Positions 1-64,000 of a stretch of 64,000 bases of DNA are shown piece by piece; positions within the stretch are counted from its first letter, which is position 1; each line of letters begins with the position of its first letter. The stretch is from Mustelus asterias (Eukaryota). The position numbers were made by a program, and so were the translations under genes. The notes below the pieces were generated by a model, which worked only from the letters and a program-made list of their open reading frames with translations, was not told where the DNA came from and did not search any database. The DNA is taken from positions 23,002,001 through 23,066,000 of the forward strand of contig NC_135808.1 of NCBI RefSeq assembly GCF_964213995.1, read 5' to 3'.

Positions 1-359
1 GCGTGAGGGGTCTGATGGATTTTGCTGCTGGTTTTTGTGGGGGTCTGATGGGTTTTGTTGGGTGTGTTCCAGCTCTGCTGGCTTTGCCTCAGTTTTTCTT
101 TCTCATCCCCAGTGCCCTCCAGTGCATTCCAGGGTTTGTAATCTAGGAACACCAGTTCCCAAGAACAGCAGCGGGAGAGGATGAGAGAATGAGGGAAGAT
201 GTGATTTCATCAAGGTGACAGCGACCGACTGATTCAAGCTCCACATATGTGATTCTGTTTAAATGGAACTGTGATGATGGTTTGGAAGTAATTGCTATAT
301 CTGGAGCTGCACTTTCTGAGCTATTCTGATCTGAGCTGCTTATTCTGCACAGACACTAG

Positions 360-1275
360 AGGGCGATCTTATGAAAAATATTCTCTGTCCAGAAAGAGCA
401 TGAAAATGGGAGAGTTTCTGATCCGTGTTTCAGGCGTATCCAAATCTACAATCTTATGCACTTGTTTCTCACCCTTGTAGGGGGAGGGGGCAGGTCTTAA
501 ATAACCAGAATGCTGCCTGAAAGCAGCAGAGGACACCATTGCGCATCTGCAGGTCCCTCTGCTCTGAGCTGCAGAGAGACCTGTCACTCAGCCTCTGCTG
601 CTTTCACCAGACCTCCATGGCCGAAACACGGACTCCCCAGCTGCCACGGCGGTCCGTGGCCTAATGCAACCCCTGATGGTCGGACCAATTGACCCCGTGA
701 CACCCTACATGTCCGGACAGACCAAACCGCGCCTCTGGGACAGATTGAACCCCGTGACCCCCCTCCCCCTAATTCGGACCGACTTTCCCTGTCCATCCCA
801 CCACCGATCGCAATGCAGTAGCCCCCGCTACTTCTCTCACTGATGGCAAATACTCAGTGGCAGTAGCCCCCCCACACCCCAAATTGCAAATGCATAGCGT
901 GCAGCGCCCCGCCCCCATCACCACAGGTTGGTCCCACCCCAGTAGAGCCCCCCTCCAAATAATCAGGCTCCACACCCTTCCCACTCCCACTGCCTGGTGC
1001 GCACTTCGAAGATACCAGGCTGGCACTGCCCGCAAGGCACTCCCCCCAACCTCTCGGGGTGGCTTCAATGGCTTCTGGATCCACGAGCGAGGCATCGGGT
1101 CTGGTCCCTGTTGTGATTCTCGCTGGAGTGAACCTCTCCCGTGAGGCCACAGAGACGAGAGCCCAGATGATTGCGCCGCGGGCTCGCTCATTTTGTTCAA
1201 AACAGGTTTTAAATGTAGTCAAGTATTTTATTCAGCCTCGCGCCGCAATGTGTGAGAAATCGGGTGCGAATCTCA
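360..1275. repeat. GC/CpG-rich unclassified interspersed element (second copy about 19359-20270)
   Basis: Compositionally distinct block present in two units and not seen in the third. Confidence 0.35.
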
Positions 1276-2211
1276 TCTGTATTGAACTCATGAATTCCAA
1301 TATCTTCTGCCCTTTCCTGATTTTTTCTCTTCATGTCTGTTATTCATTGGTGAGTGTGTTTGTGTCACATCTCCCATTCCCAAGCACTCTGTCTGGGGAA
1401 ATAACAAACATTATTGAAATATCAGAGCTTTTGTATCAAACTGTCATCTGCAACTCCAAATGTCAGATCGCGGTAAATTTCGAATTCTTGTCACTGTTGG
1501 AAATATTGTTACACTTTGCAGTATTGGACACAATTGTTACCTGTATGTGTGTGTGTGTGTGTGTGTTATTAAAACAACAGAAAAGGTTTATTCTGCTCGG
1601 AGCTGAATGGGTTAATTCTAAATTAAAACACATTTGGTGAAGGAATTCACTGTCACCGCGATTTCAGAAAGTGACTGGGTTACAATGTTCTCAGAGTAAT
1701 GGCGGTTTCAGCAGAACAAAGATATTTCTTCATCTCTTGTGGATTCACCAATTCAAACTGGATACTTCCGAATAAAAACCTTGGAGCAAAATGGATTAGA
1801 AGATAAAGTCCCAATTGTTCCCCAGGGTTGTTTTTAAATGGAGATTTTAAAAACAAGAATAATCCATGAACAATCACCTTCAATTCATTCCTGAATTTGA
1901 AATTACACCATTAAAGCTTAAAAAAAATGACCCCACTCTGACAGATGTGAATTTGTATCTGGATTAGAGATCCCACATGTTTCACCCATTTCAACAGAGT
2001 TTCATTGTAACGGCAACAAGCTCCCAGTTTAAAAACTTTTAAACTGTTCTCCCCCTTTAGACCTCACCATTTTGAGGAAAACACAGAGTTGGAGCTGGTC
2101 TGAAGGAACAGCAACACAGAGCATTCACACAGCCTTTTCTCATTCACTAACAGGAAGTTTACACACACACATCTGTCCACACAATTCTTTCTCACATCAC
2201 TTCAAGTTTCA

Positions 2212-3095
2212 CATTTGGAGGAAAATGTAACTGGATTGATTAGTCAGTTTGCGGACGACACAAAGGTTGGTGGATTTGCGGACAGCGATGAGGACCATCA
2301 GAGGATGCAGCAAGATGTAGATCAGTTGGAGACTTGGGTGGAGAGATGGCAGGTGAAGTTTAATCCAGACAAATGTGAAGCAATGCATTTTGGAAGGTCT
2401 AATACAGATAGGAAATATACAGTAAATGGCAGAACCCTTCAGAGTATTGATAGCAAAGGGATCTGGGTGTACAGGTACACAGGTCACTGAAAGTGGCAAT
2501 GCAGGTGGAGAAGGTAGTCAAGGCGGCATATGGCATGCTTACCTTAATTGGCTCTTGGAATATCGTGTTCCATTCTGGTCGCCACACTACCAGAAGGATG
2601 TGGAGACTTTGGAGAGAGTACAGAAAATATTTACCAGGATGTTGCCTGGTATGGAGGGCATTAGCTATGGGGAGAGGTTGGAGAAATTTGGTTTGTTCTC
2701 ACTGGAGCGACGGAGGTTGAGGGGAGGCCTGATAGAAGTCGACAAGATTATGAGGGGCACGGACAGAGTGGATAGTCAGAAGTTTTTTCCCAGGGTGGAA
2801 GAGTCAATTACTAGGGGGCACAGGTTTAAGGTGCGAGGGGCAAAGTTTAAAGGAGATGTACAAGGCAGATTTTTTTTAAAAACAAAGAGTAGTGGGTGCC
2901 TGGAATTCGTGGCCGGGGGGAGGGAGTGGAAGCGGGTATGGCAGTGACTTTTAAGGGGCATCTTGACAAGTACATGAATAGGATGGGAATAGAGGGATAT
3001 GTTTCCCGGAAGAGTAGGGGGTTTTAGTTAAGTTAGGCAGCATGGTTGGTGCAGGCTTGGAGGGCCGAAGGGCCTGTTCCTGTGCTGTAATTTTC
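2212..3095 (+). mobile_element. CR1-type LINE 3' fragment
   Basis: ISQFADDTKVGG RT motif, WQVKFNPDKC, LERRRLRG tail. Confidence 0.9.
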
Positions 3096-3764
3096 TTGGC
3101 ATATATTCCTATTCTCATGAAAGAGCATCTTATCCAAACTGAAAGTTGGCCAAGGCCGGAATTGAACCCGCGTCCCTGGTACTGTGAGGCAGCAGCGCTA
3201 ACCACTGTGCCAGCGTGTCACCCACTTGGACACAGGTTGCTTCACATCCTTTAGATCTGTGCACAGAACGGAGACATATTCATAAAGTAAAAGGAACAGT
3301 TGTTTGTTTACAAATCAGGATATCTCTGAACATAAACAACCCGGTTGTTCACACAGTATTTTAAACTTTACTGTGAGTTTCTTTAATTGCTTTTTTCTAA
3401 CCTGCTTCTGATATTCCACCAACCAGACATCAACAGCCCATTTCTGAAAAGCAGCGAGATCCATTTCTTCATCCTGATTCAATAATCTAATCTTTGGCCT
3501 CACATCTCCGTGATCTCTCACTATTTGTTTCTTCCCGTCGATTTTCTCCCAAACATTCCAATTTCCCTACTCTGATCCAAGCATCCAATCACCAAATACT
3601 GTTTCTTTGTGCACCATTTGACCTTTCAATTTAACTCTGCTCGATCAACTGTCCACTTTCTCAAATCACTTCCTTCCTGAACAAACACTAACTTCTCAAA
3701 CAAGGCTCGGCAAGCTGAGACCTATTTTTATCGTGATTGCTTCAATGGTACAAGGTTTAATATA

Positions 3765-3965
3765 AGTACAGGACACAGCTCACACACTGAGAGGGACAGT
3801 ATCAGTACAGGACACAGCTCACACACTGAGAGGGACAGTATCAGAACAGGACACAGCTCACACACTGAGAGGGACAGTATCAGTAATGGACACAGCTCAC
3901 ACACTGAGAGGGACAGTATCAGTAAAGCACAGCGCTCACACACTGAGAGGGATGCTATCAGTGCA
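3765..3965. repeat. 39-bp tandem repeat, about 5 copies
   Basis: cagtatcagtacaggacacagctcacacactgagaggga. Confidence 0.9.
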
Positions 3966-4442
3966 GAACTGTGACCGGGATGCAGAATGATCTGGACAGG
4001 TTGAGTGAGTGGGCAAATTGATGGCCGATGCAGTATAATTTGCATAAATGTGAGGTTATTCACTTTGGAAGCAAAAAAAAGGCAGATTACTATCTGAATG
4101 GTGTAAATTGGGAGAAGGGAGTGTGCAGTAGGACTTGGGTGTCCTTGTGCATCAGTCACTGAAGGTAGGCACGCAGGTGCAGCAGGCGGTAAAGAAGGCA
4201 AATGGCATGTTCGCCTTCACTGCGAGAGGTTTTGAGTGCAGGGGCAAGGATGTGTTGTTGCAATTAAACAGGGCCTTGGTGAGGCCACACCTAGGGTATT
4301 GTGTGCAGTTTTGGTCTTTGTTTACTTGCAACAATGATGTGGAGATGCCGACGTTGGACAGGGGTAAACACAGTCAGAATTTTAACAACACCAGGTGAAG
4401 GTCCAACAGGTTTATTTGATGGCAAATGCCATTAGCTTTTAG

Positions 4443-5228
4443 GTGTCTGTTGCGATCCTCCTCCAGACGCTGAAAGATGCCCTCATAAGAACAGGATATG
4501 GCGCTCGACTCATTGATCAACATTTCCGACGCGCCACAGCGAAAAACCGCACCGACCTCCTCAGAAGACAAACACGCGACACGGTGGACAGAATACCCTT
4601 CGTCGTCCAGTACTTTCCCGGAGCGGAGAAGCTACGGCATCTCCTCCGGAGCATTCAACATGTCATTGATGAAGATGAACATCTCGCCAAGGCCATCCCC
4701 ACACCCCCACTTCTTGCCTTCAAACAACCGCACAACCTCAAACAGATCATTGTCCGCAGCAAACTACCCAGCCTTCAGGAGAACAGTGACCATGACACCA
4801 CACAACCCTGCCACAGCAACCTCTGCAAGACGTGCCGGATCATCGACACGGATGCCATCATCTCACGTGAGAACACCATCCACCAGGTACACGGTACATA
4901 CTCTTGCAACTTGGCCAACGTTGTCTACCTGATACGCTGCAGGAAAGGATGTCCTGAGGCATGGTACATTGGAGAAACCATGCAGGCGCTACGACAACGG
5001 ATGAATGAACACCGCTTGACAATCACCAGGCAAGACTGTTGTCTTCCTGTTGGGGAGCACTTCAGCGGTCACGGGCATTCAGCCTCTGATGTTCGGGTAA
5101 GCATTCTCCAAGGCGGCCTTCACGACACACGACAGCGCAGAGTCGCTGAGCAGAAACTGAGAGCCAAGTTCCGCACACATGAGGACGGCCTAAACCGGGA
5201 TGTTGGGTTTATGTCACACTATCAGTAA
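4443..5228 (+). CDS. Penelope-like element ORF C-terminus (RT thumb/linker and GIY-YIG endonuclease), partial
   Basis: 261 uninterrupted codons with GIY-YIG motifs. Confidence 0.85.
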   Translation: MSVAILLQTLKDALIRTGYGARLIDQHFRRATAKNRTDLLRRQTRDTVDRIPFVVQYFPGAEKLRHLLRSIQHVIDEDEHLAKAIPTPPLLAFKQPHNLKQIIVRSKLPSLQENSDHDTTQPCHSNLCKTCRIIDTDAIISRENTIHQVHGTYSCNLANVVYLIRCRKGCPEAWYIGETMQALRQRMNEHRLTITRQDCCLPVGEHFSGHGHSASDVRVSILQGGLHDTRQRRVAEQKLRAKFRTHEDGLNRDVGFMSHYQ

Positions 5229-5439
5229 CCCCCACAGCTTGCCTCCTGGACTTGCAGAATCTCACTGGTTGTCCTGTCTGGAGACAATACACATCTCTTT
5301 AACCTGTGCTTAATGCTCCCTCCACTCACATTGTCTGTATCTTTAAGACCTGGTTGGCTGTAGAGATTCGCATTCTAATCAGTATTCTGTAACTTGATTT
5401 TGTGTCTCTGTATGCCCTGTTTGAGAGCAGATTTCCACT

Positions 5440-5476
5440 CCATCTGACGAAGGAGCAGCGCTCCGAAAGCTAATGG
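5440..5476 (+). ncRNA. Minimal type I hammerhead ribozyme in the Penelope terminal repeat
   Basis: ccat-CTGACGA-a-ggagc/agc/gctcc-GAAA-gcT-A-atgg: catalytic core, stem II, stem I ccat/atgg and a palindromic AGCT stem III. Confidence 0.8.
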
Positions 5477-6449
5477 CATTTGCTACCAAATAAACATGTT
5501 GGACTTTAACCTGGTGTCGTTAAAACTCTTATTGTGTTTACCCCAGTCCAACGCCGGCATCTCCACATTATTGTTGCAAGTAAACAGGGCCTTGGTGAGG
5601 CCACACCTCGAATATTGTGTGCAGTTTTGGTCTCCTTTTCTGAGGAAGGATGTTCTTGCTCTCGAGGGAGTGCAGCAAAAGTTTACCAGGCTGATTCCGG
5701 GGATGGCGGGACTGATGTATGAGAAGAGATTGACTAGGTTAGGATTGTTTTCGCTGGAGTTCAGACGAATGAGGGGGGATCTCATAGAGACGTATAAAAT
5801 TCTAACAGGACTAGAAAGGGTAAGTGCAGGGAGGATATTCCCAATGGAGTTCGCTGGAGTTCAGACGAATGAGGGGGGATCTCATAGAGACTTATAAAAT
5901 TCTAACAGGACTAGAAAGGGTAAGTGCAGGGAGGATATTCCCAATGGTGGGGGAGTCCCAAACCAGGGATCACAGCCTGAGGATTCAGGGTGCATCATTT
6001 AGGATGGAGGTGAGGAGACATTTCTTCACCCAAAGTGTGGTGAGCCTGTGGAATTCATTACCACAGGAAGTAGCTGATGCCAAAACATTGAATGTATTCA
6101 AGAGGCAACTGGATAAAGCACTTGGGGCGAATGGGATCAAAGGTTATGGAGAAAAAGCAGGATTCGGCTATTGAATTGGATGATCAGCATGATTGTAATG
6201 AATGGCGGAGCAGACTCGAAAGGTCAAATGGCCTCCTCCTGCTCCTATCTTCTATGTTTCTGTGTTTCTATGGACCAATTCTTCCTGTTTCAGTCTTGCA
6301 GGTCCAAAATGCAGAGAGGTGACACTCAGATGAGGATTCTCTGGCAGCAGGTTGTGAACCAGACACAACTTGAGGCAAGGCAGAGAGAGAATCAGGTTGC
6401 GTTGCCTTCATTTTCCAACTTTTTGCCCAGAGAGACTCGTGGAATGGCT

Positions 6450-6730
6450 ACAGTGCAGAAGAGGCCATTCAGCCCATTGAACCTGCACCAACAACAATCC
6501 CATCCAGGCCCTATTCCTGTCACCCAACATATATACCCTGTTAAACCCCCTGACATTAAGGGGCAATTTAGCATCGCTAATCCACCTAACCAGCACATCT
6601 TTGGACTGTGGGAGGAAACCAGAGAACCCAGAGGAAACCCATGCAGACACAATCAGTCACCCAAAGGTGGAATTGAGTCTGGGTCCCTGGCACGGTGAGG
6701 GAGCAGTGCTGACCGCTGTGCCATCATGGC
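6450..6730 (-). mobile_element. tRNA-derived SINE (HE1-like)
   Basis: Reverse complement of tggcacagcggtcagcactgct...ccagggacccag head with V-domain-like body. Confidence 0.75.
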
Positions 6731-7695
6731 ACCCCAATTCAATTCAAACCAGCAGTTTCAAAACTTAAAGTTTCTCCCTGCCGTGTGATTTCCAGAACAC
6801 CACGAGACTTTGCTTTTCAGTTTTATTACCCAGCAATTAAAGTGAATCCAGTTCAAAACTAGCAAACAACTCTTCCTCAAGTACCATACAGGTCAGGTGA
6901 AGGCAGGCTGGCTCTCAGTCCAAGGAGTATTTATGGCCCTCTTTTGAGAAAAAAACTCCAAGTCAGTATCAACTATCCGGACAGTGCAATATGTTTCCAT
7001 GTTTTATGAAAGATATGCGTTTCCCAACACATTGAATTGTCCCAGTGTCATTCAGAAGTCCCTTATCTCCAATAATATTCCAGCAAATCTCCTCTGCACC
7101 CTCTCTAATACGTTGATATTCCTCCTAAAACAGTATGACCAGAGGTGGGGTCAATTCTCCAGCTGGGATCTAATCAATATTTTATCAATGTTCAGCGTGA
7201 CCTCCTTGCTTTTGTACTCTGTGCCTCTATTTATAAAGCAATGGGGTCCAGATGCTTCTTTCACAGTCTCATCACACCTTCCTGCCAGCCTCATACTCAC
7301 TCAGGTCTCTCTGTTCCTGCAATCCCTTTATAACTGTACCATTCAGTTTACATTACCTCTGTACATTCTTCTGTTCAAACTGCATCACTTCAAATACCTC
7401 ACTGGATTGTATTTCACCTGCCCTGTGTCTGCCCATTTCACCAACCTGTCTAATGGAACATTGATTGTGTCTGGATGGGAGACAAAGTGATGGAAGTGAA
7501 GCTTCAGTTTCACAGAGTCTTTGTTCAGAGCCTGTCTGGAGTAACTGTGTTCAGTTCTGGACACCGCACCTCAGGAAGGGGAGATTGGTCTTGGAGAGGG
7601 TTCTGATCACCAGAATAATAAAAGGAGGTTAAATGAAAGGGGTTTTTTTCCCACAGAGTTTATCTGATTGGACAGTTCTCATTGAGGCAGTTTCT

Positions 7696-7758
7696 CAACC
7701 TGTTTGTGTCTATTCTGCCGGAGACTGATGACTCACTGAATCTCTTTATTCTGATTGG
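7696..7758 (+). promoter_or_regulatory. SXY-like module of gene A (S caacct; X1/X2 gccggagactgatg-actca 7717-7735; Y ctgattgg 7751-7758)
   Basis: X1-like 14-mer followed exactly 20 bp later by an inverted CCAAT box, about 125 bp upstream of the ATG, as in MHC promoters. Confidence 0.75.
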
Positions 7759-7880
7759 TTTAAATCCTATTTTGTGTCCAATCAGATTGAGGCTCAGTGT
7801 CAACAGGGAAAGACAGAAGGAGTGAGTTGAGAAGATCACCTTTCTTTGAAAAAGAGTTTCCTCCAAATGTTTCCCCCAAC

Positions 7881-7944
7881 ATGAGGGAAGCAGCAATGAT
7901 TGGACTGATAGAGCTGGTCCTTCTGTGTGGAGAGGTGTCTGCAG
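7881..7944 (+). CDS. Gene A exon 1, leader [21 protein letters not shown]
   Basis: ATG followed by a hydrophobic stretch and a CAG|GTGAGT donor; identical in all three paralogs. Confidence 0.85.
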
Positions 7945-10900
7945 GTGAGTGATGGGGTGTGAGAGGGGCAATGCCAGGCTGGGTAATGGGGCATTAACCC
8001 TGGGTCAGTGAGTGATGGGATGTGAGAGGGGCAATGCCAGGCTGGGTACTGGGGCGTTAACCCTGGGTCAGTGAGTGATGGGGTGTGAGAGAGGCAATGC
8101 CAGGCTGGGTGGAGGTCTTGCTCTCGGTTTGGAATCAGTGTTTGGGGTTCATGCCCTGATCTCTGTGTGTGTGTGTGTGTGTGTGTGTGAGGGTGTTGGT
8201 GTTTTTAGGGTGTCTATCCTGAATTCTCTCTCTCTCTATTTCAGGCTCTCACTCTCTCCGGTATTTCTTCACGGGAATGACTCCGATCCCGGGTTTCCCG
8301 GAGTTTGTGGTTGTCGGTTCTGTGGACGGTGTCCAGTTTGTTGTGTACGACAGCGATCGGAGGGAGCTGATCCCCCGGGAGCAGTGGATGGTGGAGAGCG
8401 AGGGTCGGGCAGCCTGGGAGCGGAAGAAGATCTTCGCACAGGAGCGGGCGATGCGTTTCAAACGTGCATTTCCACTGCTCATGTCCGACACCAACCAGAC
8501 AGGAGGTGAGTGCTCACTCTCCCAGCACCAGGGGATCCAGGTGGGAATGAGGAGAAACCCAGAGTGGATCAGGAACCGAGAGCCAGAGGCTGATTGGCTG
8601 CGATTGGAGATGTGACAGGAAATGTGATTGGCTGTGAATGTGTGGAAGGATTGTTTCCAGGGAGACTGGCTCTGATTGGCTGTGTGTGAGTGGAGGAGGT
8701 GGGGGGTGGGGGGGCGAGGGGCGGGAGCAGTTGACGGTGATTGGCTGTTAGGATGAGATTGCCCAGTGAGACTGGTTCTGATTGGCTGTTTGTGTTTCTG
8801 ATCCACAGGGATCCATGTCTGCCAGATAGTGACTGGCTGTGACCTGAGCGATGATGGGACCATGAGTGGATTCAGCCAGTACGGGTGGGATGGACATGAT
8901 GTTCTCAGCTTCGACAAGGATCACATGGTGTGGGTGACCCCGGTCACATGGGGGAAGAGCATCAAAAACTGGTGCAACCGGCAGACTGGCAACATTCAGC
9001 AATGGAAACATTACCTGGAGGTGGAGTGTATCGAGTGGCTGAGAAAATACCTGGAGTATGGACAGAGAGAATTGAGAGTCTGTGAGTGAGGGGGGAGTGA
9101 GAGTCGGTGAGTGAGGGGGGAGTGAGAGTCGGTGAGTGAGGGGGGGAGTGAGAGTCGGTGAGTGAGGGGGGAGTGAGTCGGTGAGTGAGGGGGGAGTGAG
9201 TGAGAGGGGAGTGAGAGTCGGTGAGTGAGGGGGGAGTGAGAGTCGGTGAGTGAGGGGGGGAGCGAGTGTGGGGAGAGCGAGTGTGGGGGGGGGTGAGTGT
9301 GAGCGAGGGTGGGGGGAGCGAGTGTGGGTGAGGGTGGGGGGAGCGAGTGTGGGCGAGTGTGGGGGGAGCGGGTGTGGGCGAGGGTGGCGGGCGGGTGTGG
9401 GCAAGGGTGGGGGAAGCGGGTGGGGGCGAGGGTGGGGGGGCGAGGGTGGGGGGAGCGAGAGTCGGTGAGTGAGGGGGGATTGAGAGTCGGTGAGTGAGGG
9501 GGGAGTGAGAGTCGGTGAGTGAGGGGGGAGTGAGAGTCGGTGAGTGAGGGGGGAGTGAGAGTTGGTGAAGGGGGTGATGCCGGGACTCTTATCTCGAGGT
9601 TCCTGTACTGACTCCTCTTTCTTTCTCTCTCAGTTGGCCCCGTCGTGTCCTTTACCCGTCTGGGTGATTCTAACCGGCTGTCCTGTGCCGTCACCGGGTT
9701 TTACCCTCAACCCATCGAGGTGAATCTGTGGAGAAACAGAGTGGTGATTGATGAGACTCTGTCCAGTGGGATCTTACCCAATCACGACAGCACCTACCAG
9801 ATCCGGAAATGGGTAGAGTTTGATCCAGAGGACCAGGCCGAATATTCCTGTCGGGTGGAACACAGCGGGATGAAGGAGACACTGGTGGTGATTTACGGTA
9901 AGACTGTTTCTCACTGTTAGAGAGGACCCAGCCTCAGACCAGGATCACAGGAGTGAGGGTCAGTGCTGAGCTGTCAACCCAGGATATCGAGAGAGGGAAA
10001 TAAATATTATTCAATGCGTTATATATCATGGTTCCACAGTGCAACATGATACAGCGGATCATTGGATATTGGGATCGCACTGGGCCTGGTGTAACATTGG
10101 ACACGAGTGTCGGTCTGGGCCTGGGGTATTCTGGGATATTGCAGTATAGTGGGGCCCAGTGAATCCTGGGATATTGCAGTAGTTCAGAACATGGTGTATC
10201 CTGAGATACTCTCGTAGGACACATCCCAGTGTATCCTGGGATATTGCAGCCTGTCAGGGCCTGGTGAATCCTGGGATATTACAGGAGGTTGGGCACCGTG
10301 GAATATCAGAGGATGGAGAGAGCCTGGTGTTTCCAAGAAACAATGCTTTTCACTGTGTCCCAATACATGTGACAATAATAAATCATATCAAATATTACAG
10401 TAGGACAGGACCCAGTGCATCCTGGAAGTTTACTTCAGTCAGATTAAGATCAGTATTCAGAGAAATAATGGAATTCCTTCTATTGGAGACAATTCATGAA
10501 AATCTAGAATCAAATACTATAACAATGAATATTCAGCATGGATTTTGAAATGGAAAATCTTGTTTTACTCCACTTAGTGAATTTTTTGAGGATGTAACAG
10601 AGGGAATAGACAATGGAAATGTAATAGATATAATATCATATAATTTTTTTAATGTAATAGAAAAGGGGGTTCGTGATGGACTGATTGACAAGGTGAAAGC
10701 ATGTGGAGTTAGGGGATGAGTGACAGAATGGATCACTCACTGACTTTGGGAGAGAAAGCAGAGAGTGTGAGTAAAGGGTGTTTCAGAGTTACAGAAAGTG
10801 TTCCACAAGGATCAGTGCTGGGATCACCGCTGTTCACAAGTTACACTCCATAACTTGGATATTGGAATCAAAAATACCATTTCTTAATTTGCAGATAACA

Positions 10901-13010
10901 CCAAATTGGGGGAATTATTTGATATTGAGGAGAAGTGTATTAAATTAATAGGACATGAATAAACTTGAACAAATAGTTGGTGAATAAAGTTCAGCACAGA
11001 TAAACGTGAAGTATTTTTCAGTTAATGATGAATAGGGAGGGTTGAGGAACAAAGGGATCTTGATGTACAAATACACCAATCAGTAAACATAGAGTTACAG
11101 GTTAGACAATAAACAAAATACAATCGAAAACCAGGGTTGATTTCTCGAGGGATAGAATTGTAAAGTAGGGATTTTATTGCTAAACCTGCATCAAACCTTG
11201 GTTAGACCACATTTAAAGACCGAGTGCAGTTCCGGTCACCATTTCATACAAAGGATATAGAGTCAGGGGAGAGAGTGTCGAGAAGATTTACAGAGATGAT
11301 TCCAGAAATGAGTGGGTGGACATCTCAGGAAAGGATTGACCGGCTGGGTCTCTGCTCTCGGGAAAACAGAAGGCTGAGGGTTGATTTAATCGAGGATTTA
11401 AAATTAGGGAAGTTTTTTTTATAGAGCGGACACATCGAGAGTGTTCCTCTTGTGGGAAGAGCATATCCAGTGGCCATCAATACAAGAAACCCAATGGGGA
11501 ATTCATGAGAAACCTCTTCACCCAAAGAGTGATGAGAATGTGGAGCTCGCTGCTACAGGGAGTGGCTGAACTGAACAGTATAGTTTAAGGGGAGGATAGA
11601 CAAGCAAATGAGGGAGAGGGGAATAGAGTTAAAATGGTCGAATTAGATGAGGAATAATGGGAGGAGCCTCAGGTGGAACATTAACACCAGCATCAATAGA
11701 TGGGCTGAAAGGCCATTTTCTATGTTGTATATCCTGTGTTTCCTGATTCACTCTCTCTCTGATTCACTCCCACATTTCTCTTTCTTTCTCTCTGATTCAC
11801 TCTCTGATTCTGTCTCTCTGATCTTTCTCTGTCTCTCATTCTCTCTCTTCCTCACTCTTAGTTGCTCATCCTCTCTCTCATTCTCTCCCACTCGCTCACA
11901 TTCTATTTCACTCTGATTCTCACTTTTCCCTCTCCCTGATTCACTCAGTCTCTCTGATTCTCTCTCTCTAACAGAACCAAAGTCTCGCTCCCAGGTTGCT
12001 GTTACTGTCGGGATTGTGGTCGGGGTCCTCGTGCTCATCGCTCTCATCATTGTGGCTGTCGTCATCTACAACAAGAAAGGTAGGAATTGGAGGGAAAAGA
12101 GCGGTGGGTGAACTGTAGTGGATCCAGGCAGTCCGGGAGGCTGGAATTGATTCGTGCCATGACTAGCCTTTCGAATCATTTCATAATGATGGATGTCAGA
12201 GCCACCGGATGACAGCTCACTGGGGGCAGGGATTCTGGGAGAGTATTCCAGGGTGGCGGTGGCTCAGGCTGTGGGTCTCAGGTTGGTGTGGGGGTGGGGA
12301 GGGGGTGGGTGGGCGGGTGGAAGAGTTGCAGGGTTGGGATAGGGACAGTAAGGGGCTCATGATAAAGGGGGAGTGTCTGAGAATTGTGGGAAGGGCCACA
12401 AATTGGATGAGGACTTCAGCGTATCAGTGAGGGCTCAGGTAACAGTGAGGGTCTAGGGACAGGAACCGGAGTGTGGGTCCAGGGTCAGCGTGTGAGTGAG
12501 GGTCCAGGGTCAGGGTGGGAGTGAGGGTCTCTGGTTGTGGTGGGAGTGAGGGTTCAGAGTTGTGTTGTAGGGGCTCAGTGCGAGTGAGAGTTCCAGCCTC
12601 TGTCTCTGATTTTCTCTCAGTCTCGTCTCTCACTGAGCATTCCATGTTTTACAGGGAGAGGGAAGAGCAACTACAATCCTGCAAATAGTAAGCTGATCAT
12701 CAAACATTGTCCCTGTGCAACTGTGTACATGATTGTTCATTCTGTTTCAAATATAGTGTGTGCGTGTGCGTGTGCGTGCATCGTGCGTTTCTGTGTGGGT
12801 GTGTGGGCTTCTGTGTGTCGCCGTTAGTATGGGTGTGTGAGAACCTCTTTCTCTGTGTCTGTCTGTCTATGTCTCTCTCATTCTCTCATTATCATATCCA
12901 CAGTCTCTGCCTCTGTCTCTCTGATGTTGAACAATGTTTTAACACCTCTTCTTCCTTTAACAGCTTCTGATGATGGGGATTCCTCATCCAGATCCTCCAC
13001 AAGTACCTGA
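7881..13010 (+). CDS. Non-classical MHC class I heavy chain gene A, intact; exons 7881-7944, 8245-8505, 8809-9081, 9634-9897, 11975-12079, 12655-12687, 12964-13010 (1047 nt, 348 aa; alternative in-frame ATG at 7896)
   Basis: All introns are GT-AG and phase 1. The spliced ORF gives leader, alpha1 GSHSLRYF...NQTG, alpha2 with C101/C164, Ig-C1 alpha3 ([10 protein letters not shown]...YSCRVEHS), TM and a tail with YNPA. Loss of Y59, R84, T143, K146 and W147 equivalents indicates non-classical. Confidence 0.93.
7945..8110. repeat. 63-bp tandem repeat starting at the intron-1 donor (also 25838-26000 and 44737-44830)
   Basis: gtgagtgatggg recurs at 7945, 8008 and 8071. Confidence 0.9.
8245..8505 (+). 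CDS. Gene A exon 2, MHC class I alpha1
   Basis: 261 nt, GSHSLRYFFTG...VDGVQFVVYDSD...NQTG; polypyrimidine acceptor. Confidence 0.95.
8809..9081 (+). CDS. Gene A exon 3, MHC class I alpha2
   Basis: 273 nt, HVCQIVTGCD...GWDGHD...ECIEWLRKYLEYG. Confidence 0.95.
9082..9570. repeat. About 25-bp G-rich minisatellite, gene A intron 3
   Basis: gtgagtgaggggggagtgagagtcg units. Confidence 0.95.
9634..9897 (+). CDS. Gene A exon 4, alpha3 Ig C1 domain
   Basis: 264 nt, C1-set motifs [13 protein letters not shown] and YSCRVEH. Confidence 0.95.
10470..11740 (+). mobile_element. Old degenerate CR1 in intron 4 (homologous at about 34320-35300)
   Basis: PQGSVLG and FADNTK remnants, LVRPH-like segment. Confidence 0.75.
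11975..12079 (+). CDS. Gene A exon 5, connecting peptide and transmembrane
   Basis: EPKSRSQVAVTVGIVVGVLVLIALIIVAVVIYNKK; AG/GT bounded, 105 nt. Confidence 0.92.
12655..12687 (+). CDS. Gene A exon 6, cytoplasmic (GRGKSNYNPAN)
   Basis: 33-nt phase-1 exon with a class I-type YxxA motif; conserved in gene B. Confidence 0.85.
12964..13010 (+). CDS. Gene A exon 7, Ser-rich cytoplasmic end and stop
   Basis: TSDDGDSSSRSSTST-stop; paralogous exon at 36921-36967. Confidence 0.8.
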
Positions 13011-13805
13011 GGTATGAACTGTGTTGATAAATATTGGGAGCTGATCCTTCTAACTGGGATATTCCCGCTGGATTTAGCTGTACAATCTGGTGGGTGGGCT
13101 GTGAGCTCAGTGTCTGTCTCTCACTCTATAGTCACTAAAGAGCAGCTCATCCAATCCAACACTGAGCTTTGAGACTGGCCTTCTGGAGACGGCTGTTCCT
13201 GTACAGTCTGAGGGTGGAGACATTGTGTGTTTTAACCTGTAGAGACATCCGGAAACATCTCACCCTGGACAGCCTCCTCTGAGCTGCTCAATTTCCTGAA
13301 GGAATTTGTAACTCCCAGACTTTTCCCTGAAGTTGGTCACTGAGCTGTGCCGCTCCCACAGGTTTTTATTTTAGTCGTGTTTTGTGATTTGTCTGATCAT
13401 TAGCTGGATGTTTGGGGTGTACAGTAGAGTTTAGGAGTTAAGCTGGTGATTGGTGGTCTGATGGGTTTAGCTGGTGTTTGGTGCTCTATTGGGTTTAGCT
13501 GGTGTTTGCGGCTCTGATGAGTTTAACTGATGTTAAGGAGTCTGATGGGTTTAGCTGGTGTTTGGGGATCTGATGGGTTTAGCTGGTGTTTGGGGGTCTG
13601 ATGGGTTTAACTGATGTTAAGGAGTCTGATGGGTTTAGCTGGTGTTTGGGGATCTGATGGGTTTAGCTGGTGTTTGGGGGTCTGATGGGTTTAACTGATG
13701 TTAAGGAGTCTGATGGGTTTTGCTGGTGTTTGGGTATCTGATGGGTTTTGCTGGTGTTTGGGGATCTGATGGGTTTTGCTGGTGTTTGGGGGTCTGATGG
13801 GTTTT

Positions 13806-15895
13806 AAGAAGAAAGAATAAAGAGCAATACAGCACAGGAACAGGCCCTTCGGCCCTCCAAGCCCGTGCCGCTCCCTGGTCCAAACTCGACCATTCTTTTC
13901 TATCCCTCCATTCCCACTCCGTTCATATGGCTATCTAGATAAGTCTTAAACATTCCCAGTGTGTCCGCCTCCACCACCTTGCCTGGCAGCGCATTCCAGG
14001 CCCCCACCACCCTCTGTGTAAAATATGTCCTTCTGATATCTGTGTTAAACCTCCCCCCCTGCCTTCACCTTGAACCTATAACCCCTCGTGAACGTCACCA
14101 CCGACCTGGGGAAAAGCTTCCCACCGTTCACCCTATCTATGCCTTTCATAATTTTATACACCTCTATTAAGTCTCCCCTCATCCTCCGTCTTTCCAGGGA
14201 GAACAACCCCAGTTTACCCAATCTCTCCTCATAACTAAGCCCCTCCATACCAGGCAACATCCTGGTAAACCTCCTCTGCAGGCTCTCCAAAGCCTCCACG
14301 TCCTTCTGGTAGTGTAGTGTGGCGACCAGAACGGGACGCAGTATTCCAAATGTGGCCGAACCAACGTTCTATACATCTGCAACATCAGACGCCAACTTTT
14401 ATACTCTATGCCCCGTCCTATAAAGGCAAGCATGCCATATGCCTTCTTCACCACCTTCTCCACCTGTGACGTCACCTTCAAGGATCTGTGGACTTGCACA
14501 CCCAGGTCCCTCTGCGTATCTACACCCTTTATGGTTCTGCCATTTATCGTATAGCTCCTCCCTACATTATTTCTACCAAAATGCGTCACTTCGCATTCAT
14601 CAGGATTGAACTCCATCTGCCATTTCTTGGCCCAAATTTCCAGCCTATCTATATCCTTCTGTTGCTTCTGACAATGCTCCTCACTATCTGCAAGTCCTGC
14701 CAACTTTGTGTCGTCCGCAAACTTACTGATCACCCCAGTTACACCTTCTTCCAGATCGTTTATATAAATCACAAACAGCAGAGGTCCCAATACAGAGCCC
14801 TGCCGAACACCACTAGTCACAGGCCTCCAGCCAGAAAAAGACCCTTCCACTACCACCCTCTGTCTTCTGTGACCAAGCCAGTTCTCCACCCATCTAGCCA
14901 CCGCCCCCTTTATCCCATGAGATCCAACCTTTTTCACCAGCCTATCATGAGGGATTTTTTAAAACGCTTTACTAAAGTCCATATAGACCACATCCACGGC
15001 CCTTCCCTCGTCAACCATTCTGGTCACTCCTTCAAAAAACTCCACCAGGTTAGTGAGGCATGACCTCCCTCTCACAAAACCATGCTGACTATCATTAATG
15101 AGTTTATTCCTTTCTAAATGCGCATACATACTATCTCTAAGAATCTTCTCCAACAACTTCCCCACCACGGACGTCAAGCTCACCGGCCTATAGTTACCCG
15201 AGTTATCCTTCCTACCCTTCTTAAATAATGGGACCACATTAGCTATCCTCCAATCCTCTGGGACCTCACCTGCGTCCAGTGACGAGACAAAGATTTTCGT
15301 CAGAGGCCCAGCGATTTCATCTCTTGTCTCCCTGAGCAGCCTTGGATAGATTCCATCAGGCCCTGGGGATTTGTCTGTCTTTATATTCTCCAACAAACCT
15401 CACACTTCCTCCCTTATAATGGAGATTTTCTCTAACGGTTCAACATTCCGCTCCGAGACACTCCCAGTCAACACATCCCTCTCCTTTGTGAATACCGACG
15501 CAAAGTATTCATTTAGGATCTCCCCTACTTCTTTGGGCTCCAAGCATAATTCCCCACTTTTGTCCCTGAGAGGTCCGATTTTTTTCCTGACAACCCTTTT
15601 GTTCCTAACGTATGAATAAAATGCCTTGGGATTCTCCTTAATCCTGTCTGCCAAGGACATTTCGTGACCCCTTTTTGCCCTTATAATTCCCCGTTTGAGT
15701 TCTTTCCTACTTTCTTTGTACTCCTCCAGAGCTCCCTCCGTTTTTAGCTACCTGGACCTAACATACGCCTCTCTTTTCTTTTTGACCAGTCCCTCAATTT
15801 CCCTGGTTATCCACGGTTCTCGAATCCTACCCTTCCTATCCTTTTTTACAGGCACATGCCTGTCCTGTAGCCCTAACAACTGTTCCTTAAAAGAC
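13806..15895 (-). mobile_element. CR1-type LINE, about 2.1 kb, relatively young
   Basis: KSPGPDGIYPR, NYRPVSLTS, QHGF, DFSKAF, QGSVLGPLLF and FADDTK motifs. Confidence 0.95.
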
Positions 15896-16325
15896 TGGTG
15901 TTTGGGGCTCCGATGGGTTTTGCTGGTGTTTGGGGGTCAGATGGATTTTGCTGGTGTTTGGGGTCTGATGGGATTGGCTGGTGTTTGGGGCTCTGATGGT
16001 TTTTGCTGGTGTTTGGAATTATGATGGGTTTAACTGGTGTTTGGGGCTCTGATGGGTTCAGCGGGTGTTTGGGGCTCTGATGGGTTTAGCTGGTGTTTGG
16101 GGCTCTGATGGGTTTAGCTGGTGTTTGGGGATCTGATGGGTTTTGCTGGTGTTTGGGGCTGTGATGGGTTTAGCTGGTGTTTGGGGCTCTGATGGGTTTA
16201 GCTGGTGTTTGGGGGTCTGATGGGTTTTGCTGGTGTTTGGGGCTCTTGTGCGTTTAGCTGGTGTTTTGGGGGTTTGATGGGTTTTGCTGGTGTTTGGGGG
16301 TCTGATGGGTTTTGCTGGTGTTTGT

Positions 16326-17242
16326 GGTCACAGAGTCATAGAGGTTTACAGCATGGAAACAGGCCCTTCGGTCCAACTTGTCCATGCAGCCCTTATATTT
16401 TTTTAAACACCCCGAAACTAATCCCAATTGCCCGCATTTGGCCCATATCCCTCTATGCGCATCGTACCCATGTAACTATCTAAATGCTTTTTAAAATATA
16501 AAATTGGACCCGCCTCTACTACTATCTCTGGCAGCTTGTTCCAGACACTCCCTATCCTCTGTGTGAAAAAATTGCACCTCCTGGACACTTTTATATCTCT
16601 CCCCTCTCACCTTAAACCTATGCCCTCGAGTTTTAGACTCCCCGACCTTTGGGAAAAGATATTGCCTCTCTACCTTGTCTATGCCCCTCATTATTTTATA
16701 GACCTCTATAAGGTCACCCCTTAGCCTCCTACACTCCAGAGAAAAAAGTCCCAGTCTATTCAGCCCCTCCTCATAACTCAATCCATCAAGTCCCGGTACC
16801 ATCCTAGTAAATCTTTTCGGCACTCTTTCTAGTTTAATAATATCCTTTCTATAATAGGGTCACCAGAATTGCATACAGCATTCCAAGTGTGGCCTTACCA
16901 ATTCCTTGTACAACTTCAACAAGACGTCCCAACTCCGTATTCAATGTTCTGACCAATGAAACCAAGCATGCCGAACGCCTTCTTCACCACTCTGTCCACC
17001 TGTGACTCCACTTTCAAGGAGCTATGAACATGTACCCCTAGATCTCTTTGTTCTGTAACTCTCCCCAATGCCCGACCATTAACTGAGTAACTGCTGCCCT
17101 GGTTCAATCTACCAAAATGCATCACCTCGCAGTTGTCTAAATTAAACTCCATCTGCCATTTGTCAGCCCACTGGCCCAATTGATCAAGATCCCGCTGCAA
17201 TTGGAGATAACCTTCCTCACTGTCCACCATGCCACCAATCTT
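16326..17242 (-). mobile_element. CR1-type LINE 3' fragment
   Basis: LQRDLDQLGQWADKWQMEFN; same family as 29560-30740. Confidence 0.9.
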
Positions 17243-18004
17243 GGTCTGATGGGTTTTGCTAGTGTTTGGGGTCTGCTGGGTTTAGCTGGTGTTTGGAGGT
17301 CTGATGGAATTTGCTGCTGGTGTGTGGTTGGAATGTTGAAGGATAGAATATTTATGACTGAGAGCGAGGCCATTCAGCCCATCATATCCCTTCCTGTTCA
17401 TGAAGAACTCTCCTGCTTAATCTCACCTCCTGTACTCGATCTGTAGCTCTGTCGATCACAGCTCTTCATATCGACGTCCAAGAATTGATTCAATGTGGTG
17501 AGAGTTTCTGCCTGTACCATCCTTTCAGACAGTGCTTCAGCTGTCGTCTGTCTGGTGTTGTTACAATTCTAGCAAAGCCATTCTGCTGTCTGTCTCAACT
17601 GATGAAAGAAAAGCATGTTATGTACCTTCTTTACCATGTAATTAACATGTCCTGAAAACTTTCCCAATCTGTGGACATGCACTCCTGGATCCCTCTGTTC
17701 CTCCACATTACTCATTATCCTCCCAGTTATTAGGGATTCCCTTTGCCTTGTTCATCCTCCCGAAATCCATCACGCCTCACTGCTCCGGACTGAATTCCAT
17801 TTTCCAATGTTCTTCCCAACTGCCCAGGCCATCTCTATCTTCCTGCAATCTGAAGCTTTCCTCTTCACTGACACCCACACAGATAATATTTGTACCTCTG
17901 TAAACTTCTTTATCATTCCTGCTGCATTTGAATCTAAATGATTCACATGAACTACAAAAAGTGAGGGTGTGAGTGCTGGGTTCTGTGGAACCCCCACTGG
18001 TAAC

Positions 18005-18140
18005 AAGAAGTCTTGTTTAGGTCTGAGAAGTCTCACAACATCAGGTTAACATCCAATTCGGAATCACGAGCTTTCGGAGAACTGCTCCTTCGTCAGATGA
18101 GTGATGGTCAGTCCAACGCCGGCATCTCCACATCATGGAC
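18005..18140. mobile_element. Short Penelope terminal-repeat remnant in inverted arrangement
   Basis: Minus-strand terminal sequence followed by plus-strand gtccaacgccggcatctccacatcat; empty site in the paralog at about 38810. Confidence 0.75.
18064..18100 (-). ncRNA. Minimal hammerhead ribozyme (Penelope remnant)
   Basis: Reverse strand reads tcat-CTGACGA-aggagcagttctcc-GAAA-gcTC-gtga; one stem II mismatch. Confidence 0.65.
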
Positions 18141-21100
18141 ATCATTCTAGTCGCAATCAACCCCTTACCCCTTTGCTTCCTGCCACTGAGCTAATTTGGG
18201 GTCTGATTTGTCAATGTCTCTTGGATCTCGATGAGTTTTACATTTCTGACCAGCCTGCCATGTGGGACCTTGTCCAAAGCATTATTAAAATGCATGTTGA
18301 CCTTGTCCACCTCACTGCCCTCATCAACCCTCCTTCTCACCTCTTCCAAATTTTCAGTCAGAAAGCTTGAGATGAGCTCCCCTTAAATCCACGCTAACTT
18401 TCCTCGACTAATCTGTGCCTTTCTCAATGAAGGTTTGTACCGTTCCTCATAATTGGTTCCAACAATGTTCCCACTGCCGAAGTTACACTAACTGGTGTAT
18501 AATTACTCAGATTGCCCCTTCTCTTTTCAATCCATGGTATAATGTTGGCAGTCATTTAATCTTCTTCCACACTCCTGCAGCCCGGGAGGAATGATTCTGA
18601 TGATCAGAGCCTCTGCAATTCCCTCCTTTGCTTCTTTTAACCCGGTGATTTACCATCTTTCAAAGTTATAAAATCCCTGAATACATCATCTCTTACAATG
18701 TTTATCTGATGCAGTAATTCACACACTTCTTCTTTAAGTGCAATGTCAGCATTGCTCCCTGTTTCCCAAAGACAGTGGCAATGTATTTATTCACAACCTC
18801 AACACGTTCTCCCTCCTCTCTCACAGACTATCTTATTGGTCTCCACCAGGCCTTACTCTTTCCTTATCCTTTTCTCTTCAGGGACTGATAGAACATCCTT
18901 GGAGGTTCCTTGATTTTTCTTGCCAGTATTTTGTCGTGCCCCCTCTCCTTTCCCAGTATTCCTCTCTCAGTATCTCTTCCAGGTTTCTGCATTATTAGGC
19001 GTGAGGGGTCTGATGGATTTTGCTGCTGTTTTTTGTGGAGGTCTGATGGGTTTTGTTGGGTGTGTTCCAGCTCTGCTGGCTTTGCCTCAGTTTTTCTTTC
19101 TCATCCCCAGTGCCCTCCAGTGCATTCCAGGGTTTGTAATCCAGGAACACCAGTTCCCAAGAACAGCAGCAGGAGAGGATGAGAGAATGAGGGAAGATGT
19201 GATTTCATCAAGGTGACAGCGACCGACTGATTCAAGCTCCACATTTGTGATTCCGTTTAAATGGAACTGTGATGATGGTTTGGAAGTAATTGCTATATCT
19301 GGAGCTGCACTTTCTGAGCTATTCCGATCTGAGCTGTTTGTTCTGCACAGACACAAGAGGGCGATCTTATGAAAAAAAATTCTCTGTCCAGAAAGAGCAT
19401 GAAAGCGGGAGAGTTTCTGACCCGTCTTTCAGGCGAATCCAAATCTACGATCTTATGCACTTGTTTCTCACCCTTGTAGGGGGGAGGGGGCAGGTCTTAA
19501 ATAACCAGAATGCTGCCTGAAAGCAGCAGAGGACACCATTGCGCATGTGCAGGTCCCTCTGCTCTGAGCGACAGAGAGACCTGTCACTCAGCCTCTGCTG
19601 CTTTCACCAGACCTCCATAGCCTAAACACGGACCTCCCCAGCTGCCTAATGCAACCCTTGATGGTCGGACCAATTGACCCCGCGACACCCTACATGCCCG
19701 GACAGACAAAACCGCGCCTCTGGGACAGATTGAACCCCGTGACCCCCCTCCCCCCCCCCAATTCGGACCAACTTTCCCTGTCCATCCCACCACCGATCGC
19801 AATGCAGTAGCCCCCGCTACTTCTCTCACTGATGGCAAATACTTAGTGGCAGTAGCCCCCCCACACCCCAAATTGCAAATGCATAGCGTGCAGCGCCCCG
19901 CCCCCCCCGCCCCCATCACAGGTTGGTCCCACCCCAGTAGAGCCCCCCTCCAAATAATCAGGCTCCACACCCTTCCCACTCCCACTGTCTGGTGGGCACT
20001 TCCAAGATACCAGGCTGGCACAGTCCGCAAGGCACTCCCCCCAACCTCTCGGGGTGGCTTCAATGGCATCTGGATCCACGAGCGAGGCATCAGGTCTGGT
20101 CCCTGTTGTGATTCTCGCTGGAGTGAACCTCTCCCGTGAGGCCACAGAGACGAGAGCCCAGATGATTGCGCCGCGGGCTCGCTCATTTTGTTCATAACAG
20201 GTTTTAAATGTACTCAAGTATTTGATTCAGCCTCGCGCCGCAATGTGTGAGAAATCGGGTGCGAATCTCATATGTATTGAACTCATGAATTCCAATATCT
20301 TCTGCCCTTTCCTGATTTTTTCTTTTAATGTCTGTTATTCATTAGTGAGTGTGTTTATGTCACATCCCCTCTTCCCAAGCACTCTGTCTGGGGAAATAAC
20401 AAACATCATTGAAATATCAGAGCCTTTGTATCAAACTGTCACCGCGATCTGACATTTGGAGCTGCAGATAAGTTTCCAATTCTTGTCACTGTTGGAAATA
20501 TAGTTACACTTTGCAATATTGGACACAATTGTTACCTGTGTGTGTGTGTTTTATTAAAACAACAGAAAAGGTTTATTCTGCTTGGAGCTGAATGGGTTAA
20601 TTCTAAATTAGAACACGTTCGGTGAAGAAATTCATTGTCACCGCGATTTTAAAAAGAGACTGGGTTACAATGTTCTCAGAGTAATGGCGGTTTCAGCAGA
20701 ACAAAGATATTTCTTCATGTCTTGTGGATTCACCATTTCAAACTGGATACTTCCGAATAAAAACCTTGGAGAAAAATGGATTAGAAGATAACGTGCCAAA
20801 TGTTCCCCAGGGTGATTTTTATGAAGATTTTAAACACAAGAATAATCCATGAGCAATCGCCTTAAATTCAGCTCCTGAATTTGAAGTTACACCATCAAAG
20901 CTTAAAAAAAACGACCCCACTCTGACAGATGTGAATTTGTATCTGGATTAGAAATCCCGCATGTTTCACCCGTTTCAACAGAGTTTCATTGTAGCGGCAA
21001 CAAGCTCCCAGTTTAAAAACTTTTAAACTGTTCTCCCCCTTTAGACCTAACCATTTTCAGGAAAAAACATCAGAGTTGGAGCTGGTCTGAAGGAACAGCA

Positions 21101-22872
21101 ATGCAGAGCATTCACACAGCCTTTCCTCATTCACTGACAGGGAGTTTACACGCACACATCTGTACACACAATTCTTTCTCACATCACTTCAAGTTTCACT
21201 CTGGATCTTTTCAACATTAAAAACGTGTCTTTAAAAAGGGGGTAAAATAAATTCCATCACATCTTCTTTCTTCACTCATGTCTGTTGTTGAAATTAAGGG
21301 AAAACCGCGTTTCACAAATAACAGAAAAGGAAACATTGAAGATTGTTACATTGAAACAACAGAGGGCGGAATTTCCAACAGACTGTGTTTCAATTCCAAA
21401 ACTTATACAAACATCTTCAACTTGAAAATTATCATACAATGGGCTAAATAGCCTCTGTCAACACCAGAACAATTCTGTAACTCCAAATGTCAAGGTGAGA
21501 TAGTTAGCTTCACGAATGTTAGAGATGGCCATTGTCTGGCACTTGTGGGTGTGAATGTAATCTTCCACATATCAGCCAAAGCCTGAATTTTGTTCACCTC
21601 TTACATCACATAGAATCCACAGAATTCCTACAGTGCAGAAGGAGGCCATTTAGCTCATCACCTCCATGTTGATTCTCCAAAAGTGCATCTTATCCAAACT
21701 GACAGTTAGCTAAGGCTGTAATCGAATCTGGGTCCTTGGTGCTGTGAGGCAGCAGCGCTAACTACTGTGCCACCGTGTCACCCACATGGACACAGGTTGT
21801 TTCACATCCTTTAGATCTGTGCACAGAATGGAGGAATATTCATAAAGTAAAAGGAACAGTTGTTTGTTTACAAGTCAGAATATCTCTGACCATAAACAAC
21901 CCAGTTGTTCACACAGTATTTTAAACTTTACTGTGAGTTTCTTTAATTTCTTTTTTCTCATCTGCTTCTGATATTCCACCAACCAGACATCAACAGCCCA
22001 TTTCTGAGAAGCAGCGAGATCCATTTCTTCATCCTGATTCAATAATCTAATCTTTGGTCTCACATCTCCGTGATCTCTCACTATTCGTTTCTTCCTGTCG
22101 ACTTTCTCCCAAACATTCCAATTTCCCGACTCTGATCCAAGCATCAAATCTCTAAATACTGTTTCTTTGTGCACCATTTTACCTTTCAATTTAACTCTGC
22201 CCGATCAACTCTTCACTTTTTCAAATCAATTCATTCCCGAACAAACATAGTAACCTTTCAAACAGGACTGGACAGCCTGCTCACCTTTTCCTCATAAAAC
22301 AAATCCCAATCATTCCAAATAAACATTCTCTGTACATCTGCCAGAAAAACACTGACACAAATTACAGGTGTGGTGTTAACAATGGTGTGTACATTTGTCA
22401 CAAGGCTGATTTATTCTGTTCTGTAATCCCTTTACAATAAAGACCAAAGTACCATTTGCTTTCATGGTTGTGCACATTGCTGCCTCACAGCACCAGGGAC
22501 CCGGGTCCAATCCGGGTTTGCATGACTCTATGTGGAGTTTGCACATTCTCCCTCTATGATTCTACCTGGAGGAGTTTCTGTGTTTCTTGTAGACTGCATA
22601 CAAGTGTCTCATTTTCAAAGAAGTGTTCTACTTTTCCATCCTTGCTCGCAAAGTTGAATAGCCCCCACAGCTGTGTCCTCTGCCACATACAAGCAGTTTG
22701 AGTGCTTTCCAACTGTGTGAAACAGGAAGCCACATTTCAACTCAAAGACACAGTCATTATGCCATGTGCATTCACTGTACCCACAGACAAAACTGTTTGA
22801 CTTCATTTCACCTGAATTAATAAGTAAATACATGTGCCCTGGTGTCAGAAATACCCTGACACAGAATCAGTT

Positions 22873-23175
22873 ATGGGCAGCACGATGGCAAGTGGTTAGC
22901 ACTGCTGCCTCATTGCACAAGGGCCCCGGATTCAATGCCGGCTTCGGGTCACTGTCTGTGCGGAGTTTGCATGTTCTCCCCGTATCTGCGTGTATTTCCT
23001 CCGGGTGCTCCGGTTTCCTCCCACAGTCTGAAAGACGTGCTGCTCAGGTGCATTGGCCATGCTAAATTCTCCCTCAGTGTACCCGAACATGCACCGCAGT
23101 GTGGCAACTAGGGGATTTTCACTGTAACTTCATTGCAGTGTTAATGTAAGCGTACTTGTGACTAATAAATAACTT
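22873..23175 (+). mobile_element. tRNA-derived SINE (HE1-like)
   Basis: gggcagcacgatggcaagtggttagcactgctgcctca A-box head, ggattcaatgcc B-box-like. Confidence 0.8.
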
Positions 23176-24085
23176 TAAAATAAATTTTAAAAAACATTTC
23201 AAATCTGCAGATATTTCAACAGATCAGAGAGGCTGAGTGTGAGATTAATACTGTGCTTGTCTCCGAAACAATATCACAAAGAGATGAGACTGCCTCTTCG
23301 ATAGAACTTTTTTAGGTAAGAAACAGCCTTTACAAGGTTTCCTGGAACCAATACTTTGTTTGATAATCTGTGCCTCACAGCCAAGACTCACTCTGACTCT
23401 GTCTCTCACTCTGCCCTCTCTTTATTTCTCCCTTGCGCGGTGGAGCAAAGTGGGACACTCTCAGTGAAGGCTGGACTCGCTTCAATGTACAGGTCTACTG
23501 GCAGGCTGGTTTAGCAAAGTGACATCCGTACGGACCAGTAGGAATGCGCAGAAGGCCATATTGTGTTGGCAGGAGACACAGTGTGGCCCCCACATCCACC
23601 CACATTACACTCCATCTGCCACCTTGCAGCCCATTTGATTAACTTCTCCACATCACTTTGCAGCTCTCTCCATGTCCTCCATACAGTTTGCGTTTCATAG
23701 AAACAGAGAGAAGAGAAACAGGAGTAGGACATTCGGCCCTTCAATCCTGCTCTGCCATTCATTATTATCATGGCTGATCTTCCAACTTAATAGCCTGATC
23801 CAGTCTCCCCCATTGATCCCCTTCACCCCTCCTTCTTGAAAATAAACAATGTTTTGGCCTCAATTGCTTGTTGTGGTAATGAATTCCACAGGCTTACCGC
23901 TATCTGGGTGAAGATATTTCTCTTCATCTCAGTCCTCAATGGTTTACCCTTTATCTTTAGAGGACAACCCATGGTTCTGGACTCCCCCACCATCCTTCCT
24001 GCACCTGCTCTGTCTCTTTCTGTTACAATTTTATAGGTTTCTATGAGATGCCCCTCATTCTTCTAAACTCTAACAAATACAAGCC

Positions 24086-24910
24086 TGTTATGGTTGAGGT
24101 CAGAAACTAGAAAGGGTTTTATGGAGCTCGCCTGGATCATAAGTTTTGCATCATCAATTTGGCTCGGAATAACATGATAGGCTTCCCTTCAGATATGATT
24201 CAAATGATCCACTAGGGAGCTTTTATCAAACAAAGTTTATTTAAGAATATAGTTAATCTGTACAGTCAGAAAAGTAGCAAGAACTCTTATCAATTACAAA
24301 CAAGAAACAAAACAACCACTATAATGTATAATCCTCAACAAATATATCTAATGTGTTCCAATCAAACCAATCCCGTAGACAAAATACCCTGTTCACGGGG
24401 TTAACACAGCACAGTCTAATGCTCATGTGATACTGGACTTGAGTCCTTTGGATGAAGTCTGCAGTTCCCTGGATAGACTCAGAACAGTTTGGAGTCTGAA
24501 CAGCTTCCACAAACACCAGGGACTCTCGGCAAGCCACCAACAGCACATTTCTCCCCTTCAGAATTTCCAAAACCAGGGAGAGAGAGAGAGAGAGACTTTC
24601 AGCTTGCTGCCCCTTCTGAAACTCAACTCTAACTGCAGCCAAACAGAAAATGAAACCTTAAACTCACTGAAAGAAAAACTGTCCAAAAACACATGACCAT
24701 CCTCCTAGCAATGCAGGGTCACAAAACAACCCAGAGTTAAAATAGACAGATCCCATTTAAACAATTGAAGTAGCACTAAAAGGACATCTCCAATCAAACC
24801 AGCAGCAAATGACATTACCTGAGGTTGTGAGCTGAGAAAATATTGAAGCTGTGAGAGTTGCAGAGATCATGATTTTTAAAAAACTTTCTCAAAAGTACAC
24901 TGACGTCACA
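24086..24910 (-). mobile_element. Solo LTR upstream of gene B
   Basis: TG...CA termini, agcc/atcc flanks, empty site in the gene C unit at about 43528. Confidence 0.75.
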
Positions 24911-25520
24911 ATCCCAACCAACTCAATCTCTCCTTATTTCCTATCTTTGTAGCTGCTCCAAATTTAGATCCATCACATTCTGTCTCTTCATCTGAGTCAC
25001 ACATAAAGATTGTAAATGACTGATTTTCCCAGCACTGATCTCGTGACACTCCACTCGTCACAGTCGGCCAACTTGTAAATGCCCCATTTATGCCAAATCA
25101 ATGTTTCCTGTCCATGAGCCAATCCTCTATTAATGCAAATACATTGCCCTCAACTCCTGGTCTTGGAGGGGGTGCAGTTCTGATCACCAGAATAATAAAA
25201 GGAGGTTAAATAAAAGGGGTTTTTATTCCCCAGCTTTTAGAATGTTGATGGGTGATCTGATCGATCTGTTTATAATGTTAAAATAATTCAGCAGTGTGGA
25301 ATCCACATCCAGTCTCTCCACAATAAAAAGTTAACAATTGGAGCTTTTCAATCTCAGAGTGACAGATTTTTATTGGGTAATGATATCTGAGGATATGGTT
25401 TATAGTCAGAAACTGGGGTCCAGATCTGCAGTGATTTCACTGAATGGTTCGCTCAGACCTGCTGCTGTTCTTAATGTCCTTCCCTCTGTCACTGGATCAA
25501 ACTCCTTTCAGCTGATTCTA

Positions 25521-25652
25521 CCCGGCAACTGATGATGTCAGCAGCTGTATTTACCTGATTGGACAGTTCTCAACATTGAGGCACTCTCTCACCCTGTTTG
25601 TGTCTATTCCGCCGGAGACTGATGACTCACTGAATCTCTTTATTCTGATTGG
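25521..25652 (+). promoter_or_regulatory. Two tandem X-Y modules of gene B (X 25521-25534 / Y 25555-25562; X 25611-25624 / Y 25645-25652)
   Basis: cccggcaactgatg-atgtca and gccggagactgatg-actca, each 20 bp before ctgattgg. Confidence 0.75.
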
Positions 25653-26136
25653 TTCAGTCCTATTTTGTGTCCAATCAGATTGAGGCTCAGTGTAAACAGG
25701 GAAAGGCAGAAGGAGTGAGTTGAGCAAATGGCCTTTCTTTGAAAAAGAGTTTCCTCCAAATGTTTCCCCCAACATGAGGGAAGCAGCAATGATTGGACTG
25801 ATAGAGCTGGTCCTTCTGTGTGGAGAGGTGTCTGCAGGTGAGTGATGGGGTGTGAGAGGGGCAATGCCAGGCTGGGTACTGGGGCATTAACCCTGGGTCA
25901 GTGAGTGATGGGGTGTGAGAGGGGCAATGCCAGGCTGGGTACTGGGACATTAACCCTGGGTCAGTGAGTGATGGGGTTTCAAAGGGGCAATGCCAGGCTG
26001 TGTGGAGGCCTTGCTCTCGGTTTGGAATCAGTGTTTTGGGGTTCATGCCCTGATCTCTGTGTGTGTGTGTGTGTGTGTGTGAGTGTGTTGGTGTTTTTCG
26101 GGTGTCTATCCTGAATTCTCTCTCTCTCTATTTCAG

Positions 26137-26397
26137 GCTCTCACTCTCTCCGGTATTTCCTCACGGGAATGACTCCGATCCCGGGTTTCCCGGAGTTTGT
26201 GGCTGTCGGTTATGTGGACGGTGTCCAGTTTGTTGTGTACGTCAGCGATCGGAGGGAGCTGATCCCCCGGGAGCAGTGGATGGTGGAGAGCGAGGGGCTC
26301 GAGTCCTGGGAACAGAAGAAGAAGCTCACACAGGAAGGGGAGCGATGTCTCAAAGATAATATTCAGACCCTCATGTATCGAACCAACCAGTCGGGAG
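26137..26397 (+). CDS. Gene B alpha1 exon (open)
   Basis: GSHSLRYFLTG...LMYRTNQSG, 261 nt. Confidence 0.9.
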
Positions 26398-26730
26398 GTG
26401 AGTCTTCAAACTCCCAGCACTCAGCCTCTTTCTCAGGATGCAGGGCGTATGGGTCAGAGTGGGAGAAACTGGGAGCGGATCAGGATCTGGGACTGGGGGC
26501 TGAGGTTGTGCATGAGCTCTGTCAGGTCTGTTGGTCAATTGAATCTGATTGTGTGTGTTTGGTGGTTTTCCCTCTAGTTGGATTGGGCCGGATTGGCTGT
26601 GTGTGTGTGTGTGTGTGTGTGTGTGGTGGCTGGACCTCCAGTGGGAACGGATCTGTTTGGGTGGGTTCATGGTGAGTGCAGCTTTTATTGGGACTGGCCC
26701 TGATTGGCAGGTTATCTTTCTAATCCACAG

Positions 26731-27003
26731 GGATCCACATACACCAGCTGATGACTGGCTGTGACCTGAGTGATGATGGGAATACGACTGGATTCAACCA
26801 GTATGGGTGGGACGGACTAGATTTCATCAGTTTTGATAAGGATCTTCTGGTGTGGGTGACCCCCGTCCCTTGGGGAGAGATCATCAAACAAAAGTGGGAG
26901 GGCAGCACGGGCATTAACCAGCGATGGAAACGTTACCTGGAGGTGGAGTGTATCGAGTGGCTGAGGAAATATCTGGAGTACGGACAAAAATTACTGAGAG
27001 TCG
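26731..27003 (+). CDS. Gene B alpha2 exon (open)
   Basis: IHIHQLMTGCD...IKQKWEG...RYLEVECIEWLRKYLEYG, 273 nt. Confidence 0.9.
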
Positions 27004-27740
27004 GTGAGTGAGGGCGGGAGTGAGAGTCGGTGAGTGAGGGGGGAGTGAGAGTCGGTGAGTGAGGGGGGAGTGAGAGTCGGTGAGTGAGAGTCGGTGAGTG
27101 AGGGGGAAGTGAGAGTGAGGGAGGAGTGAGAGCCAGTGAGTGAGGGGGGAGTGAGAGTCGGTGAGTGAGGGGGGAGTGAGAGTCGGTGAGTGAGGGGGGA
27201 CTGAGAGTCGGTGAGTGAGGGGGGACTGAGAGTCGGTGAGTGAGGGGGGACTGAGAGTCGGTGAGTGAGGGAGGAGTGAGAGTCGGTGAGTGAGGGGGGA
27301 GTGAGAGTCGGTGAGTGAGGGGGGAGTGAGAGACGGTGAGTGAGGGGGGAGTGAGAGACGGTGAGTGAGGGGGGAGTGAGAGTCGGTGAGTGAGGAGGGG
27401 AGTGAGAGTCGGTGAGTGAGGGGGGGAGTGAGAGTCGGTGAGTGAGGGGAGTGAGAATCAGTGAGTGGTGGGGAGTGAGAGTCGGTGAGTGAGGGGGGAG
27501 TGAGAGTCGGTGAGTGAGGGGGGAGTGAGAGTCGGTGAGTGAGGAGGGAGTGAGAGTCGGTGAGTGAGGAGGGAGTGAGAGTCGGTGAGTAAGGGGGGAG
27601 TGAGAGTCGGTGAGTGAGGGGGGAGTGAGAGACGGTGAGTGAGGGGGGAGTGAGAGTCGGTGAGTGAGGGGGGAGTGAGAGTCGGTGAGTGAGGGGGGAG
27701 TGAGAGTCGGTGAGTGAGGGGGGAGTGAGAGTCGGTGAAG
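27004..27740. repeat. 25-bp G-rich minisatellite, gene B intron 3 (about 29 units)
   Basis: Same unit as in gene A. Confidence 0.95.
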
Positions 27741-27804
27741 GGGGTGATGCCGGGACTCTCTATCTCGAGGTTCCTGTACTGACTCCTCTTTCTTTCTCTC
27801 TCAG

Positions 27805-28067
27805 TTGCCCCCGTCGTGTCCTTTACCCGTCTGGGTGATTCTAACCGGCTGTCCTGTGCCGTCACTGGGTTTTACCCTCAAGCCATCGAGGTGAATCTGT
27901 GGAGAGATGGAGTGATGATTGCTGAGACTCTGTTTAGTGGGATCTTACCCAATGAAGACAGCACCTCCAGATCTGAAAATGGATCGAGTTTGATCCAGAG
28001 GACCAGGCCGAGTATTCCTGTCGGGTGGAACACAGCGGGATGAAGGAGACACTGGTGGTGATTTACG
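27805..28067 (+). pseudogene. Gene B alpha3 exon, frameshifted
   Basis: ACCT-CCAGATCTGA here versus ACCTACCAGATCCGG in gene A. Confidence 0.9.
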
Positions 28068-28164
28068 GTAAGACTGTTTCTCACTGTTAGAGAGGACCCA
28101 GCCTCAGACCAGGATCACAGGAGTGAGGGTCAGTGCTGAGCTGTCAGCTGAGGACAGGGCTGTG

Positions 28165-28480
28165 AGGCCCAGTGATTAGCGCTGCTGCCTCACAGCGCCA
28201 GGGATCCGGGTTCAATTCCAGCCCCGGGTCGCTGTGTATGTGGAGTTTGCACATTCTCCCCGTGCCTGCATGGGTTTCCTCTCGGTTCTCCGGTTCCTCT
28301 CGCAGTCCAAAGATGTGCAGGTTCGGTAGAGTGGCCATGCTAAATTGCCTGTTAGTGTCAGGGGGATTAGCAGGGTAAACACATGGGTCACGTGGATAGA
28401 GCCTGGGTGGGATTGTTGTTGGTGCAGGCTCGATGGGCTGAATGGCATCTTTCTTTCTGTACTGAATGGATTCTATATTT
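28165..28480 (+). mobile_element. tRNA-derived SINE
   Basis: gcgctgctgcctcacagcgccagggatccgggttcaattcc. Confidence 0.8.
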
Positions 28481-28700
28481 CTCTGATTCTCTGACAGCCT
28501 GAGGCCCAGGATACAGAGCGAGGGAAAGATATATTAATCTTCAATACATTATATACCATGGTGCTACCATTCGGGGACAGGAATTGGGATTACTGGGATT
28601 TTACTGTGCCACAGGCCCCATTGTCTCCTGAGATATTATCGTACGAATGGGCCCAGTTTATCCTGGGATATTACAATATGGCAGGACCCAGTGAATCCTG

Positions 28701-31700
28701 TGTTACAGGCGGTGGGGGGTTGTCAGTATAAACTGCCCTGATTTCCCCCCTCACGACTCGTCCACTAACAGTAAGTTTTTAAAAAAATTCTGAGCTCCCT
28801 CTTTATAAATGGTGGCATCTTTTCCCCAACCCATAAATTTGGAGTGTTCCTATTCTCTGTGAATAACTTGCACAGTAAACCTGAGGTAAGATGAAAATAC
28901 ACACATGAGAAAAGTTTCACAACATTGACCCCTCTGCACTCACACAGTGAACGGGGGATAAGGAGAAGGAAGAGGGTTCAGGGCCCGATCACAATAAAAA
29001 AAATGCGAGGGTTTTACATGTGTCCAGAATGAGCAGTCTAATGGAAGGTTTCTTTCAAGGGGAGGTTGATGGATTATAGGGTGGTCCACCTGCAGTGACT
29101 TTAACAAGGCCCACGATGTGGACCTCTTAGAATACTCGCTCCCAAATTAAGCCAGTAATGGATTGTCCAATCAGGGAGCCCTGTATGTGTACATAATGTG
29201 GAGTGTCAGCGTTACTCGCACTCTGGGTTTAAAGTTTGAAGTTTATTTATTAGTGTTACAAGGAGGCTTACATTAACACTGCAATGAAGTTACTGTGAAA
29301 ATCTCCTGGTCACCACATTCCGGCACCTGTTCGGGTATCCTGAGGGAGAATTTAGCATTACTAATGCACCTAACCAGCACAACCTTTGGACTGTGGGAGG
29401 AAACCCACACAGACACGGGGAGAATGTGCAAACTCCACACAGACAGTGACCCAAGCGGTAATTGAACCCAGGTCCCTGGTGCTGTTAGGCAGCAGTGCTA
29501 ACCACTGTGCCACCAGTATGAGGAAGTACCTGTCTGAGAGTTGCTTACTTTGTTGCTTACTCTTGCCTTTGACAAGGTACTGCATGGTAGGTTATTGCTT
29601 AAGGTTAAATCTCACGGGATCTGGGGTGAGGTATCTAAATGGATACAAAATTGGCTTCTTGACAGAAGCCAGAGTGTGGTTGTAGAGAATTGTTTTTCAA
29701 ACTGGAGGCCTGTGACCAGCGGTGTGCCTCAGGGATCAGTGCTGTGTCCACTGTTATTTGTCACTTATATTAATGATTTGGATGAGAATAGAGGAGGCAT
29801 GGTTAGTGAGTTTGCAGATGACATGAAGATTGGTGGCATAGTGGACAGTGAAGAAAGTTATCTCCAATTGCAACGGGATCTTGATCAATTGGGCCAGTGG
29901 GCTGACGAATGGCAGATGGAGTTTAATTTAGACAAATGCAAGGTGATGCATTTTGGTAGATTGAACCAGGGCAGGACTTACTCAGTTAATGGTAGGGCAT
30001 TGGGGAGAGTTACAGAATAAAGAGATCTCGGGGTACATGTTCATAGCTCCTTGAAAGTGGAGTCACAGGTGGACAGAGTGGTGAAGGAGGCATTCGGCAT
30101 GCTTGGTTTCATCGGTCAGAACATTGAATACAGGAGTTGGAATGTCTTGTTGAAGTTGTACAAGACATTGGTAAGGCCACACTTGGAATACTGTCTGCAA
30201 TTCTGGTCACCCTATTATAGAAAGGATATTATTAAATTAGAAAGCGTGCAGAAAAGATTTACTAGGATGCTACTGGAACTTGATGGATTGAGTTATAAGG
30301 AGAGTTTGGATAGACTGGGATTTTTTTCTCTGGAGCGTCGGAGGCTGAGGGGTGATCTTATAGAGGTCTATAAAATAATGAGGGGCACAGATCAGCTCGA
30401 TAGTCAATACCTTTTCCCAGAGGTCGGGGAGTCTAAAACTAGAGGGCATAGGTTTAAGGTGAGAGGGGAGAGATACAAAAGTGTCCAGAGAGGCAATTTT
30501 TTCTCACAGAGGGTGGTGAGTGTCTGGAACAAGCTGCCAGAGGTAGTATAGAGGCGGGTACAATTTTGTCTTTTAAAAAGCATTCAGATAGTTCCATAGG
30601 TACGATGGGTATAGAGGGATATGGGCCAAATGCGGGCAATTGGGATTAGCTTCGGGGTTTAAAAAAAAAAATGGGCGGCATGGACAAGTTGGGCCGAAGG
30701 GCCTGTTTCCATGCTGTAAAGCTCTATGACTCTATGACGCTATGTTAATGAATCTAAATTTGGTGAAGGGACACCAACCTTGTGGGAGTTATTTCAGAGA
30801 CGAACATGATGGAACTTGTAAAATTTGGCCTAAGTTGGGGTCAGCCATTTTTCTGCATCATTCCTTTGTTTGGTAGACGAGACTCGTTCAACCCTGCTGT
30901 CGAGAACTGGGCCCAAGGTGTGGATCACATGCATTATTTTTTCGGGCAAATGACATTATGGCAGATGAAAAACAAAGGGTGCTGTGAATGCTGTGGTGCT
31001 TGAGCGTTTGCTGTCATTCGGAGTTAAACTTTCCCTGAGGCCCCAGATACTAAAACCTTTCAAGAATTGCCTGAGGTCGTTGGAGAATGCTACAACCCCA
31101 AGCCACCTCTAATTTTGAAACAGTATTGTTTATACTAAACAATCTGTTATGGGATTCGTAACTAGGTTAAGACAACTGGCGAAAGCATGTGAATTTATTT
31201 TAACTCTTAACAAGATGCTTAGAGACTGTCTGGTGTGCGGTATTAATAATGTGACTGTTCAAAAATGCCTATTAGCTGAAGCACAAGTGGACTTCAAACA
31301 GGTGCTACAGCAGGTTTTACCATTGGAAAATGCTGCATGTGGAGCATATGAGTTGCAAGCCATCCCGAAGTGGACACCCGCGCCAGTCCGACTGAGTTCA
31401 GGGACCACTATTTGAGAGCAGGCAATTACATAGCCTCCCTCAGGAAGTATCCAGATACACATAACTCCAGGTCTGCACAAAGCAAAGCCAAACTGCGACC
31501 AAACAGTCACAAGTCCTACCTGATAGCAACAGCAAAGGAGTCCTACAGGACTGAGATTTAGTAAAGCAACTTGTAGTCCGGTATCCAGGAGTGTTCACAC
31601 CCTGGGAAGATCCACCTACATCTGATTTAGTGCAATTAAATTGCATATCGATGTCCAAATCAGATCAAATCAAGATTAACGTATGGTTAAGTGGACATCT

Positions 31701-33660
31701 GGTACTAATGGAAGTTGATATCGATGCGGCAGTATCAGTGTTCAGAGAATCAGCGTTCCATAAAATTCACTATGGACTCTAGCGCTTATTGTTACTGAAG
31801 ACCTCAGCAAGATAGGGAACCTGTATCGGGGAACCTTTCTGAATTTTGAGTGGAACCCCTGACCCTGTCTCCTATGAAAGGCAGCTGGTTCAGTTACCAA
31901 TGATTGTAGTGAGGGCATGGGGAAGCCTAATGGTGTGAAATTGGTTGCAAGAGATCCACCTTGGCTCAACATCTTCAGCCAGAGAATGGCTGCCTTAGTG
32001 AAGTCCTGCCGAAGTACGCTAAAGCTTTCCAGGAAGGTCTTGGGACTATCAAAGGAGCCAAGGCGACCTTACCTGTTGACGAGGAAGTGATTCCACAATT
32101 TTGCAAGGCCCGCCCAGCGCCATTTGACTTACGAGTAAAAGTTGAAGCAGAAATCCAAAGACTGGAACATGAAGGGATCATCAAACCAGTCCAATTTGTG
32201 GAATGGGCAGCACCAGTCTTACCAATTTTGAAGCCAGGTGGATCATTCCATCTTTGCGGGGATCCGAAACAAACGGGAAACTGTTTCTTGCAGCTGGTTG
32301 GAAGGATGACTCTTGTTTGTGAAACTTGACATGAATCACGCTTACTTACAATTACAACTAGATGACGATTCCCAGAGATATTCAGCAATTCATACTCAGA
32401 AGGGCCCTGAGCGATCCACTTGTCTGCCATTTGGGGTATAGTCACCCTGTTCAACCTTCCAGCGAACGATGGAGAACATTTTGCAAAGCCTCCCTCAGGT
32501 TGCTATATATCTGGATGAAGTCCTCTTAACTGGTAAAAAAAAAGAAACACTTAAAGAACCTTGAGGAAGTTCTCAGTCAATTTTTCAAGGCAGGTGTACG
32601 CCTACGAAGGGAAAAAATGTGTAATCCAGGTTCCCCCAAGAGAAAGCTCCATCTCAATAGCAAAGGTACAAAGAAGAAAGAAGTTCCAGGCAGAAGAATC
32701 AACAGAGAAAGCCCAAATATTCCGGAAGACACAAAAACTTTGTTAATAAGTGGGAATTGTATTCACCTGAACAGCATTCCATTTGAATCATTTTATTCAG
32801 GTTGTTAATAGTTTAGTTAACTTGTTCACTGTTAATTCGATAAATAAGTTGTTCCTTGTTGATTTTTGAGAGTGTCAGGGAGTTATTTTGATTGAACCAG
32901 TAAAAGTTGCTGAAGAGCAGATTGTACCACTTCACACTCACTTTTACAGATTATGGCGAGTTGCTCCTCTTTGAGTGGTGAGGCCTTAGTTCTCAGAGGG
33001 GGGATCAACCTCGGCTTCATAACAATAACCTATTTGGGAAATTAAGCCCATTCGTGCCTCCATCCTGGCTCCATTACACCAACTACTAAAAAAAGATCAG
33101 CCTTGAGAGTCGTCTTCCAGTCAATCCTTGGCTTTCAATAAAGTAAAGCAACAACTTTCCTCTTTTAATGTACTGGCGCATTATGATCCCAGGAAAGAAC
33201 TATTACTGACCTGCGACACATCCTTGTATGGCTTCATGACGGCTTTGGCACATAGGTGGCCAAACAGAGTGGAATTGCTTATGCTCCCAGGACCTTGACT
33301 ATTGCAAAAAAGCCTATGTCGAAAAAGAAGGGTTGGCGGTGATATTAGGAGTGAAAAGGTTCCACCAGCGCCATTATGGGTAGAAATTTGTCATTAAGAC
33401 ACAGACCACAAGCCACTCCTCGGACTGTTTAAAGAGGACAAGGCAGTGTTGCCCATAACATCAGCCCAATCCAGCAGTGGGCTTTATTACTGACCGCCTA
33501 CAATTACCAATTGGAACACTGTCCAGGAGGCCTTGAGCTGACTATCATTAGCAGATATCCGATCGGTGGTATCCCCAGTGGAAGAGTCTGTAATGACAAT
33601 GATTTTTTTTGGAGACTTTCCCAGTGCCACTAAATAAGATTTGACCGTGGACTTAAAAAG
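28701..33660 (+). mobile_element. Decayed Gypsy-type LTR retrotransposon in gene B intron 4, with nested SINE, CR1 and LTR fragment
   Basis: gag-like LRQLAKACEF...LRDCLVCGIN, protease-like MEVDIDAAVSV, RT EWAAPVLPILKP...LCGD and IYLDEV, RNase H remnants. Confidence 0.75.
29560..30740 (+). mobile_element. CR1-type LINE 3' fragment
   Basis: AFDKV, SGVPQGSVL, FADD motifs and (ctatga)n tail. Confidence 0.92.
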
Positions 33661-35454
33661 GCCCAGTCTTTGCTAAATTTAAAACATTCATTTGTGGGAC
33701 ATGGATGTTGCTGACTGGCCAGCATTTATTGCCCACCCCTAGTTGTCCTTGTCCGGAGGGCATTTGAGAGTCAACCACATTGCTGTGGATCTGAAGTGAC
33801 AAGTAGGCCAGACCAGGTAAGGACGGCAGATTTTTTTCCCTAAAGGACATTATTCAACCCAGATGATTTTTTTTTTGACAATTGACAGTGATAGTGCCGG
33901 GGATTGTCAGAGGATACAACAGGATATCGATAGGTAGATTGGAGACTTGGGCACAAAAATGGGAGATGGAGTTTAATCTGGATTGATGTGAGGTGATGCA
34001 TTTTGGAGGTTCAAATGTAGGTGTGAATTATACGTAAATAGCAGAACTCTTAGGTACATTAACATACAGAGGGATCTGGGTGTGCAGGTCCACAGTTACC
34101 TAAAAGTGGCAACACAAGTGGCCAAGGTGATTAAGAAATCATTTGGCATGCTTGCCTTTATCAGCTGGGGCATTGAGTCCAAGAGTTGGGAAATCATGTT
34201 GCAGCCATATAAAACCTTGATTAGGCCGTATTTGGAGTATTTTGTGCTGTTCTGGACACCACCCTATCGGAAGCACGTAGAAGCTTTGGAGAGAGTGCAA
34301 GGAAGGTTCACCAGGAGTGACAGAAGGTGGGAAATGGTGTTCCGCAGTAATCAATGCTGGAATCACCGCTGTTCACACTTTACACTCACTTATTTGGACA
34401 TTGGAATCGAAACACAATTTCTCAATTTGCTAAGGTCACCAAATTGGGACGAATTATTCGATATGCTACAAAATAATAGAACATTAATAAACTTGTAGAA
34501 TGGGCAAATAATTGGTGAATGGAGTTCAGCACAGATAAACATGAGGTAGTTTTCTATTAGGGGTGAATAGAGAGGTCACTTATTACTTAGGAGGTGCCGG
34601 GCTGGATGGGGTTGAGGAACAAAGGGATTTCGGTTTACGTTAAACCAATCCGCAACAGGTTAGGCAAAGCCATGAACAAAATAAATGGAAAATCAGTCTT
34701 TATTTCTAGAGGGATAGAATTGTAAAGCACGGAAGTTATTGCTAAACTGTTATCAAATCATGATTAGACCACATTTACAGACTGTGTGCAGTTCCAGTCA
34801 CCATTTTACAGAAGGGTTTTTACTCACAGGAGAGGACATAGAGAAGATTTACAGAGATGATTCAAGGAATGAGTGGGTGGACATCTCAGTGAAGGATTGA
34901 CTGGCTGGGTCTCTGCTCTCAGGAAAACAGAGGGCTGAGGGTTGACCTAATCGAAGATTTAAAATTAGGAAAGGTTTTCATAGACTGGACACAGAAAGAG
35001 TATTTCCTCTTGTGGGAAGAATGTAACTCGGGGTCATCAATACAAGATGGTCACCAAGAAACACAATAGGGAATTCAAGAGAAACTTATTCACTCAAAGA
35101 GTGATGTGAATGTGGAGCTCGCTGCCACAGGGAGTGCTTGAAGTGAACAGTATAGTTTAAGGGGAATGAATGAGGAGGAAATATGTAGTTAAGATGGTCA
35201 GTTTCGATGAGGGAAGATGGGAGGAGGATCAAATGGAGCATAAACACCAGCATCAACTAGATGGGCCAAATGGCCAGGTTCTGAGTCAGGTATTCTATGT
35301 TTTCTGATTGTCTCTCTCGCTCTCTAATTCACTCTCTCTCCATCATTCTCAGGTTCTCTCTCCTCTCTTCCTCTCACATTCTCTCTCTCTCTCTGATTCT
35401 CACTTTTCCCTCTCCCTGATTCACTCAGTCTCTCTGATTCTCTCTCTCTAACAG

Positions 35455-35559
35455 AACCAAAGTCTCGCTCCCAGGTTGCTGTTACTGTCGGGATTGTGGT
35501 CGGGGTCCTCATGCTCATCGCTCTCATCATTATGGCTGTCGTCATCTACAACAAGAAAG
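35455..35559 (+). CDS. Gene B transmembrane exon
   Basis: Near-identical to 11975-12079. Confidence 0.85.
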
Positions 35560-36280
35560 GTAGGAATTGGAGGGAAAAGAGCAGCTCCTTACTGGGGGGA
35601 GGGATTGTGGGAGAGTATTCCAGGGTGGGGGGGCTCAGGCTGTGGGTCTCAGGTTGGTGTGGGGGTCACAGAGTGGATGGAAGAGCCCAGGGTTGGGATA
35701 GGGAGGATAAGGGGCTCATGATAAAAGGGAAGAGTCTGAGAATTGTGGGAAGGGTCTCAGATTGAATGACGAGTTTAGGGTATCAGTGAGGGTCCCGGGT
35801 CAGTGCGGGAGTGAGGGTCTTCAGTCAGTGTGGGAGTGAGGGTCTTCAGTCAGTGCGAGAGTGAGGGTCCCCGGTCAGAGGGGAGTGAGGGTCCTGGGTC
35901 AGAGGGGGGAGTGAGGGTCCTAGGTCAGAGGCGGAGTGAGGGTCCCGGTGAAAGAGGGGGAAGTGAGGGTCCCAGGTCAGAAGAGGAATGAGGGTCCCGG
36001 GTCACAGGGGGAGTGAGGGTCCCGGTTCACTGTGGGAGTGAGGGTCCTGGTCAGGGTGAGAGTGAGGATTTCAGAATTGTGTTGTCGGGGCTCAGTACGA
36101 GCGAGAGTTCCAGCCTCTGTCTCTGATTTTCTCTCAGTCTCGTCACTCACTGAGCATTCCATGTTTTACAGGGAGAGGGAAGAGTGACTACAATCCTGCA
36201 AATAGTAAGCTGATCATCAAATATCGTCTCTGCGTAACTGTGTGAATCACCATTGATTCTGTGTCATATAGTGTGTGTGT

Positions 36281-36617
36281 NNNNNNNNNNNNNNNNNNNN
36301 NNNNNNNNNNNNNNNNNNNNNNNNNNNNNNNNNNNNNNNNNNNNNNNNNNNNNNNNNNNNNNNNNNNNNNNNNNNNNNNNNNNNNNNNNNNNNNNNNNNN
36401 NNNNNNNNNNNNNNNNNNNNNNNNNNNNNNNNNNNNNNNNNNNNNNNNNNNNNNNNNNNNNNNNNNNNNNNNNNNNNNNNNNNNNNNNNNNNNNNNNNNN
36501 NNNNNNNNNNNNNNNNNNNNNNNNNNNNNNNNNNNNNNNNNNNNNNNNNNNNNNNNNNNNNNNNNNNNNNNNNNNNNNNNNNNNNNNNNNNNNNNNNNNN
36601 NNNNNNNNNNNNNNNNN
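36281..36617. other. Assembly gap (N run) in gene B intron 6
   Basis: Run of n. Confidence 1.
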
Positions 36618-37384
36618 CCTCTCGGCCTCTCTCTCTCGCTCTCAGTCTGTCTGTATGACTCTTTCTCTGTATCTACCCGAACAGGCAGCTCGGGGATTTT
36701 CACAGTAATTTAATTGCAATGTTAATGTAAGCCTACTTGTGACACCAATAAATTAACTTATAATTATAAATTGCTTTCTCTTTCTCTCTTTTTCTCTCTC
36801 ACTCTTTCTCTCACTCTCCTTTCTCTCACTCTCTCTCTCCATCTTTATCTCTCCATATCTCATGCACTGATTCTGTCTGATGACAAACAGTATTTTTAAT
36901 GCCTCTCCTTCCTTTGACAGCTTCTGATAAAGGGGATTCCACAACCAGCTCCTCCACAGGTTCCTGAGATATGAATTCTGTTGATAAATATTGGGAGCTG
37001 ATCCTTCTACCTGGGATATTCCCGCTGGATTTAGCTGTACAATCTGGTGGGTGGGCTGTGAGCTCAGTGTCTGTCTCTCGCTGTATCGTCACTAAAGAGC
37101 AGCTCATCCAATCCAACACTGAGCTTTGAGACTGGCCTTCTGGAGACGGCTGCTTCTGTACAGTCTGAGGGTGGAGACATTGTGGGTGTTGAGGTGTCGA
37201 GACACCCGGAAACATCTCACCCTGGACAGCCTCCGCTAAGCTGCTCAATTTCCTTAGGAAGTCGGAATTCCCAAGAGTTTTCCCTGAAGTTGGTCACTGA
37301 GCTGTGTCACTCCCACAGGATTTAACATTTAACGTTTTGTGATGGGTTTGATCGTTTTCTGGATGTTTGGGAAGCGGAGTGAAT

Positions 37385-37795
37385 CTTAGGGGTTTAGCTG
37401 GTGTTTGGAGGTCTGATGGGTTTAGCTGGTGTTTGGGGCTCTGATGGGTTTAGCTGGAGTTTGGGGGTCTGATGGGTTTAGCTGGTGTTTGGGGCTCTGA
37501 TGGGTTTAGCCGGTGTTTGGGGATCTGATGGGTTTAGCTGTGTTTGGGGCTCTGATGGGTTTAGCTGGTGTTTGGGGTCTGATAGGTTTTGCTGGTGTTT
37601 GGGAGTCTGACGTGTTTTGCTGGTGTTGGGGCTCTGATGGGTTCAGCTGGTGTTTGGGGGTCTGATGGATTTTGCTGGTTTTTGGGGCTCTGATGGGTTT
37701 TGCTGGTGTTTGGGGGTCTGATGGGATTAGCTGGTGTTTGGGGGTCTGATGGGATTAGCTGGTGTTTGGAGCTCTGATGGGTTTAGCTAGTGTTG
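37385..37795. repeat. 27-28-bp minisatellite downstream of gene B
   Basis: ctgatgggtttagctggtgtttgggg units. Confidence 0.9.
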
Positions 37796-40639
37796 TGTGG
37801 GTGGAAAGTTGAATTTAATAAAATTTATGTTTGACAGCAAGCTCATTCAGCCCATCATGTCCCTGCCTGTTAATGAAGAGCTCTCCAGCCTAATCTCACC
37901 TTCCTGTACTCGGTCTGCAGCTCTGTAGATCACAGCTCTTCAACTCGACATCCAAGAATTGATTCAATGTGGTGAGAGTTTCTGCCTCTACCATCCTTTC
38001 AGACAGAGAGTCCCGGGTCCCTCCCACCATCTGGGTGAAAAACCCTTTCCTCATTTCCCACTGATCATTCTAACAATTACTTTAAACCTGTGTCCTCTGG
38101 TTTTTGATCCTCTGCTAAGGTAAATGTGTCATCTCTATTTACCATGGCTCCTCATAATTATATCCACTCCAATTAAATCTCCCCTCGGCCTCCTCTATTC
38201 TACAGAATCCTATTCCAGCCTATCCGCTCTTTCCTCACAGTGAACATTCTCCAGTCCTGTCCACATTAAACAATCTCCTCTGCATTCTCTCCAACACAAT
38301 CACATCTTTTGTGTAATGTGCTGACCAGACTGTCTGCAATGCTTCAGCTGTCGTCTATCTGGTGTTGTTTGCAGTTCCAGCAAAACTACTCTGTTCTGTG
38401 CCTTGGCTAATAAAGGAAGGCATGTAATATACCTTCTTAACTACATTATCAACCTGTCCTGACACCTTTCCCAATCTGTGGACACGCACTCCTGGGTCCC
38501 TCTGTTCCTCCACATTCGTCATTATCCTCCCATTTATTGGGGATTCCCTTTGTTTTGTTAATCCTCCTGAAATCCATCACCTCTCACTGCTCCGGATTGA
38601 ATTCCATTTTCCACTGTTCTTCCCAACTGCCCAGACCATCTCCATCTTCCTGCAACCTGAAGCTTTCCTCCTCATTGTCACCCATACGGACAATTTTTCT
38701 AAATCTCTAAACTTCTTCATCATTCTCTCTCCATTTAAATCTAAATCATTCACCTGAACCACAAAACGCGAGGGAGTGAGAGCTGGGCCCCATGGATCCC
38801 CCACTGGTAACATCATTCCAGTCGCAATAAGCCCCTTAACCCTTTGCTTCCTGCCACTGAGCTAATTTGGGCTCTGATTTGTCATTGTCTCTTGGATCTC
38901 AATGTGTTTTTATATTTCTGACCAGCCTGCCATGTGGGACCTTGTCTAAAACATTAAAATCTATGTTGACCACATCCACCTCACTGTCCTCATCAACCCA
39001 TCCTTCTCACCTCTTCCAAATTTTCAGTTAGTTTAGCCTGAGATAACTTTCCTTGATTAATCTGTGCGTTTCTAAATGAAGGTTTATGCTGTTCCTCACA
39101 ATTGATTTCAATAATGTTCCCACCACCGAAGTTACACTAACTGGTGTATAATTACTCAGATTGCCCCTTCTTCCCTTTTCAATCCATGGTGTGATATTGA
39201 CAGTCCTTTAATCTTCTTCCACACTCATGTAGCCCGGGAGGAATGATTCTGATGGTCAGAGCCTCTGCAATTTCCTCCCTTGTTTCTTTTAACCCGGTGA
39301 TTCACCATCTTTCAAAGTTGTAAAATCCATTAATATGTAATCTCTTATGCAGTAATTCACACACTTCTTCCTTCATTGCAATGTCAGCATTGCTCCATGT
39401 TTCCCAAAGACAGGGGCAATGTATTTATTCACAACCTCACCACATTCCCCACCCTCTCACATGCACTTCTTATTGGGCGCCACAAGGCCTTACTCTTTCC
39501 TTATCCTTTTCTCTACATGTGCATCCTTGGAGGTTCTTTGTTTTTTCTTGGCAGCATTTTTATGCCTTTCTTTACTTTCCTGGTTTCCCTTTCAATTTCA
39601 CCCCTACTCTCTCTGTACTCTTCCAGGTTTCTGCAGTATTAGGCATGAGGGGTCTGACGGATCTTGCTGCTGGTATTTGTGGGGGTCAAGTGGATCTGCT
39701 GGGTTTTGTTGGGGGGTGTTCCAGCTCTGCTGGGTTTGCCTCCCTCGATAGTGATGTATTTCTTTCTCATCCCCAGTGTTCTCCAGTGCCCCAGGGACAC
39801 CAGTCCCCAAGATCAGCAGCAGGAGTGGATGAGAGAATCAGGAAGGATGTGATTTCATCAAGATGATAGCGACTGACTCATTTAGACACTACATATGTGA
39901 CGCTGTGTAAATGGAACTGTGACGATGGTTTGTCAGGAATTACTCTATCTGGAGCTGCACTTCTTAAGCTATTCTGATCTGCACTTGAAAGGCTATTATG
40001 ATCTGCCCTGTTTCTACAGACTCTCGGAATCTGTCTGGTTCACTCACTGCCAACTCAGTCACCTGTTACTGCAGTCTGTAACATTGCTGCAATTTCTACA
40101 ATAAATGTGATTTAGTTTTTCACTTCCTGCCTCTGTAAAGTCTTCAGTACAAAACTATCAATGGGGTAGGGTAACACCACTGCAATGGGGAACATTTTAA
40201 GACTTTTAAGAACAATTTACCAAAAATGCACATCAAGAGGAATTAATAGCAATAAATTAGCAGTAAACACATATTTTAAAAGGGAAGATGGTGCTTGTCA
40301 AAGCTCCGAGTATTCGTTGAGATGGTAACAGACATGGTGATGGGAAAATGTGATAGATATACTTATATGGACTTTAGAAAAAAGTTACCACATGGGGGTT
40401 TATTAGTTAAGATTAAACGAATACTTTGCACATCTCTTCAGCTGGATCACAATGTTCTTTTCCCATTCCAGCCTCTCATTCCAGATTAAGACCTGGAAGA
40501 TGCAGGAAGGTGACAACAAGTAACTTTCGTGGTCCTGTCCAGTTCCACCTCCCCAATCAGTAATTCCTGATTTTAATAACCCACCACACATCCAGGTGCG
40601 TGACACATGTCCATTACGTCCAGGTGGAGTTTGGGCTGT

Positions 40640-40925
40640 CGGCGGTGTAGAGGTATTGTCAGTGGACTAGGAATCCAGAGACACAGGAGAAAGCTCTGGG
40701 AACCTGGATTTGAATCCCACCAAGGCAGAGGGTGGAATTTGAACTCAATTAAAGAATAAAATCTGGAATTAAAAGTCGAATGATGACTATGAAGCCATTG
40801 TTGATTGCTGTAAAAACCTATCTTGTTTCATGTTCTTTAGGGAAGGAAATCTGCGGTCTCTATCTGGTCTGGCCTACAGACCCACAGCAATGTGGTTGAC
40901 CATTAAATGTCTTCTGAAATTACCC
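40640..40925 (+). mobile_element. SINE of a second family (possibly SacSINE1/DeuSINE-like)
   Basis: ggtattgtcagtggactaggaatccagag head, B-box-like ggatttgaatccc; reverse fragment at about 33690-33890. Confidence 0.5.
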
Positions 40926-41149
40926 AGCAGGATCAAGGTGGAGGCCGTGCAATGTTCATGTTCCCAATTCTTCTGCATAACTGTAGCCTTGCCCAGACAG
41001 CCCACTGTATTGTTTATTTCTTAATATTCAGTGAAAGGAGCTAAGATGTATTTTAATTCTCCTTTAATGTTTTAAAGTATTAATTCATATTATTGAATTG
41101 ATGAATTCCAATTTTGTCTGCCCTTTCATGTTTCTCGAAATTAGTGCTA

Positions 41150-41455
41150 TGGGACGGCAAGGTGGCACAGTGAATGGCACTGCTGCCTCACAGCACCAGG
41201 GACCCGGCTTCTTTTTCCGGCTTGGATCATTGTGCAGAGTCTGTATGTTCTCCCTGTGAGTGCATGGGTTTCCTCCGGCTATCCGGTTTTCTTCCCACAG
41301 TCTGAAAGACAAGCTGGTAAAGTGTATTGGTCATGCTAAATTCTCCCTCAGTGTACCCTAACAGGCGCCAGAGTGTGGCGACCAGGGGGTTTTCATAGTA
41401 ACTTCATTGCAGTGTAAATGTAAGCCTATTTGTGACACTAATAAACAAACTTAAA
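41150..41455 (+). mobile_element. tRNA-derived SINE
   Basis: ggtggcacagtgaatggcactgctgcctcacagcaccagggaccc. Confidence 0.8.
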
Positions 41456-44163
41456 CGTAATTGGTTAGTGTGTTGACGTCAAGATCTCCCATTCCCAAGC
41501 ACTCTCGGGAAATAATAAACATCTTTGAAATATCAGAGCCTTTGTACCAAATCGGTGTCTGCAAATGTTTCCAAATTCTTGTCGCTGCTGGAAAAATTGT
41601 TACACTTTTCAGTACTGAACGCAATTGTCACCTGCGCGTGTGTGTGTTTCTAAAACCAACACAAAAGGCTCATCCTGCTCGGAGCTGAATGGGTTAATTC
41701 TAAATTAAAACACGTTTGGTGAAGGAATTCACTGTCACCGCGATTTCAAAAAGTGACTGGGTTACAATGTTCTCAGAGTAATGGCGGTTTCAGCAGAACA
41801 AAGATATTTCTTCAAGTCTTGTGGATTCACCATTTCAAACTGGATACTTCCGAATAAAAACCTTGGAGCAAAATGGATTCGAAGATAAAGTCCCAAATGT
41901 TCTCCAGGGTGATTTTTTAATGGAGATTTTAAACACAAGAATAATCCATCAACAATCACCTTAAATTCCGCTCCTCAATTCAAAATTTCACCGTCGAAAT
42001 TTAAGAAACGACTCTACTCTGACAGATGTGAATTTGTATCTGGATTAGAAATCCCACATGTTTCACCAGCTTCAACAGAGTTTCATTGTAGCCAGTAACA
42101 ACCTCCCAGTTTCAAAACTTTTAACTGTTCTCCCCCTTTAGACCTAACTATTTTCAGGAAAACATCAGAGTTGGAGCCGGTCTGAAGGAACAGCAACACA
42201 GAGCATTCACACAGCCTTTCCTCATTCACTAACAGGACGTTTACACACTCACATCTGTACACACAATTCTTTCTCACATCACTTCAAGTTTCACTCTGGA
42301 TCTTTTCAACATTAAAAACGTGTCTTTTAAAAGGGGATAAAATAAATTCCATCACATCTTTTTTCACTAATGTCTGTTGTTGAAATTAAGGGAAAATCGC
42401 GTTTCACAAATAACAGAAAAGGAAACATTGAAGATTGTTACATTGAAACAACAGAGGGCGGAGTTTCCAACAGAGTGTGTTTCAATTCCAAAACTTCTAC
42501 ACATTTTTTCAACGTAAAAAGTAAAACTTGTTTTATTTTCTCAATTCTGGGGACACAATCTGAATTTCCTTTCACTCACTCTAATTTCTATTTCACTTGA
42601 ATTTTCCTGTTTAATTTTTCCCACCCGGAAGCCGAGGATCCGCTTCAGTCACTGTTTTGATTTAAAACTTATTTTAACTTTCTCTCTTTCCGACAACAGT
42701 CAATCCCGCAGCTCATTTTCCATCATCTCAATGGCATTGCCCCAGGTCTGTCTCCCCGCGGTTACAATCCGGACAACAGCATCAAACTGCCTCAGTTCAC
42801 GCAGAATTTTCCAACTTCAACACGGACTTCACAGAACATCAACAACCGCGCCCGCGCCTTCCCCCCGTCTCTCTTTATTGGTTGTCTCAACACAACTCAA
42901 TCCGACAGTGCAGAAGGAGGCCATTCGGCCCATCGTCTGCACCACTTGCATCAACCCTCCGAAAGAGCATCTTGCATAAGAGGTGAGTTACTGGGGTTGG
43001 TGGCACAACGCCAGGGACCCTGCTTCGATTCCTTGTTTTGGTCACTGTTTGCACGGAGTCTGCATGTTCTCCTCGTATCTGCATGAGATTCTTCCGGGAG
43101 CTCCGGACGTGCTGGTTGGATGCACTGGCCATGCTATATTTCTCCCTCAGTGTACTCGAACAGACACTGGAGTGTGGCAACTGGAGGACTTTCACAGTAA
43201 CGTCATTACAGTATTAATATAACCCTATGTGTGATAGTAAAACATAAACTTAAAATTTAAACTATCCACAAAATTCCCAGCCTCTAACCCACTGTTGCAG
43301 CTACAGTGTTTATATGGCTGGTTCAGTTCAATTTCTGGTCACTGGTAATCCCCAGGATGTTCATAATCAGTCCTCAATGGTTTTCCACATATACTTCAAA
43401 TAGGACCCCTGGTTCTGGACTCCCCTGCCATCGGGAACATCCTTCCGCATCTAGCCTGTCTCTTCCTGTTAGAATTTTATAGGTTTTGATGAGATCCTCC
43501 TCATTCTTCTAAACTCCAGCGAACACAATCCTAACTGAGTCAATCTCTCCTCATTTCCACCGAGCTTTGTCGCTGCTGTAAATTTAGATACATTACACTT
43601 GGCCTCTTGGTCTGAGTCACGAATAAAGATTGTAAATGGCTGATTGTCCCAGCACTGATCCTAGTGTTGGCGAACTTGAAAATAGCCCATTTATGACAAA
43701 TCAATGTTTCTTGTCCATTAACCAATCCTCTGTTCTTGCAACAATATTAACCCCAACTCCTGAGCACTGACAAAGGACAAACAGATCAATTCAGTCTGCA
43801 GAGATGTGCTTTAGAGGATCGGCTCTTCACAATAAAGTATAAAGTTTGATAGCATGTAAAAACTTATTCCCTCGGGTTTAGAATGTTGAGGGGTGATCTG
43901 ATCCATATGTTTATAATGTTAAAATGATTCAGCAGTGTGAAATCCACATCCAGTCTCTGCACAAAAAAATGTGAACAATTGGAGCTTTCAAATGTAAGAG
44001 TGATAGATTTTTATTGGGGAATAATTTTATTGGGTAATAATATTATAGTCAGAAGCTGGGGTTGAGATCAGCAGTGATCTAATTGAATGGTTAGCTCAGA
44101 TCTGCTGCTCTTCTTCATGTCCTTCCCTTTGTCACTGTATTAAACTCCTTTTGGCTTATTCTA

Positions 44164-44580
44164 CCCGGCAACTGATGATGTTAGAATCATAGAATGAGCC
44201 CATTCAAGTCAGCACCAAATCTCAGACAGAGCATCTTTACCCAGGCCCCATCCCTGTTACCCTACATATTTACCATGGCTAATCCCCTATCACACACATC
44301 TTTAGACAGTAAGGGGCAATTTAGCTTGGCCTGTCCATCTAACCTGCACATCTTTGGCGTGCAGGAGGAAGCAGGAGTACCAGGAGGATACCCACACAGG
44401 GAGAATGTACAAACTCCACACAGACAGTCACCCAAGGCTGAAATTGACCCTGGGTCCCTGGCGCTGTGAGGCAGCAGTGCTAACCACTGAGCAAACATAA
44501 TATAACCAGTTGTATTTACCTGATTGGAGAATTCTGAATATTGAGGAAGTTTGCCAACCTGTTTTGTGTCTAATCAGATT
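44164..44580 (+). promoter_or_regulatory. Disrupted promoter modules of gene C
   Basis: Distal X (44164-44177) is separated from Y (44520-44527) by a SINE; the proximal X-Y is deleted at about 44565. Confidence 0.65.
44184..44498 (-). mobile_element. tRNA-derived SINE inserted in the gene C promoter
   Basis: Reverse of cagtggttagcactgctgcctcacagcgccagggaccc; absent at the homologous gene B site. Confidence 0.85.
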
Positions 44581-44672
44581 GCGGCTTCGTGTGAACAGAA
44601 AAAGACAGAAGGAACAAGTTGAGAAGATCCCCTTTCTTTGGAAAAGAGTTTCCTCCAAAGGTTTCTCCCAAC

Positions 44673-47600
44673 ATGAGGGAAGCAGCAATGATTGGACTGA
44701 TAGAGCTGGTCCTTCTGTGTGGAGAGGTGTCTGCAGGTGAGTGATGGGGTGTGAGAGGGGCAATGCCAGGCTGGGTACTGGGGCATTAACCCTGGGTCAG
44801 TGAGTGATGGGGTGCGAGAGGGGCAATGTCAAGCTCGGTGGAGCTCTTGCTCTCAGTTTAGAATTCACATTTTGGGATTCATACCCTGGTGTTTCACTAT
44901 GTGTGACAGTGGGTGTTTTGGGGTTCATGGCTTGATGTCTCTCTCTGTGGTGTTGATATTTTGGGTTTGTACCTCAATTTCTGTGTGTGTGTGTGTGTAT
45001 GTATGTTTTGGTGTTTGGGGGTTCACACCCTGATGTCTCTCTCTCTGGGTGTTGGTGTTTTGGGGTTCACACCCTGATGTCTCTCTCTCTCTGGGTGTTG
45101 GTGTTTTGGGGTTCACACCCTGATGTTTCTCTCTCTCTCTGGGTGTTGGTGTTTTGTGTTTCTTACCCTGAGGTCTCTCTCTCTCTGGGTGTCGGTAGGG
45201 TTCATACCCTGATGTATCTCTCTCTGTGGGTTGACGTGCCTTCAAGGAAGGTTTTTATATCATGTTTCTTGTGAAGGGAATGTTTTAAACTCAGCACTGA
45301 GCACCGTGCTGATTTGTTTGCAACCTGCAGTCTACCTGATGAGAACGCAGTAGCATAATTAATCCTAGATAATGGGTTGTTTTGTTTATCGTCTGGGTTG
45401 TCCCCTGGGGTTTCAGAGTCGGGTTTGATTCGATTGATTTACAAGAGGAAGTCATCTGCTAATGGAAGAAGCTATTCTTACAGAGAAACAAAGCAGGCAG
45501 TTATCTGCTTCGGTCTGTCATCAGCAAGAAGTGTTATTCTCTCTCACTCTCTCTCTTTTAGGATTATAGTTTGGGACCTGTTTGAAAATAGGTCTCTCTC
45601 CATATTTGTTCTGGGGCTTAAGGACTAGCAGTCGCTGACCAGCACATAAGCCTGTTGTTTGCTAACTGATGTTAAAGATGAGTTTACGTCTCTGAGGAAT
45701 ATTGCTTAAATTGGGACTAATACAGATAGACAAGCAGCAAAGAATTTGATCTTGTCTTGTTTCAGTATTTAAGTTGGTAAGATATACATCAATTCTTTTT
45801 GTTCTTGTTTAAACTGTTTTGTTCATTTTTTTAAAGCTTCCCATTGGGTCAATAGAATCACAGCTGGAGTGATTCACTTCATCCTCACACTCATGCCAAA
45901 ATAAAAATAAAAATGTGGGTCTAGTCTAACTTCATAATATAACTTGGAGTTTGAGGTCTGGTCCCTAAAAAAATTTAGGGAGTGACCGAGATCAGAGTTG
46001 AGAATTCCTTGTTCAGCTTAGGATTACTGAACTCAAAGTCAGTGAGTGTTGAGTTTTTGTGTGTTCTCTTGAGGTGAATGCCGTATGGAATAAATGGTTC
46101 TTTTACTGGCTGAGGTTTTCCTGGGTGTGGAAGAAGTGACTCAGGATGGTTTACAAAAAGTGGATAAAGCAAAACTTCTGGCATTGCCAAACAAGTTGCA
46201 GCTTTCAGTGATAGCTCGGCACTTAAAATTGCCAGAAACATTGGAATTGGCTTGAATTCAACTCCAAATCTCACAGCTTGAATTAGAGGCAAAGGAAAGA
46301 AAACACAATTGAAACTGTTGAAATTGCAATTAAAAGCAAATGAAAAAGAGTTGAGATAGTTTGAATTGTAATTTAAGGAAAAAGAAAGCGAGAGAGAATA
46401 GCCCTGGCAGAGCAAAACAAAGGGAAAAAGAATTAGAACTTCAGGAAGTGAAAAGGCAATTTGAACTTGAAATGTCTGAAAGGCAAATGTGTAAAACTGC
46501 GCGTGTATCAGGAAAAGGACAGATGATTTTGAATCAGTTTGTGAATCATATGTTGGCTTTCAACATCAGTTTCAGCCTGTGAGAGACAGAGAAATCCTCA
46601 GGTGGTAAAGGAGATGCCATTGGAGATCGTAAAGATAGTTTCCCTCAGGTAAATTCTTTCCACTAACTGAACTTCAACTTCTTTATCTTTACTTTGTGAT
46701 TTCCCCTCCTGGCCAACCTGTGGCTTTGTAAACTTGTTATCCCGCAGTCAGGAAAAAAACCCCAGGATATGCTTCCTGCATCACCTCAGCTGTCTGATTT
46801 TCCACTGGCTTTTCAACCACAGTAACCATCACTCCCACCTGTGATCCAGCTTTATCATTACCCAGGATAAACTGTATTCCTGGAAAAGATCATTTCCCTA
46901 TCACTCCAACCCCCACCACCACTTTCGCCAGAATCTCCAACCTTACACTTTATAATGGAACACTACTCTTTTCACAAGTAATTTCACTTATTTCCACATT
47001 TTTCCGGCAATACTCCTTCCAAACTACATATCTCCTCATCTTTCACCATCAAAGATTGACTTGATCCTGTACCTTTTAAAATCTGAGCTTCTTTACCTCC
47101 TCCTCCTGGTACACATAAGTAAACCTTACCCACATAAGTAAATTATTTAAAACGACTAAGCACTTGCTTATCAACCAATCCCTGACCAGGCTGGACACTT
47201 TTTCACCTGTTCAGCTTCAACTATGGTTTCCTTTATCAGTTAACAGACCCCAGATGGTTGAGCAAGAACATAAACTGTTGGAGGATGGAGGTCACTATTT
47301 TTAGTTCAGAAAGTTGTCAGAATTACAGCAGAAGGATATCGAAATAAAGCAATTGTATCAGAAAGCATATACAGAAGAAGAATCTGAGTGTATACCAGAG
47401 TGATACTACATTACAAATGATGAATTGATGAGATGCTGGAGATCATTACATATTCAGGCAGATGCATCAAAGTTATTCCGGGAAGTTGTGGATAGCTTAG
47501 GAGTAAAGCAATTTAAATCAACTCTGTACCATCCAGAATCGCAGGGAATATTGAAACGCGAGCGTCAAATTTTAAAGGCCATGTTGAGGACCTCCAGGCA

Positions 47601-50600
47601 AGATTATCCAGAGGATTAGGATAAAGGATGCACCTAATGAATTAACTAAATTCAGTCTATTTGAATTAAGTTTTGTCATGAGATAAGTGGACCACTTAAA
47701 TTCATCAAGGAAAAGTTGGTGAGTCAGCATTCTGGGACTATGTTGGACTATGTGTCAAACTTTATGGAGAGATTAACTAGGGCTGGGAAGTTCATGAGAC
47801 TGCAATTAAAGGTGGCACAGCATGTGAAGAAAAAAAGTGGACAAGAAAAGTTCCTCGTTTTGCTCGCAGGGATAAGGTGTTAGCATTATTAGCAGTGCTA
47901 GGTGAACATTTAACAGCTAGGTTTAGTGGGCCTTATCAAATAGGGTGGCATGGTGGCACAGTCGTTAGCACTGCTGCCTCACAATGTCAGGAACCGGAGT
48001 TCAATTCCAGCCTCAGGTGACTGTCTGAATGGAGTTTGCACTTTTTCCCGTGTCTGCGTGAGTTTCCTCTGGGTGCTCCGGTTTCCTCCCACAGTCCAAA
48101 GGTGTACAAGAGAGGTTGATTGTCCATAATAGCTTGTCCCCTTCGTGTCAGGGGGATTAGTGGGGTCGATGCAATGATGAGGTCGAGGTGGGATTGTTGT
48201 TGGTGCAGGCTCGATGGGCCAAGTGGCCTCCTTCTGCACTATAGGGCTTCAATGAAATTGAAAGAAAATTGAATAAGATGATTTTTAAAAATTCATTCAT
48301 AGGACATGGGCATGGCTGCTGGCCAGCATTTATTGCCCATACCTAGTTGCCCTTGAGAAGGTGATAGTGAGCTGCCTTCTTGAATCGCTGCAGTCTATGT
48401 GCTGTAGGTTGACCCACACTGCCATTAGAGAGGCAATTCCAGGATTTTGACACAGCGACTGTGAAGGAATGGCGATACATTTCCAAGTCACCATGGTGAG
48501 TAGCTTGGAGGGGAACTTGCAGGTGGTGGTGTTCCCATGTAACTGCTGCCCTTGTCCTTCGAGATGGATGTGGTTGTGGGTTTGGAAGGTGCTGTCAAGG
48601 ATATTTGGTGAATTGTTGCAGTGCATCTTGTAGATAGTACACACTATTGCTATTGAGCGTCAGTGGTGGAGAGAGTGGATGTTTGTGGATATGGTACCAA
48701 TCAAGTGGGCTGCTCTGTCCAGGATGGTGTCAAGCTTCTTGAGTGTTGCTGGACCTCATCCCATCCAGGCAAGTGGGGAGTATTCCATCATACTCCTGAT
48801 TTCTGCCTTGTAGATGGTGGGCAGACTTTGGGGAATCAAGAGGTGAGTTACTCGTCACAGTATTCCCAGCCTCTCACCGGCTCTTGTGTTTATGTGGCGA
48901 GTCCAGTTGAGTTTCTAGTCAATAGTAATGCCAAGGATGTTGACAGTGGGGGATTCAGTAATGGTAACACCATTGAATGTCAAGGGGTGGTTGTTAGAGT
49001 GTCTCTTATTCATGATGATAATTGCCTGACATTTGTGTTGCTCGAATGTTACTTGCCACTTGTCAGCCGAAGCTTGGATATTGTCCAGATCTTGTTGCAT
49101 TTGAACATGGACTGCTTCAGTATATGTGGAGTCATGAGTGGTACTGAAAATTGTGCAATCGTCAGCAAACATCCCCACTTCTGACCTGATGATGGGGGGA
49201 AGATCATTGATGAAGGAGTTGAAGATGGTTGGGCTGACGACACTACCCCAAGGGATTCATAAGAACATAAGAACCAGGAGCAGGAGTAGGCATCTGGCCC
49301 CTCGAGCCTGCTCTGCCATTCAATAAGATCATGGGTGATCTTCTCGTAGACTCAGCTCCACTTAGCCGCCAGCTCACCATAACCCTTAATTCCTTTACTG
49401 TTCAAAAATGTATCTATCCTTGCCTTAAAAACATTCAATGAGGTAGCCTCAACTGCTTCACTGAGCAGGGAATTCCACAGATTCAAACCCATTGTGTGAA
49501 GAAGTTCCTCCTCAATTCAGTCCGAAATCTGCTTCCCCTTATTTTGAGGCTATGCCCCCTCATTCTTGTTTCACCCGCCAGTGGAAAAAACTTCCCTGCT
49601 TCTATCTTATCTATTCCCTTCATAATCTTATATGTTTCCTTCAGATCTCCCCTCATTCTTCTGAATTCCAATGAGTATAGCCCCAGTCTACTCAGTCGCT
49701 CCTCAAAAGCCAACCCTCTCAACTCTGCAATCAACCCTAGTGAATCTCCTCTGCAACCCCTCCAGTGCCAATATATCCTTTCTCAAGTCAGGAGACCAAA
49801 ACTGTACACAGTACTCCAGGTGTGGCCTCACCAGCACCTTATACAGCTGCAACATCACCTCGCTGTTTTTCAACTCCAATAAAGGACAACATTCCATTTG
49901 CCTTATTAATTACCTGCTCCACCTACAAACCAACTCCTTGAAATTCTGCACAAGGACACCCAGGTCCCTCTGCACAGCAGCATGCTACAATTTTTTACCA
50001 TTTAAATAATAGTCCATTTTGCTGTTATTCCTACCAAAATGGATGACTTCCCATTTACCAACACTATACTCCATCTGCCAAACCCTCGCCCACTCACTTA
50101 GCCTATCTATATCCCTTTGCAGACTTTCAGCGTCCTCTGCACACTTTGCTCTGCCACTCATCTTAGTGTCATCTGTGAATTTTGACACACTACACTTAGT
50201 CCCCAACTCCAAATCATCTCTGTAAATTGTAAACAATTGCGGTCCCAACACTGAACCATGAGGCACACCACTAGTCACTGATCGCCAACCAGAAAAACAC
50301 CAATTTACCCTCACTCTTTGCTTTCTGTTAGTTAACCAATCCTCTATCCATGCTAGTACATTACCCGTAATACCGTGCACCTTTATCTTGTGTAGCAGTC
50401 TTTGGTGGGTCACCTTGTCAAATGCCTTCTGGAAATCCAGATACACCACGTCCACAGGTTCCCCATTGTTCATTCCTGCACAGATGTCCTGGAGCTGAGA
50501 TGACTGACCCTCCACAATCACATTCCTATGTGCCAGGTATGACTCCAACCAGCGGAGAGTTTGCCACCTGATACCCATTGATTTCAGTTTCGCTAGAGTT

Positions 50601-52478
50601 CCTTGATGCCACACTTGGCCGAATGTGGCCTTGATATCAAGGGCTGTCACTTTCACCTCACCTCTGGAATTCAGCTATTTTGTCCATGTTTGAACCAAGG
50701 CTGTAATGAGGTCAGGAGCTGAGTGACCCTGGTGAAACCCAAACTGGGCGTCACTGAGCAGGTTATCATTAAGCAGGTGCTGCTTGATAGTACCCGTGGA
50801 GAATTATATGACAAGAACGTTGGATCGAAGGAAATCTCACAGAGTGTTTCCTGAGAATATACTCAAGCAATATTTTGATCGGGAAGGAAAGCAGAAGGGG
50901 GATGCATTAGTTATGACAATGCAGAGTGAAGAAATAAGTCCAGATGATTCTGCATTTGACATTCTTCAAATTAAATTGGATAATGTGGAAGTAATCGGAA
51001 ATTGAAATAAACGATTGAGTTACCTTCTGGAGGAAAATCAAAATGGCCTGAAAGAGTTACTACAACCACATGGAGAGATATGTGGGAATAAACTGGGAAG
51101 GACTAAAATAATTATGCACAACGTAGATGTAAGAAATGCTGTTCCAATTAAGCAATATCTGTACAAGCTTAACCCTCCAAAGTTGGCATAGGTTCAAAAG
51201 GAGATTGAAAGCATATTTAAAAATTACATAATTGAAGTGAGTTGGAGAGAGTGCAGCTCACCCGTAGTGAGGGTTCCAAAATGAGATGACACCCAACAAT
51301 TCTGTGTGGACTATAGGAAAGTTAATGCAGTTACAAAATAAGATTCATATCCCATTCCTTTCTTGGGAGACTGCATTCAGAAGGTGGGACAAGTGACTTT
51401 TATTTCCAAACTTGACTTACTAAAAGGATACTGGCGGGTACCTTTATCCGAAAGGGCAAAGGAGATTTTGGCTTTCATGACAAAAAATGGTCAGTACCAG
51501 TTTAAAATCATGCCATTTGAAATGAAAAATGCACGAGCCACATTTCAAACATTAACTAATAAGGTCATTTCTGGACTACCTAATTGTGCTGTGTACATAA
51601 ACAAACTGGTGGTTTTCAGACAGATGTGGAAGGAACATTTGGAGCACCGAGCGGAATTGTTCAATTGGCTTCAGGATGCAGGCTTGGTGGTAAACTTGGC
51701 TAAGAACGAGTTTACAAAAACCAAAGTCACATTCATAGTCCATACAATTAGACATGGATGGAAGGCCCTACGGTCGGTGAAAACAAAGGTTATTGGGGAG
51801 TGCCCAATACTGCCGGTGAAAAGTGAAGTACTGCATTCTTGGACCTGGATGGTTTTTATAGGAATTTTGTGCCAAACATTTGCATTATGGTTGCTGCACT
51901 GACTGACTTGCTGAAAAAACATGCAAAATTTCAGTGGACGGTGAATGTCAGAGGGCATTTGGCCGCCTGAATAATGTGTTAACCACTGCACCTGTGTTGG
52001 CAAGAACAAATTATGCAAAACCATTCAAGATGGCCATTGATGCGAGTGATGTGGCTGTTCTATTACAAGAAGATGACAAAAGGATATAAAGACCAATTGG
52101 GTACTTTTTTCTGGAAAACGAAATAACCATCAAAAGAGATTCAACCATTGAGAAAAGAAACATTGAGTTTGGTGTTGGCATTGCAACATTTTAACGTTTA
52201 TGTTGTCAGCAATTCATCTGAGACAGTTATTTACACTGATCATAATCCATTGACGTCTCTGGAGAAATTTAGAGATCAAAGTGAAAGGCTCTTTAGATGG
52301 AGTTTATTATTACAGCCATTTTATATGAGAATTACAATGTGGCAGAAAGTGAGAATGTGATTGCTGATGCTTCATCAACAATTTCATGAAAGAGGAAGGA
52401 ATATTCAATGTCGGAAGAGAATGACTGTACTGGACAATAGAACTATTATACTTGCATGCATTGATTTACTAGAATGTG

Positions 52479-52519
<41 letters not shown>

Positions 52520-55500
52520 ACTAATAGTGTGAAACTTGAAGTTATGAAAAATGAAGCCATTTTTTATTGCTGTTTTTTTTAAGGGGGAGGTGTGAGGATA
52601 CTGTGCCTTTAAGAAATGTATCTATATCATGTTTCTTGTGAAGGGATTGTTTTCAACTTCAGCTCTGATTACAGTGCCGATTTGCCCACAAACAGCAGCC
52701 CACATGCTGAGAGTGCAGAAGCATAATTTATCCCAGATAATGTTTCTTTTTGCTTTTATCTGAGCTGTTTTGTTTATTTTTTTGGGTTGTCCCTGGGGTT
52801 TCAGAGTAAGGTTTAATTCGGTTGATTGACAAGAGGAAGTTATATGCTGATGGGAAGAGCTAAGCTTACAGGAAGACAAGCAGACAGTTGTCTGCCTGGA
52901 CCTGCCAGAAGCATTATTCTCTCTCTCTTTCTCTAAAGACTGTAGTTTGGGACCTGCTCGAAAATAGGTCTCTCTCCAGAGGTGTTTTGGAGGCTGGAGA
53001 TACCCAGCTCAGATACCCACATGTAAGGCTGTTTGCTGACTGATTTTCAGGAGGTGTTTATGTCTATGAGGAATATTGCTTAAATTGGAACAATTAGAAA
53101 TAATCCAGCAGTTAAGAGTTGTATCTTGTCACATGTAAGAATTTCAGTTGGTAAAAGTTGAGGCTATTTCTTTTTGTTATAGTTAAACTGTACTGTTAAA
53201 TAAAGTTTGTTTTGACAAAAGCTTCCTAGTGGGTCATTGGAATGACACCTCGAGTGAAACACTTTATCCTCACACGAATGTCAAAGTCAAAAAAGAGAGT
53301 TGGGGTCTGGTCTAAATTCATAACATGGAGTTTCTAATCTGGTGCCCAACGGTGGATGCTGGTGTTTTGTGTTCATACCTTGATCTCTCTCTGTTTTTCA
53401 GGTTCTCACTCTCTCCGGATTTCCGTCACGGGAATGACTCCGATCCCGGGTTTCCCGGAGTTTGTGCTTGTCGGTTATGTGGATGATCTCCGGGTTGTTG
53501 TGTACGACAGCGATCGGAAGGAGCTGATCCCCCAGGAGCAGAGGATGGTGGAGATCGACGGACATGAGGCTTGGGAACAGAAGAAGATTCTCGCACAAGA
53601 GCTGGGGATGATTGTCAAATTGTCTTTTCCGGTCTTCATTTCTCTGTCCCAGCAGACAGGAAGTGAGTCCTCACTTTCCCACCACTCGGGGGTGCAGGTG
53701 GGAAGAAACCAAGAATGGATCAGGAACTGGGAGCCAGAGGCTGATTGGCTACGATTGGATATGTGACAGCAAATTTGATTGGCGATCAATGAGTGGAGGG
53801 AATGTATCCAAGAGAGACTGGCTCGGATTGGCTGTGTGTGGAGGACATGAGATCCACTTAGTGTAACTGCCGCTGATTGGCTTTCTATGTGGTGGGAGGT
53901 GCCTCGCTTGATTTGATTGGCTTTTGATAGAGTGGGTCTGGCTTCTGAGTGGAACTGGCTTGGATTGGCTGTGGGGGTGGTATCTCACATTGGGACTGAC
54001 TCTAATTGGCTGTTTGTGATCCACAGGAATCCATGTTTTACAGATGATGACTGGCTGCAATCTGAGGGATGATGGGACCACGAGTGCATTCAACCGGATT
54101 GGGTGGAATGGACAGGATGTGCTCAGCTTCGACAAGGATCACATGGTGTGGGTGACCCCAGTGACCTGGGGAGAGATCATCAAAAACAATCTTGACAGGG
54201 ATACTGCCCAGAATGAGCGATTCAAACAATTACTGGAGGTGGACTGTATTGAGTGGCTGAGGAAATCCCTCGAGTTCGGACAGAGTGAACTGACAGCTGG
54301 TGAGTGAGGGGGGAGCGAGAATTGGTGAGTGATGGGGGGAGCGAGAGTCGGTGAGTGAGGGGGGGAGTGAGAGTCGGTGAGTGAGGGGGGAGTGAGAGTC
54401 GGTGAGTGAGGGGGGAGCGAGAGTCGGTGAGTGAGGGGGGGAGCGAGAGTCGGTGAGTGAGGGGGAGCGAGAGTCGGTGAGTGAGGGGGGAGCGAGAGTT
54501 GGTGAGTGAGGGGGGAGCGAGAGTCGGTGAGTGAGGAGGGAGCGGGAATCAGTGGGTCAGGGTGAGTGAGGGGGGAGTGAGTGGGAATCAGTGGGTGAGG
54601 TGGGAGTGAGTGGGAATCGGTGGGTGAGTGAGAGGGGGGTGGGAATCAGTGGGTGAGGGGGACTGAGTCATTGAGTGACGCGTGACAGATAGAGAGAAAG
54701 GTAGAAAACACCGAGTGCATTTTGCAGAAAGCTGGAGGGAGATACTTATTTTCTATCAGCTCCCAGACTGCAATTTCCAGACAGAGAAAGGGAGAGAGAA
54801 AGAGCTGCTCCTTCGTTTTTCAAATTGAAACAGCAACTGCCTGCCTGTCCCTCTGTAACCCAAACTGCTCCCATTGACATGATTTCATTCTTGCCAATCA
54901 ACCTAATTACACCCGACTCTGAAACACCAGGAGAAAACCACAACATTTCACAAAACTGCATTAGCTCAGATTAAAACAAACACCCCAATACTTAGGACCA
55001 ATTACTCTTCCGCATTATGTTGTGAAGTTTATGTTTTTAAAATGATAACACAATTGTAACAATTGGAGTTTTCTAAACAGCATTCCATTGGAATCGTGCT
55101 TTATTCGGTTTGTTAATTGTTTTGTTAACCTGATTGCTGTTAGTTAGATAAATAAAGTGTTACTTGTTGCTTTACAGAGGGAATCTCAGGTAGTTATTTT
55201 GATTTGACCACTAAAAGTTGCTGAAGAGCAGATATTAACCCTTCTCACACACACTTTAACAGATTATGAAGGGACGTAATGCTCTTTCAGTGGCTGAGTA
55301 TCAGTTCTCAGAGAGGAAATCAACTTCCACTTCGTAACAATTATCAGCATGTGGGCTGCTGCAGTAATCAGAGTTGACATATAAAACAGTCCCTTTAGAA
55401 GAAATGCAAATACATTCCTTAAAAGCACAGTTCTGACACAGGGGACTTAGAGTGAGTGAGGGAGGGAGGGAGTGAGATTCGGTGAGTGAAGGAGGTGAGA

Positions 55501-58500
55501 GAGCCGGTGAGTGAGGGGGGGGAGTGAGAGTTGGTGAGAGAGGGGGGAGCGAGAGTCGGTGAGTGAGAGGGGAGTGAGAGTCGGTGAGTGAGCGGGAGTG
55601 AGAGTCGGTGAGTGAGGGGGGAGTGAGAGTCGGTGAGTGAGGGGGGAGTGAGAGTCGGTGAGTGGGGAGGGGAGTGGGACTCTCACTCCCGCTCACTCAC
55701 CGACTCTCACTCCTCCCTAACTCACCCACTCTCACTCCCCCCTCACTCAACGACTCTCACTCCCCCCTCACTCACCGACTCTCACTCCCCCCTCTCTCAC
55801 CGACTCTCACTCCCCCCCCTCACTCACCGGCTCTCTCGCCTCCTTCACTCACTGAATCTCACTTCCTCCCTCCCTCACTCACTCTAAGTCCCCTGTGTCA
55901 GAACTGTGCTTTTAAGCAATGTATTTGCATTTCTTCTAAAGGGACTGTTTTATGTGTCAACTCTGATTACTGAGGGGAGGAGTGAGCATCGGTGAGTGAG
56001 GGGGGAGTGAGAGTCGGTGAGCGAGGGGGGAGTGAGAGTCGGTGAGCGAGGGGGGAGTGAGAGTCGGTGAGTGAGGGGGGAGTGAGAGTCGGTGAGTGAG
56101 GGGGGGAGTGAGAGTCGGTGAGAGAGGGTGGAGTGAGCGTCGGTGAGTGAGGGGGGAGTGAGAGTCGGTGAGTGAGGGTGGAGTGAGAGTCGGTGAGCGA
56201 GGGGGGAGTGAGAGTCGGTGAGTGAGGGGGGAGTGAGAGTCGGTGAGTGAGGGGGGAGTGAGAGTCGGTGAGTGAGGGGGGGAGTAAGAGTCAGTGAGTG
56301 AGGGGGGTAGTGAGAGTCGGTGAGAGAGGGTGGAGTGAGAGTCGGTGAGTGAGGGGGGAGTGAGAGTCGGTGAGTGAGGGGGGGAGTGAGAGTCGGTGAG
56401 AGAGGGTGGAGTGAGAGTCGGTGAGTGAGGGGGAATGAGAGTCGGTGAGTGAGGGGGGAGTGGGTGTCGGAGGGTGAGGGGGGAGTGAGAGTCGGTGAGT
56501 GAGGGGGGAGTGAGAGTCGGTGAGTGAGCGGGGAGTGAGAGTCGGTGAGTGAAGGGGGAGGGAGGGTCGGTGAGTGAGGGGGGAGTGAGAGTTGGTGAGT
56601 GAGGGGTGGAGTGAGAGTTCGTGATTGAGGGGGGAGTGAGAGTCGGTGAGTGAGGGGGAACTGAGTCGTTGTGCGAATGTGAGTGAGGGGGGAGTGGGAG
56701 TCGGTGAGTGAGGGGGAACTGAGTCGTTGTGCGAATGTGAGTGAGGGGGGAGTGAGAGTCGGTTAGTGAGGGGGGAGTAGGAATCAGTGGGTGAGGGAGG
56801 AGTGAGTGGGAATCGGTGAGTGAGGGGGGAGTGAGAGTCGGTGAGTGAGGAGGGAGTGAGAGTCGGTGAGTGAGGCGGGAGTGAAAGTCGGTGAGTGAGG
56901 CAGGAGTGAGATTCGGTGAGGGTGGAGGTATTGGGAATCAGTGGGTGAGTGAGGAGTGAGTGGGAATCGGTGAGTGAGGGGGGAGTGAGAGTCGGTGAAT
57001 GAGGGGGGAGTGAGAGTCGGTGAGTGAGGGGGGAGTGAGAGTCGGTGAGTGAGGGGGAATGAGAGTCGGTGAGTGAGGGGGGAGTGGGAGTCGGAGGGTG
57101 AGGGGGAGTGAGAGTCGGTGACTGAGGGGGGAGTGAGAGTCGGTGAGTGAGGGGGGAGTGAGAGTCGGTGAGTGAGCGGGGAGTGAGAGTCGGTGAGTGA
57201 AGGGGGAGGGAGGGTCGGTGAGTGAGGGGGAAGTGAGAGTCGGTGAGTGAGGGGCGGAGTGAGAGTTGGTGATTGAGGGCGGAGTGGGAGTCGGTGAGTG
57301 AGGGGGGAGTGAGAGTCGGTGAGTGAGGGGGAACTGAGTCGTCGTGCGAATGTGAGTGAGGGGGGAGTGAGAGTCGGTGAGTGAGGGGGGAGTGAGAGTC
57401 GGTGAGTGAGGGGGGAGTGAGAGTCGGTGAGTGAGGAGTGAATGAGAATCGGTTAGTGAGGTGGGAGTAGGAATCAGTGGGTGAGGGAGGAGTGAGTGGG
57501 AATCGGTGAGTGAGGGGGGAGTGAGAGTCGGTGAGTGAGGAGGGAGTGAGTGTCGGTGAGTGAGGCGGGAGTGAGATTCGGTGAGGGTGGAGGTAGTGGG
57601 AATCAGTGGGTGAGGGGGGAGCGAGAGTGGGTGAGTGAGGGGGGAGCGAGAGTGGGTGAGTGAGGGGGGAGCGAGAGTTGGTGAGTGAGGAGGGAGCGAG
57701 AGTCGGTGAGTGAGGAGGGAGCGGGAATCAGTGGGTCAGGGTGAGTGAGGGGGGAGTGAGTGGGAATCAGTGGGTGAGGTGGGAGTGAGTGGGAATCGGT
57801 GGGTGAGTGAGAGGGGGGTGGGAATCAGTGGGTGAGGGGGACTGAGTCATTGAGTGACGCGTGACAGATAGAGAGAAAGGTAGAAAACACCGAGTGCATT
57901 TTGCAGAAAGCTGGAGGGAGATACTTATTTTCTATCAGCTTCCAGACTGCAATTTCCAGACAGAGAAAGGGAGAGAGAAAAGAGCTGCTCCTTCCTTTTT
58001 CAAATTGAAACAGCAACTGCCTGCCTGTCCCTCTGTAACCCAAACTGCTCCCATTGACATGATTTCCTTCTTGCCAATCAACCTAATTACACCCGACTCT
58101 GAAACACCAGGAGAAAACCACAACATTTCCCAAAACTGCATTCGCTGAGTTTAAAACAAACACCCCAATAATTAGGAGCAATGATTCTTCCGCATTATAT
58201 TGTGAAGTTTATGTTTTTAAAATGATAACACAATTGTAAAAATGCTCGGAGCAGAAGGCATTGCATGGGCTGTTTAAAAAAAGGTTTTTATTTCTGTACT
58301 GAAGAGTAGGCTGTACACTGCTGTACACTGTACATTGTATCATGAGCCTGGGCAGTAACTTTAAACAATCAGTTTAAATTAGGGATTTGAATAGCAGCAG
58401 CCTCTCAGATTTGAATTTGATGTTTTGATAAATAGTGGTAAACCAATCCTATTGTGGGGATTTTTGATATGTCATCAGGGGTATAAAAGCCACACTCCTG

Positions 58501-59951
58501 CCTCTGCCAGCAAATGCATCTGCCACGGTTTACAGCTTGAGAGAGAGAGGGAGAGAGAGACAGACAGCAACTGTCTCTAACAGAGTGACAGCCACATTTA
58601 TGTCTTAAAAGAAAGCCTCATCTCAAGCGTAAAGGTACAAACGGAAGTTAGTGGAAACAGAAGATAAAGACAGAGCATTCCGGAAGATGACAAAACTGGT
58701 TAAAATTTTGAGAGTGACTAGAAATTCAAATTGTTTTGTAAAAAATGGGAATTGGATTTATCTAAAGAGCATTCCATTGGAATCGTGCTTTATTCGGTTT
58801 GTTAATTGTTTAGTTAACCTGATTGCTGTTAGTTAGATAAATATTGTGTTACTTGTTGCTTTACAGAGGGAATCTCAGGTAGTTATTTTGATTTGATCAC
58901 TAAAAGTTGCTGAAGTGCAGATATTAAACCTTCTCACACACATTTTAACAGATTATGAAGGGACGTAATGCTCTTTCAGTGGCTGAGTATCAGTTCTCAG
59001 AGAGGAGATCAACTTCCACTTCGTAACAATCATCAGCATGTGGGTTGCTGCAGTCATCAGAGTTGACATATAAAACAGTCCCTTTAGAAGAAATACAAAT
59101 ACATTCCTTAAAGGCACAGTTCTGACACGGGACTTAGAGTGAGTGAGGGAGGGAAGGAGGGAGAGTCGGTGAGTGAGGGGGGAGTGAGAGTGGGTGAGTG
59201 AGGGGGGAGTGAGGGGGGCGTGAGAGTCGGTGAGTGAGGGGGGCGTGGGAGTCGGTGAGTGAGGGCGCGTGAGAGTCGGTGAGTGAGGGGGGAGTGAGAG
59301 TCGGTGAGTGAGGGGGGAGTGAGAGTCAGTGAGTGAGGGGGGAGTGAGAGTCGTGAGTGAGGGGGGAGTGAGAGTCGTTGAGTGAGGGGTGAGTGAGAGT
59401 GGGTGAGTGAGAGTGGGTGAGTGAGGGAGGAGTGAGAGTCTTTGAGTGAGGGGGGAGTGAGAGTCTTTGAGTGAGGGGGGAGTGAGAGTCGGTGAGTGAG
59501 GGGGGAGTGAGAGTCGGTGAGTGAGGGGGGAGTGAGAGTCGGTGAGTGAGGGGGGAGTGAGAGTGGGTGTGTGAGCGGGGAGTGAGAGTCGGTGAGTGAG
59601 TGGGGGAGTGAGAGTCGGTGAAGGGGGTGATGCCGGGACCCTCCATCTCGAGGTTCCTGTACTGACTCCTCTTTCTTTCTCTCTCAGTTGCCCCGATCGT
59701 GTCCTTTACCCGTCTGGGTGATTCTAACCAGCTGTCCTGTGCCGTCACTGGGTTTTACCCTCAAGCCATCGAGGTGAATCTGTGGAGAGATGAAGTGGTG
59801 ATTGATGAGACTCTGTCCAGTGGGATCTTACCCAATCACGACAGCACCTATCAGATCCGGAAATGGGCAGAGTTTGATCCAGAGGACCAGGCCGAGTATT
59901 CCTGTCGGGTGGAACACAGCGGGATGAATGAGACACTGGTGGTGATTTACG
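44673..59951 (+). CDS. Non-classical MHC class I gene C, 3'-partial; exons 44673-44736, 53402-53662, 54027-54299, 59688-59951
   Basis: Four open exons of the expected lengths (64/261/273/264) with GT-AG sites; no TM exon found before the window end. Confidence 0.88.
45225..53351 (+). mobile_element. Gmr1-like Gypsy LTR retrotransposon (decayed) in gene C intron 1; LTRs about 45225-45969 and 52591-53351
   Basis: Two diverged direct LTRs, PPT aagggggagg at 52581-52590, integrase YHPESQG (about 47520) upstream of [11 protein letters not shown] (about 51410) and RNase H YTDHNPL (about 52230). Confidence 0.85.
48290..50775 (-). mobile_element. Nested LINEs: a CR1 (about 49258-50472) inside another CR1/L2-group LINE
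   Basis: FADDCTIF and ALDIKATF in the outer element; [11 protein letters not shown] and FTDDTK in the inner. Confidence 0.8.
53402..53662 (+). CDS. Gene C alpha1 exon
   Basis: [11 protein letters not shown]...[21 protein letters not shown]. Confidence 0.92.
54027..54299 (+). CDS. Gene C alpha2 exon
   Basis: [11 protein letters not shown]...[13 protein letters not shown]. Confidence 0.92.
54300..59622. repeat. Expanded 25-bp minisatellite in gene C intron 3, containing duplicated nested solo LTRs and an inversion
   Basis: Arrays at 54300-54660, 55450-57840 and 59135-59622; block 54650-55470 is duplicated at 57830-59160. Confidence 0.9.
58198..59028 (+). mobile_element. Solo LTR (family B) nested in a minus-strand LTR related to the intron-1 element; internally deleted copy at 55018-55339, fragment at about 32630-33023
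   Basis: TG...CA with ATTA target duplication in the 55018-55339 copy; TATA-like and AATAAA signals. Confidence 0.75.
59688..59951 (+). CDS. Gene C alpha3 exon
   Basis: About 90% aa identical to gene A alpha3 (9 differences in 88 by hand count). Confidence 0.93.
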
Positions 59952-60289
59952 GTAAGACTATTTCTCACTGTTCGAGAGGACCCAGCCTCAGACCAGGGTC
60001 ACAGGAGGGAGGGTCAGTGCTGAGCTGTCAGCCCAGGACAGCCTGAGGCCCAGTATAGAGCAAGAAGGAAATAAATATTAATCTTCAATGCATTACATCA
60101 TCATGGTGTCACCATTAAAGGAAAGTGATTGTGTGTCCTGGGGTTTTACTGTGCAATCTGCCCCAGTGTATCCTGCGATATTATAGCATGACAGGGCCCG
60201 GTGCATTGTGGCAAATAACAGGAAGTGCAGGACCCATTGCATTGTTGAATATTATAGTAGGAAAGGGCGCCTGTGGATCATGAGATATT

Positions 60290-61310
60290 ACTGTGTGACA
60301 GGCCAGTGTATCCTGAGATATTACAGTATTACAGGGCCAGTGTATCCTGGGATATTACAGTATGACAGGGCCAGTGTATCCTGGGATATTCCAGTATGAC
60401 AAGGCCAGTGTATCCTGGGATATTACAGTATTACAGGGCCAGTCTATCCTGGGATATTACAGAATGACAAGGCCAGTGTATCCTGGGATAGTACAATCTT
60501 ACAGGGCCACTGTATCCTGGGATATTACAGTATTACAGGGCCAGTGTATCCTGGGATATTACAATATTACAGGGCCAGTGTATCCTGGGATATTACAGTA
60601 TTACAGTGTCACTGTATCCTGGGATATTACAGTATTACAGGGCCAGTGTATCCTGGGATATTATAGTGTGACAGGGCCAGTGTATCCTGGGCTATTACAG
60701 TATTACAGGGCCAGTGTATCCTGGGATATTACAGTATGACAGGGCCAGTGTATCCTGGGATATTACAGTATGACAGGGCCGAGTGTATCCTGGGATATTA
60801 CAGTATTACAGGGCCAGTGTATCCTGGGATATTACAGTATGACAGGGCCAGTGTATCCTGGGCTATTACAGTATAAAGTTTAACAACACCAGGTTAAAGT
60901 CCAACAGGTTTATTTGGTAGCTTTTGCTACCAAATAAACCTGTTGGACTTTAACCTGGTGTTGTTAAACTTCTTACTGTGTTTACCCCAGTCCAACGCCG
61001 GCATTTCCACACTATTACAGTATTACAGGGCCAGTGTATCCTGGGATATTACAGTATGACAGGGCCAGTGTATCCTGGGATATTACAGTATGACAGGGCC
61101 AGTGTATCCTGGGATATTACAGTATGACAGGGCCAGTGTATCCTGGGATATTACAGTATTACAGGGCCAGTGTATCCTGGGATATTACAGTATGACAGGG
61201 CCGAGTGTATCCTGGGATATTACAGTATTACAGGGCCAGTGTATCCTGGGATATTACAGTATGACAGGGCCAGTGTATCCTGGGATATTACAGTATTACA
61301 GGACCTAGTG
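60290..61310. repeat. 34-bp minisatellite in gene C intron 4
   Basis: acagggccagtgtatcctgggatattacagtatt units. Confidence 0.95.
60876..61011. mobile_element. Penelope terminal fragment forming a perfect 46-bp hairpin
   Basis: Arms 60876-60921 and 60926-60971, loop tttt; sequence matches about 5482-5568. Confidence 0.88.
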
Positions 61311-61399
61311 TATTCTGGATGTTTACTCCAGTCAACTTCGGATGAATGTTCAGAAAAATACTGGAACTCTGTCTATTGGAGAGAATTCATGAAAATCTA

Positions 61400-62585
61400 G
61401 AAAGTCTATTTGGACTTCAGTAAGGCCTTTGATAAATTTCTATATGGCAGGCTGCTCTGGAAGGTGAGATCACATGGAATCCAGGGAGAGCTGGCAAATT
61501 GCTGATGTAATTGTCGTGATGATAGGAAGGAGAAGGTAATGGTGGAAGGGTGCTTGTCGGACTGGATGCCTGTGACTAGTGTATGCCCCAGGGGTCGGTG
61601 CTGGGCCCATTGCTGTTTGTTATCTATATCAACAATTTGGATGAGAATGTACAAGGCATGATCAGTAAGTTTGCAGAAGACACTAAAGTAGGTGGTATTT
61701 TAGGCAGTGAGGAAGCTTGTCAAAAATTGGAGCAGGATCTTGATCAGCTGGAGAAATGGGCCGAGAAATGGCAAATGGAGTTCAACACAGATGAGTGTGA
61801 GCTGTTGCATTTTGGAAAGTCAAATCAAGCTCAGACTTTAACAGTGAATTGTAGGACCTTAGGGAGTTTCGTTGAACTTAGGGACCTTGGAGTTCAGGTG
61901 CACAGTTCTCTGAAAGTGGAGTCACAGGTAGATAGGGCAGTGAAGAAGCCTTTTGGCACGCTGGCCTTCAGTCAAGTCACTGAGTATAGAAGTTGGGAAG
62001 TTATGTTGCAGTTGCACAGGACGTTGGTGAGGCCGCACTTGGAGTATTGTGTTCAGTTTTGGTCGCCCTGCTACAGGAAATATGTTATTAAACTCGAAAG
62101 AGTACAGAAGAGATTTACAAGGATGTTGCCAGGACTGAAGGGACTGTGTTGTAGGGAGAGATTGGACATGCGAGGACTTTTTTCCTTTGGAGCGTAGGAG
62201 ACTAAGGGGTGATCTTGTAGAGGTATATAATAAGATCATGAGGGACATGGATAGGGTGAATGCACTCAGTCTTTTTCCCAGGGTTGGGGAATCGAGAACT
62301 CGAGAGCATAGGTTTATGTTAAGAGGGGAAAAAATTAATGGAAACCTGAGGAGCAACTGTTTTACACAGAGAATGGTACATATGTGCAAAGAGCTGCCGG
62401 AGGAAGTGGTTGAAGCAGGGACATTGACAACATTTAAAAGGCATTTGGACAGATACATGGATCTGAAAGGTTTAGGGGGATATGGGTCAAATACAGGCAA
62501 ATGGAGTTAAGTTAGATGGATATTTTGGTCGGCTAGGGCCAGTTTCGGCCAAAGGGCCTGCCTCTGTTCCGTAGATTCTATGAAA
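61400..62585 (+). mobile_element. CR1-type LINE 3' fragment
   Basis: PQGSVLGPLLFVIYIN, FAEDTK and LVRPHLEYC motifs. Confidence 0.92.
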
Positions 62586-62779
62586 GCAAAAAATATGAGA
62601 GTTGTGATAACCCCCAGCACCTACAAGGGGAATCCCTGATTGACCCCCCAGTCAGACTCATGGGAATCTGAGTTCCAGTGGTGATAGGCAATTGCCTAAC
62701 CAGGTGGAACTCGTATCCAGAGCCCTTGATAAGTCAATCCCTTGAGCGTGTCCGGTGTTCTATCATCCTGGATGGGACT

Positions 62780-64000
62780 CATGTACATGGACCACAAAGT
62801 TGTGTTTTAACTTTTACTTTGACAAATACAATATCGAATGATGAAAATGTGAGCTGGAAACTATGTTTGGCAGCCTGGTACAGATGGGGACATAGAGGAA
62901 CTGGTTCAAACATGCAAAGCTTGCCAGGATAACCAGGGGGCCCCACCAGTAGCCTCTCTGTTCTCCTGGGAATGGCCGGGAAGTCCTTGGATTGTGCAGG
63001 GCCATTTATGGGCTCAATGATTCTGATATTGATTGATGCCCACCCGAAGTAGATTGGTCTACACCGGGTGGCTTTTACCACTTCATATAACACCATAGAA
63101 AAGCTCGGGCAGTCTTTCAGTACGCATGAGATACCAGAGGTCCTCGTAACAGGCAATGGGACCCGTTTACCAGTGAAGAGTTCAAAACATTCATGACCAC
63201 AAATGGAGTAAGACATGTCTGCACAGCCCCATATCACCTCTCATTGAATGGCTTCACAGGGCGAGCAGTCCAAGTAGAATCATAGAACCTTAGAAACCCT
63301 ACAATGCAGAAAGAGGCCATCTGGCCCATTGAGTCTGCACCGACCACAATCCCACCCAGGCCCTACCCCCATATCCCTACACATTTACCCGCTAATCCCT
63401 CTAACCTACGCATCTCAGGACACTAAGGGGCAATTTTAGCATGGCCAGTCAACCTAACCCGCAGATCTTTGGGTTCAAAAGCAGTTCAAAAAAGTGTTCA
63501 AAAGCAGCATGAAAAAAACAAACTCAGGGCTCCTTGGGCACAAAGTTGGTACAGTTCATTTTAACTCCAGGGCAACCCTGTACATAATGACGGGTTTCGC
63601 CCCAGCAGAATTCCTGATGGGCACACGCCTGCGGGATCAGGCTGAGCCTCACTTTCCTGAATCTAAGTGTAAAAATTGAGGAGAAACAAAAAGCACAAAA
63701 TATGGGCCAAGGGGGGGCATTCGCCTGATTGGAATTTTAAACCAGGAGACACCGTCCACGTGCAAAACTTTGGAGATAGCACCCAATGGACACCACGGGT
63801 TCCTCCCTCAAGGATCGGCCCAGTGTTATACACTGTAAAAACTGAAGACAAGATAGTAAGGAAACATATTGACCCTCTGACGCCGTCCGAAACGTTCGAC
63901 AGAAGCAACTGGCACATCGAACGTGCCATCTTCGGCACCGTGCACATCGACTGGCAGCAAAGAAACTCAACCAACGCTTGGCTTCAAAACAACTGGGGAG
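62780..64000 (+). mobile_element. Decayed Gypsy integrase region with a nested SINE tail (about 63275-63470, minus)
   Basis: PWEWP, GPFMGSMILILIDAHPK and TAPYH..LNG remnants. Confidence 0.65.

Follow-up and report, generated by a model that had tools for sequence, protein, structure and literature searches.

A tandem array of UBA-lineage class I genes in the shark Mustelus asterias, with a subfamily predicted to hold hydrophobic ligands

To which class I lineage does a tandem cluster of shark genes with chemically different grooves belong, how do the grooves diverge on a shared scaffold, and what might they hold? The stretch analysed is 64,000 nt of Mustelus asterias DNA (GCF_964213995.1, NC_135808.1:23,002,001-23,066,000, forward strand; hereafter the window) and carries three class I genes, A, B and C, all on the + strand, as are all features described below. 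An earlier note on this DNA had read them as a non-classical multigene family, UEA-like or new, running from peptide-like to anchor-free grooves within one array.

Three genes of a large array

On C8, 56 array loci were found over 3.1 Mb (21.62-24.75 Mb), three of them within the window, and together they form a tandem set of about 56 loci of the non-classical shark class I lineage UBA. The alpha1-3 exons are intact in 33 of the 56, and the other 23 are broken or partial. The array would have grown by segmental duplication in units of about 410 kb, with copies lost by mutation in a birth-and-death process. Four near-identical segment copies differ by only 0-6 nt per gene, so some of them could be assembly duplicates. 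The window trio consists of a complete gene (A), a broken gene (B) and a gene for which no cytoplasmic exons were found (C).

The proximal promoter of gene A (7660-7880) contains ATTGG/CCAAT boxes and TGACTCA, which we take to be promoter motifs. Its leader exon (7881-7944) is, as the earlier note had stated, identical to those of B (25774-25837) and C (44673-44736); each is 64 nt long. The alpha1 exon (8245-8505) encodes Y7, A59, D84 and a glycan site at N86, and the alpha2 exon (8809-9081) encodes C95, I143, W146, C147, Y159 and Y171. The alpha3 exon (9634-9897), the transmembrane (TM) exon (11975-12079) and two cytoplasmic exons (12655-12687; 12964-13010, with the stop) complete a product of 348 aa (P0004). 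No RNA run of M. asterias was listed as containing the gene A stretch. When four sequencing runs were aligned to gene A, three covered the introns in a DNA-like manner; the fourth comes from another organism, holds a spliced relative of 90-95% identity and has no bearing on the M. asterias copies.

Gene B has open alpha1 (26137-26397; Y7, S59, R84) and alpha2 (26731-27003; I143, K146, W147, Y159, Y171) exons, followed by a broken alpha3 exon of 263 nt (27805-28067). Because alpha3 is frameshifted by a 1-nt deletion at 27966/27967, the spliced product ends at 278 aa; TGA stands at 27974-27976 in the original frame, and the shifted frame stops at 28041-28043. This lesion is common to five copies, and gene B would be a pseudogene. 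There is a slim chance that it is alive, either as an alpha3-less membrane form (alpha1-alpha2-TM) produced by exon skipping or as a secreted 278-aa chain. The TM exon (35455-35559) and the cytoplasmic exons (36172-36204, 36921-36967) are open in frame, alpha3 skipping leaves the frame intact as far as the tail, the NCBI model is the 278-aa form (P0025), and alpha1 and alpha2 differ by only 0-1 nt among four copies. However, these four copies are recent duplicates, and their identity therefore shows no selection. Furthermore, among the 12 loci with a B-type alpha2, 10 carry clear and differing lesions (the other two are doubtful), and the stop of gene B lies upstream of further introns, a position that usually leads to transcript decay.

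Assignment to the UBA lineage

A grouping of the array with the UAA-type genes of the same genome is rejected (p-AU 0.0006), which bears out the earlier view that this is a non-classical multigene class I family. In a concatenated tree, eight array types and the references AAC60347 (nurse shark UBA) and AAC60348 (horn shark) form one group (support 100/100). Supplemental File 10 of PMC10751288 lists AAC60347 as UBA, and this is described as an expanded, UAA-derived lineage (PMC12562908). The array also falls with AAC60347, apart from UAA, in a quick tree of 71 rows (SH-aLRT 98). The per-domain phylogeny that the earlier note had suggested, from which the long-branched UGA- and UDA-like rows were excluded, repeats the grouping with nurse shark UBA in alpha1 (84-91), alpha2 (95) and alpha3 (83). 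Monophyly of the whole array does not appear in the tree of alpha1+2, but the AU test does not reject it either (p-AU 0.10).

Genes A and C are 51-64% identical to nurse shark UBA in alpha1/alpha2 and 76-81% in alpha3, compared with 21-35% and 46-52%, respectively, to UEA-type genes. Against both UBA references, the ranges for the array are 51-74% in alpha1/alpha2 and 76-84% in alpha3; against UEA-type genes, alpha1/alpha2 identity is 21-36%. The M. asterias UEA-type genes were picked by matching them by eye to the nurse shark 'UCA_NODE' row in the supplement of PMC10751288, a row taken to be UEA; they form a separate clade (100%).

The published UBA cluster is multicopy, contains no lineage but UBA and has c4 and rxrb as its neighbours; the UDA/UEA cluster is a separate one, located between brd2/b2m and rxrb (PMC10751288). 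Consistently, the array (21.62-24.75 Mb) is flanked on C8 by C4-like genes at 20.3 and 21.0 Mb (21.03-21.05) and by an RXR gene at 26.06-26.07 Mb, which its position suggests to be rxrb. Across this gene, about 8 Mb from the array, lies the other class Ib cluster of M. asterias (31-34 Mb), and the UEA-type genes, with UDA-, UFA- and UGA-like neighbours, are found at 32-33.6 and 40 Mb.

Because identity, tree and synteny agree, A, B and C belong to the elasmobranch UBA lineage and not to UEA. The assignment of the earlier note, UEA-like or new, could draw on the multigene, anchor-poor character that the array shares with UEA, and an AU test does not reject the array and UEA as one group (p 0.12, with a long UEA branch). 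However, the low alpha1/alpha2 identity to UEA-type genes, the fully supported UBA clade and the separate chromosomal positions rule it out, and its probability is close to nil.

Homogenised scaffold and diversifying pockets

The domains of these genes differ sharply in their divergence. Between A and C, alpha1 is 65.1% identical and alpha3 90.8% at the amino acid level, close to the values of about 66% and 90% given earlier. Across the array, mean pS is 0.068 in alpha3 versus 0.255 in alpha1+2, and alpha3 is the lower in 172 of 190 pairs; leader and TM show a pS of 0 in all three pairs of window genes. Intron DNA adjoining alpha3 is 92-100% identical between copies and intron 2 only 76-85%, and a G-rich 25-bp minisatellite in intron 3 of gene A (9081-9574) lies where divergent DNA gives way to homogenised DNA. 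DNA exchange between copies is the likely reason why leader, alpha3 and TM have stayed alike even as the groove exons diversify. Gene conversion would homogenise those exons whose products touch beta2m/CD8 and the membrane.

Pocket sites change faster than the rest. Over 20 distinct types, with one inserted codon of the g23745 type removed, dN/dS at pockets is 1.04 by the Nei-Gojobori method and omega is about 1.6 under an MG codon model (2dlnL of 7.3 relative to omega 1), versus 0.35-0.38 in the non-pocket site classes. Outside the pockets the ratio thus falls far short of 1, and it is not about 1 in all exons, a point that the earlier note had raised. The Nei-Gojobori excess is not above zero (95% interval of dN-dS -0.12 to 0.14). 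By domain, the codon-model result, which recombination can inflate, holds for alpha1 (2dlnL 6.3) but not for alpha2 (2dlnL 2.1).

Peptide-terminus anchors were scored at HLA-A2 positions 7/59/84/143/146/147/159/171, with the numbering verified by eye on HLA-A2 rows. The residues there are YADIWCYY in A, YSRIKWYY in B and IALINLLS in C; A therefore keeps three anchors, B six and C none, exactly as counted earlier, and all eight are present in nurse shark UAA and in the M. asterias gene at 41.59 Mb. The 33 intact loci keep 0-6 of the eight (six in the g23745 type); Y7, R84, Y159 and Y171 occur in most array types, and Y59 in none. Of the two UBA references, AAC60347 and AAC60348, one keeps four anchors and the other five, and both lack Y59. 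A wide span of anchor retention within one array, as the earlier note had proposed, thus stands for the intact members, but the window's own peptide-like example, B, is broken in alpha3.

Every intact copy would reach the cell surface bound to beta2m and have a fixed ligand preference of its own, and different grooves may serve different ligand classes. Copies with five or six anchors would be peptide binders whose N-terminal pocket is loosened, since none keeps Y59, and in A-type copies the F end of the groove would be reshaped. An array that shares leader, alpha3 and TM while its members carry 0-6 anchors offers a series in which to ask which substitutions make a non-peptide groove.

The C subfamily and its putative ligand

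The promoter and leader region of gene C (44520-44736) has a 67-bp promoter deletion that removes TGACTCA and one ATTGG. The leader would be spliced to alpha1 across intron 1, which spans 8.7 kb, and the leader exon is unused in NCBI models. The alpha1 exon (53402-53662) encodes I7, S8, R51, A59, L84 and Q86, the last of which abolishes the N86 glycan site, and the alpha2 exon (54027-54299) encodes L95, I116, N146, L147, L159 and S171. The alpha3 exon (59688-59951) is followed 3.1 kb past the window end by a TM exon with a GC donor (G000:C8:23069105-23069209), after which no cytoplasmic exons were found.

The C subfamily comprises six full loci of three types, which keep 0-1 of the eight anchors and form a single clade (SH-aLRT 100) with 21 diagnostic residues. 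Their pocket hydropathy (1.8-2.0) takes the top three places among 74 class I rows, compared with 0.97 for gene A, 0.89 for classical nurse shark UAA and -0.04 to 1.04 for UEA-type rows. The score, computed over pocket positions that we presume to be the relevant ones, is crude, since UEA-type rows, said to be hydrophobic, score low. An AlphaFold model of the C chain alone keeps the class I fold. A Foldseek search with it returned class I folds only, 6LUP first and then MR1 chains, a result that does not distinguish between ligands. No C-type groove was found outside M. asterias among 47, 37 and 3 matches. The zebra shark protein P0031 has L84, N146 and L147 in common with C and a hydrophobic pocket (1.63). 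However, it groups with orectolobiform UBA, and a tree constrained to join it to C is worse by 18 lnL units (p-AU 0.065). This disfavours an ancient C-type lineage, and convergence is the favoured explanation of the likeness.

Taken as a whole, the reading that we consider somewhat probable is of a UBA array whose scaffold is homogenised by exchange while its grooves diversify, and whose C subfamily would accommodate a hydrophobic, lipid-like ligand and not a terminally anchored peptide. C-type copies would bind a lipid, a lipopeptide or another hydrophobic ligand; the composition of their pockets points to a lipid-like one. A more tentative extension is that a young subfamily, with a promoter of its own and without the tyrosine-bearing tail, has remade a peptide-type groove so that it binds lipids or lipopeptides, its three types diversifying at the pockets. 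Variation among these types affects 20 of 38 positions in the pockets and 17 of 138 elsewhere (p 6e-7), and the pocket changes are 27 replacement and 3 silent, an excess that is borderline (binomial p 0.045; Fisher test against the rest, p 0.093). If true, lipid presentation would have arisen here independently, and adjoining peptide-binding sisters on a near-identical scaffold would serve as natural controls.

A reading of roughly one chance in four is that the C subfamily is decaying or ligand-free, its oily groove collapsed or closed, and that the variety of the array mostly reflects relaxed selection, the family being redundant and quick to duplicate. The 23 broken or partial loci, the stops in four orphan C-type alpha2 exons and the pocket dN/dS of about 1 by Nei-Gojobori are consistent with it, as are the promoter deletion of gene C and its lack of the N86 glycan site and of tail exons. 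Decay also fits the window's C copy because of its GC donor, its missing tail exons and its S8, R51 and S171, positions held by F, W and F in both sister types. However, alpha1-3 are open and splice sites are kept in all six full C-type loci, and the change among types is concentrated in pockets, with pN (0.038) below pS (0.075) at non-pocket sites, whereas decay would spread evenly. It is rather unlikely that all intact copies bind peptides, with C accommodating strongly hydrophobic peptides or lipopeptides that lack the hydrogen bonds classically made at the termini. The solved structure nearest to C is a peptide-binding UAA (6LUP, 52% identity), UBA itself derives from UAA (PMC12562908), and most array types keep the four common anchors. 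The joint replacement of Y7, Y59, R84, T143, W147, Y159 and Y171 in the C types, mostly by aliphatic residues, argues against it.

A hydrophobic ligand of the C subfamily would find its closest functional parallel in chicken MHC-Y. YF1*7.1 is described (PMC2998441; PMC9635633) as a near-classical class I molecule from a multigene array with a hydrophobic, lipid-binding groove. The C subfamily would work in the same way, but the YF1 ligand was seen in a structure and the C ligand is predicted, and gene C is no orthologue of YF1*7.1 (33% identity to 3P77).

Among sharks, UEA is reported (Almeida 2021) to be a multigene, non-classical family with a hydrophobic, anchor-poor groove. The C subfamily resembles UEA in this respect, but lineage and cluster differ, as does most of alpha1/alpha2 (21-36% identity), and the likeness of the grooves would therefore be convergent. 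In mammals, exon 4 (alpha3) of class Ia and Ib genes evolves in concert (PMC1403747), homogenised within species and with a separate groove history, as in the array; the shark case differs in involving dozens of class Ib copies and in extending to leader and TM.

The closest relative is elasmobranch UBA, with which the array shares a clade (100/100), alpha3 identity of 76-84%, the c4-rxr position, multiple copies and the loss of Y59; low polymorphism and narrow tissue expression are further traits of the lineage. The supplement of PMC10751288 lists MHC-Ib rows beyond rxrb for white shark (two) and catshark (three), annotated genes without lineage labels that are taken to be the UBA cluster, compared with 56 loci found in M. 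asterias. The literature searched, which did not include Almeida 2020 and 2021, gave no account of a hydrophobic subfamily within UBA. The family, its expansion and the homogenisation of alpha3 are thus already known in kind; what this array adds is its size and its C subfamily.

Genes A, B and C and the surrounding array

Three MHC class I genes lie on the plus strand of the window: A (7881–13010), B (25774–36967) and C (44673 to past the window end). Their 64-nt leader exons show no differences, and the A and C proteins are 65.1% identical in alpha1, 64.4% in alpha2 and 90.8% in alpha3. The residues at the eight peptide-terminus anchor positions (7/59/84/143/146/147/159/171) are YADIWCYY in A, YSRIKWYY in B and IALINLLS in C, and the leader, domain and anchor counts of the earlier note were correct. 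The complete gene A encodes a 348-aa product identical to an NCBI model from Mustelus asterias. In gene B, alpha3 has lost 1 nt, and the original frame meets a stop just downstream; because five genomic copies have this frameshift in common, it is not a read error. Gene C is open across alpha1–3, and its TM exon, with a GC donor, lies 3.1 kb beyond the window end. Intergenic and intronic DNA at 1–7000, 14000–25000, 29000–35000 and 47000–52500 is rich in broken reverse-transcriptase pieces. From their motifs, we take the repeat remnants to be LINE reverse transcriptase, a GIY-YIG-type ORF (4443–5228) and LTR-type pol (31100–32500 and 51342–51902).

With a single query per domain (alpha1, alpha2 and alpha3), at least 56 loci were detected in this genome between 21.62 and 24.75 Mb of C8, the contig bearing the window. 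Intact loci, defined by open alpha1–3 and normal splice sites, with leader and TM outside the criterion for most loci, number 33 and encode 20 distinct alpha1+2 proteins; the other 23 are broken, partial or doubtful. A, B and C occur four times each, with spacings of about 407–410 kb, 418 kb and 1.2 Mb and 0–6 nt differences per gene. Such near-identity of sequence indicates either a recent segmental duplication or, in part, a false duplication in the assembly. Three B-type loci (L064–L066 and L123; G000:C8:22942396, 23358221 and 24560143) consist of alpha1 and alpha2 only and have splice sites that are damaged; neither alpha3 nor TM was found within 10 kb of the one that was looked at. One type (L100 and L103; G000:C8:23745477-23748287 and 24427607-24430420) has a very divergent groove with an extra codon in alpha2; in the alpha1 and alpha2 trees, it takes a basal position in the UBA group, but its alpha3 is of the array type.

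Lineage of the array genes

The array genes almost certainly belong to the UBA lineage. A tree of 28 rows places eight array types together with nurse shark AAC60347 (P0017 of this analysis), four further elasmobranch proteins and horn shark AAC60348 with a support of 100/100, and AAC60347 is labelled UBA in Supplemental File 10 of PMC10751288. A group of array and UEA-type genes is not rejected (p-AU 0.12), a consequence of the great length of the UEA branch. However, the array genes are 51–74% identical in alpha1/alpha2 to UBA references versus 21–36% to UEA-type genes, which settles UBA over UEA. PMC10751288 describes UBA as a cluster of its own, with c4 and rxrb on its flanks. On C8, C4-like genes are located at 20.3 and 21.0 Mb, and one RXR gene lies at 26.06 Mb. 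UEA-, UDA-, UFA- and UGA-like genes are located at 31–34 and 40 Mb and UAA-like ones at 41.6–43.4 Mb, these classes being called by eye with the supplement of that paper as reference. Identity, tree and c4–rxr placement thus replace the "UEA-like or new" lineage of the earlier note with UBA. Its view of a non-classical family apart from classical UAA holds, since one group with the own-genome UAA-type genes is rejected (p-AU 0.0006). PMC12562908 describes UBA as an expanded family derived from UAA. The lineage, its multicopy cluster and its mode of evolution are already known in kind.

At L106 (G000:C8:27973686-27975521), a class I alpha1+alpha2 pair that keeps 7 anchors stands alone; the trees place it between the UAA and UBA groups, and no alpha3 was found in about 7.7 kb downstream. 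A UEA-type alpha2+alpha3 pair (L127, G000:C8:3662451-3663104) lies on the same chromosome, separated from the UBA array by 18 Mb and from the UEA cluster by about 28 Mb.

Homogenised scaffold and diverging groove

Mean amino acid identity among the 20 types is 73% in alpha1, 76% in alpha2 and 94% in alpha3. Silent divergence is 0.068 in alpha3 versus 0.255 in alpha1+2, being lower in alpha3 in 172 of 190 pairs, and is 0 in leader and TM of all three window pairs, so the likeness of the scaffold does not come from purifying selection alone. Intron identity is 92–100% adjoining alpha3, partly because these short flanks contain splice signals, versus 76–85% in intron 2. All 21 array rows form one group in the alpha3 trees (SH-aLRT 87), whereas the alpha1 and alpha2 trees have no such group. 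We infer that gene conversion surrounds a groove cassette, which would itself escape exchange. A G-rich 25-bp minisatellite (window 9081–9574, 26995–27738 and 54299–59621), whose unit is a copy of the end of the alpha2 exon together with its donor site, lies at the border of the homogenised DNA, and our guess is that it may take part in exchange. In gene C, it is expanded to 70 copies at 55971–57749 with internal duplications, and intron 3 is stretched to 5.4 kb. The UAA-like L108 and L109 (G000:C8:41592919-41593170 and 42399546-42399797) have identical alpha3 proteins and quite different alpha1, and alpha3 homogenisation seems to act there too.

The pocket class in the selection and hydropathy counts comprises 38 positions that we take to be those of the groove pockets. 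Pocket dN/dS is 1.04 (Nei–Gojobori), versus 0.35 at helix tops, 0.36 in other alpha1+2 and 0.38 in alpha3. A codon model gives a pocket omega of about 1.6, better than omega 1 by 2dlnL 7.3; tested per domain, this holds for alpha1 (2dlnL 6.3) but not for alpha2 (2.1). So the frame appears conserved, with the pockets evolving at, or somewhat over, the neutral rate, and the dN/dS check proposed earlier gives no value of about 1 throughout. With one type corrected for an insertion, the 33 intact loci keep 0 (5 loci), 1 (1), 2 (1), 3 (8), 4 (5), 5 (5) or 6 (8) anchors, and Y59 is kept by none of them and by neither UBA reference. The groove spectrum proposed earlier is present across the array, but genes other than the B type make up its peptide-like end; the 12 loci that have a B-type alpha2 are clearly broken (10) or doubtful (2). 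The alpha2 of gene A (window 8809–9081) has extra cysteines at 95 and 147, both F-pocket positions, which could either pair or remain free; both are present in 8 of the 33 intact loci. Anchor-poor UBA members (1–2 of 8) in other sharks and rays, namely P0031 (zebra shark), P0050 (horn shark) and P0032 (sawfish), apparently arose separately, suggesting that groove remodelling recurs in the lineage.

The C subfamily and known analogues

The C subfamily comprises six full loci of three types in one clade, with 21 diagnostic residues including I7, L70, L84, Q86, L95 and L159. Pocket hydropathy of the C types (1.8–2.0) gives the top three of 74 class I rows (A, 0.97; B, 0.61; nurse shark UAA, 0.89), on a crude score that does not place UEA-type rows high. 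The four C promoters examined share one 67-bp deletion that takes out a TGACTCA motif; the 43 non-C stretches inspected, which overlap one another and are not 43 separate genes, all contain it. The leader exon of C sits some 9 kb upstream. In the four loci covered for at least 13 kb past the TM exon, no C-type cytoplasmic exon was found, whereas that of A and B lies within 0.7 kb. Read-through at the TM exon of the window-type C yields a predicted 10-residue tail without a tyrosine motif.

Variation among the three C types affects 20 of 38 pocket positions versus 17 of 138 others, and the pocket changes are 27 replacement and 3 silent (a borderline N/S excess), so this looks like a groove in use. 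However, three observations count against a groove in use: where F, W and F occur in its sister types, the window copy shows S8, R51 and S171; stops are present in four orphan C-type alpha2 exons; and NCBI models of C omit the leader exon. The class I fold is retained in the predicted C structure (pLDDT 81.5), whose best match is 6LUP. No C-type protein is present among the other-species matches in the database, from which close relatives may be absent.

We propose that each intact copy would be bound to beta2m at the cell surface and have one fixed ligand preference, ligand variety arising from copy number and not from alleles, and that conversion would keep the structural exons mutually compatible. 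In the C types, the ligands would be lipid-like and, without the tail motif, trafficking would differ. This combined mechanism is moderately probable; that an expressed C type would bind a lipid is a tentative and rather doubtful part of it.

No published description of a hydrophobic UBA subfamily was found in a search outside which the two main shark class Ib lineage papers lay. Homogenisation of alpha3 while the groove diverges has been published for mammalian class I (PMC1403747), and the UBA array has the same pattern. The nearest working analogy for C is chicken YF1, which PMC2998441 presents as a near-classical class I molecule with a hydrophobic, lipid-binding groove.

Follow-up and report, generated by a model that had tools for sequence, protein, structure and literature searches.

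In promoters of the SXY type, RFX binds the X1 box, CREB/ATF or AP-1 binds X2 and NF-Y binds Y, and this assembly serves as the docking platform for NLRC5 or CIITA. CAACCT is the NLRC5-type S consensus, and the human class I promoter layout includes a downstream CCAAT box. According to the accessible part of Ludigs et al. 2015 (PMC4374748), the distance to X is within 16 bp for S and 20-22 bp for Y, and NLRC5 activation is decided by the S box; as parsed in the present analysis, the H2-K primer given in that part has TAACCT 16 bp before X and Y 20 bp after it. The accessible portions of PMC7573153 and PMC6523485 cite SXY motifs for the class I promoters of teleosts. PMC10751288 (section 9) describes shark UBA as a class Ib cluster of multiple copies that lies outside the class Ia region, with c4 and rxrb at its flanks, and the derivation of UBA from UAA is stated in PMC12562908; within the accessible text of these two sources, the word 'promoter' has 0 occurrences in the former, and the latter is likewise silent on promoters. 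There is no mention of sharks in PMC12436146. Among the papers that our literature search covered, which included part of the shark literature, none concerns a shark or tandem class I SXY.

The window analyzed here, that is, the whole stretch of 64,000 nt, contains three MHC class I genes, denoted A, B and C, with the same 21-residue leader in all three. The first-pass annotation of this DNA assigned the promoter motifs of these genes to the SXY type, and this assignment holds: the X-Y modules show the mammalian spacing, and every promoter element listed there for A, B and C was located where it had been placed. The third, forward CCAAT box, the S boxes and the frameshift of B are absent from that annotation and were added in the present analysis. 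Exons encoding the RFXAP domain are present in the genome.

The class I genes of the window and their cluster

The window corresponds to positions 23.00-23.07 Mb of contig C8 and lies within a cluster of 49 closely related alpha3 exons (21.6-24.7 Mb), near-identical block duplicates included, apart from the proteasome exons and UAA-type genes (41.3-42.4 Mb). The cluster comprises about 50 copies of non-classical class I genes of the UBA type. The alpha2 exon of gene A is 100% identical to P0003, a class I chain of Mustelus asterias by its NCBI name, and shares 70% identity with horn shark O19480_HETFR, which we take to be a UBA entry. From this sequence affinity to horn shark class Ib and the multicopy cluster away from class Ia, genes A, B and C appear best filed as UBA. 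Classical class Ia (UAA) has all eight of the residues that we assume to anchor the peptide; with positions placed via alignment to the shark structure 6LUP, A retains 3/8, B 6/8 and C 0/8, and no gene of the cluster has 8/8.

The NCBI model P0001, in which a B-clade alpha2 exon is fused to the exons of a neighboring gene, may represent read-through or an annotation artefact. Intron 2 contains 3-7 GATTGG boxes in each of A, B and C (window 8590-8790, 26580-26710 and 53740-53970), and such boxes are also found in UAA-type intron 2.

Gene B had been considered the most classical member; its functional status is contradicted by the exon 4 frameshift, which ends the frame inside alpha3. This deletion is also found in four other B-clade copies, at exon position 163 in three and 164 in one. 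Exon 4 could be skipped in frame (264 nt), in which case B would encode an alpha3-less protein. Identity reaches 99-100% between several blocks, and there are gaps in the contig, but it is highly improbable that the copy numbers or the frameshift of B are assembly artefacts: the exon 4 deletion is shared with a diverged paralog carrying further lesions of its own, the promoter variants recur in independent DNA runs, and the conclusions on motifs are independent of copy number.

The TM exon of gene C (L129:3100-3240) has a GC donor, and read-through would reach a stop that adds 9 residues. The 17 kb past this exon yielded no tail exons 6-7; similarly, the C-clade genes (L129, L131, L132) have the TM exon, with no tail exons 6-7 found in the DNA examined. 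Among four frames of the retroelement in intron 1 of C scanned against Pfam, three had no match.

Promoter modules and their lesions in genes A, B and C

Gene B carries two tandem X boxes, each followed by CTGATTGG at 20 bp, as the first-pass annotation had described, and the coordinates were verified (Table 1). The two modules are 90 bp apart, with X boxes of 14 bp. By itself, CTGATTGG is frequent, with 17 occurrences in the window, several of them within intron 2. A matrix scan of the window yielded three modules, all in the A and B promoters, compared with none in five shuffles; the matrix was partly built from these same A and B sites, and the shuffle control is lenient. The description of both B modules as intact does not extend to their S boxes: neither has an S box of the NLRC5 type at about 16 bp before X, the distal AAACTC and the proximal CACCCT falling short of the S box defined in PMC4374748 (accessible part). 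Because B has no good S box and A has CAACCT, the module count of B, A and C by this standard is closer to 0-1-0. No ISRE-like site was found in the scanned promoter stretches of B and C. An ISRE-like CTTCAGTTTCAC is located at window positions 7501-7513, about 190 bp upstream of the S box of A; this sequence is absent from B and may be due to chance.

Table 1. Coordinates of promoter elements, exons and repeats of genes A, B and C within the window
Feature	Position	Strand	Remark
A deletion junction and orphan distal Y (7664-7671)	7653..7671	+	same deletion in 12 other paralogs
A proximal module, intact	7696..7785	+	X-Y span 7717-7758
A proximal S CAACCT	7696-7701	+	15 bp before X
A proximal X	7717-7730	+	20 bp before Y
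A proximal Y	7751-7758	+	
A forward CCAAT box	7778-7785	+	
Gene A, complete UBA-type class I gene	7881..13012	+	
B distal S position, degenerate AAACTC	25499..25504	+	16 bp before X; TAACCT in UAA-type L091
B distal X1 box CCCGGCAACTGATG	25521..25534	+	followed by CRE-like X2 TGATGTCA, 25533-25540
B distal Y box CTGATTGG	25555..25562	+	20 bp past distal X
B proximal S, variant CACCCT	25590..25595	+	15 bp before proximal X
B proximal X1 box GCCGGAGACTGATG	25611..25624	+	followed by AP-1-like X2 TGACTCA, 25623-25629
B proximal Y box CTGATTGG	25645..25652	+	20 bp past proximal X
B third, forward CCAAT box CCAATCAG	25671..25678	+	18 bp past proximal Y; 19 bp in UAA-type promoters
Gene B, UBA-type class I	25774..36968	+	alpha3 frameshifted
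B leader	25774-25837	+	
B alpha1	26137-26397	+	
B alpha2	26731-27003	+	
B alpha3, frameshifted	27805-28067	+	
B exon 4 1-nt deletion	27965..27970	+	exon position 163; frame ends inside alpha3 exon
B TM	35456-35560	+	
B tail exons	36172-36207 and from 36920	+	
C distal X box, uncoupled from Y	44164..44177	+	
SINE-type repeat in C distal X-Y spacer	44185..44506	-	322 bp
C promoter remnant	44520..44577	+	orphan Y, orphan S, junction; CCAAT box changed to CTAAT
C orphan distal Y	44520-44527	+	
C orphan S CAACCT	44555-44560	+	
C proximal deletion junction	44561-44570	+	
Gene C	44673..59951	+	leader, alpha1-alpha3 all in frame; TM exon beyond window (L129)
C leader	44673-44736	+	
Old decayed LTR retroelement, C intron 1	45283..53304	+	terminal repeats 73-82% alike
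Reverse-transcriptase fragment in this retroelement	51342-51899		
C alpha1	53402-53662	+	
C alpha2	54027-54299	+	
C alpha3	59688-59951	+	

Compared with B, gene A shows a net deletion of about 313 bp that includes the distal X (B 25231-25554 replaced by 11 nt), in agreement with the loss of roughly 320 bp, the orphan Y and the retained proximal module reported previously. The S box of this module is CAACCT, yet located 15 rather than 16 bp before X.

In gene C, the distal X and Y are 342 bp apart, compared with the 20-22 bp of known modules, with the 322-bp SINE-type insert between them, as annotated earlier. The insert, presumably a member of the shark SINE family HE1, has 10 other partial copies within the window. 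The proximal module of C is gone, also in line with the earlier description of a deletion between short direct repeats: a net 66 bp is missing between the TTTGTGTC repeats (B 25597 and 25664). A clean crossover between these repeats would delete 67 bp, and C carries one extra T. The insert in C has the same site, strand and ends as that in two subgroups with A-like grooves, which group with A in the exon 2-3 tree; thus, the histories of promoter and groove differ. A new X box supplied by the SINE was considered and rejected, given that the matrix scan scored no module in C. In several paralogs (C8 21.77, 22.84, 23.24, 23.67 and 23.74 Mb), the site equivalent to B 25599-25609 carries an insertion, 188 to ~1150 bp long and accompanied by an 11-bp duplication, which uncouples the proximal S from X; most of these genes are in frame.

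RNA-like contigs of related species start downstream of the boxes, at 25684 (run X1), 25689 and 25741 (X4) and 25708 (X8), mostly 6-63 bp past the last box; contigs cannot show transcription start, and in run X8, low-depth contigs also extend across the promoter. Runs X10, X12 and X13 were rejected as expression evidence for A, B and C because introns are covered, that is, these runs behave like DNA.

UAA-type promoters and the age of the doubling

Two UAA-type promoters are doubled as well, with modules 105 bp apart in L089 (41.60 Mb) and 103 bp apart in L091 (43.33 Mb). Both consist of two X-20-Y modules, CCAATCAG 19 bp past the second Y and then a class I leader, so that the X-Y spacing of 20 bp is found in both modules of B, the proximal module of A and both modules of L089 and L091. 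The S boxes of L091, TAACCT and CAACCT, each lie 16 bp before X, the NLRC5-type position, and those of L089 read TAACCT and CAACTT. An ISRE-like TTTCAGTTTC is located upstream of the L091 modules. In UBA promoters, the distal S position reads AAACTC or similar, and the proximal S is 15 bp from X.

The X-Y spacers of UBA and UAA promoters match by position, with 11/20 identical letters distal to distal (21/35 including the S-X spacer) and 15/20 proximal to proximal (14 for L089), compared with 4-6/20 crosswise; against a background of 0.3, the binomial p values are 2e-4 and 4e-5. The proximal S-X spacer does not match (2/15). A recent duplication specific to B was rejected: the two B units share 4/20 spacer letters, and each matches its UAA-type counterpart instead. 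Given the doubled L089 and L091 promoters and the position-matched spacers, the doubling likely predates the UAA/UBA split. Comparison with the family promoters bears out the lesions described in the first-pass annotation as real, but the deletion in A and the SINE in C are not gene-specific, and the doubling is, judging from these alignments, likely ancestral and not special to B. A similar picture could arise without common ancestry if UAA and UBA promoters had exchanged sequence. Contigs of run X8, from another species, contain both modules in UBA-type promoters.

L089 encodes 8/8 anchor residues and is located between proteasome-subunit exons (41.28-41.68 Mb); its exon 2 is out of frame, and L089 is not proven to be an intact gene. 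Its sister gene L090 has the alpha2 closest to 6LUP. The L091 promoter is separated from any exon 2 by an assembly gap, and its joining to the L090 exons, both facing 200-N gaps in a manner compatible with a flipped contig, was set aside as unproven. The alpha1 of L090 (C8 42.40 Mb) is mosaic, the first two thirds matching a broken gene at 43.41 Mb (L093/L094) and the end matching L089. Another class I gene, L085/L086 (C8 27.97 Mb), has near-classical alpha1 and alpha2, with no alpha3 match found nearby.

The strict X-N19-21-Y pattern has 24 matches in 3.68 Gb, all 24 on the MHC-bearing contig C8, and its reversed control has none. These matches include 14 UBA distal modules, 4 modules in the two UAA-type promoters, 2 before class II beta-type leaders and 4 unassigned single modules (41.08, 41.48, 42.26 and 42.41 Mb). 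A looser X-Y pattern yields 91 matches vs 24 in the control. The X-Y modules are not chance occurrences. No modules were found in the stretches of UDA/UEA-type genes (L087, L088, L119-L124), where leaders were not located.

Further single CAACCT-16-X-20/22-Y modules are present on C8 (41.1-43.4 Mb) and contig C523 (L097:2191-2254, L098:2116-2179, L099, L100, L114, L117 and L118). Some are repeated, with no identified leader adjoining, and are possible enhancers or promoters of antigen-processing genes. The class II beta-type promoters (L095:2374-2780, L096:2526-2930) contain one X-Y module, then about ten GATTGG/ATTGG boxes and then the leader.

Module number, groove and comparison with known promoters

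For the family-wide analysis, we used 49 genes with a leader; 1 of 50 exon-2 copies was dropped, with no leader in the examined DNA, as were, before counting, two promoter-only copies and one promoter-plus-exon-4 copy. Reading frame status was judged on exons 2-4 only. Two modules are present in 17 genes, one in 24 and none in 8, and exons 2-4 are open in 7/17, 21/24 and 7/8 of these, respectively. The highest anchor score of the cluster (7/8) is found among the open two-module genes. The proximal module is intact in 40/49 genes, the distal one in 18/49. Among the genes with the exact 90-bp layout of B, 9/10 are broken in exons 2-4. All 10 broken two-module genes belong to the B clade of 12, and therefore represent one lineage rather than ten events.

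The first-pass annotation proposed that two, one and no modules in B, A and C parallel the distance from a classical groove. The rank order stands (6, 3 and 0 of 8 anchors), and the family trend has the same sign: rho between module count and anchor residues is 0.70 over the 49 genes, 0.69 over the 35 in-frame genes and 0.68 over the seven deep clades of the exon 2-3 tree (one-sided p 0.052). The coupling of regulatory and ligand divergence drawn from this order fares less well. The genes are block duplicates and hence non-independent, the clade trend is borderline and drops to rho 0.47 (p 0.17) without the C clade, and the second groove measure, identity to UAA-type L089, gives 0.47 at the clade level (p 0.14). 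The lesions are common to paralogs of other groove types, the A-type promoter deletion being found on grooves scoring 2, 2, 3, 5 and 6 of 8 anchors, the last of these being the score of B, and B itself is frameshifted and lacks a good S box. We therefore consider it unlikely that UBA paralogs tune module number with groove, such that NLRC5 control stays strongest with the most classical grooves and is abandoned by the most remodelled ones. The C clade agrees best with such tuning, combining zero modules and 0-1/8 anchors with open exons 2-4 in 5/5 genes, an alpha3 dN/dS of 0.21-0.39 and an alpha1 replacement excess; in addition, in the RNA-like run X1, from a relative, a C-clade-like exon 2 piece appears as a loose end (compared by eye), and SXY loss is reported for opossum non-classical class I genes (PMC1351924, accessible part). 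Thus, the B promoter is a real tandem double form of a known promoter type, and the 2-1-0 coupling is weak, except possibly in the C clade.

In our preferred interpretation, B is probably a pseudogene relic of an ancestral double promoter, with piecemeal decay in UBA and a loose promoter-groove trend for which coupled selection is unneeded. The layout of B, with two tandem X-20 bp-Y modules and a CCAAT box, was likely inherited from an ancestral shark class I gene, and we predict binding of RFX, CREB/AP-1 and NF-Y to its modules, as for the mammalian ones. The UAA-type promoter, with NLRC5-type S at 16 bp in both modules and an upstream ISRE-like site, would provide a double enhanceosome platform. 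The UBA cluster would have inherited the double promoter with a degenerate distal S and without the ISRE-like site, so that its distal module is likely dispensable. The proximal module and the CCAAT box would form the core promoter element, to which the proportion of intact copies and, as a weak hint, the starts of the RNA-like contigs point; the distal module would be a booster that works in UAA-type promoters and is dispensable in UBA.

Alternatively, in every shark class I gene the proximal module alone might work, with the distal X-Y as an old duplicate kept by slow sequence change in sharks rather than by function. This would fit the loss or breakage of the distal module in 31/49 UBA genes through several separate lesions, as well as the class I gene at 27.98 Mb, where the proximal module has a 21-bp spacer and the distal spacer is shortened to 14 bp. 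It is a doubtful explanation, given that UBA and UAA still share the distal X and Y at precisely 20 bp, whereas their flanks can no longer be aligned, and that TAACCT at 16 bp is kept in both UAA-type promoters.

Under the preferred scenario of piecemeal decay, birth-and-death duplication, repeat insertions, deletions and inter-copy exchange would have generated the UBA promoter variants, with the A deletion and the C SINE as older events common to other paralogs and B as, most likely, a pseudogene in which the ancestral layout is not yet lost. Promoter and groove would both drift from the UAA state, which accounts for a loose trend with no need for coupled selection. The C clade would then be the sole case where both modules are lost and the groove is wholly remodelled in genes still in frame. 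As a more tentative extension, which we regard as possible rather than probable, the ancestral promoter of sharks, perhaps of jawed vertebrates, consisted of an ISRE, two complete S-X-Y modules of the NLRC5 type about 100 bp apart and a CCAAT box, in this order, and formed a double enhanceosome; mammals keep one module, the UBA losses lower expression, and the C clade is functional outside NLRC5 control.

By these comparisons, a shark possesses the NLRC5-type S-16-X-20-Y grammar exact to the letter. The point of interest is the tandem double SXY in class I promoters, which was not met in our literature search. The UBA cluster amounts to a naturally occurring deletion series, with two modules, one or none, S box present or absent and altered spacing, in which the role of each part is directly testable in reporters.

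Like the elasmobranch UBA class Ib lineage, the genes of the window belong to a multicopy non-classical cluster outside the class Ia region, with anchor residues partly lost. As in opossum non-classical class I genes, modules are missing and S boxes weak in non-classical paralogs; the accessible part of that report (PMC1351924) mentions no doubled module. Compared with the CIITA-dependent class II SXY of H2-Eb, in the accessible part of its source, the distal X of B is alike in 11/14 letters (H2-Eb X parsed from primers) and the Y box CTGATTGG is identical, whereas the GGACCT of the H2-Eb S box was not seen in the present promoters; both class II beta-type promoters that were checked in the shark (L095, L096) carry a single X-Y module. 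The NLRC5-type module of H2-K, as far as given in the accessible part of its source, shares the S6-16-X14-20-Y8 register, and its TAACCT is also found in the shark UAA-type distal module. In mammalian class I promoters and in the shark UAA-type promoter, an ISRE-like site lies upstream and a CCAAT box downstream. Unlike in mammalian class I promoters, the shark X and Y boxes resemble mammalian class II boxes and the UBA proximal S-X distance is 15 bp; and whereas mammalian class I genes have one module each (PMC4374748, accessible part), those of the shark carry a tandem pair in the class I promoter, spaced by 82-105 bp.

Follow-up and report, generated by a model that had tools for sequence, protein, structure and literature searches.

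The question raised by this locus is what a class I molecule may present once its groove has lost the residues that anchor the ends of a peptide. The window analysed here, 64,000 nucleotides of Mustelus asterias DNA, holds the alpha1 and alpha2 exons of gene C, a nonclassical MHC class I gene of the UBA lineage, for which a first-pass annotation had proposed convergence on CD1-like lipid binding. The reading favoured below, at a probability of about one half, is that gene C belongs to a young branch of three UBA genes which has likely switched from peptide to a candidate single-chain lipid or lipopeptide ligand, in the manner of chicken YF1 and not of CD1, and that gene C is perhaps the most eroded copy of that branch.

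Gene C is read on the forward strand, and residue numbering throughout follows HLA-A2. The leader exon (44673..44736, with an intact ATG and a GT donor) lies 8.7 kb 5' of the alpha1 exon (53402..53662), followed by alpha2 (54027..54299) and a UBA-type alpha3 with both cysteines and an NET sequon (59688..59951). Intron 4 begins at 59952, is still open at 64000 and continues beyond the window end to a transmembrane (TM) exon, which the first-pass annotation had left to be found downstream and which was located 3.1 kb past the window (G000:C8:23069105-23069209, equivalent to L001:3105-3209). The four frames (leader, alpha1, alpha2, alpha3) are open with canonical splice sites, and the cysteine pairs, including C101 and C164 of alpha2, are present, as had been claimed. 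The donor of the TM exon is GC, not GT, and read-through of it gives, in all four copies of the gene, a short basic tail with a stop eight codons on. A secreted or membrane-anchorless product was ruled out by the presence of the TM exon in all four gene C copies. Within the introns, the stretch at window 54300-54980 is repeated at about 57500-58150, and an inverted duplication of a purine-rich minisatellite and its flank occupies window 55450-55900, between alpha2 and alpha3.

The four copies of gene C encode identical alpha1-alpha3 protein and sit in a ~410-kb block which also copies genes A and B and is repeated four times at C8 22.58-24.75 Mb, the longest aligned blocks being 97.8-99.9% alike. 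Four copies exceed two haplotypes, but the fourfold block may partly represent haplotype duplication in the assembly. Copy number as a signal of selection was ruled out, as the whole block is copied, including the broken gene B, whose alpha3 exon (window 27805-28067) lacks a single base and is thrown out of frame. As control serves gene A (window 7881-13010), an ordinary UBA gene that is complete, retains the two cytoplasmic exons and has D84, W146 and C147. The gene C protein corresponds to an NCBI model from Mustelus asterias by database label, and the NCBI models seen for gene C have another N-terminus or start at an internal Met. Models of the branch (P0005, P0019-P0021, P0004, P0006) either have no leader or borrow one from a remnant near window 52050 that resembles a retroelement; others have a different last exon or are fused to an upstream gene.

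Phylogenetically, gene C nests among Mustelus asterias UBA genes (support 99/95, 36 proteins), and in the same tree it falls within a 26-row clade (100/99) that takes in the UBA sequences of nurse shark and horn shark and leaves out the UAA-type proteins. All 67 alpha2 matches found genome-wide are on C8, most of them at 21.6-24.8 Mb, a UBA cluster of ~3 Mb. PMC10751288 gives c4 and rxrb as the genes flanking the elasmobranch UBA cluster and lists UBA among lineages of unknown function. According to PMC12562908, the UBA family descends from UAA and has expanded, while the shark genes likened to CD1 are UFA and UGA. Nurse shark UBA (AAC60347, matched by eye to P0040 and labelled UBA in the PMC10751288 supplement) is 60% identical to gene C over 305 residues and shares with it a UBA-type alpha3, a multicopy cluster, I143 and the absence of Y59; gene C differs in the loss of Y7, R84, Y159, Y171, N86, both cytoplasmic exons and the promoter module, and in a groove that is far more apolar. 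Elsewhere on C8, other class I lineages (L054, L055, L061-L064) comprise a UDA-like gene, a separate UGA-like locus (L055) and four UCA-like genes, three of which are without the alpha2 cysteine pair; these labels were assigned by eye against the PMC10751288 supplement. In one UBA subgroup (L030-L035), the F-pocket residues 95 and 147 are cysteines.

Two paralogs, P2 (21.88 Mb) and P3 (24.36 Mb), cluster with gene C at a bootstrap of 100. The three jointly depart from every one of the 21 other intact UBA copies at 23 of 176 sites, among them Y7I, F33V, R84L, N86Q, Y159L and Y171S/F. Branch members in other species were absent from the 15, 38 and 40 matches listed in three protein-level comparisons. 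The UBA lineage is an established one, and gene C is represented by automatic NCBI models; for the C/P2/P3 branch no published description was found in the literature outside subscription journals, though UBA subgroups of this sort may already figure in the primary UDA/UEA papers or their supplementary material. An alpha2 exon 90% like that of gene C, with two stops and C164Y, lies at L006:7795-8064 and again at C8 22.72, 23.54 and 24.75 Mb; no alpha1 or alpha3 was found near L006:7795-8064, and this alpha2-only remnant is a dead branch relative present in each block copy.

The groove residues reported at first pass (I7, A59, L84, I143, N146, L147, L159 and S171, and in the alpha1 helix L66, L70, I73, V74, V80, F81 and L84) are all present, and the description of the groove as anchor-less holds: none of the eight peptide-terminus anchors (Y7, Y59, R84, T143, K146, W147, Y159, Y171) remains in gene C, while shark UAA (6LUP, P0048) has all eight, a count that places gene C outside classical MHC-Ia. 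Four of the eight changes are ordinary among the 21 other UBA copies, as Y59 is absent from 21/21 and I143, N146 and L147 occur in 16/21, 4/21 and 8/21; I7, L84, L159 and S/F171 are found only in the branch. The branch has I7, A59, L84, Q86 and the apolar helix of alpha1 in common, and P2 keeps K146. Private to gene C are S8, R32, Q48 and R51 in alpha1, and R115, I116 and S171 in alpha2.

The groove is not "fully hydrophobic", as had been stated. Of 38 inward positions, chosen on the model of HLA-A2, 28 are apolar, three charged and six polar, plus G26, and the polar or charged residues left are K63, R155, D163, S77, T99, N114, N146, Q152 and S171. Mean Kyte-Doolittle hydropathy over these positions is nevertheless 1.78 in C, 1.82 in P2 and 1.57 in P3, against -0.13 to 0.97 in the 21 other intact UBA copies of the same genome, and gene C ranks first among 36 shark and ray class I proteins. 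The summed side-chain volume, a crude proxy, is the smallest of 26 sequences and thus gives no sign of a filled groove.

Very hydrophobic peptides are presented by Qa-1/HLA-E and H2-M3, and gene C might similarly present fragments of signal peptides or membrane proteins, loaded without the peptide-loading complex. Its classical-type scaffold, 50% identical to shark UAA 6LUP, would suit such a role, as would a diversified groove in which W167, K63 and some polar floor residues are kept. However, peptide-binding nonclassical molecules generally keep several terminus-binding residues, and the loss of all eight in gene C makes this reading very unlikely.

The structure predicted for P0020, one of the NCBI models of the branch, has the MHC-I fold (mean pLDDT 76.4, pTM 0.57), and its best Foldseek match is shark UAA 6LUP; chicken CD1, classical MHC-I and UGA score alike, at a fold-search Z of about 20. 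Because the chains superpose poorly over their full length (rmsd about 7-8, against 2.3-2.4 for alpha1-alpha2 alone) and the control, gene A, scores lower (pLDDT 68.0), the models say nothing on groove shape. L45 of gene C aligns to Lys43 of MR1, a residue with a role in the MR1 groove, and this lysine is therefore absent. Membership in CD1, UFA, UGA or MR1 was ruled out by the nesting within UBA, by the missing MR1 lysine and by identities to CD1, UFA and UGA chains of 21-31%, as compared to 50% to UAA.

Shark UFA and UGA (PDB 8GM8, 9CH4; PMC12562908) and CD1 do share with gene C an apolar groove devoid of peptide anchors. UFA and UGA are described there as single- or low-copy lineages, unlike the multicopy, UBA-derived gene C, which has no tail motif and is 25% and 31% identical to them, respectively. 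A closer functional analogue is chicken MHC-Y YF1*7.1 (PDB 3P73), with its hydrophobic groove, classical-type scaffold and multicopy nonclassical cluster; according to PMC2998441 and PMC12212280, its ligands, carried on a scaffold of the classical kind, are lipids and N-myristoylated peptides. YF1 is not orthologous to gene C (31% identity). As described for YF1, Tyr7 is kept at the myristate pocket, where gene C has I7, and the narrow groove (about 1,030 cubic angstroms) and the lipid or lipopeptide ligand are documented for YF1 only. The apolar share of the groove lining is 28/38 in gene C and 16/30 in YF1, counted on different site lists. Within UBA itself, zebra shark P0015 also has an apolar groove (1.31; L59, L84, L147, F159). 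It groups with carpet-shark UBAs (99/96) and, unlike gene C, keeps N86, Y171 and the tail, and its apolar shift is, judging from the tree and these residues, likely independent.

The loss of the N86 sequon noted at first pass stands, as gene C reads SQQT at 85-88. The site is missing in all of C, P2 and P3, is present in 21/21 other UBA copies and occurs in 34/36 aligned proteins, which makes its loss unusual. The glycan at N86 is needed for the heavy chain to engage calreticulin and the peptide-loading complex. The NET sequon of alpha3 is likewise present, as the sole sequon of the protein, but it can hardly be described as a relocated glycan: of 46 exactly matched alpha3 exons it occurs in six (C in its four copies, P3, and a further copy in which N86 is kept), it is absent from P2, and the catshark UBAs P0013 and P0031 carry NET and N86 together. 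A compensatory relocation is consequently a weak proposition on these patterns and is not established.

A second loss concerns the tail. The alignment beyond the TM exon skips both cytoplasmic exons (from 12552 to 18320 of gene A and from 36067 to 38989 of gene B), the downstream sequence of C, P2 and P3, followed for 67, 48 and 53 kb, respectively, yielded no cytoplasmic exon, and of the 40 genome matches to the first cytoplasmic exon that were scored, out of 42 candidates, none lies behind any of the three. In CD1b-d, a cytoplasmic tyrosine motif drives endosomal recycling. The conserved tail tyrosine of UBA sits in the deleted exons, and the branch thus lacks the tyrosine motif of CD1b-d. 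For this reason a CD1-like mechanism for gene C is doubtful and YF1 is the closer analogue.

A third loss affects the promoter. At 44549..44577 on the forward strand, the promoter alignment reveals a deletion junction: ~67 bp of genes A and B, containing TGACTCA and CTGATTGG, have no counterpart here. Exactly six such junctions exist in the genome, in the four C copies, P2 and P3, while the intact module occurs exactly 29 times, always in the UBA cluster. From the consensus, we take the two motifs to be X2/Y-box-like and the deleted module to be X1-X2-Y. The X1-X2-Y module is described as serving constitutive MHC-I expression (PMC7922096).

Rates were obtained as pairwise and private-difference counts over the 26 sequences kept; copies with gaps, stops or frameshifts were set aside, as were distant lineages and some near-duplicates. 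Among C, P2 and P3 the flanks diverge by 3.0-3.8%, while the non-synonymous divergence of groove sites is 14/91, 23/92 and 20/92 (15-25%), that is, 5-7 times faster than the flanks (binomial p 9e-7 to 5e-13) and well above the 2.6-4.3% of non-groove sites (Fisher p 4e-4 to 2e-8); when the exon synonymous rate is the sole yardstick, the groove excess falls short of significance (p about 0.08). Ordinary UBA pairs also have a groove pN/pS of 2.3, above 1, and fast groove evolution is therefore a trait of the UBA family. Apolarity is kept in 11/15 changes within the branch versus 54% expected, which is not significant (p 0.11). No stop or frameshift is found in 967 coding bases of the three lineages, for which the neutral chance is 0.004-0.025, a range that includes a halved figure as the indel rate taken from the flanks is perhaps too high. 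The P3 lineage has 10 groove changes and the C lineage 5, where 1.7 are expected for each (p 0.03 for C), and these lineage-specific changes postdate the deletions shared by the branch.

Outside the groove, gene C has eight private changes where 5.7 are expected under neutrality and 2.7 under the family constraint (p 0.006 versus the latter), and six of the eight fall at sites at least 90% conserved in the other copies. W51R, F171S, F8S, Q32R and R48Q are found in gene C alone within the branch. As described in PMC8236899, W51 and Y171 belong to one conserved cluster (V28-W51-Y171), struck here by W51R and F171S, and positions 32, 48 and 115 contribute to the contact with beta2m, 115 tolerating R; Q32R and R48Q thus strike interface positions. 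The caution voiced at first pass that W51R and F33V could mark early decay is borne out for W51R, which is private to gene C; F33V was ruled out as a sign of decay, being common to C, P2 and P3.

Run X1 (organism A) is guessed to be a likely RNA run, as its joints fall on exact exon borders, although no listed run is recorded as RNA. It contains branch-type contigs, ~90-94% like gene C, spliced from leader to alpha1, alpha1 to alpha2 and alpha2 to alpha3. Spliced branch transcripts are hence likely present, but a transcript with the private residues of gene C is not seen among the X1 contigs listed, which carry F8, Q32, R48 and W51; at positions 32, 48 and 51 all the X1 contig depth listed has the residues of P2/P3. 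One spliced branch contig has C164F and another is without one codon. Past the TM donor X1 has no cover, and there it counts neither for nor against. An unspliced contig of run X2 (organism B) combines Q48 and R51 with F8 and Q32, and because of this mixture gene C appears polymorphic.

These erosive features may instead mean that the promoter, tail and glycan losses are steps of pseudogenisation which followed groove diversification, with gene C a copy of little or no function, multiplied because it rides along in a segmental duplication of ~410 kb. Framework changes at the neutral rate, W51R together with F171S, C164F and the codon deletion in expressed relatives, the frameshifted gene B carried by the same block, and the broken alpha2-only relatives in the cluster are all consistent with a dying branch, as are the three losses themselves; the fusions and the different or missing leaders in the NCBI models of C, P2 and P3 may further suggest little transcript support. 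Frames that stay open in three lineages, groove excesses on the P3 and C lineages that are later than the shared deletions, and spliced branch transcripts in X1 speak against this, and decay is considered rather unlikely, though a serious contender. Gene C is nevertheless a poorer candidate than P2 or P3 for the predicted lipid-type presentation.

Four of the eight private non-groove changes (8, 32, 48, 115) face beta2m, positions 32, 48 and 115 as given in PMC8236899 and position 8 at the pleat ridge described there. This, with a loss of glycan and tail that fits independence from peptide loading, would suit a ligand-free or beta2m-loosened receptor ligand of the MIC, HFE or ZAG kind, in which apolar residues close the groove and a receptor or pathogen protein shapes the helices. 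Yet the groove side-chain volume is lower, not higher, R115 is within the ancestral Q/R state, alpha3 is an unchanged UBA-type domain, and the C-type contig of run X2 keeps F8 and Q32, all of which render this quite improbable.

What stands of the CD1-like proposal is thus a shift at the level of the branch toward a hydrophobic, non-peptide ligand, suggested by the outlying hydropathy, the fast groove, the open frames and the spliced relatives; CD1 ancestry is not supported, given the nesting in UBA and the separate UGA-like locus on the same contig. In the branch, the remaining peptide-end anchors Y7, R84, Y159 and Y171 have given way mostly to apolar residues. Under the favoured reading of a YF1-like switch, a heavy chain without N86 would escape calreticulin and the peptide-loading complex. 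An apolar ligand would be picked up in the endoplasmic reticulum, outside that complex, with K63, R155, D163, N114 and Q152 as possible contacts for a polar head group. Without a tail tyrosine the molecule would stay at the surface, with no endosomal recycling as in CD1b-d, and the promoter deletion would uncouple the branch from regulation common to the other UBA genes. Such a working would resemble that of YF1*7.1, by independent origin. A more specific scenario, put forward tentatively, is that a lipid or lipopeptide branch is caught here as it arises: a peptide-type UBA ancestor may have shed anchors, loading glycan, tail and promoter module together, after which the groove would have diversified under positive selection. 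Under this scenario gene C might be heading toward independence from beta2m and, with the zebra shark case added, UBA would repeatedly yield YF1-like lipid presenters beside the CD1-like UFA and UGA.

If decay is the true course, the locus is an ordinary case of birth and death in a large MHC-Ib cluster. If the favoured reading is true, the branch could give a ligand class to a UBA gene. Ideas on how peptide presenters turn into lipid presenters draw mostly on lineages that are old and saturated with change, CD1 being one; the C/P2/P3 branch has countable changes, three natural variants and ordinary sister genes as controls, which would make the switch directly testable.
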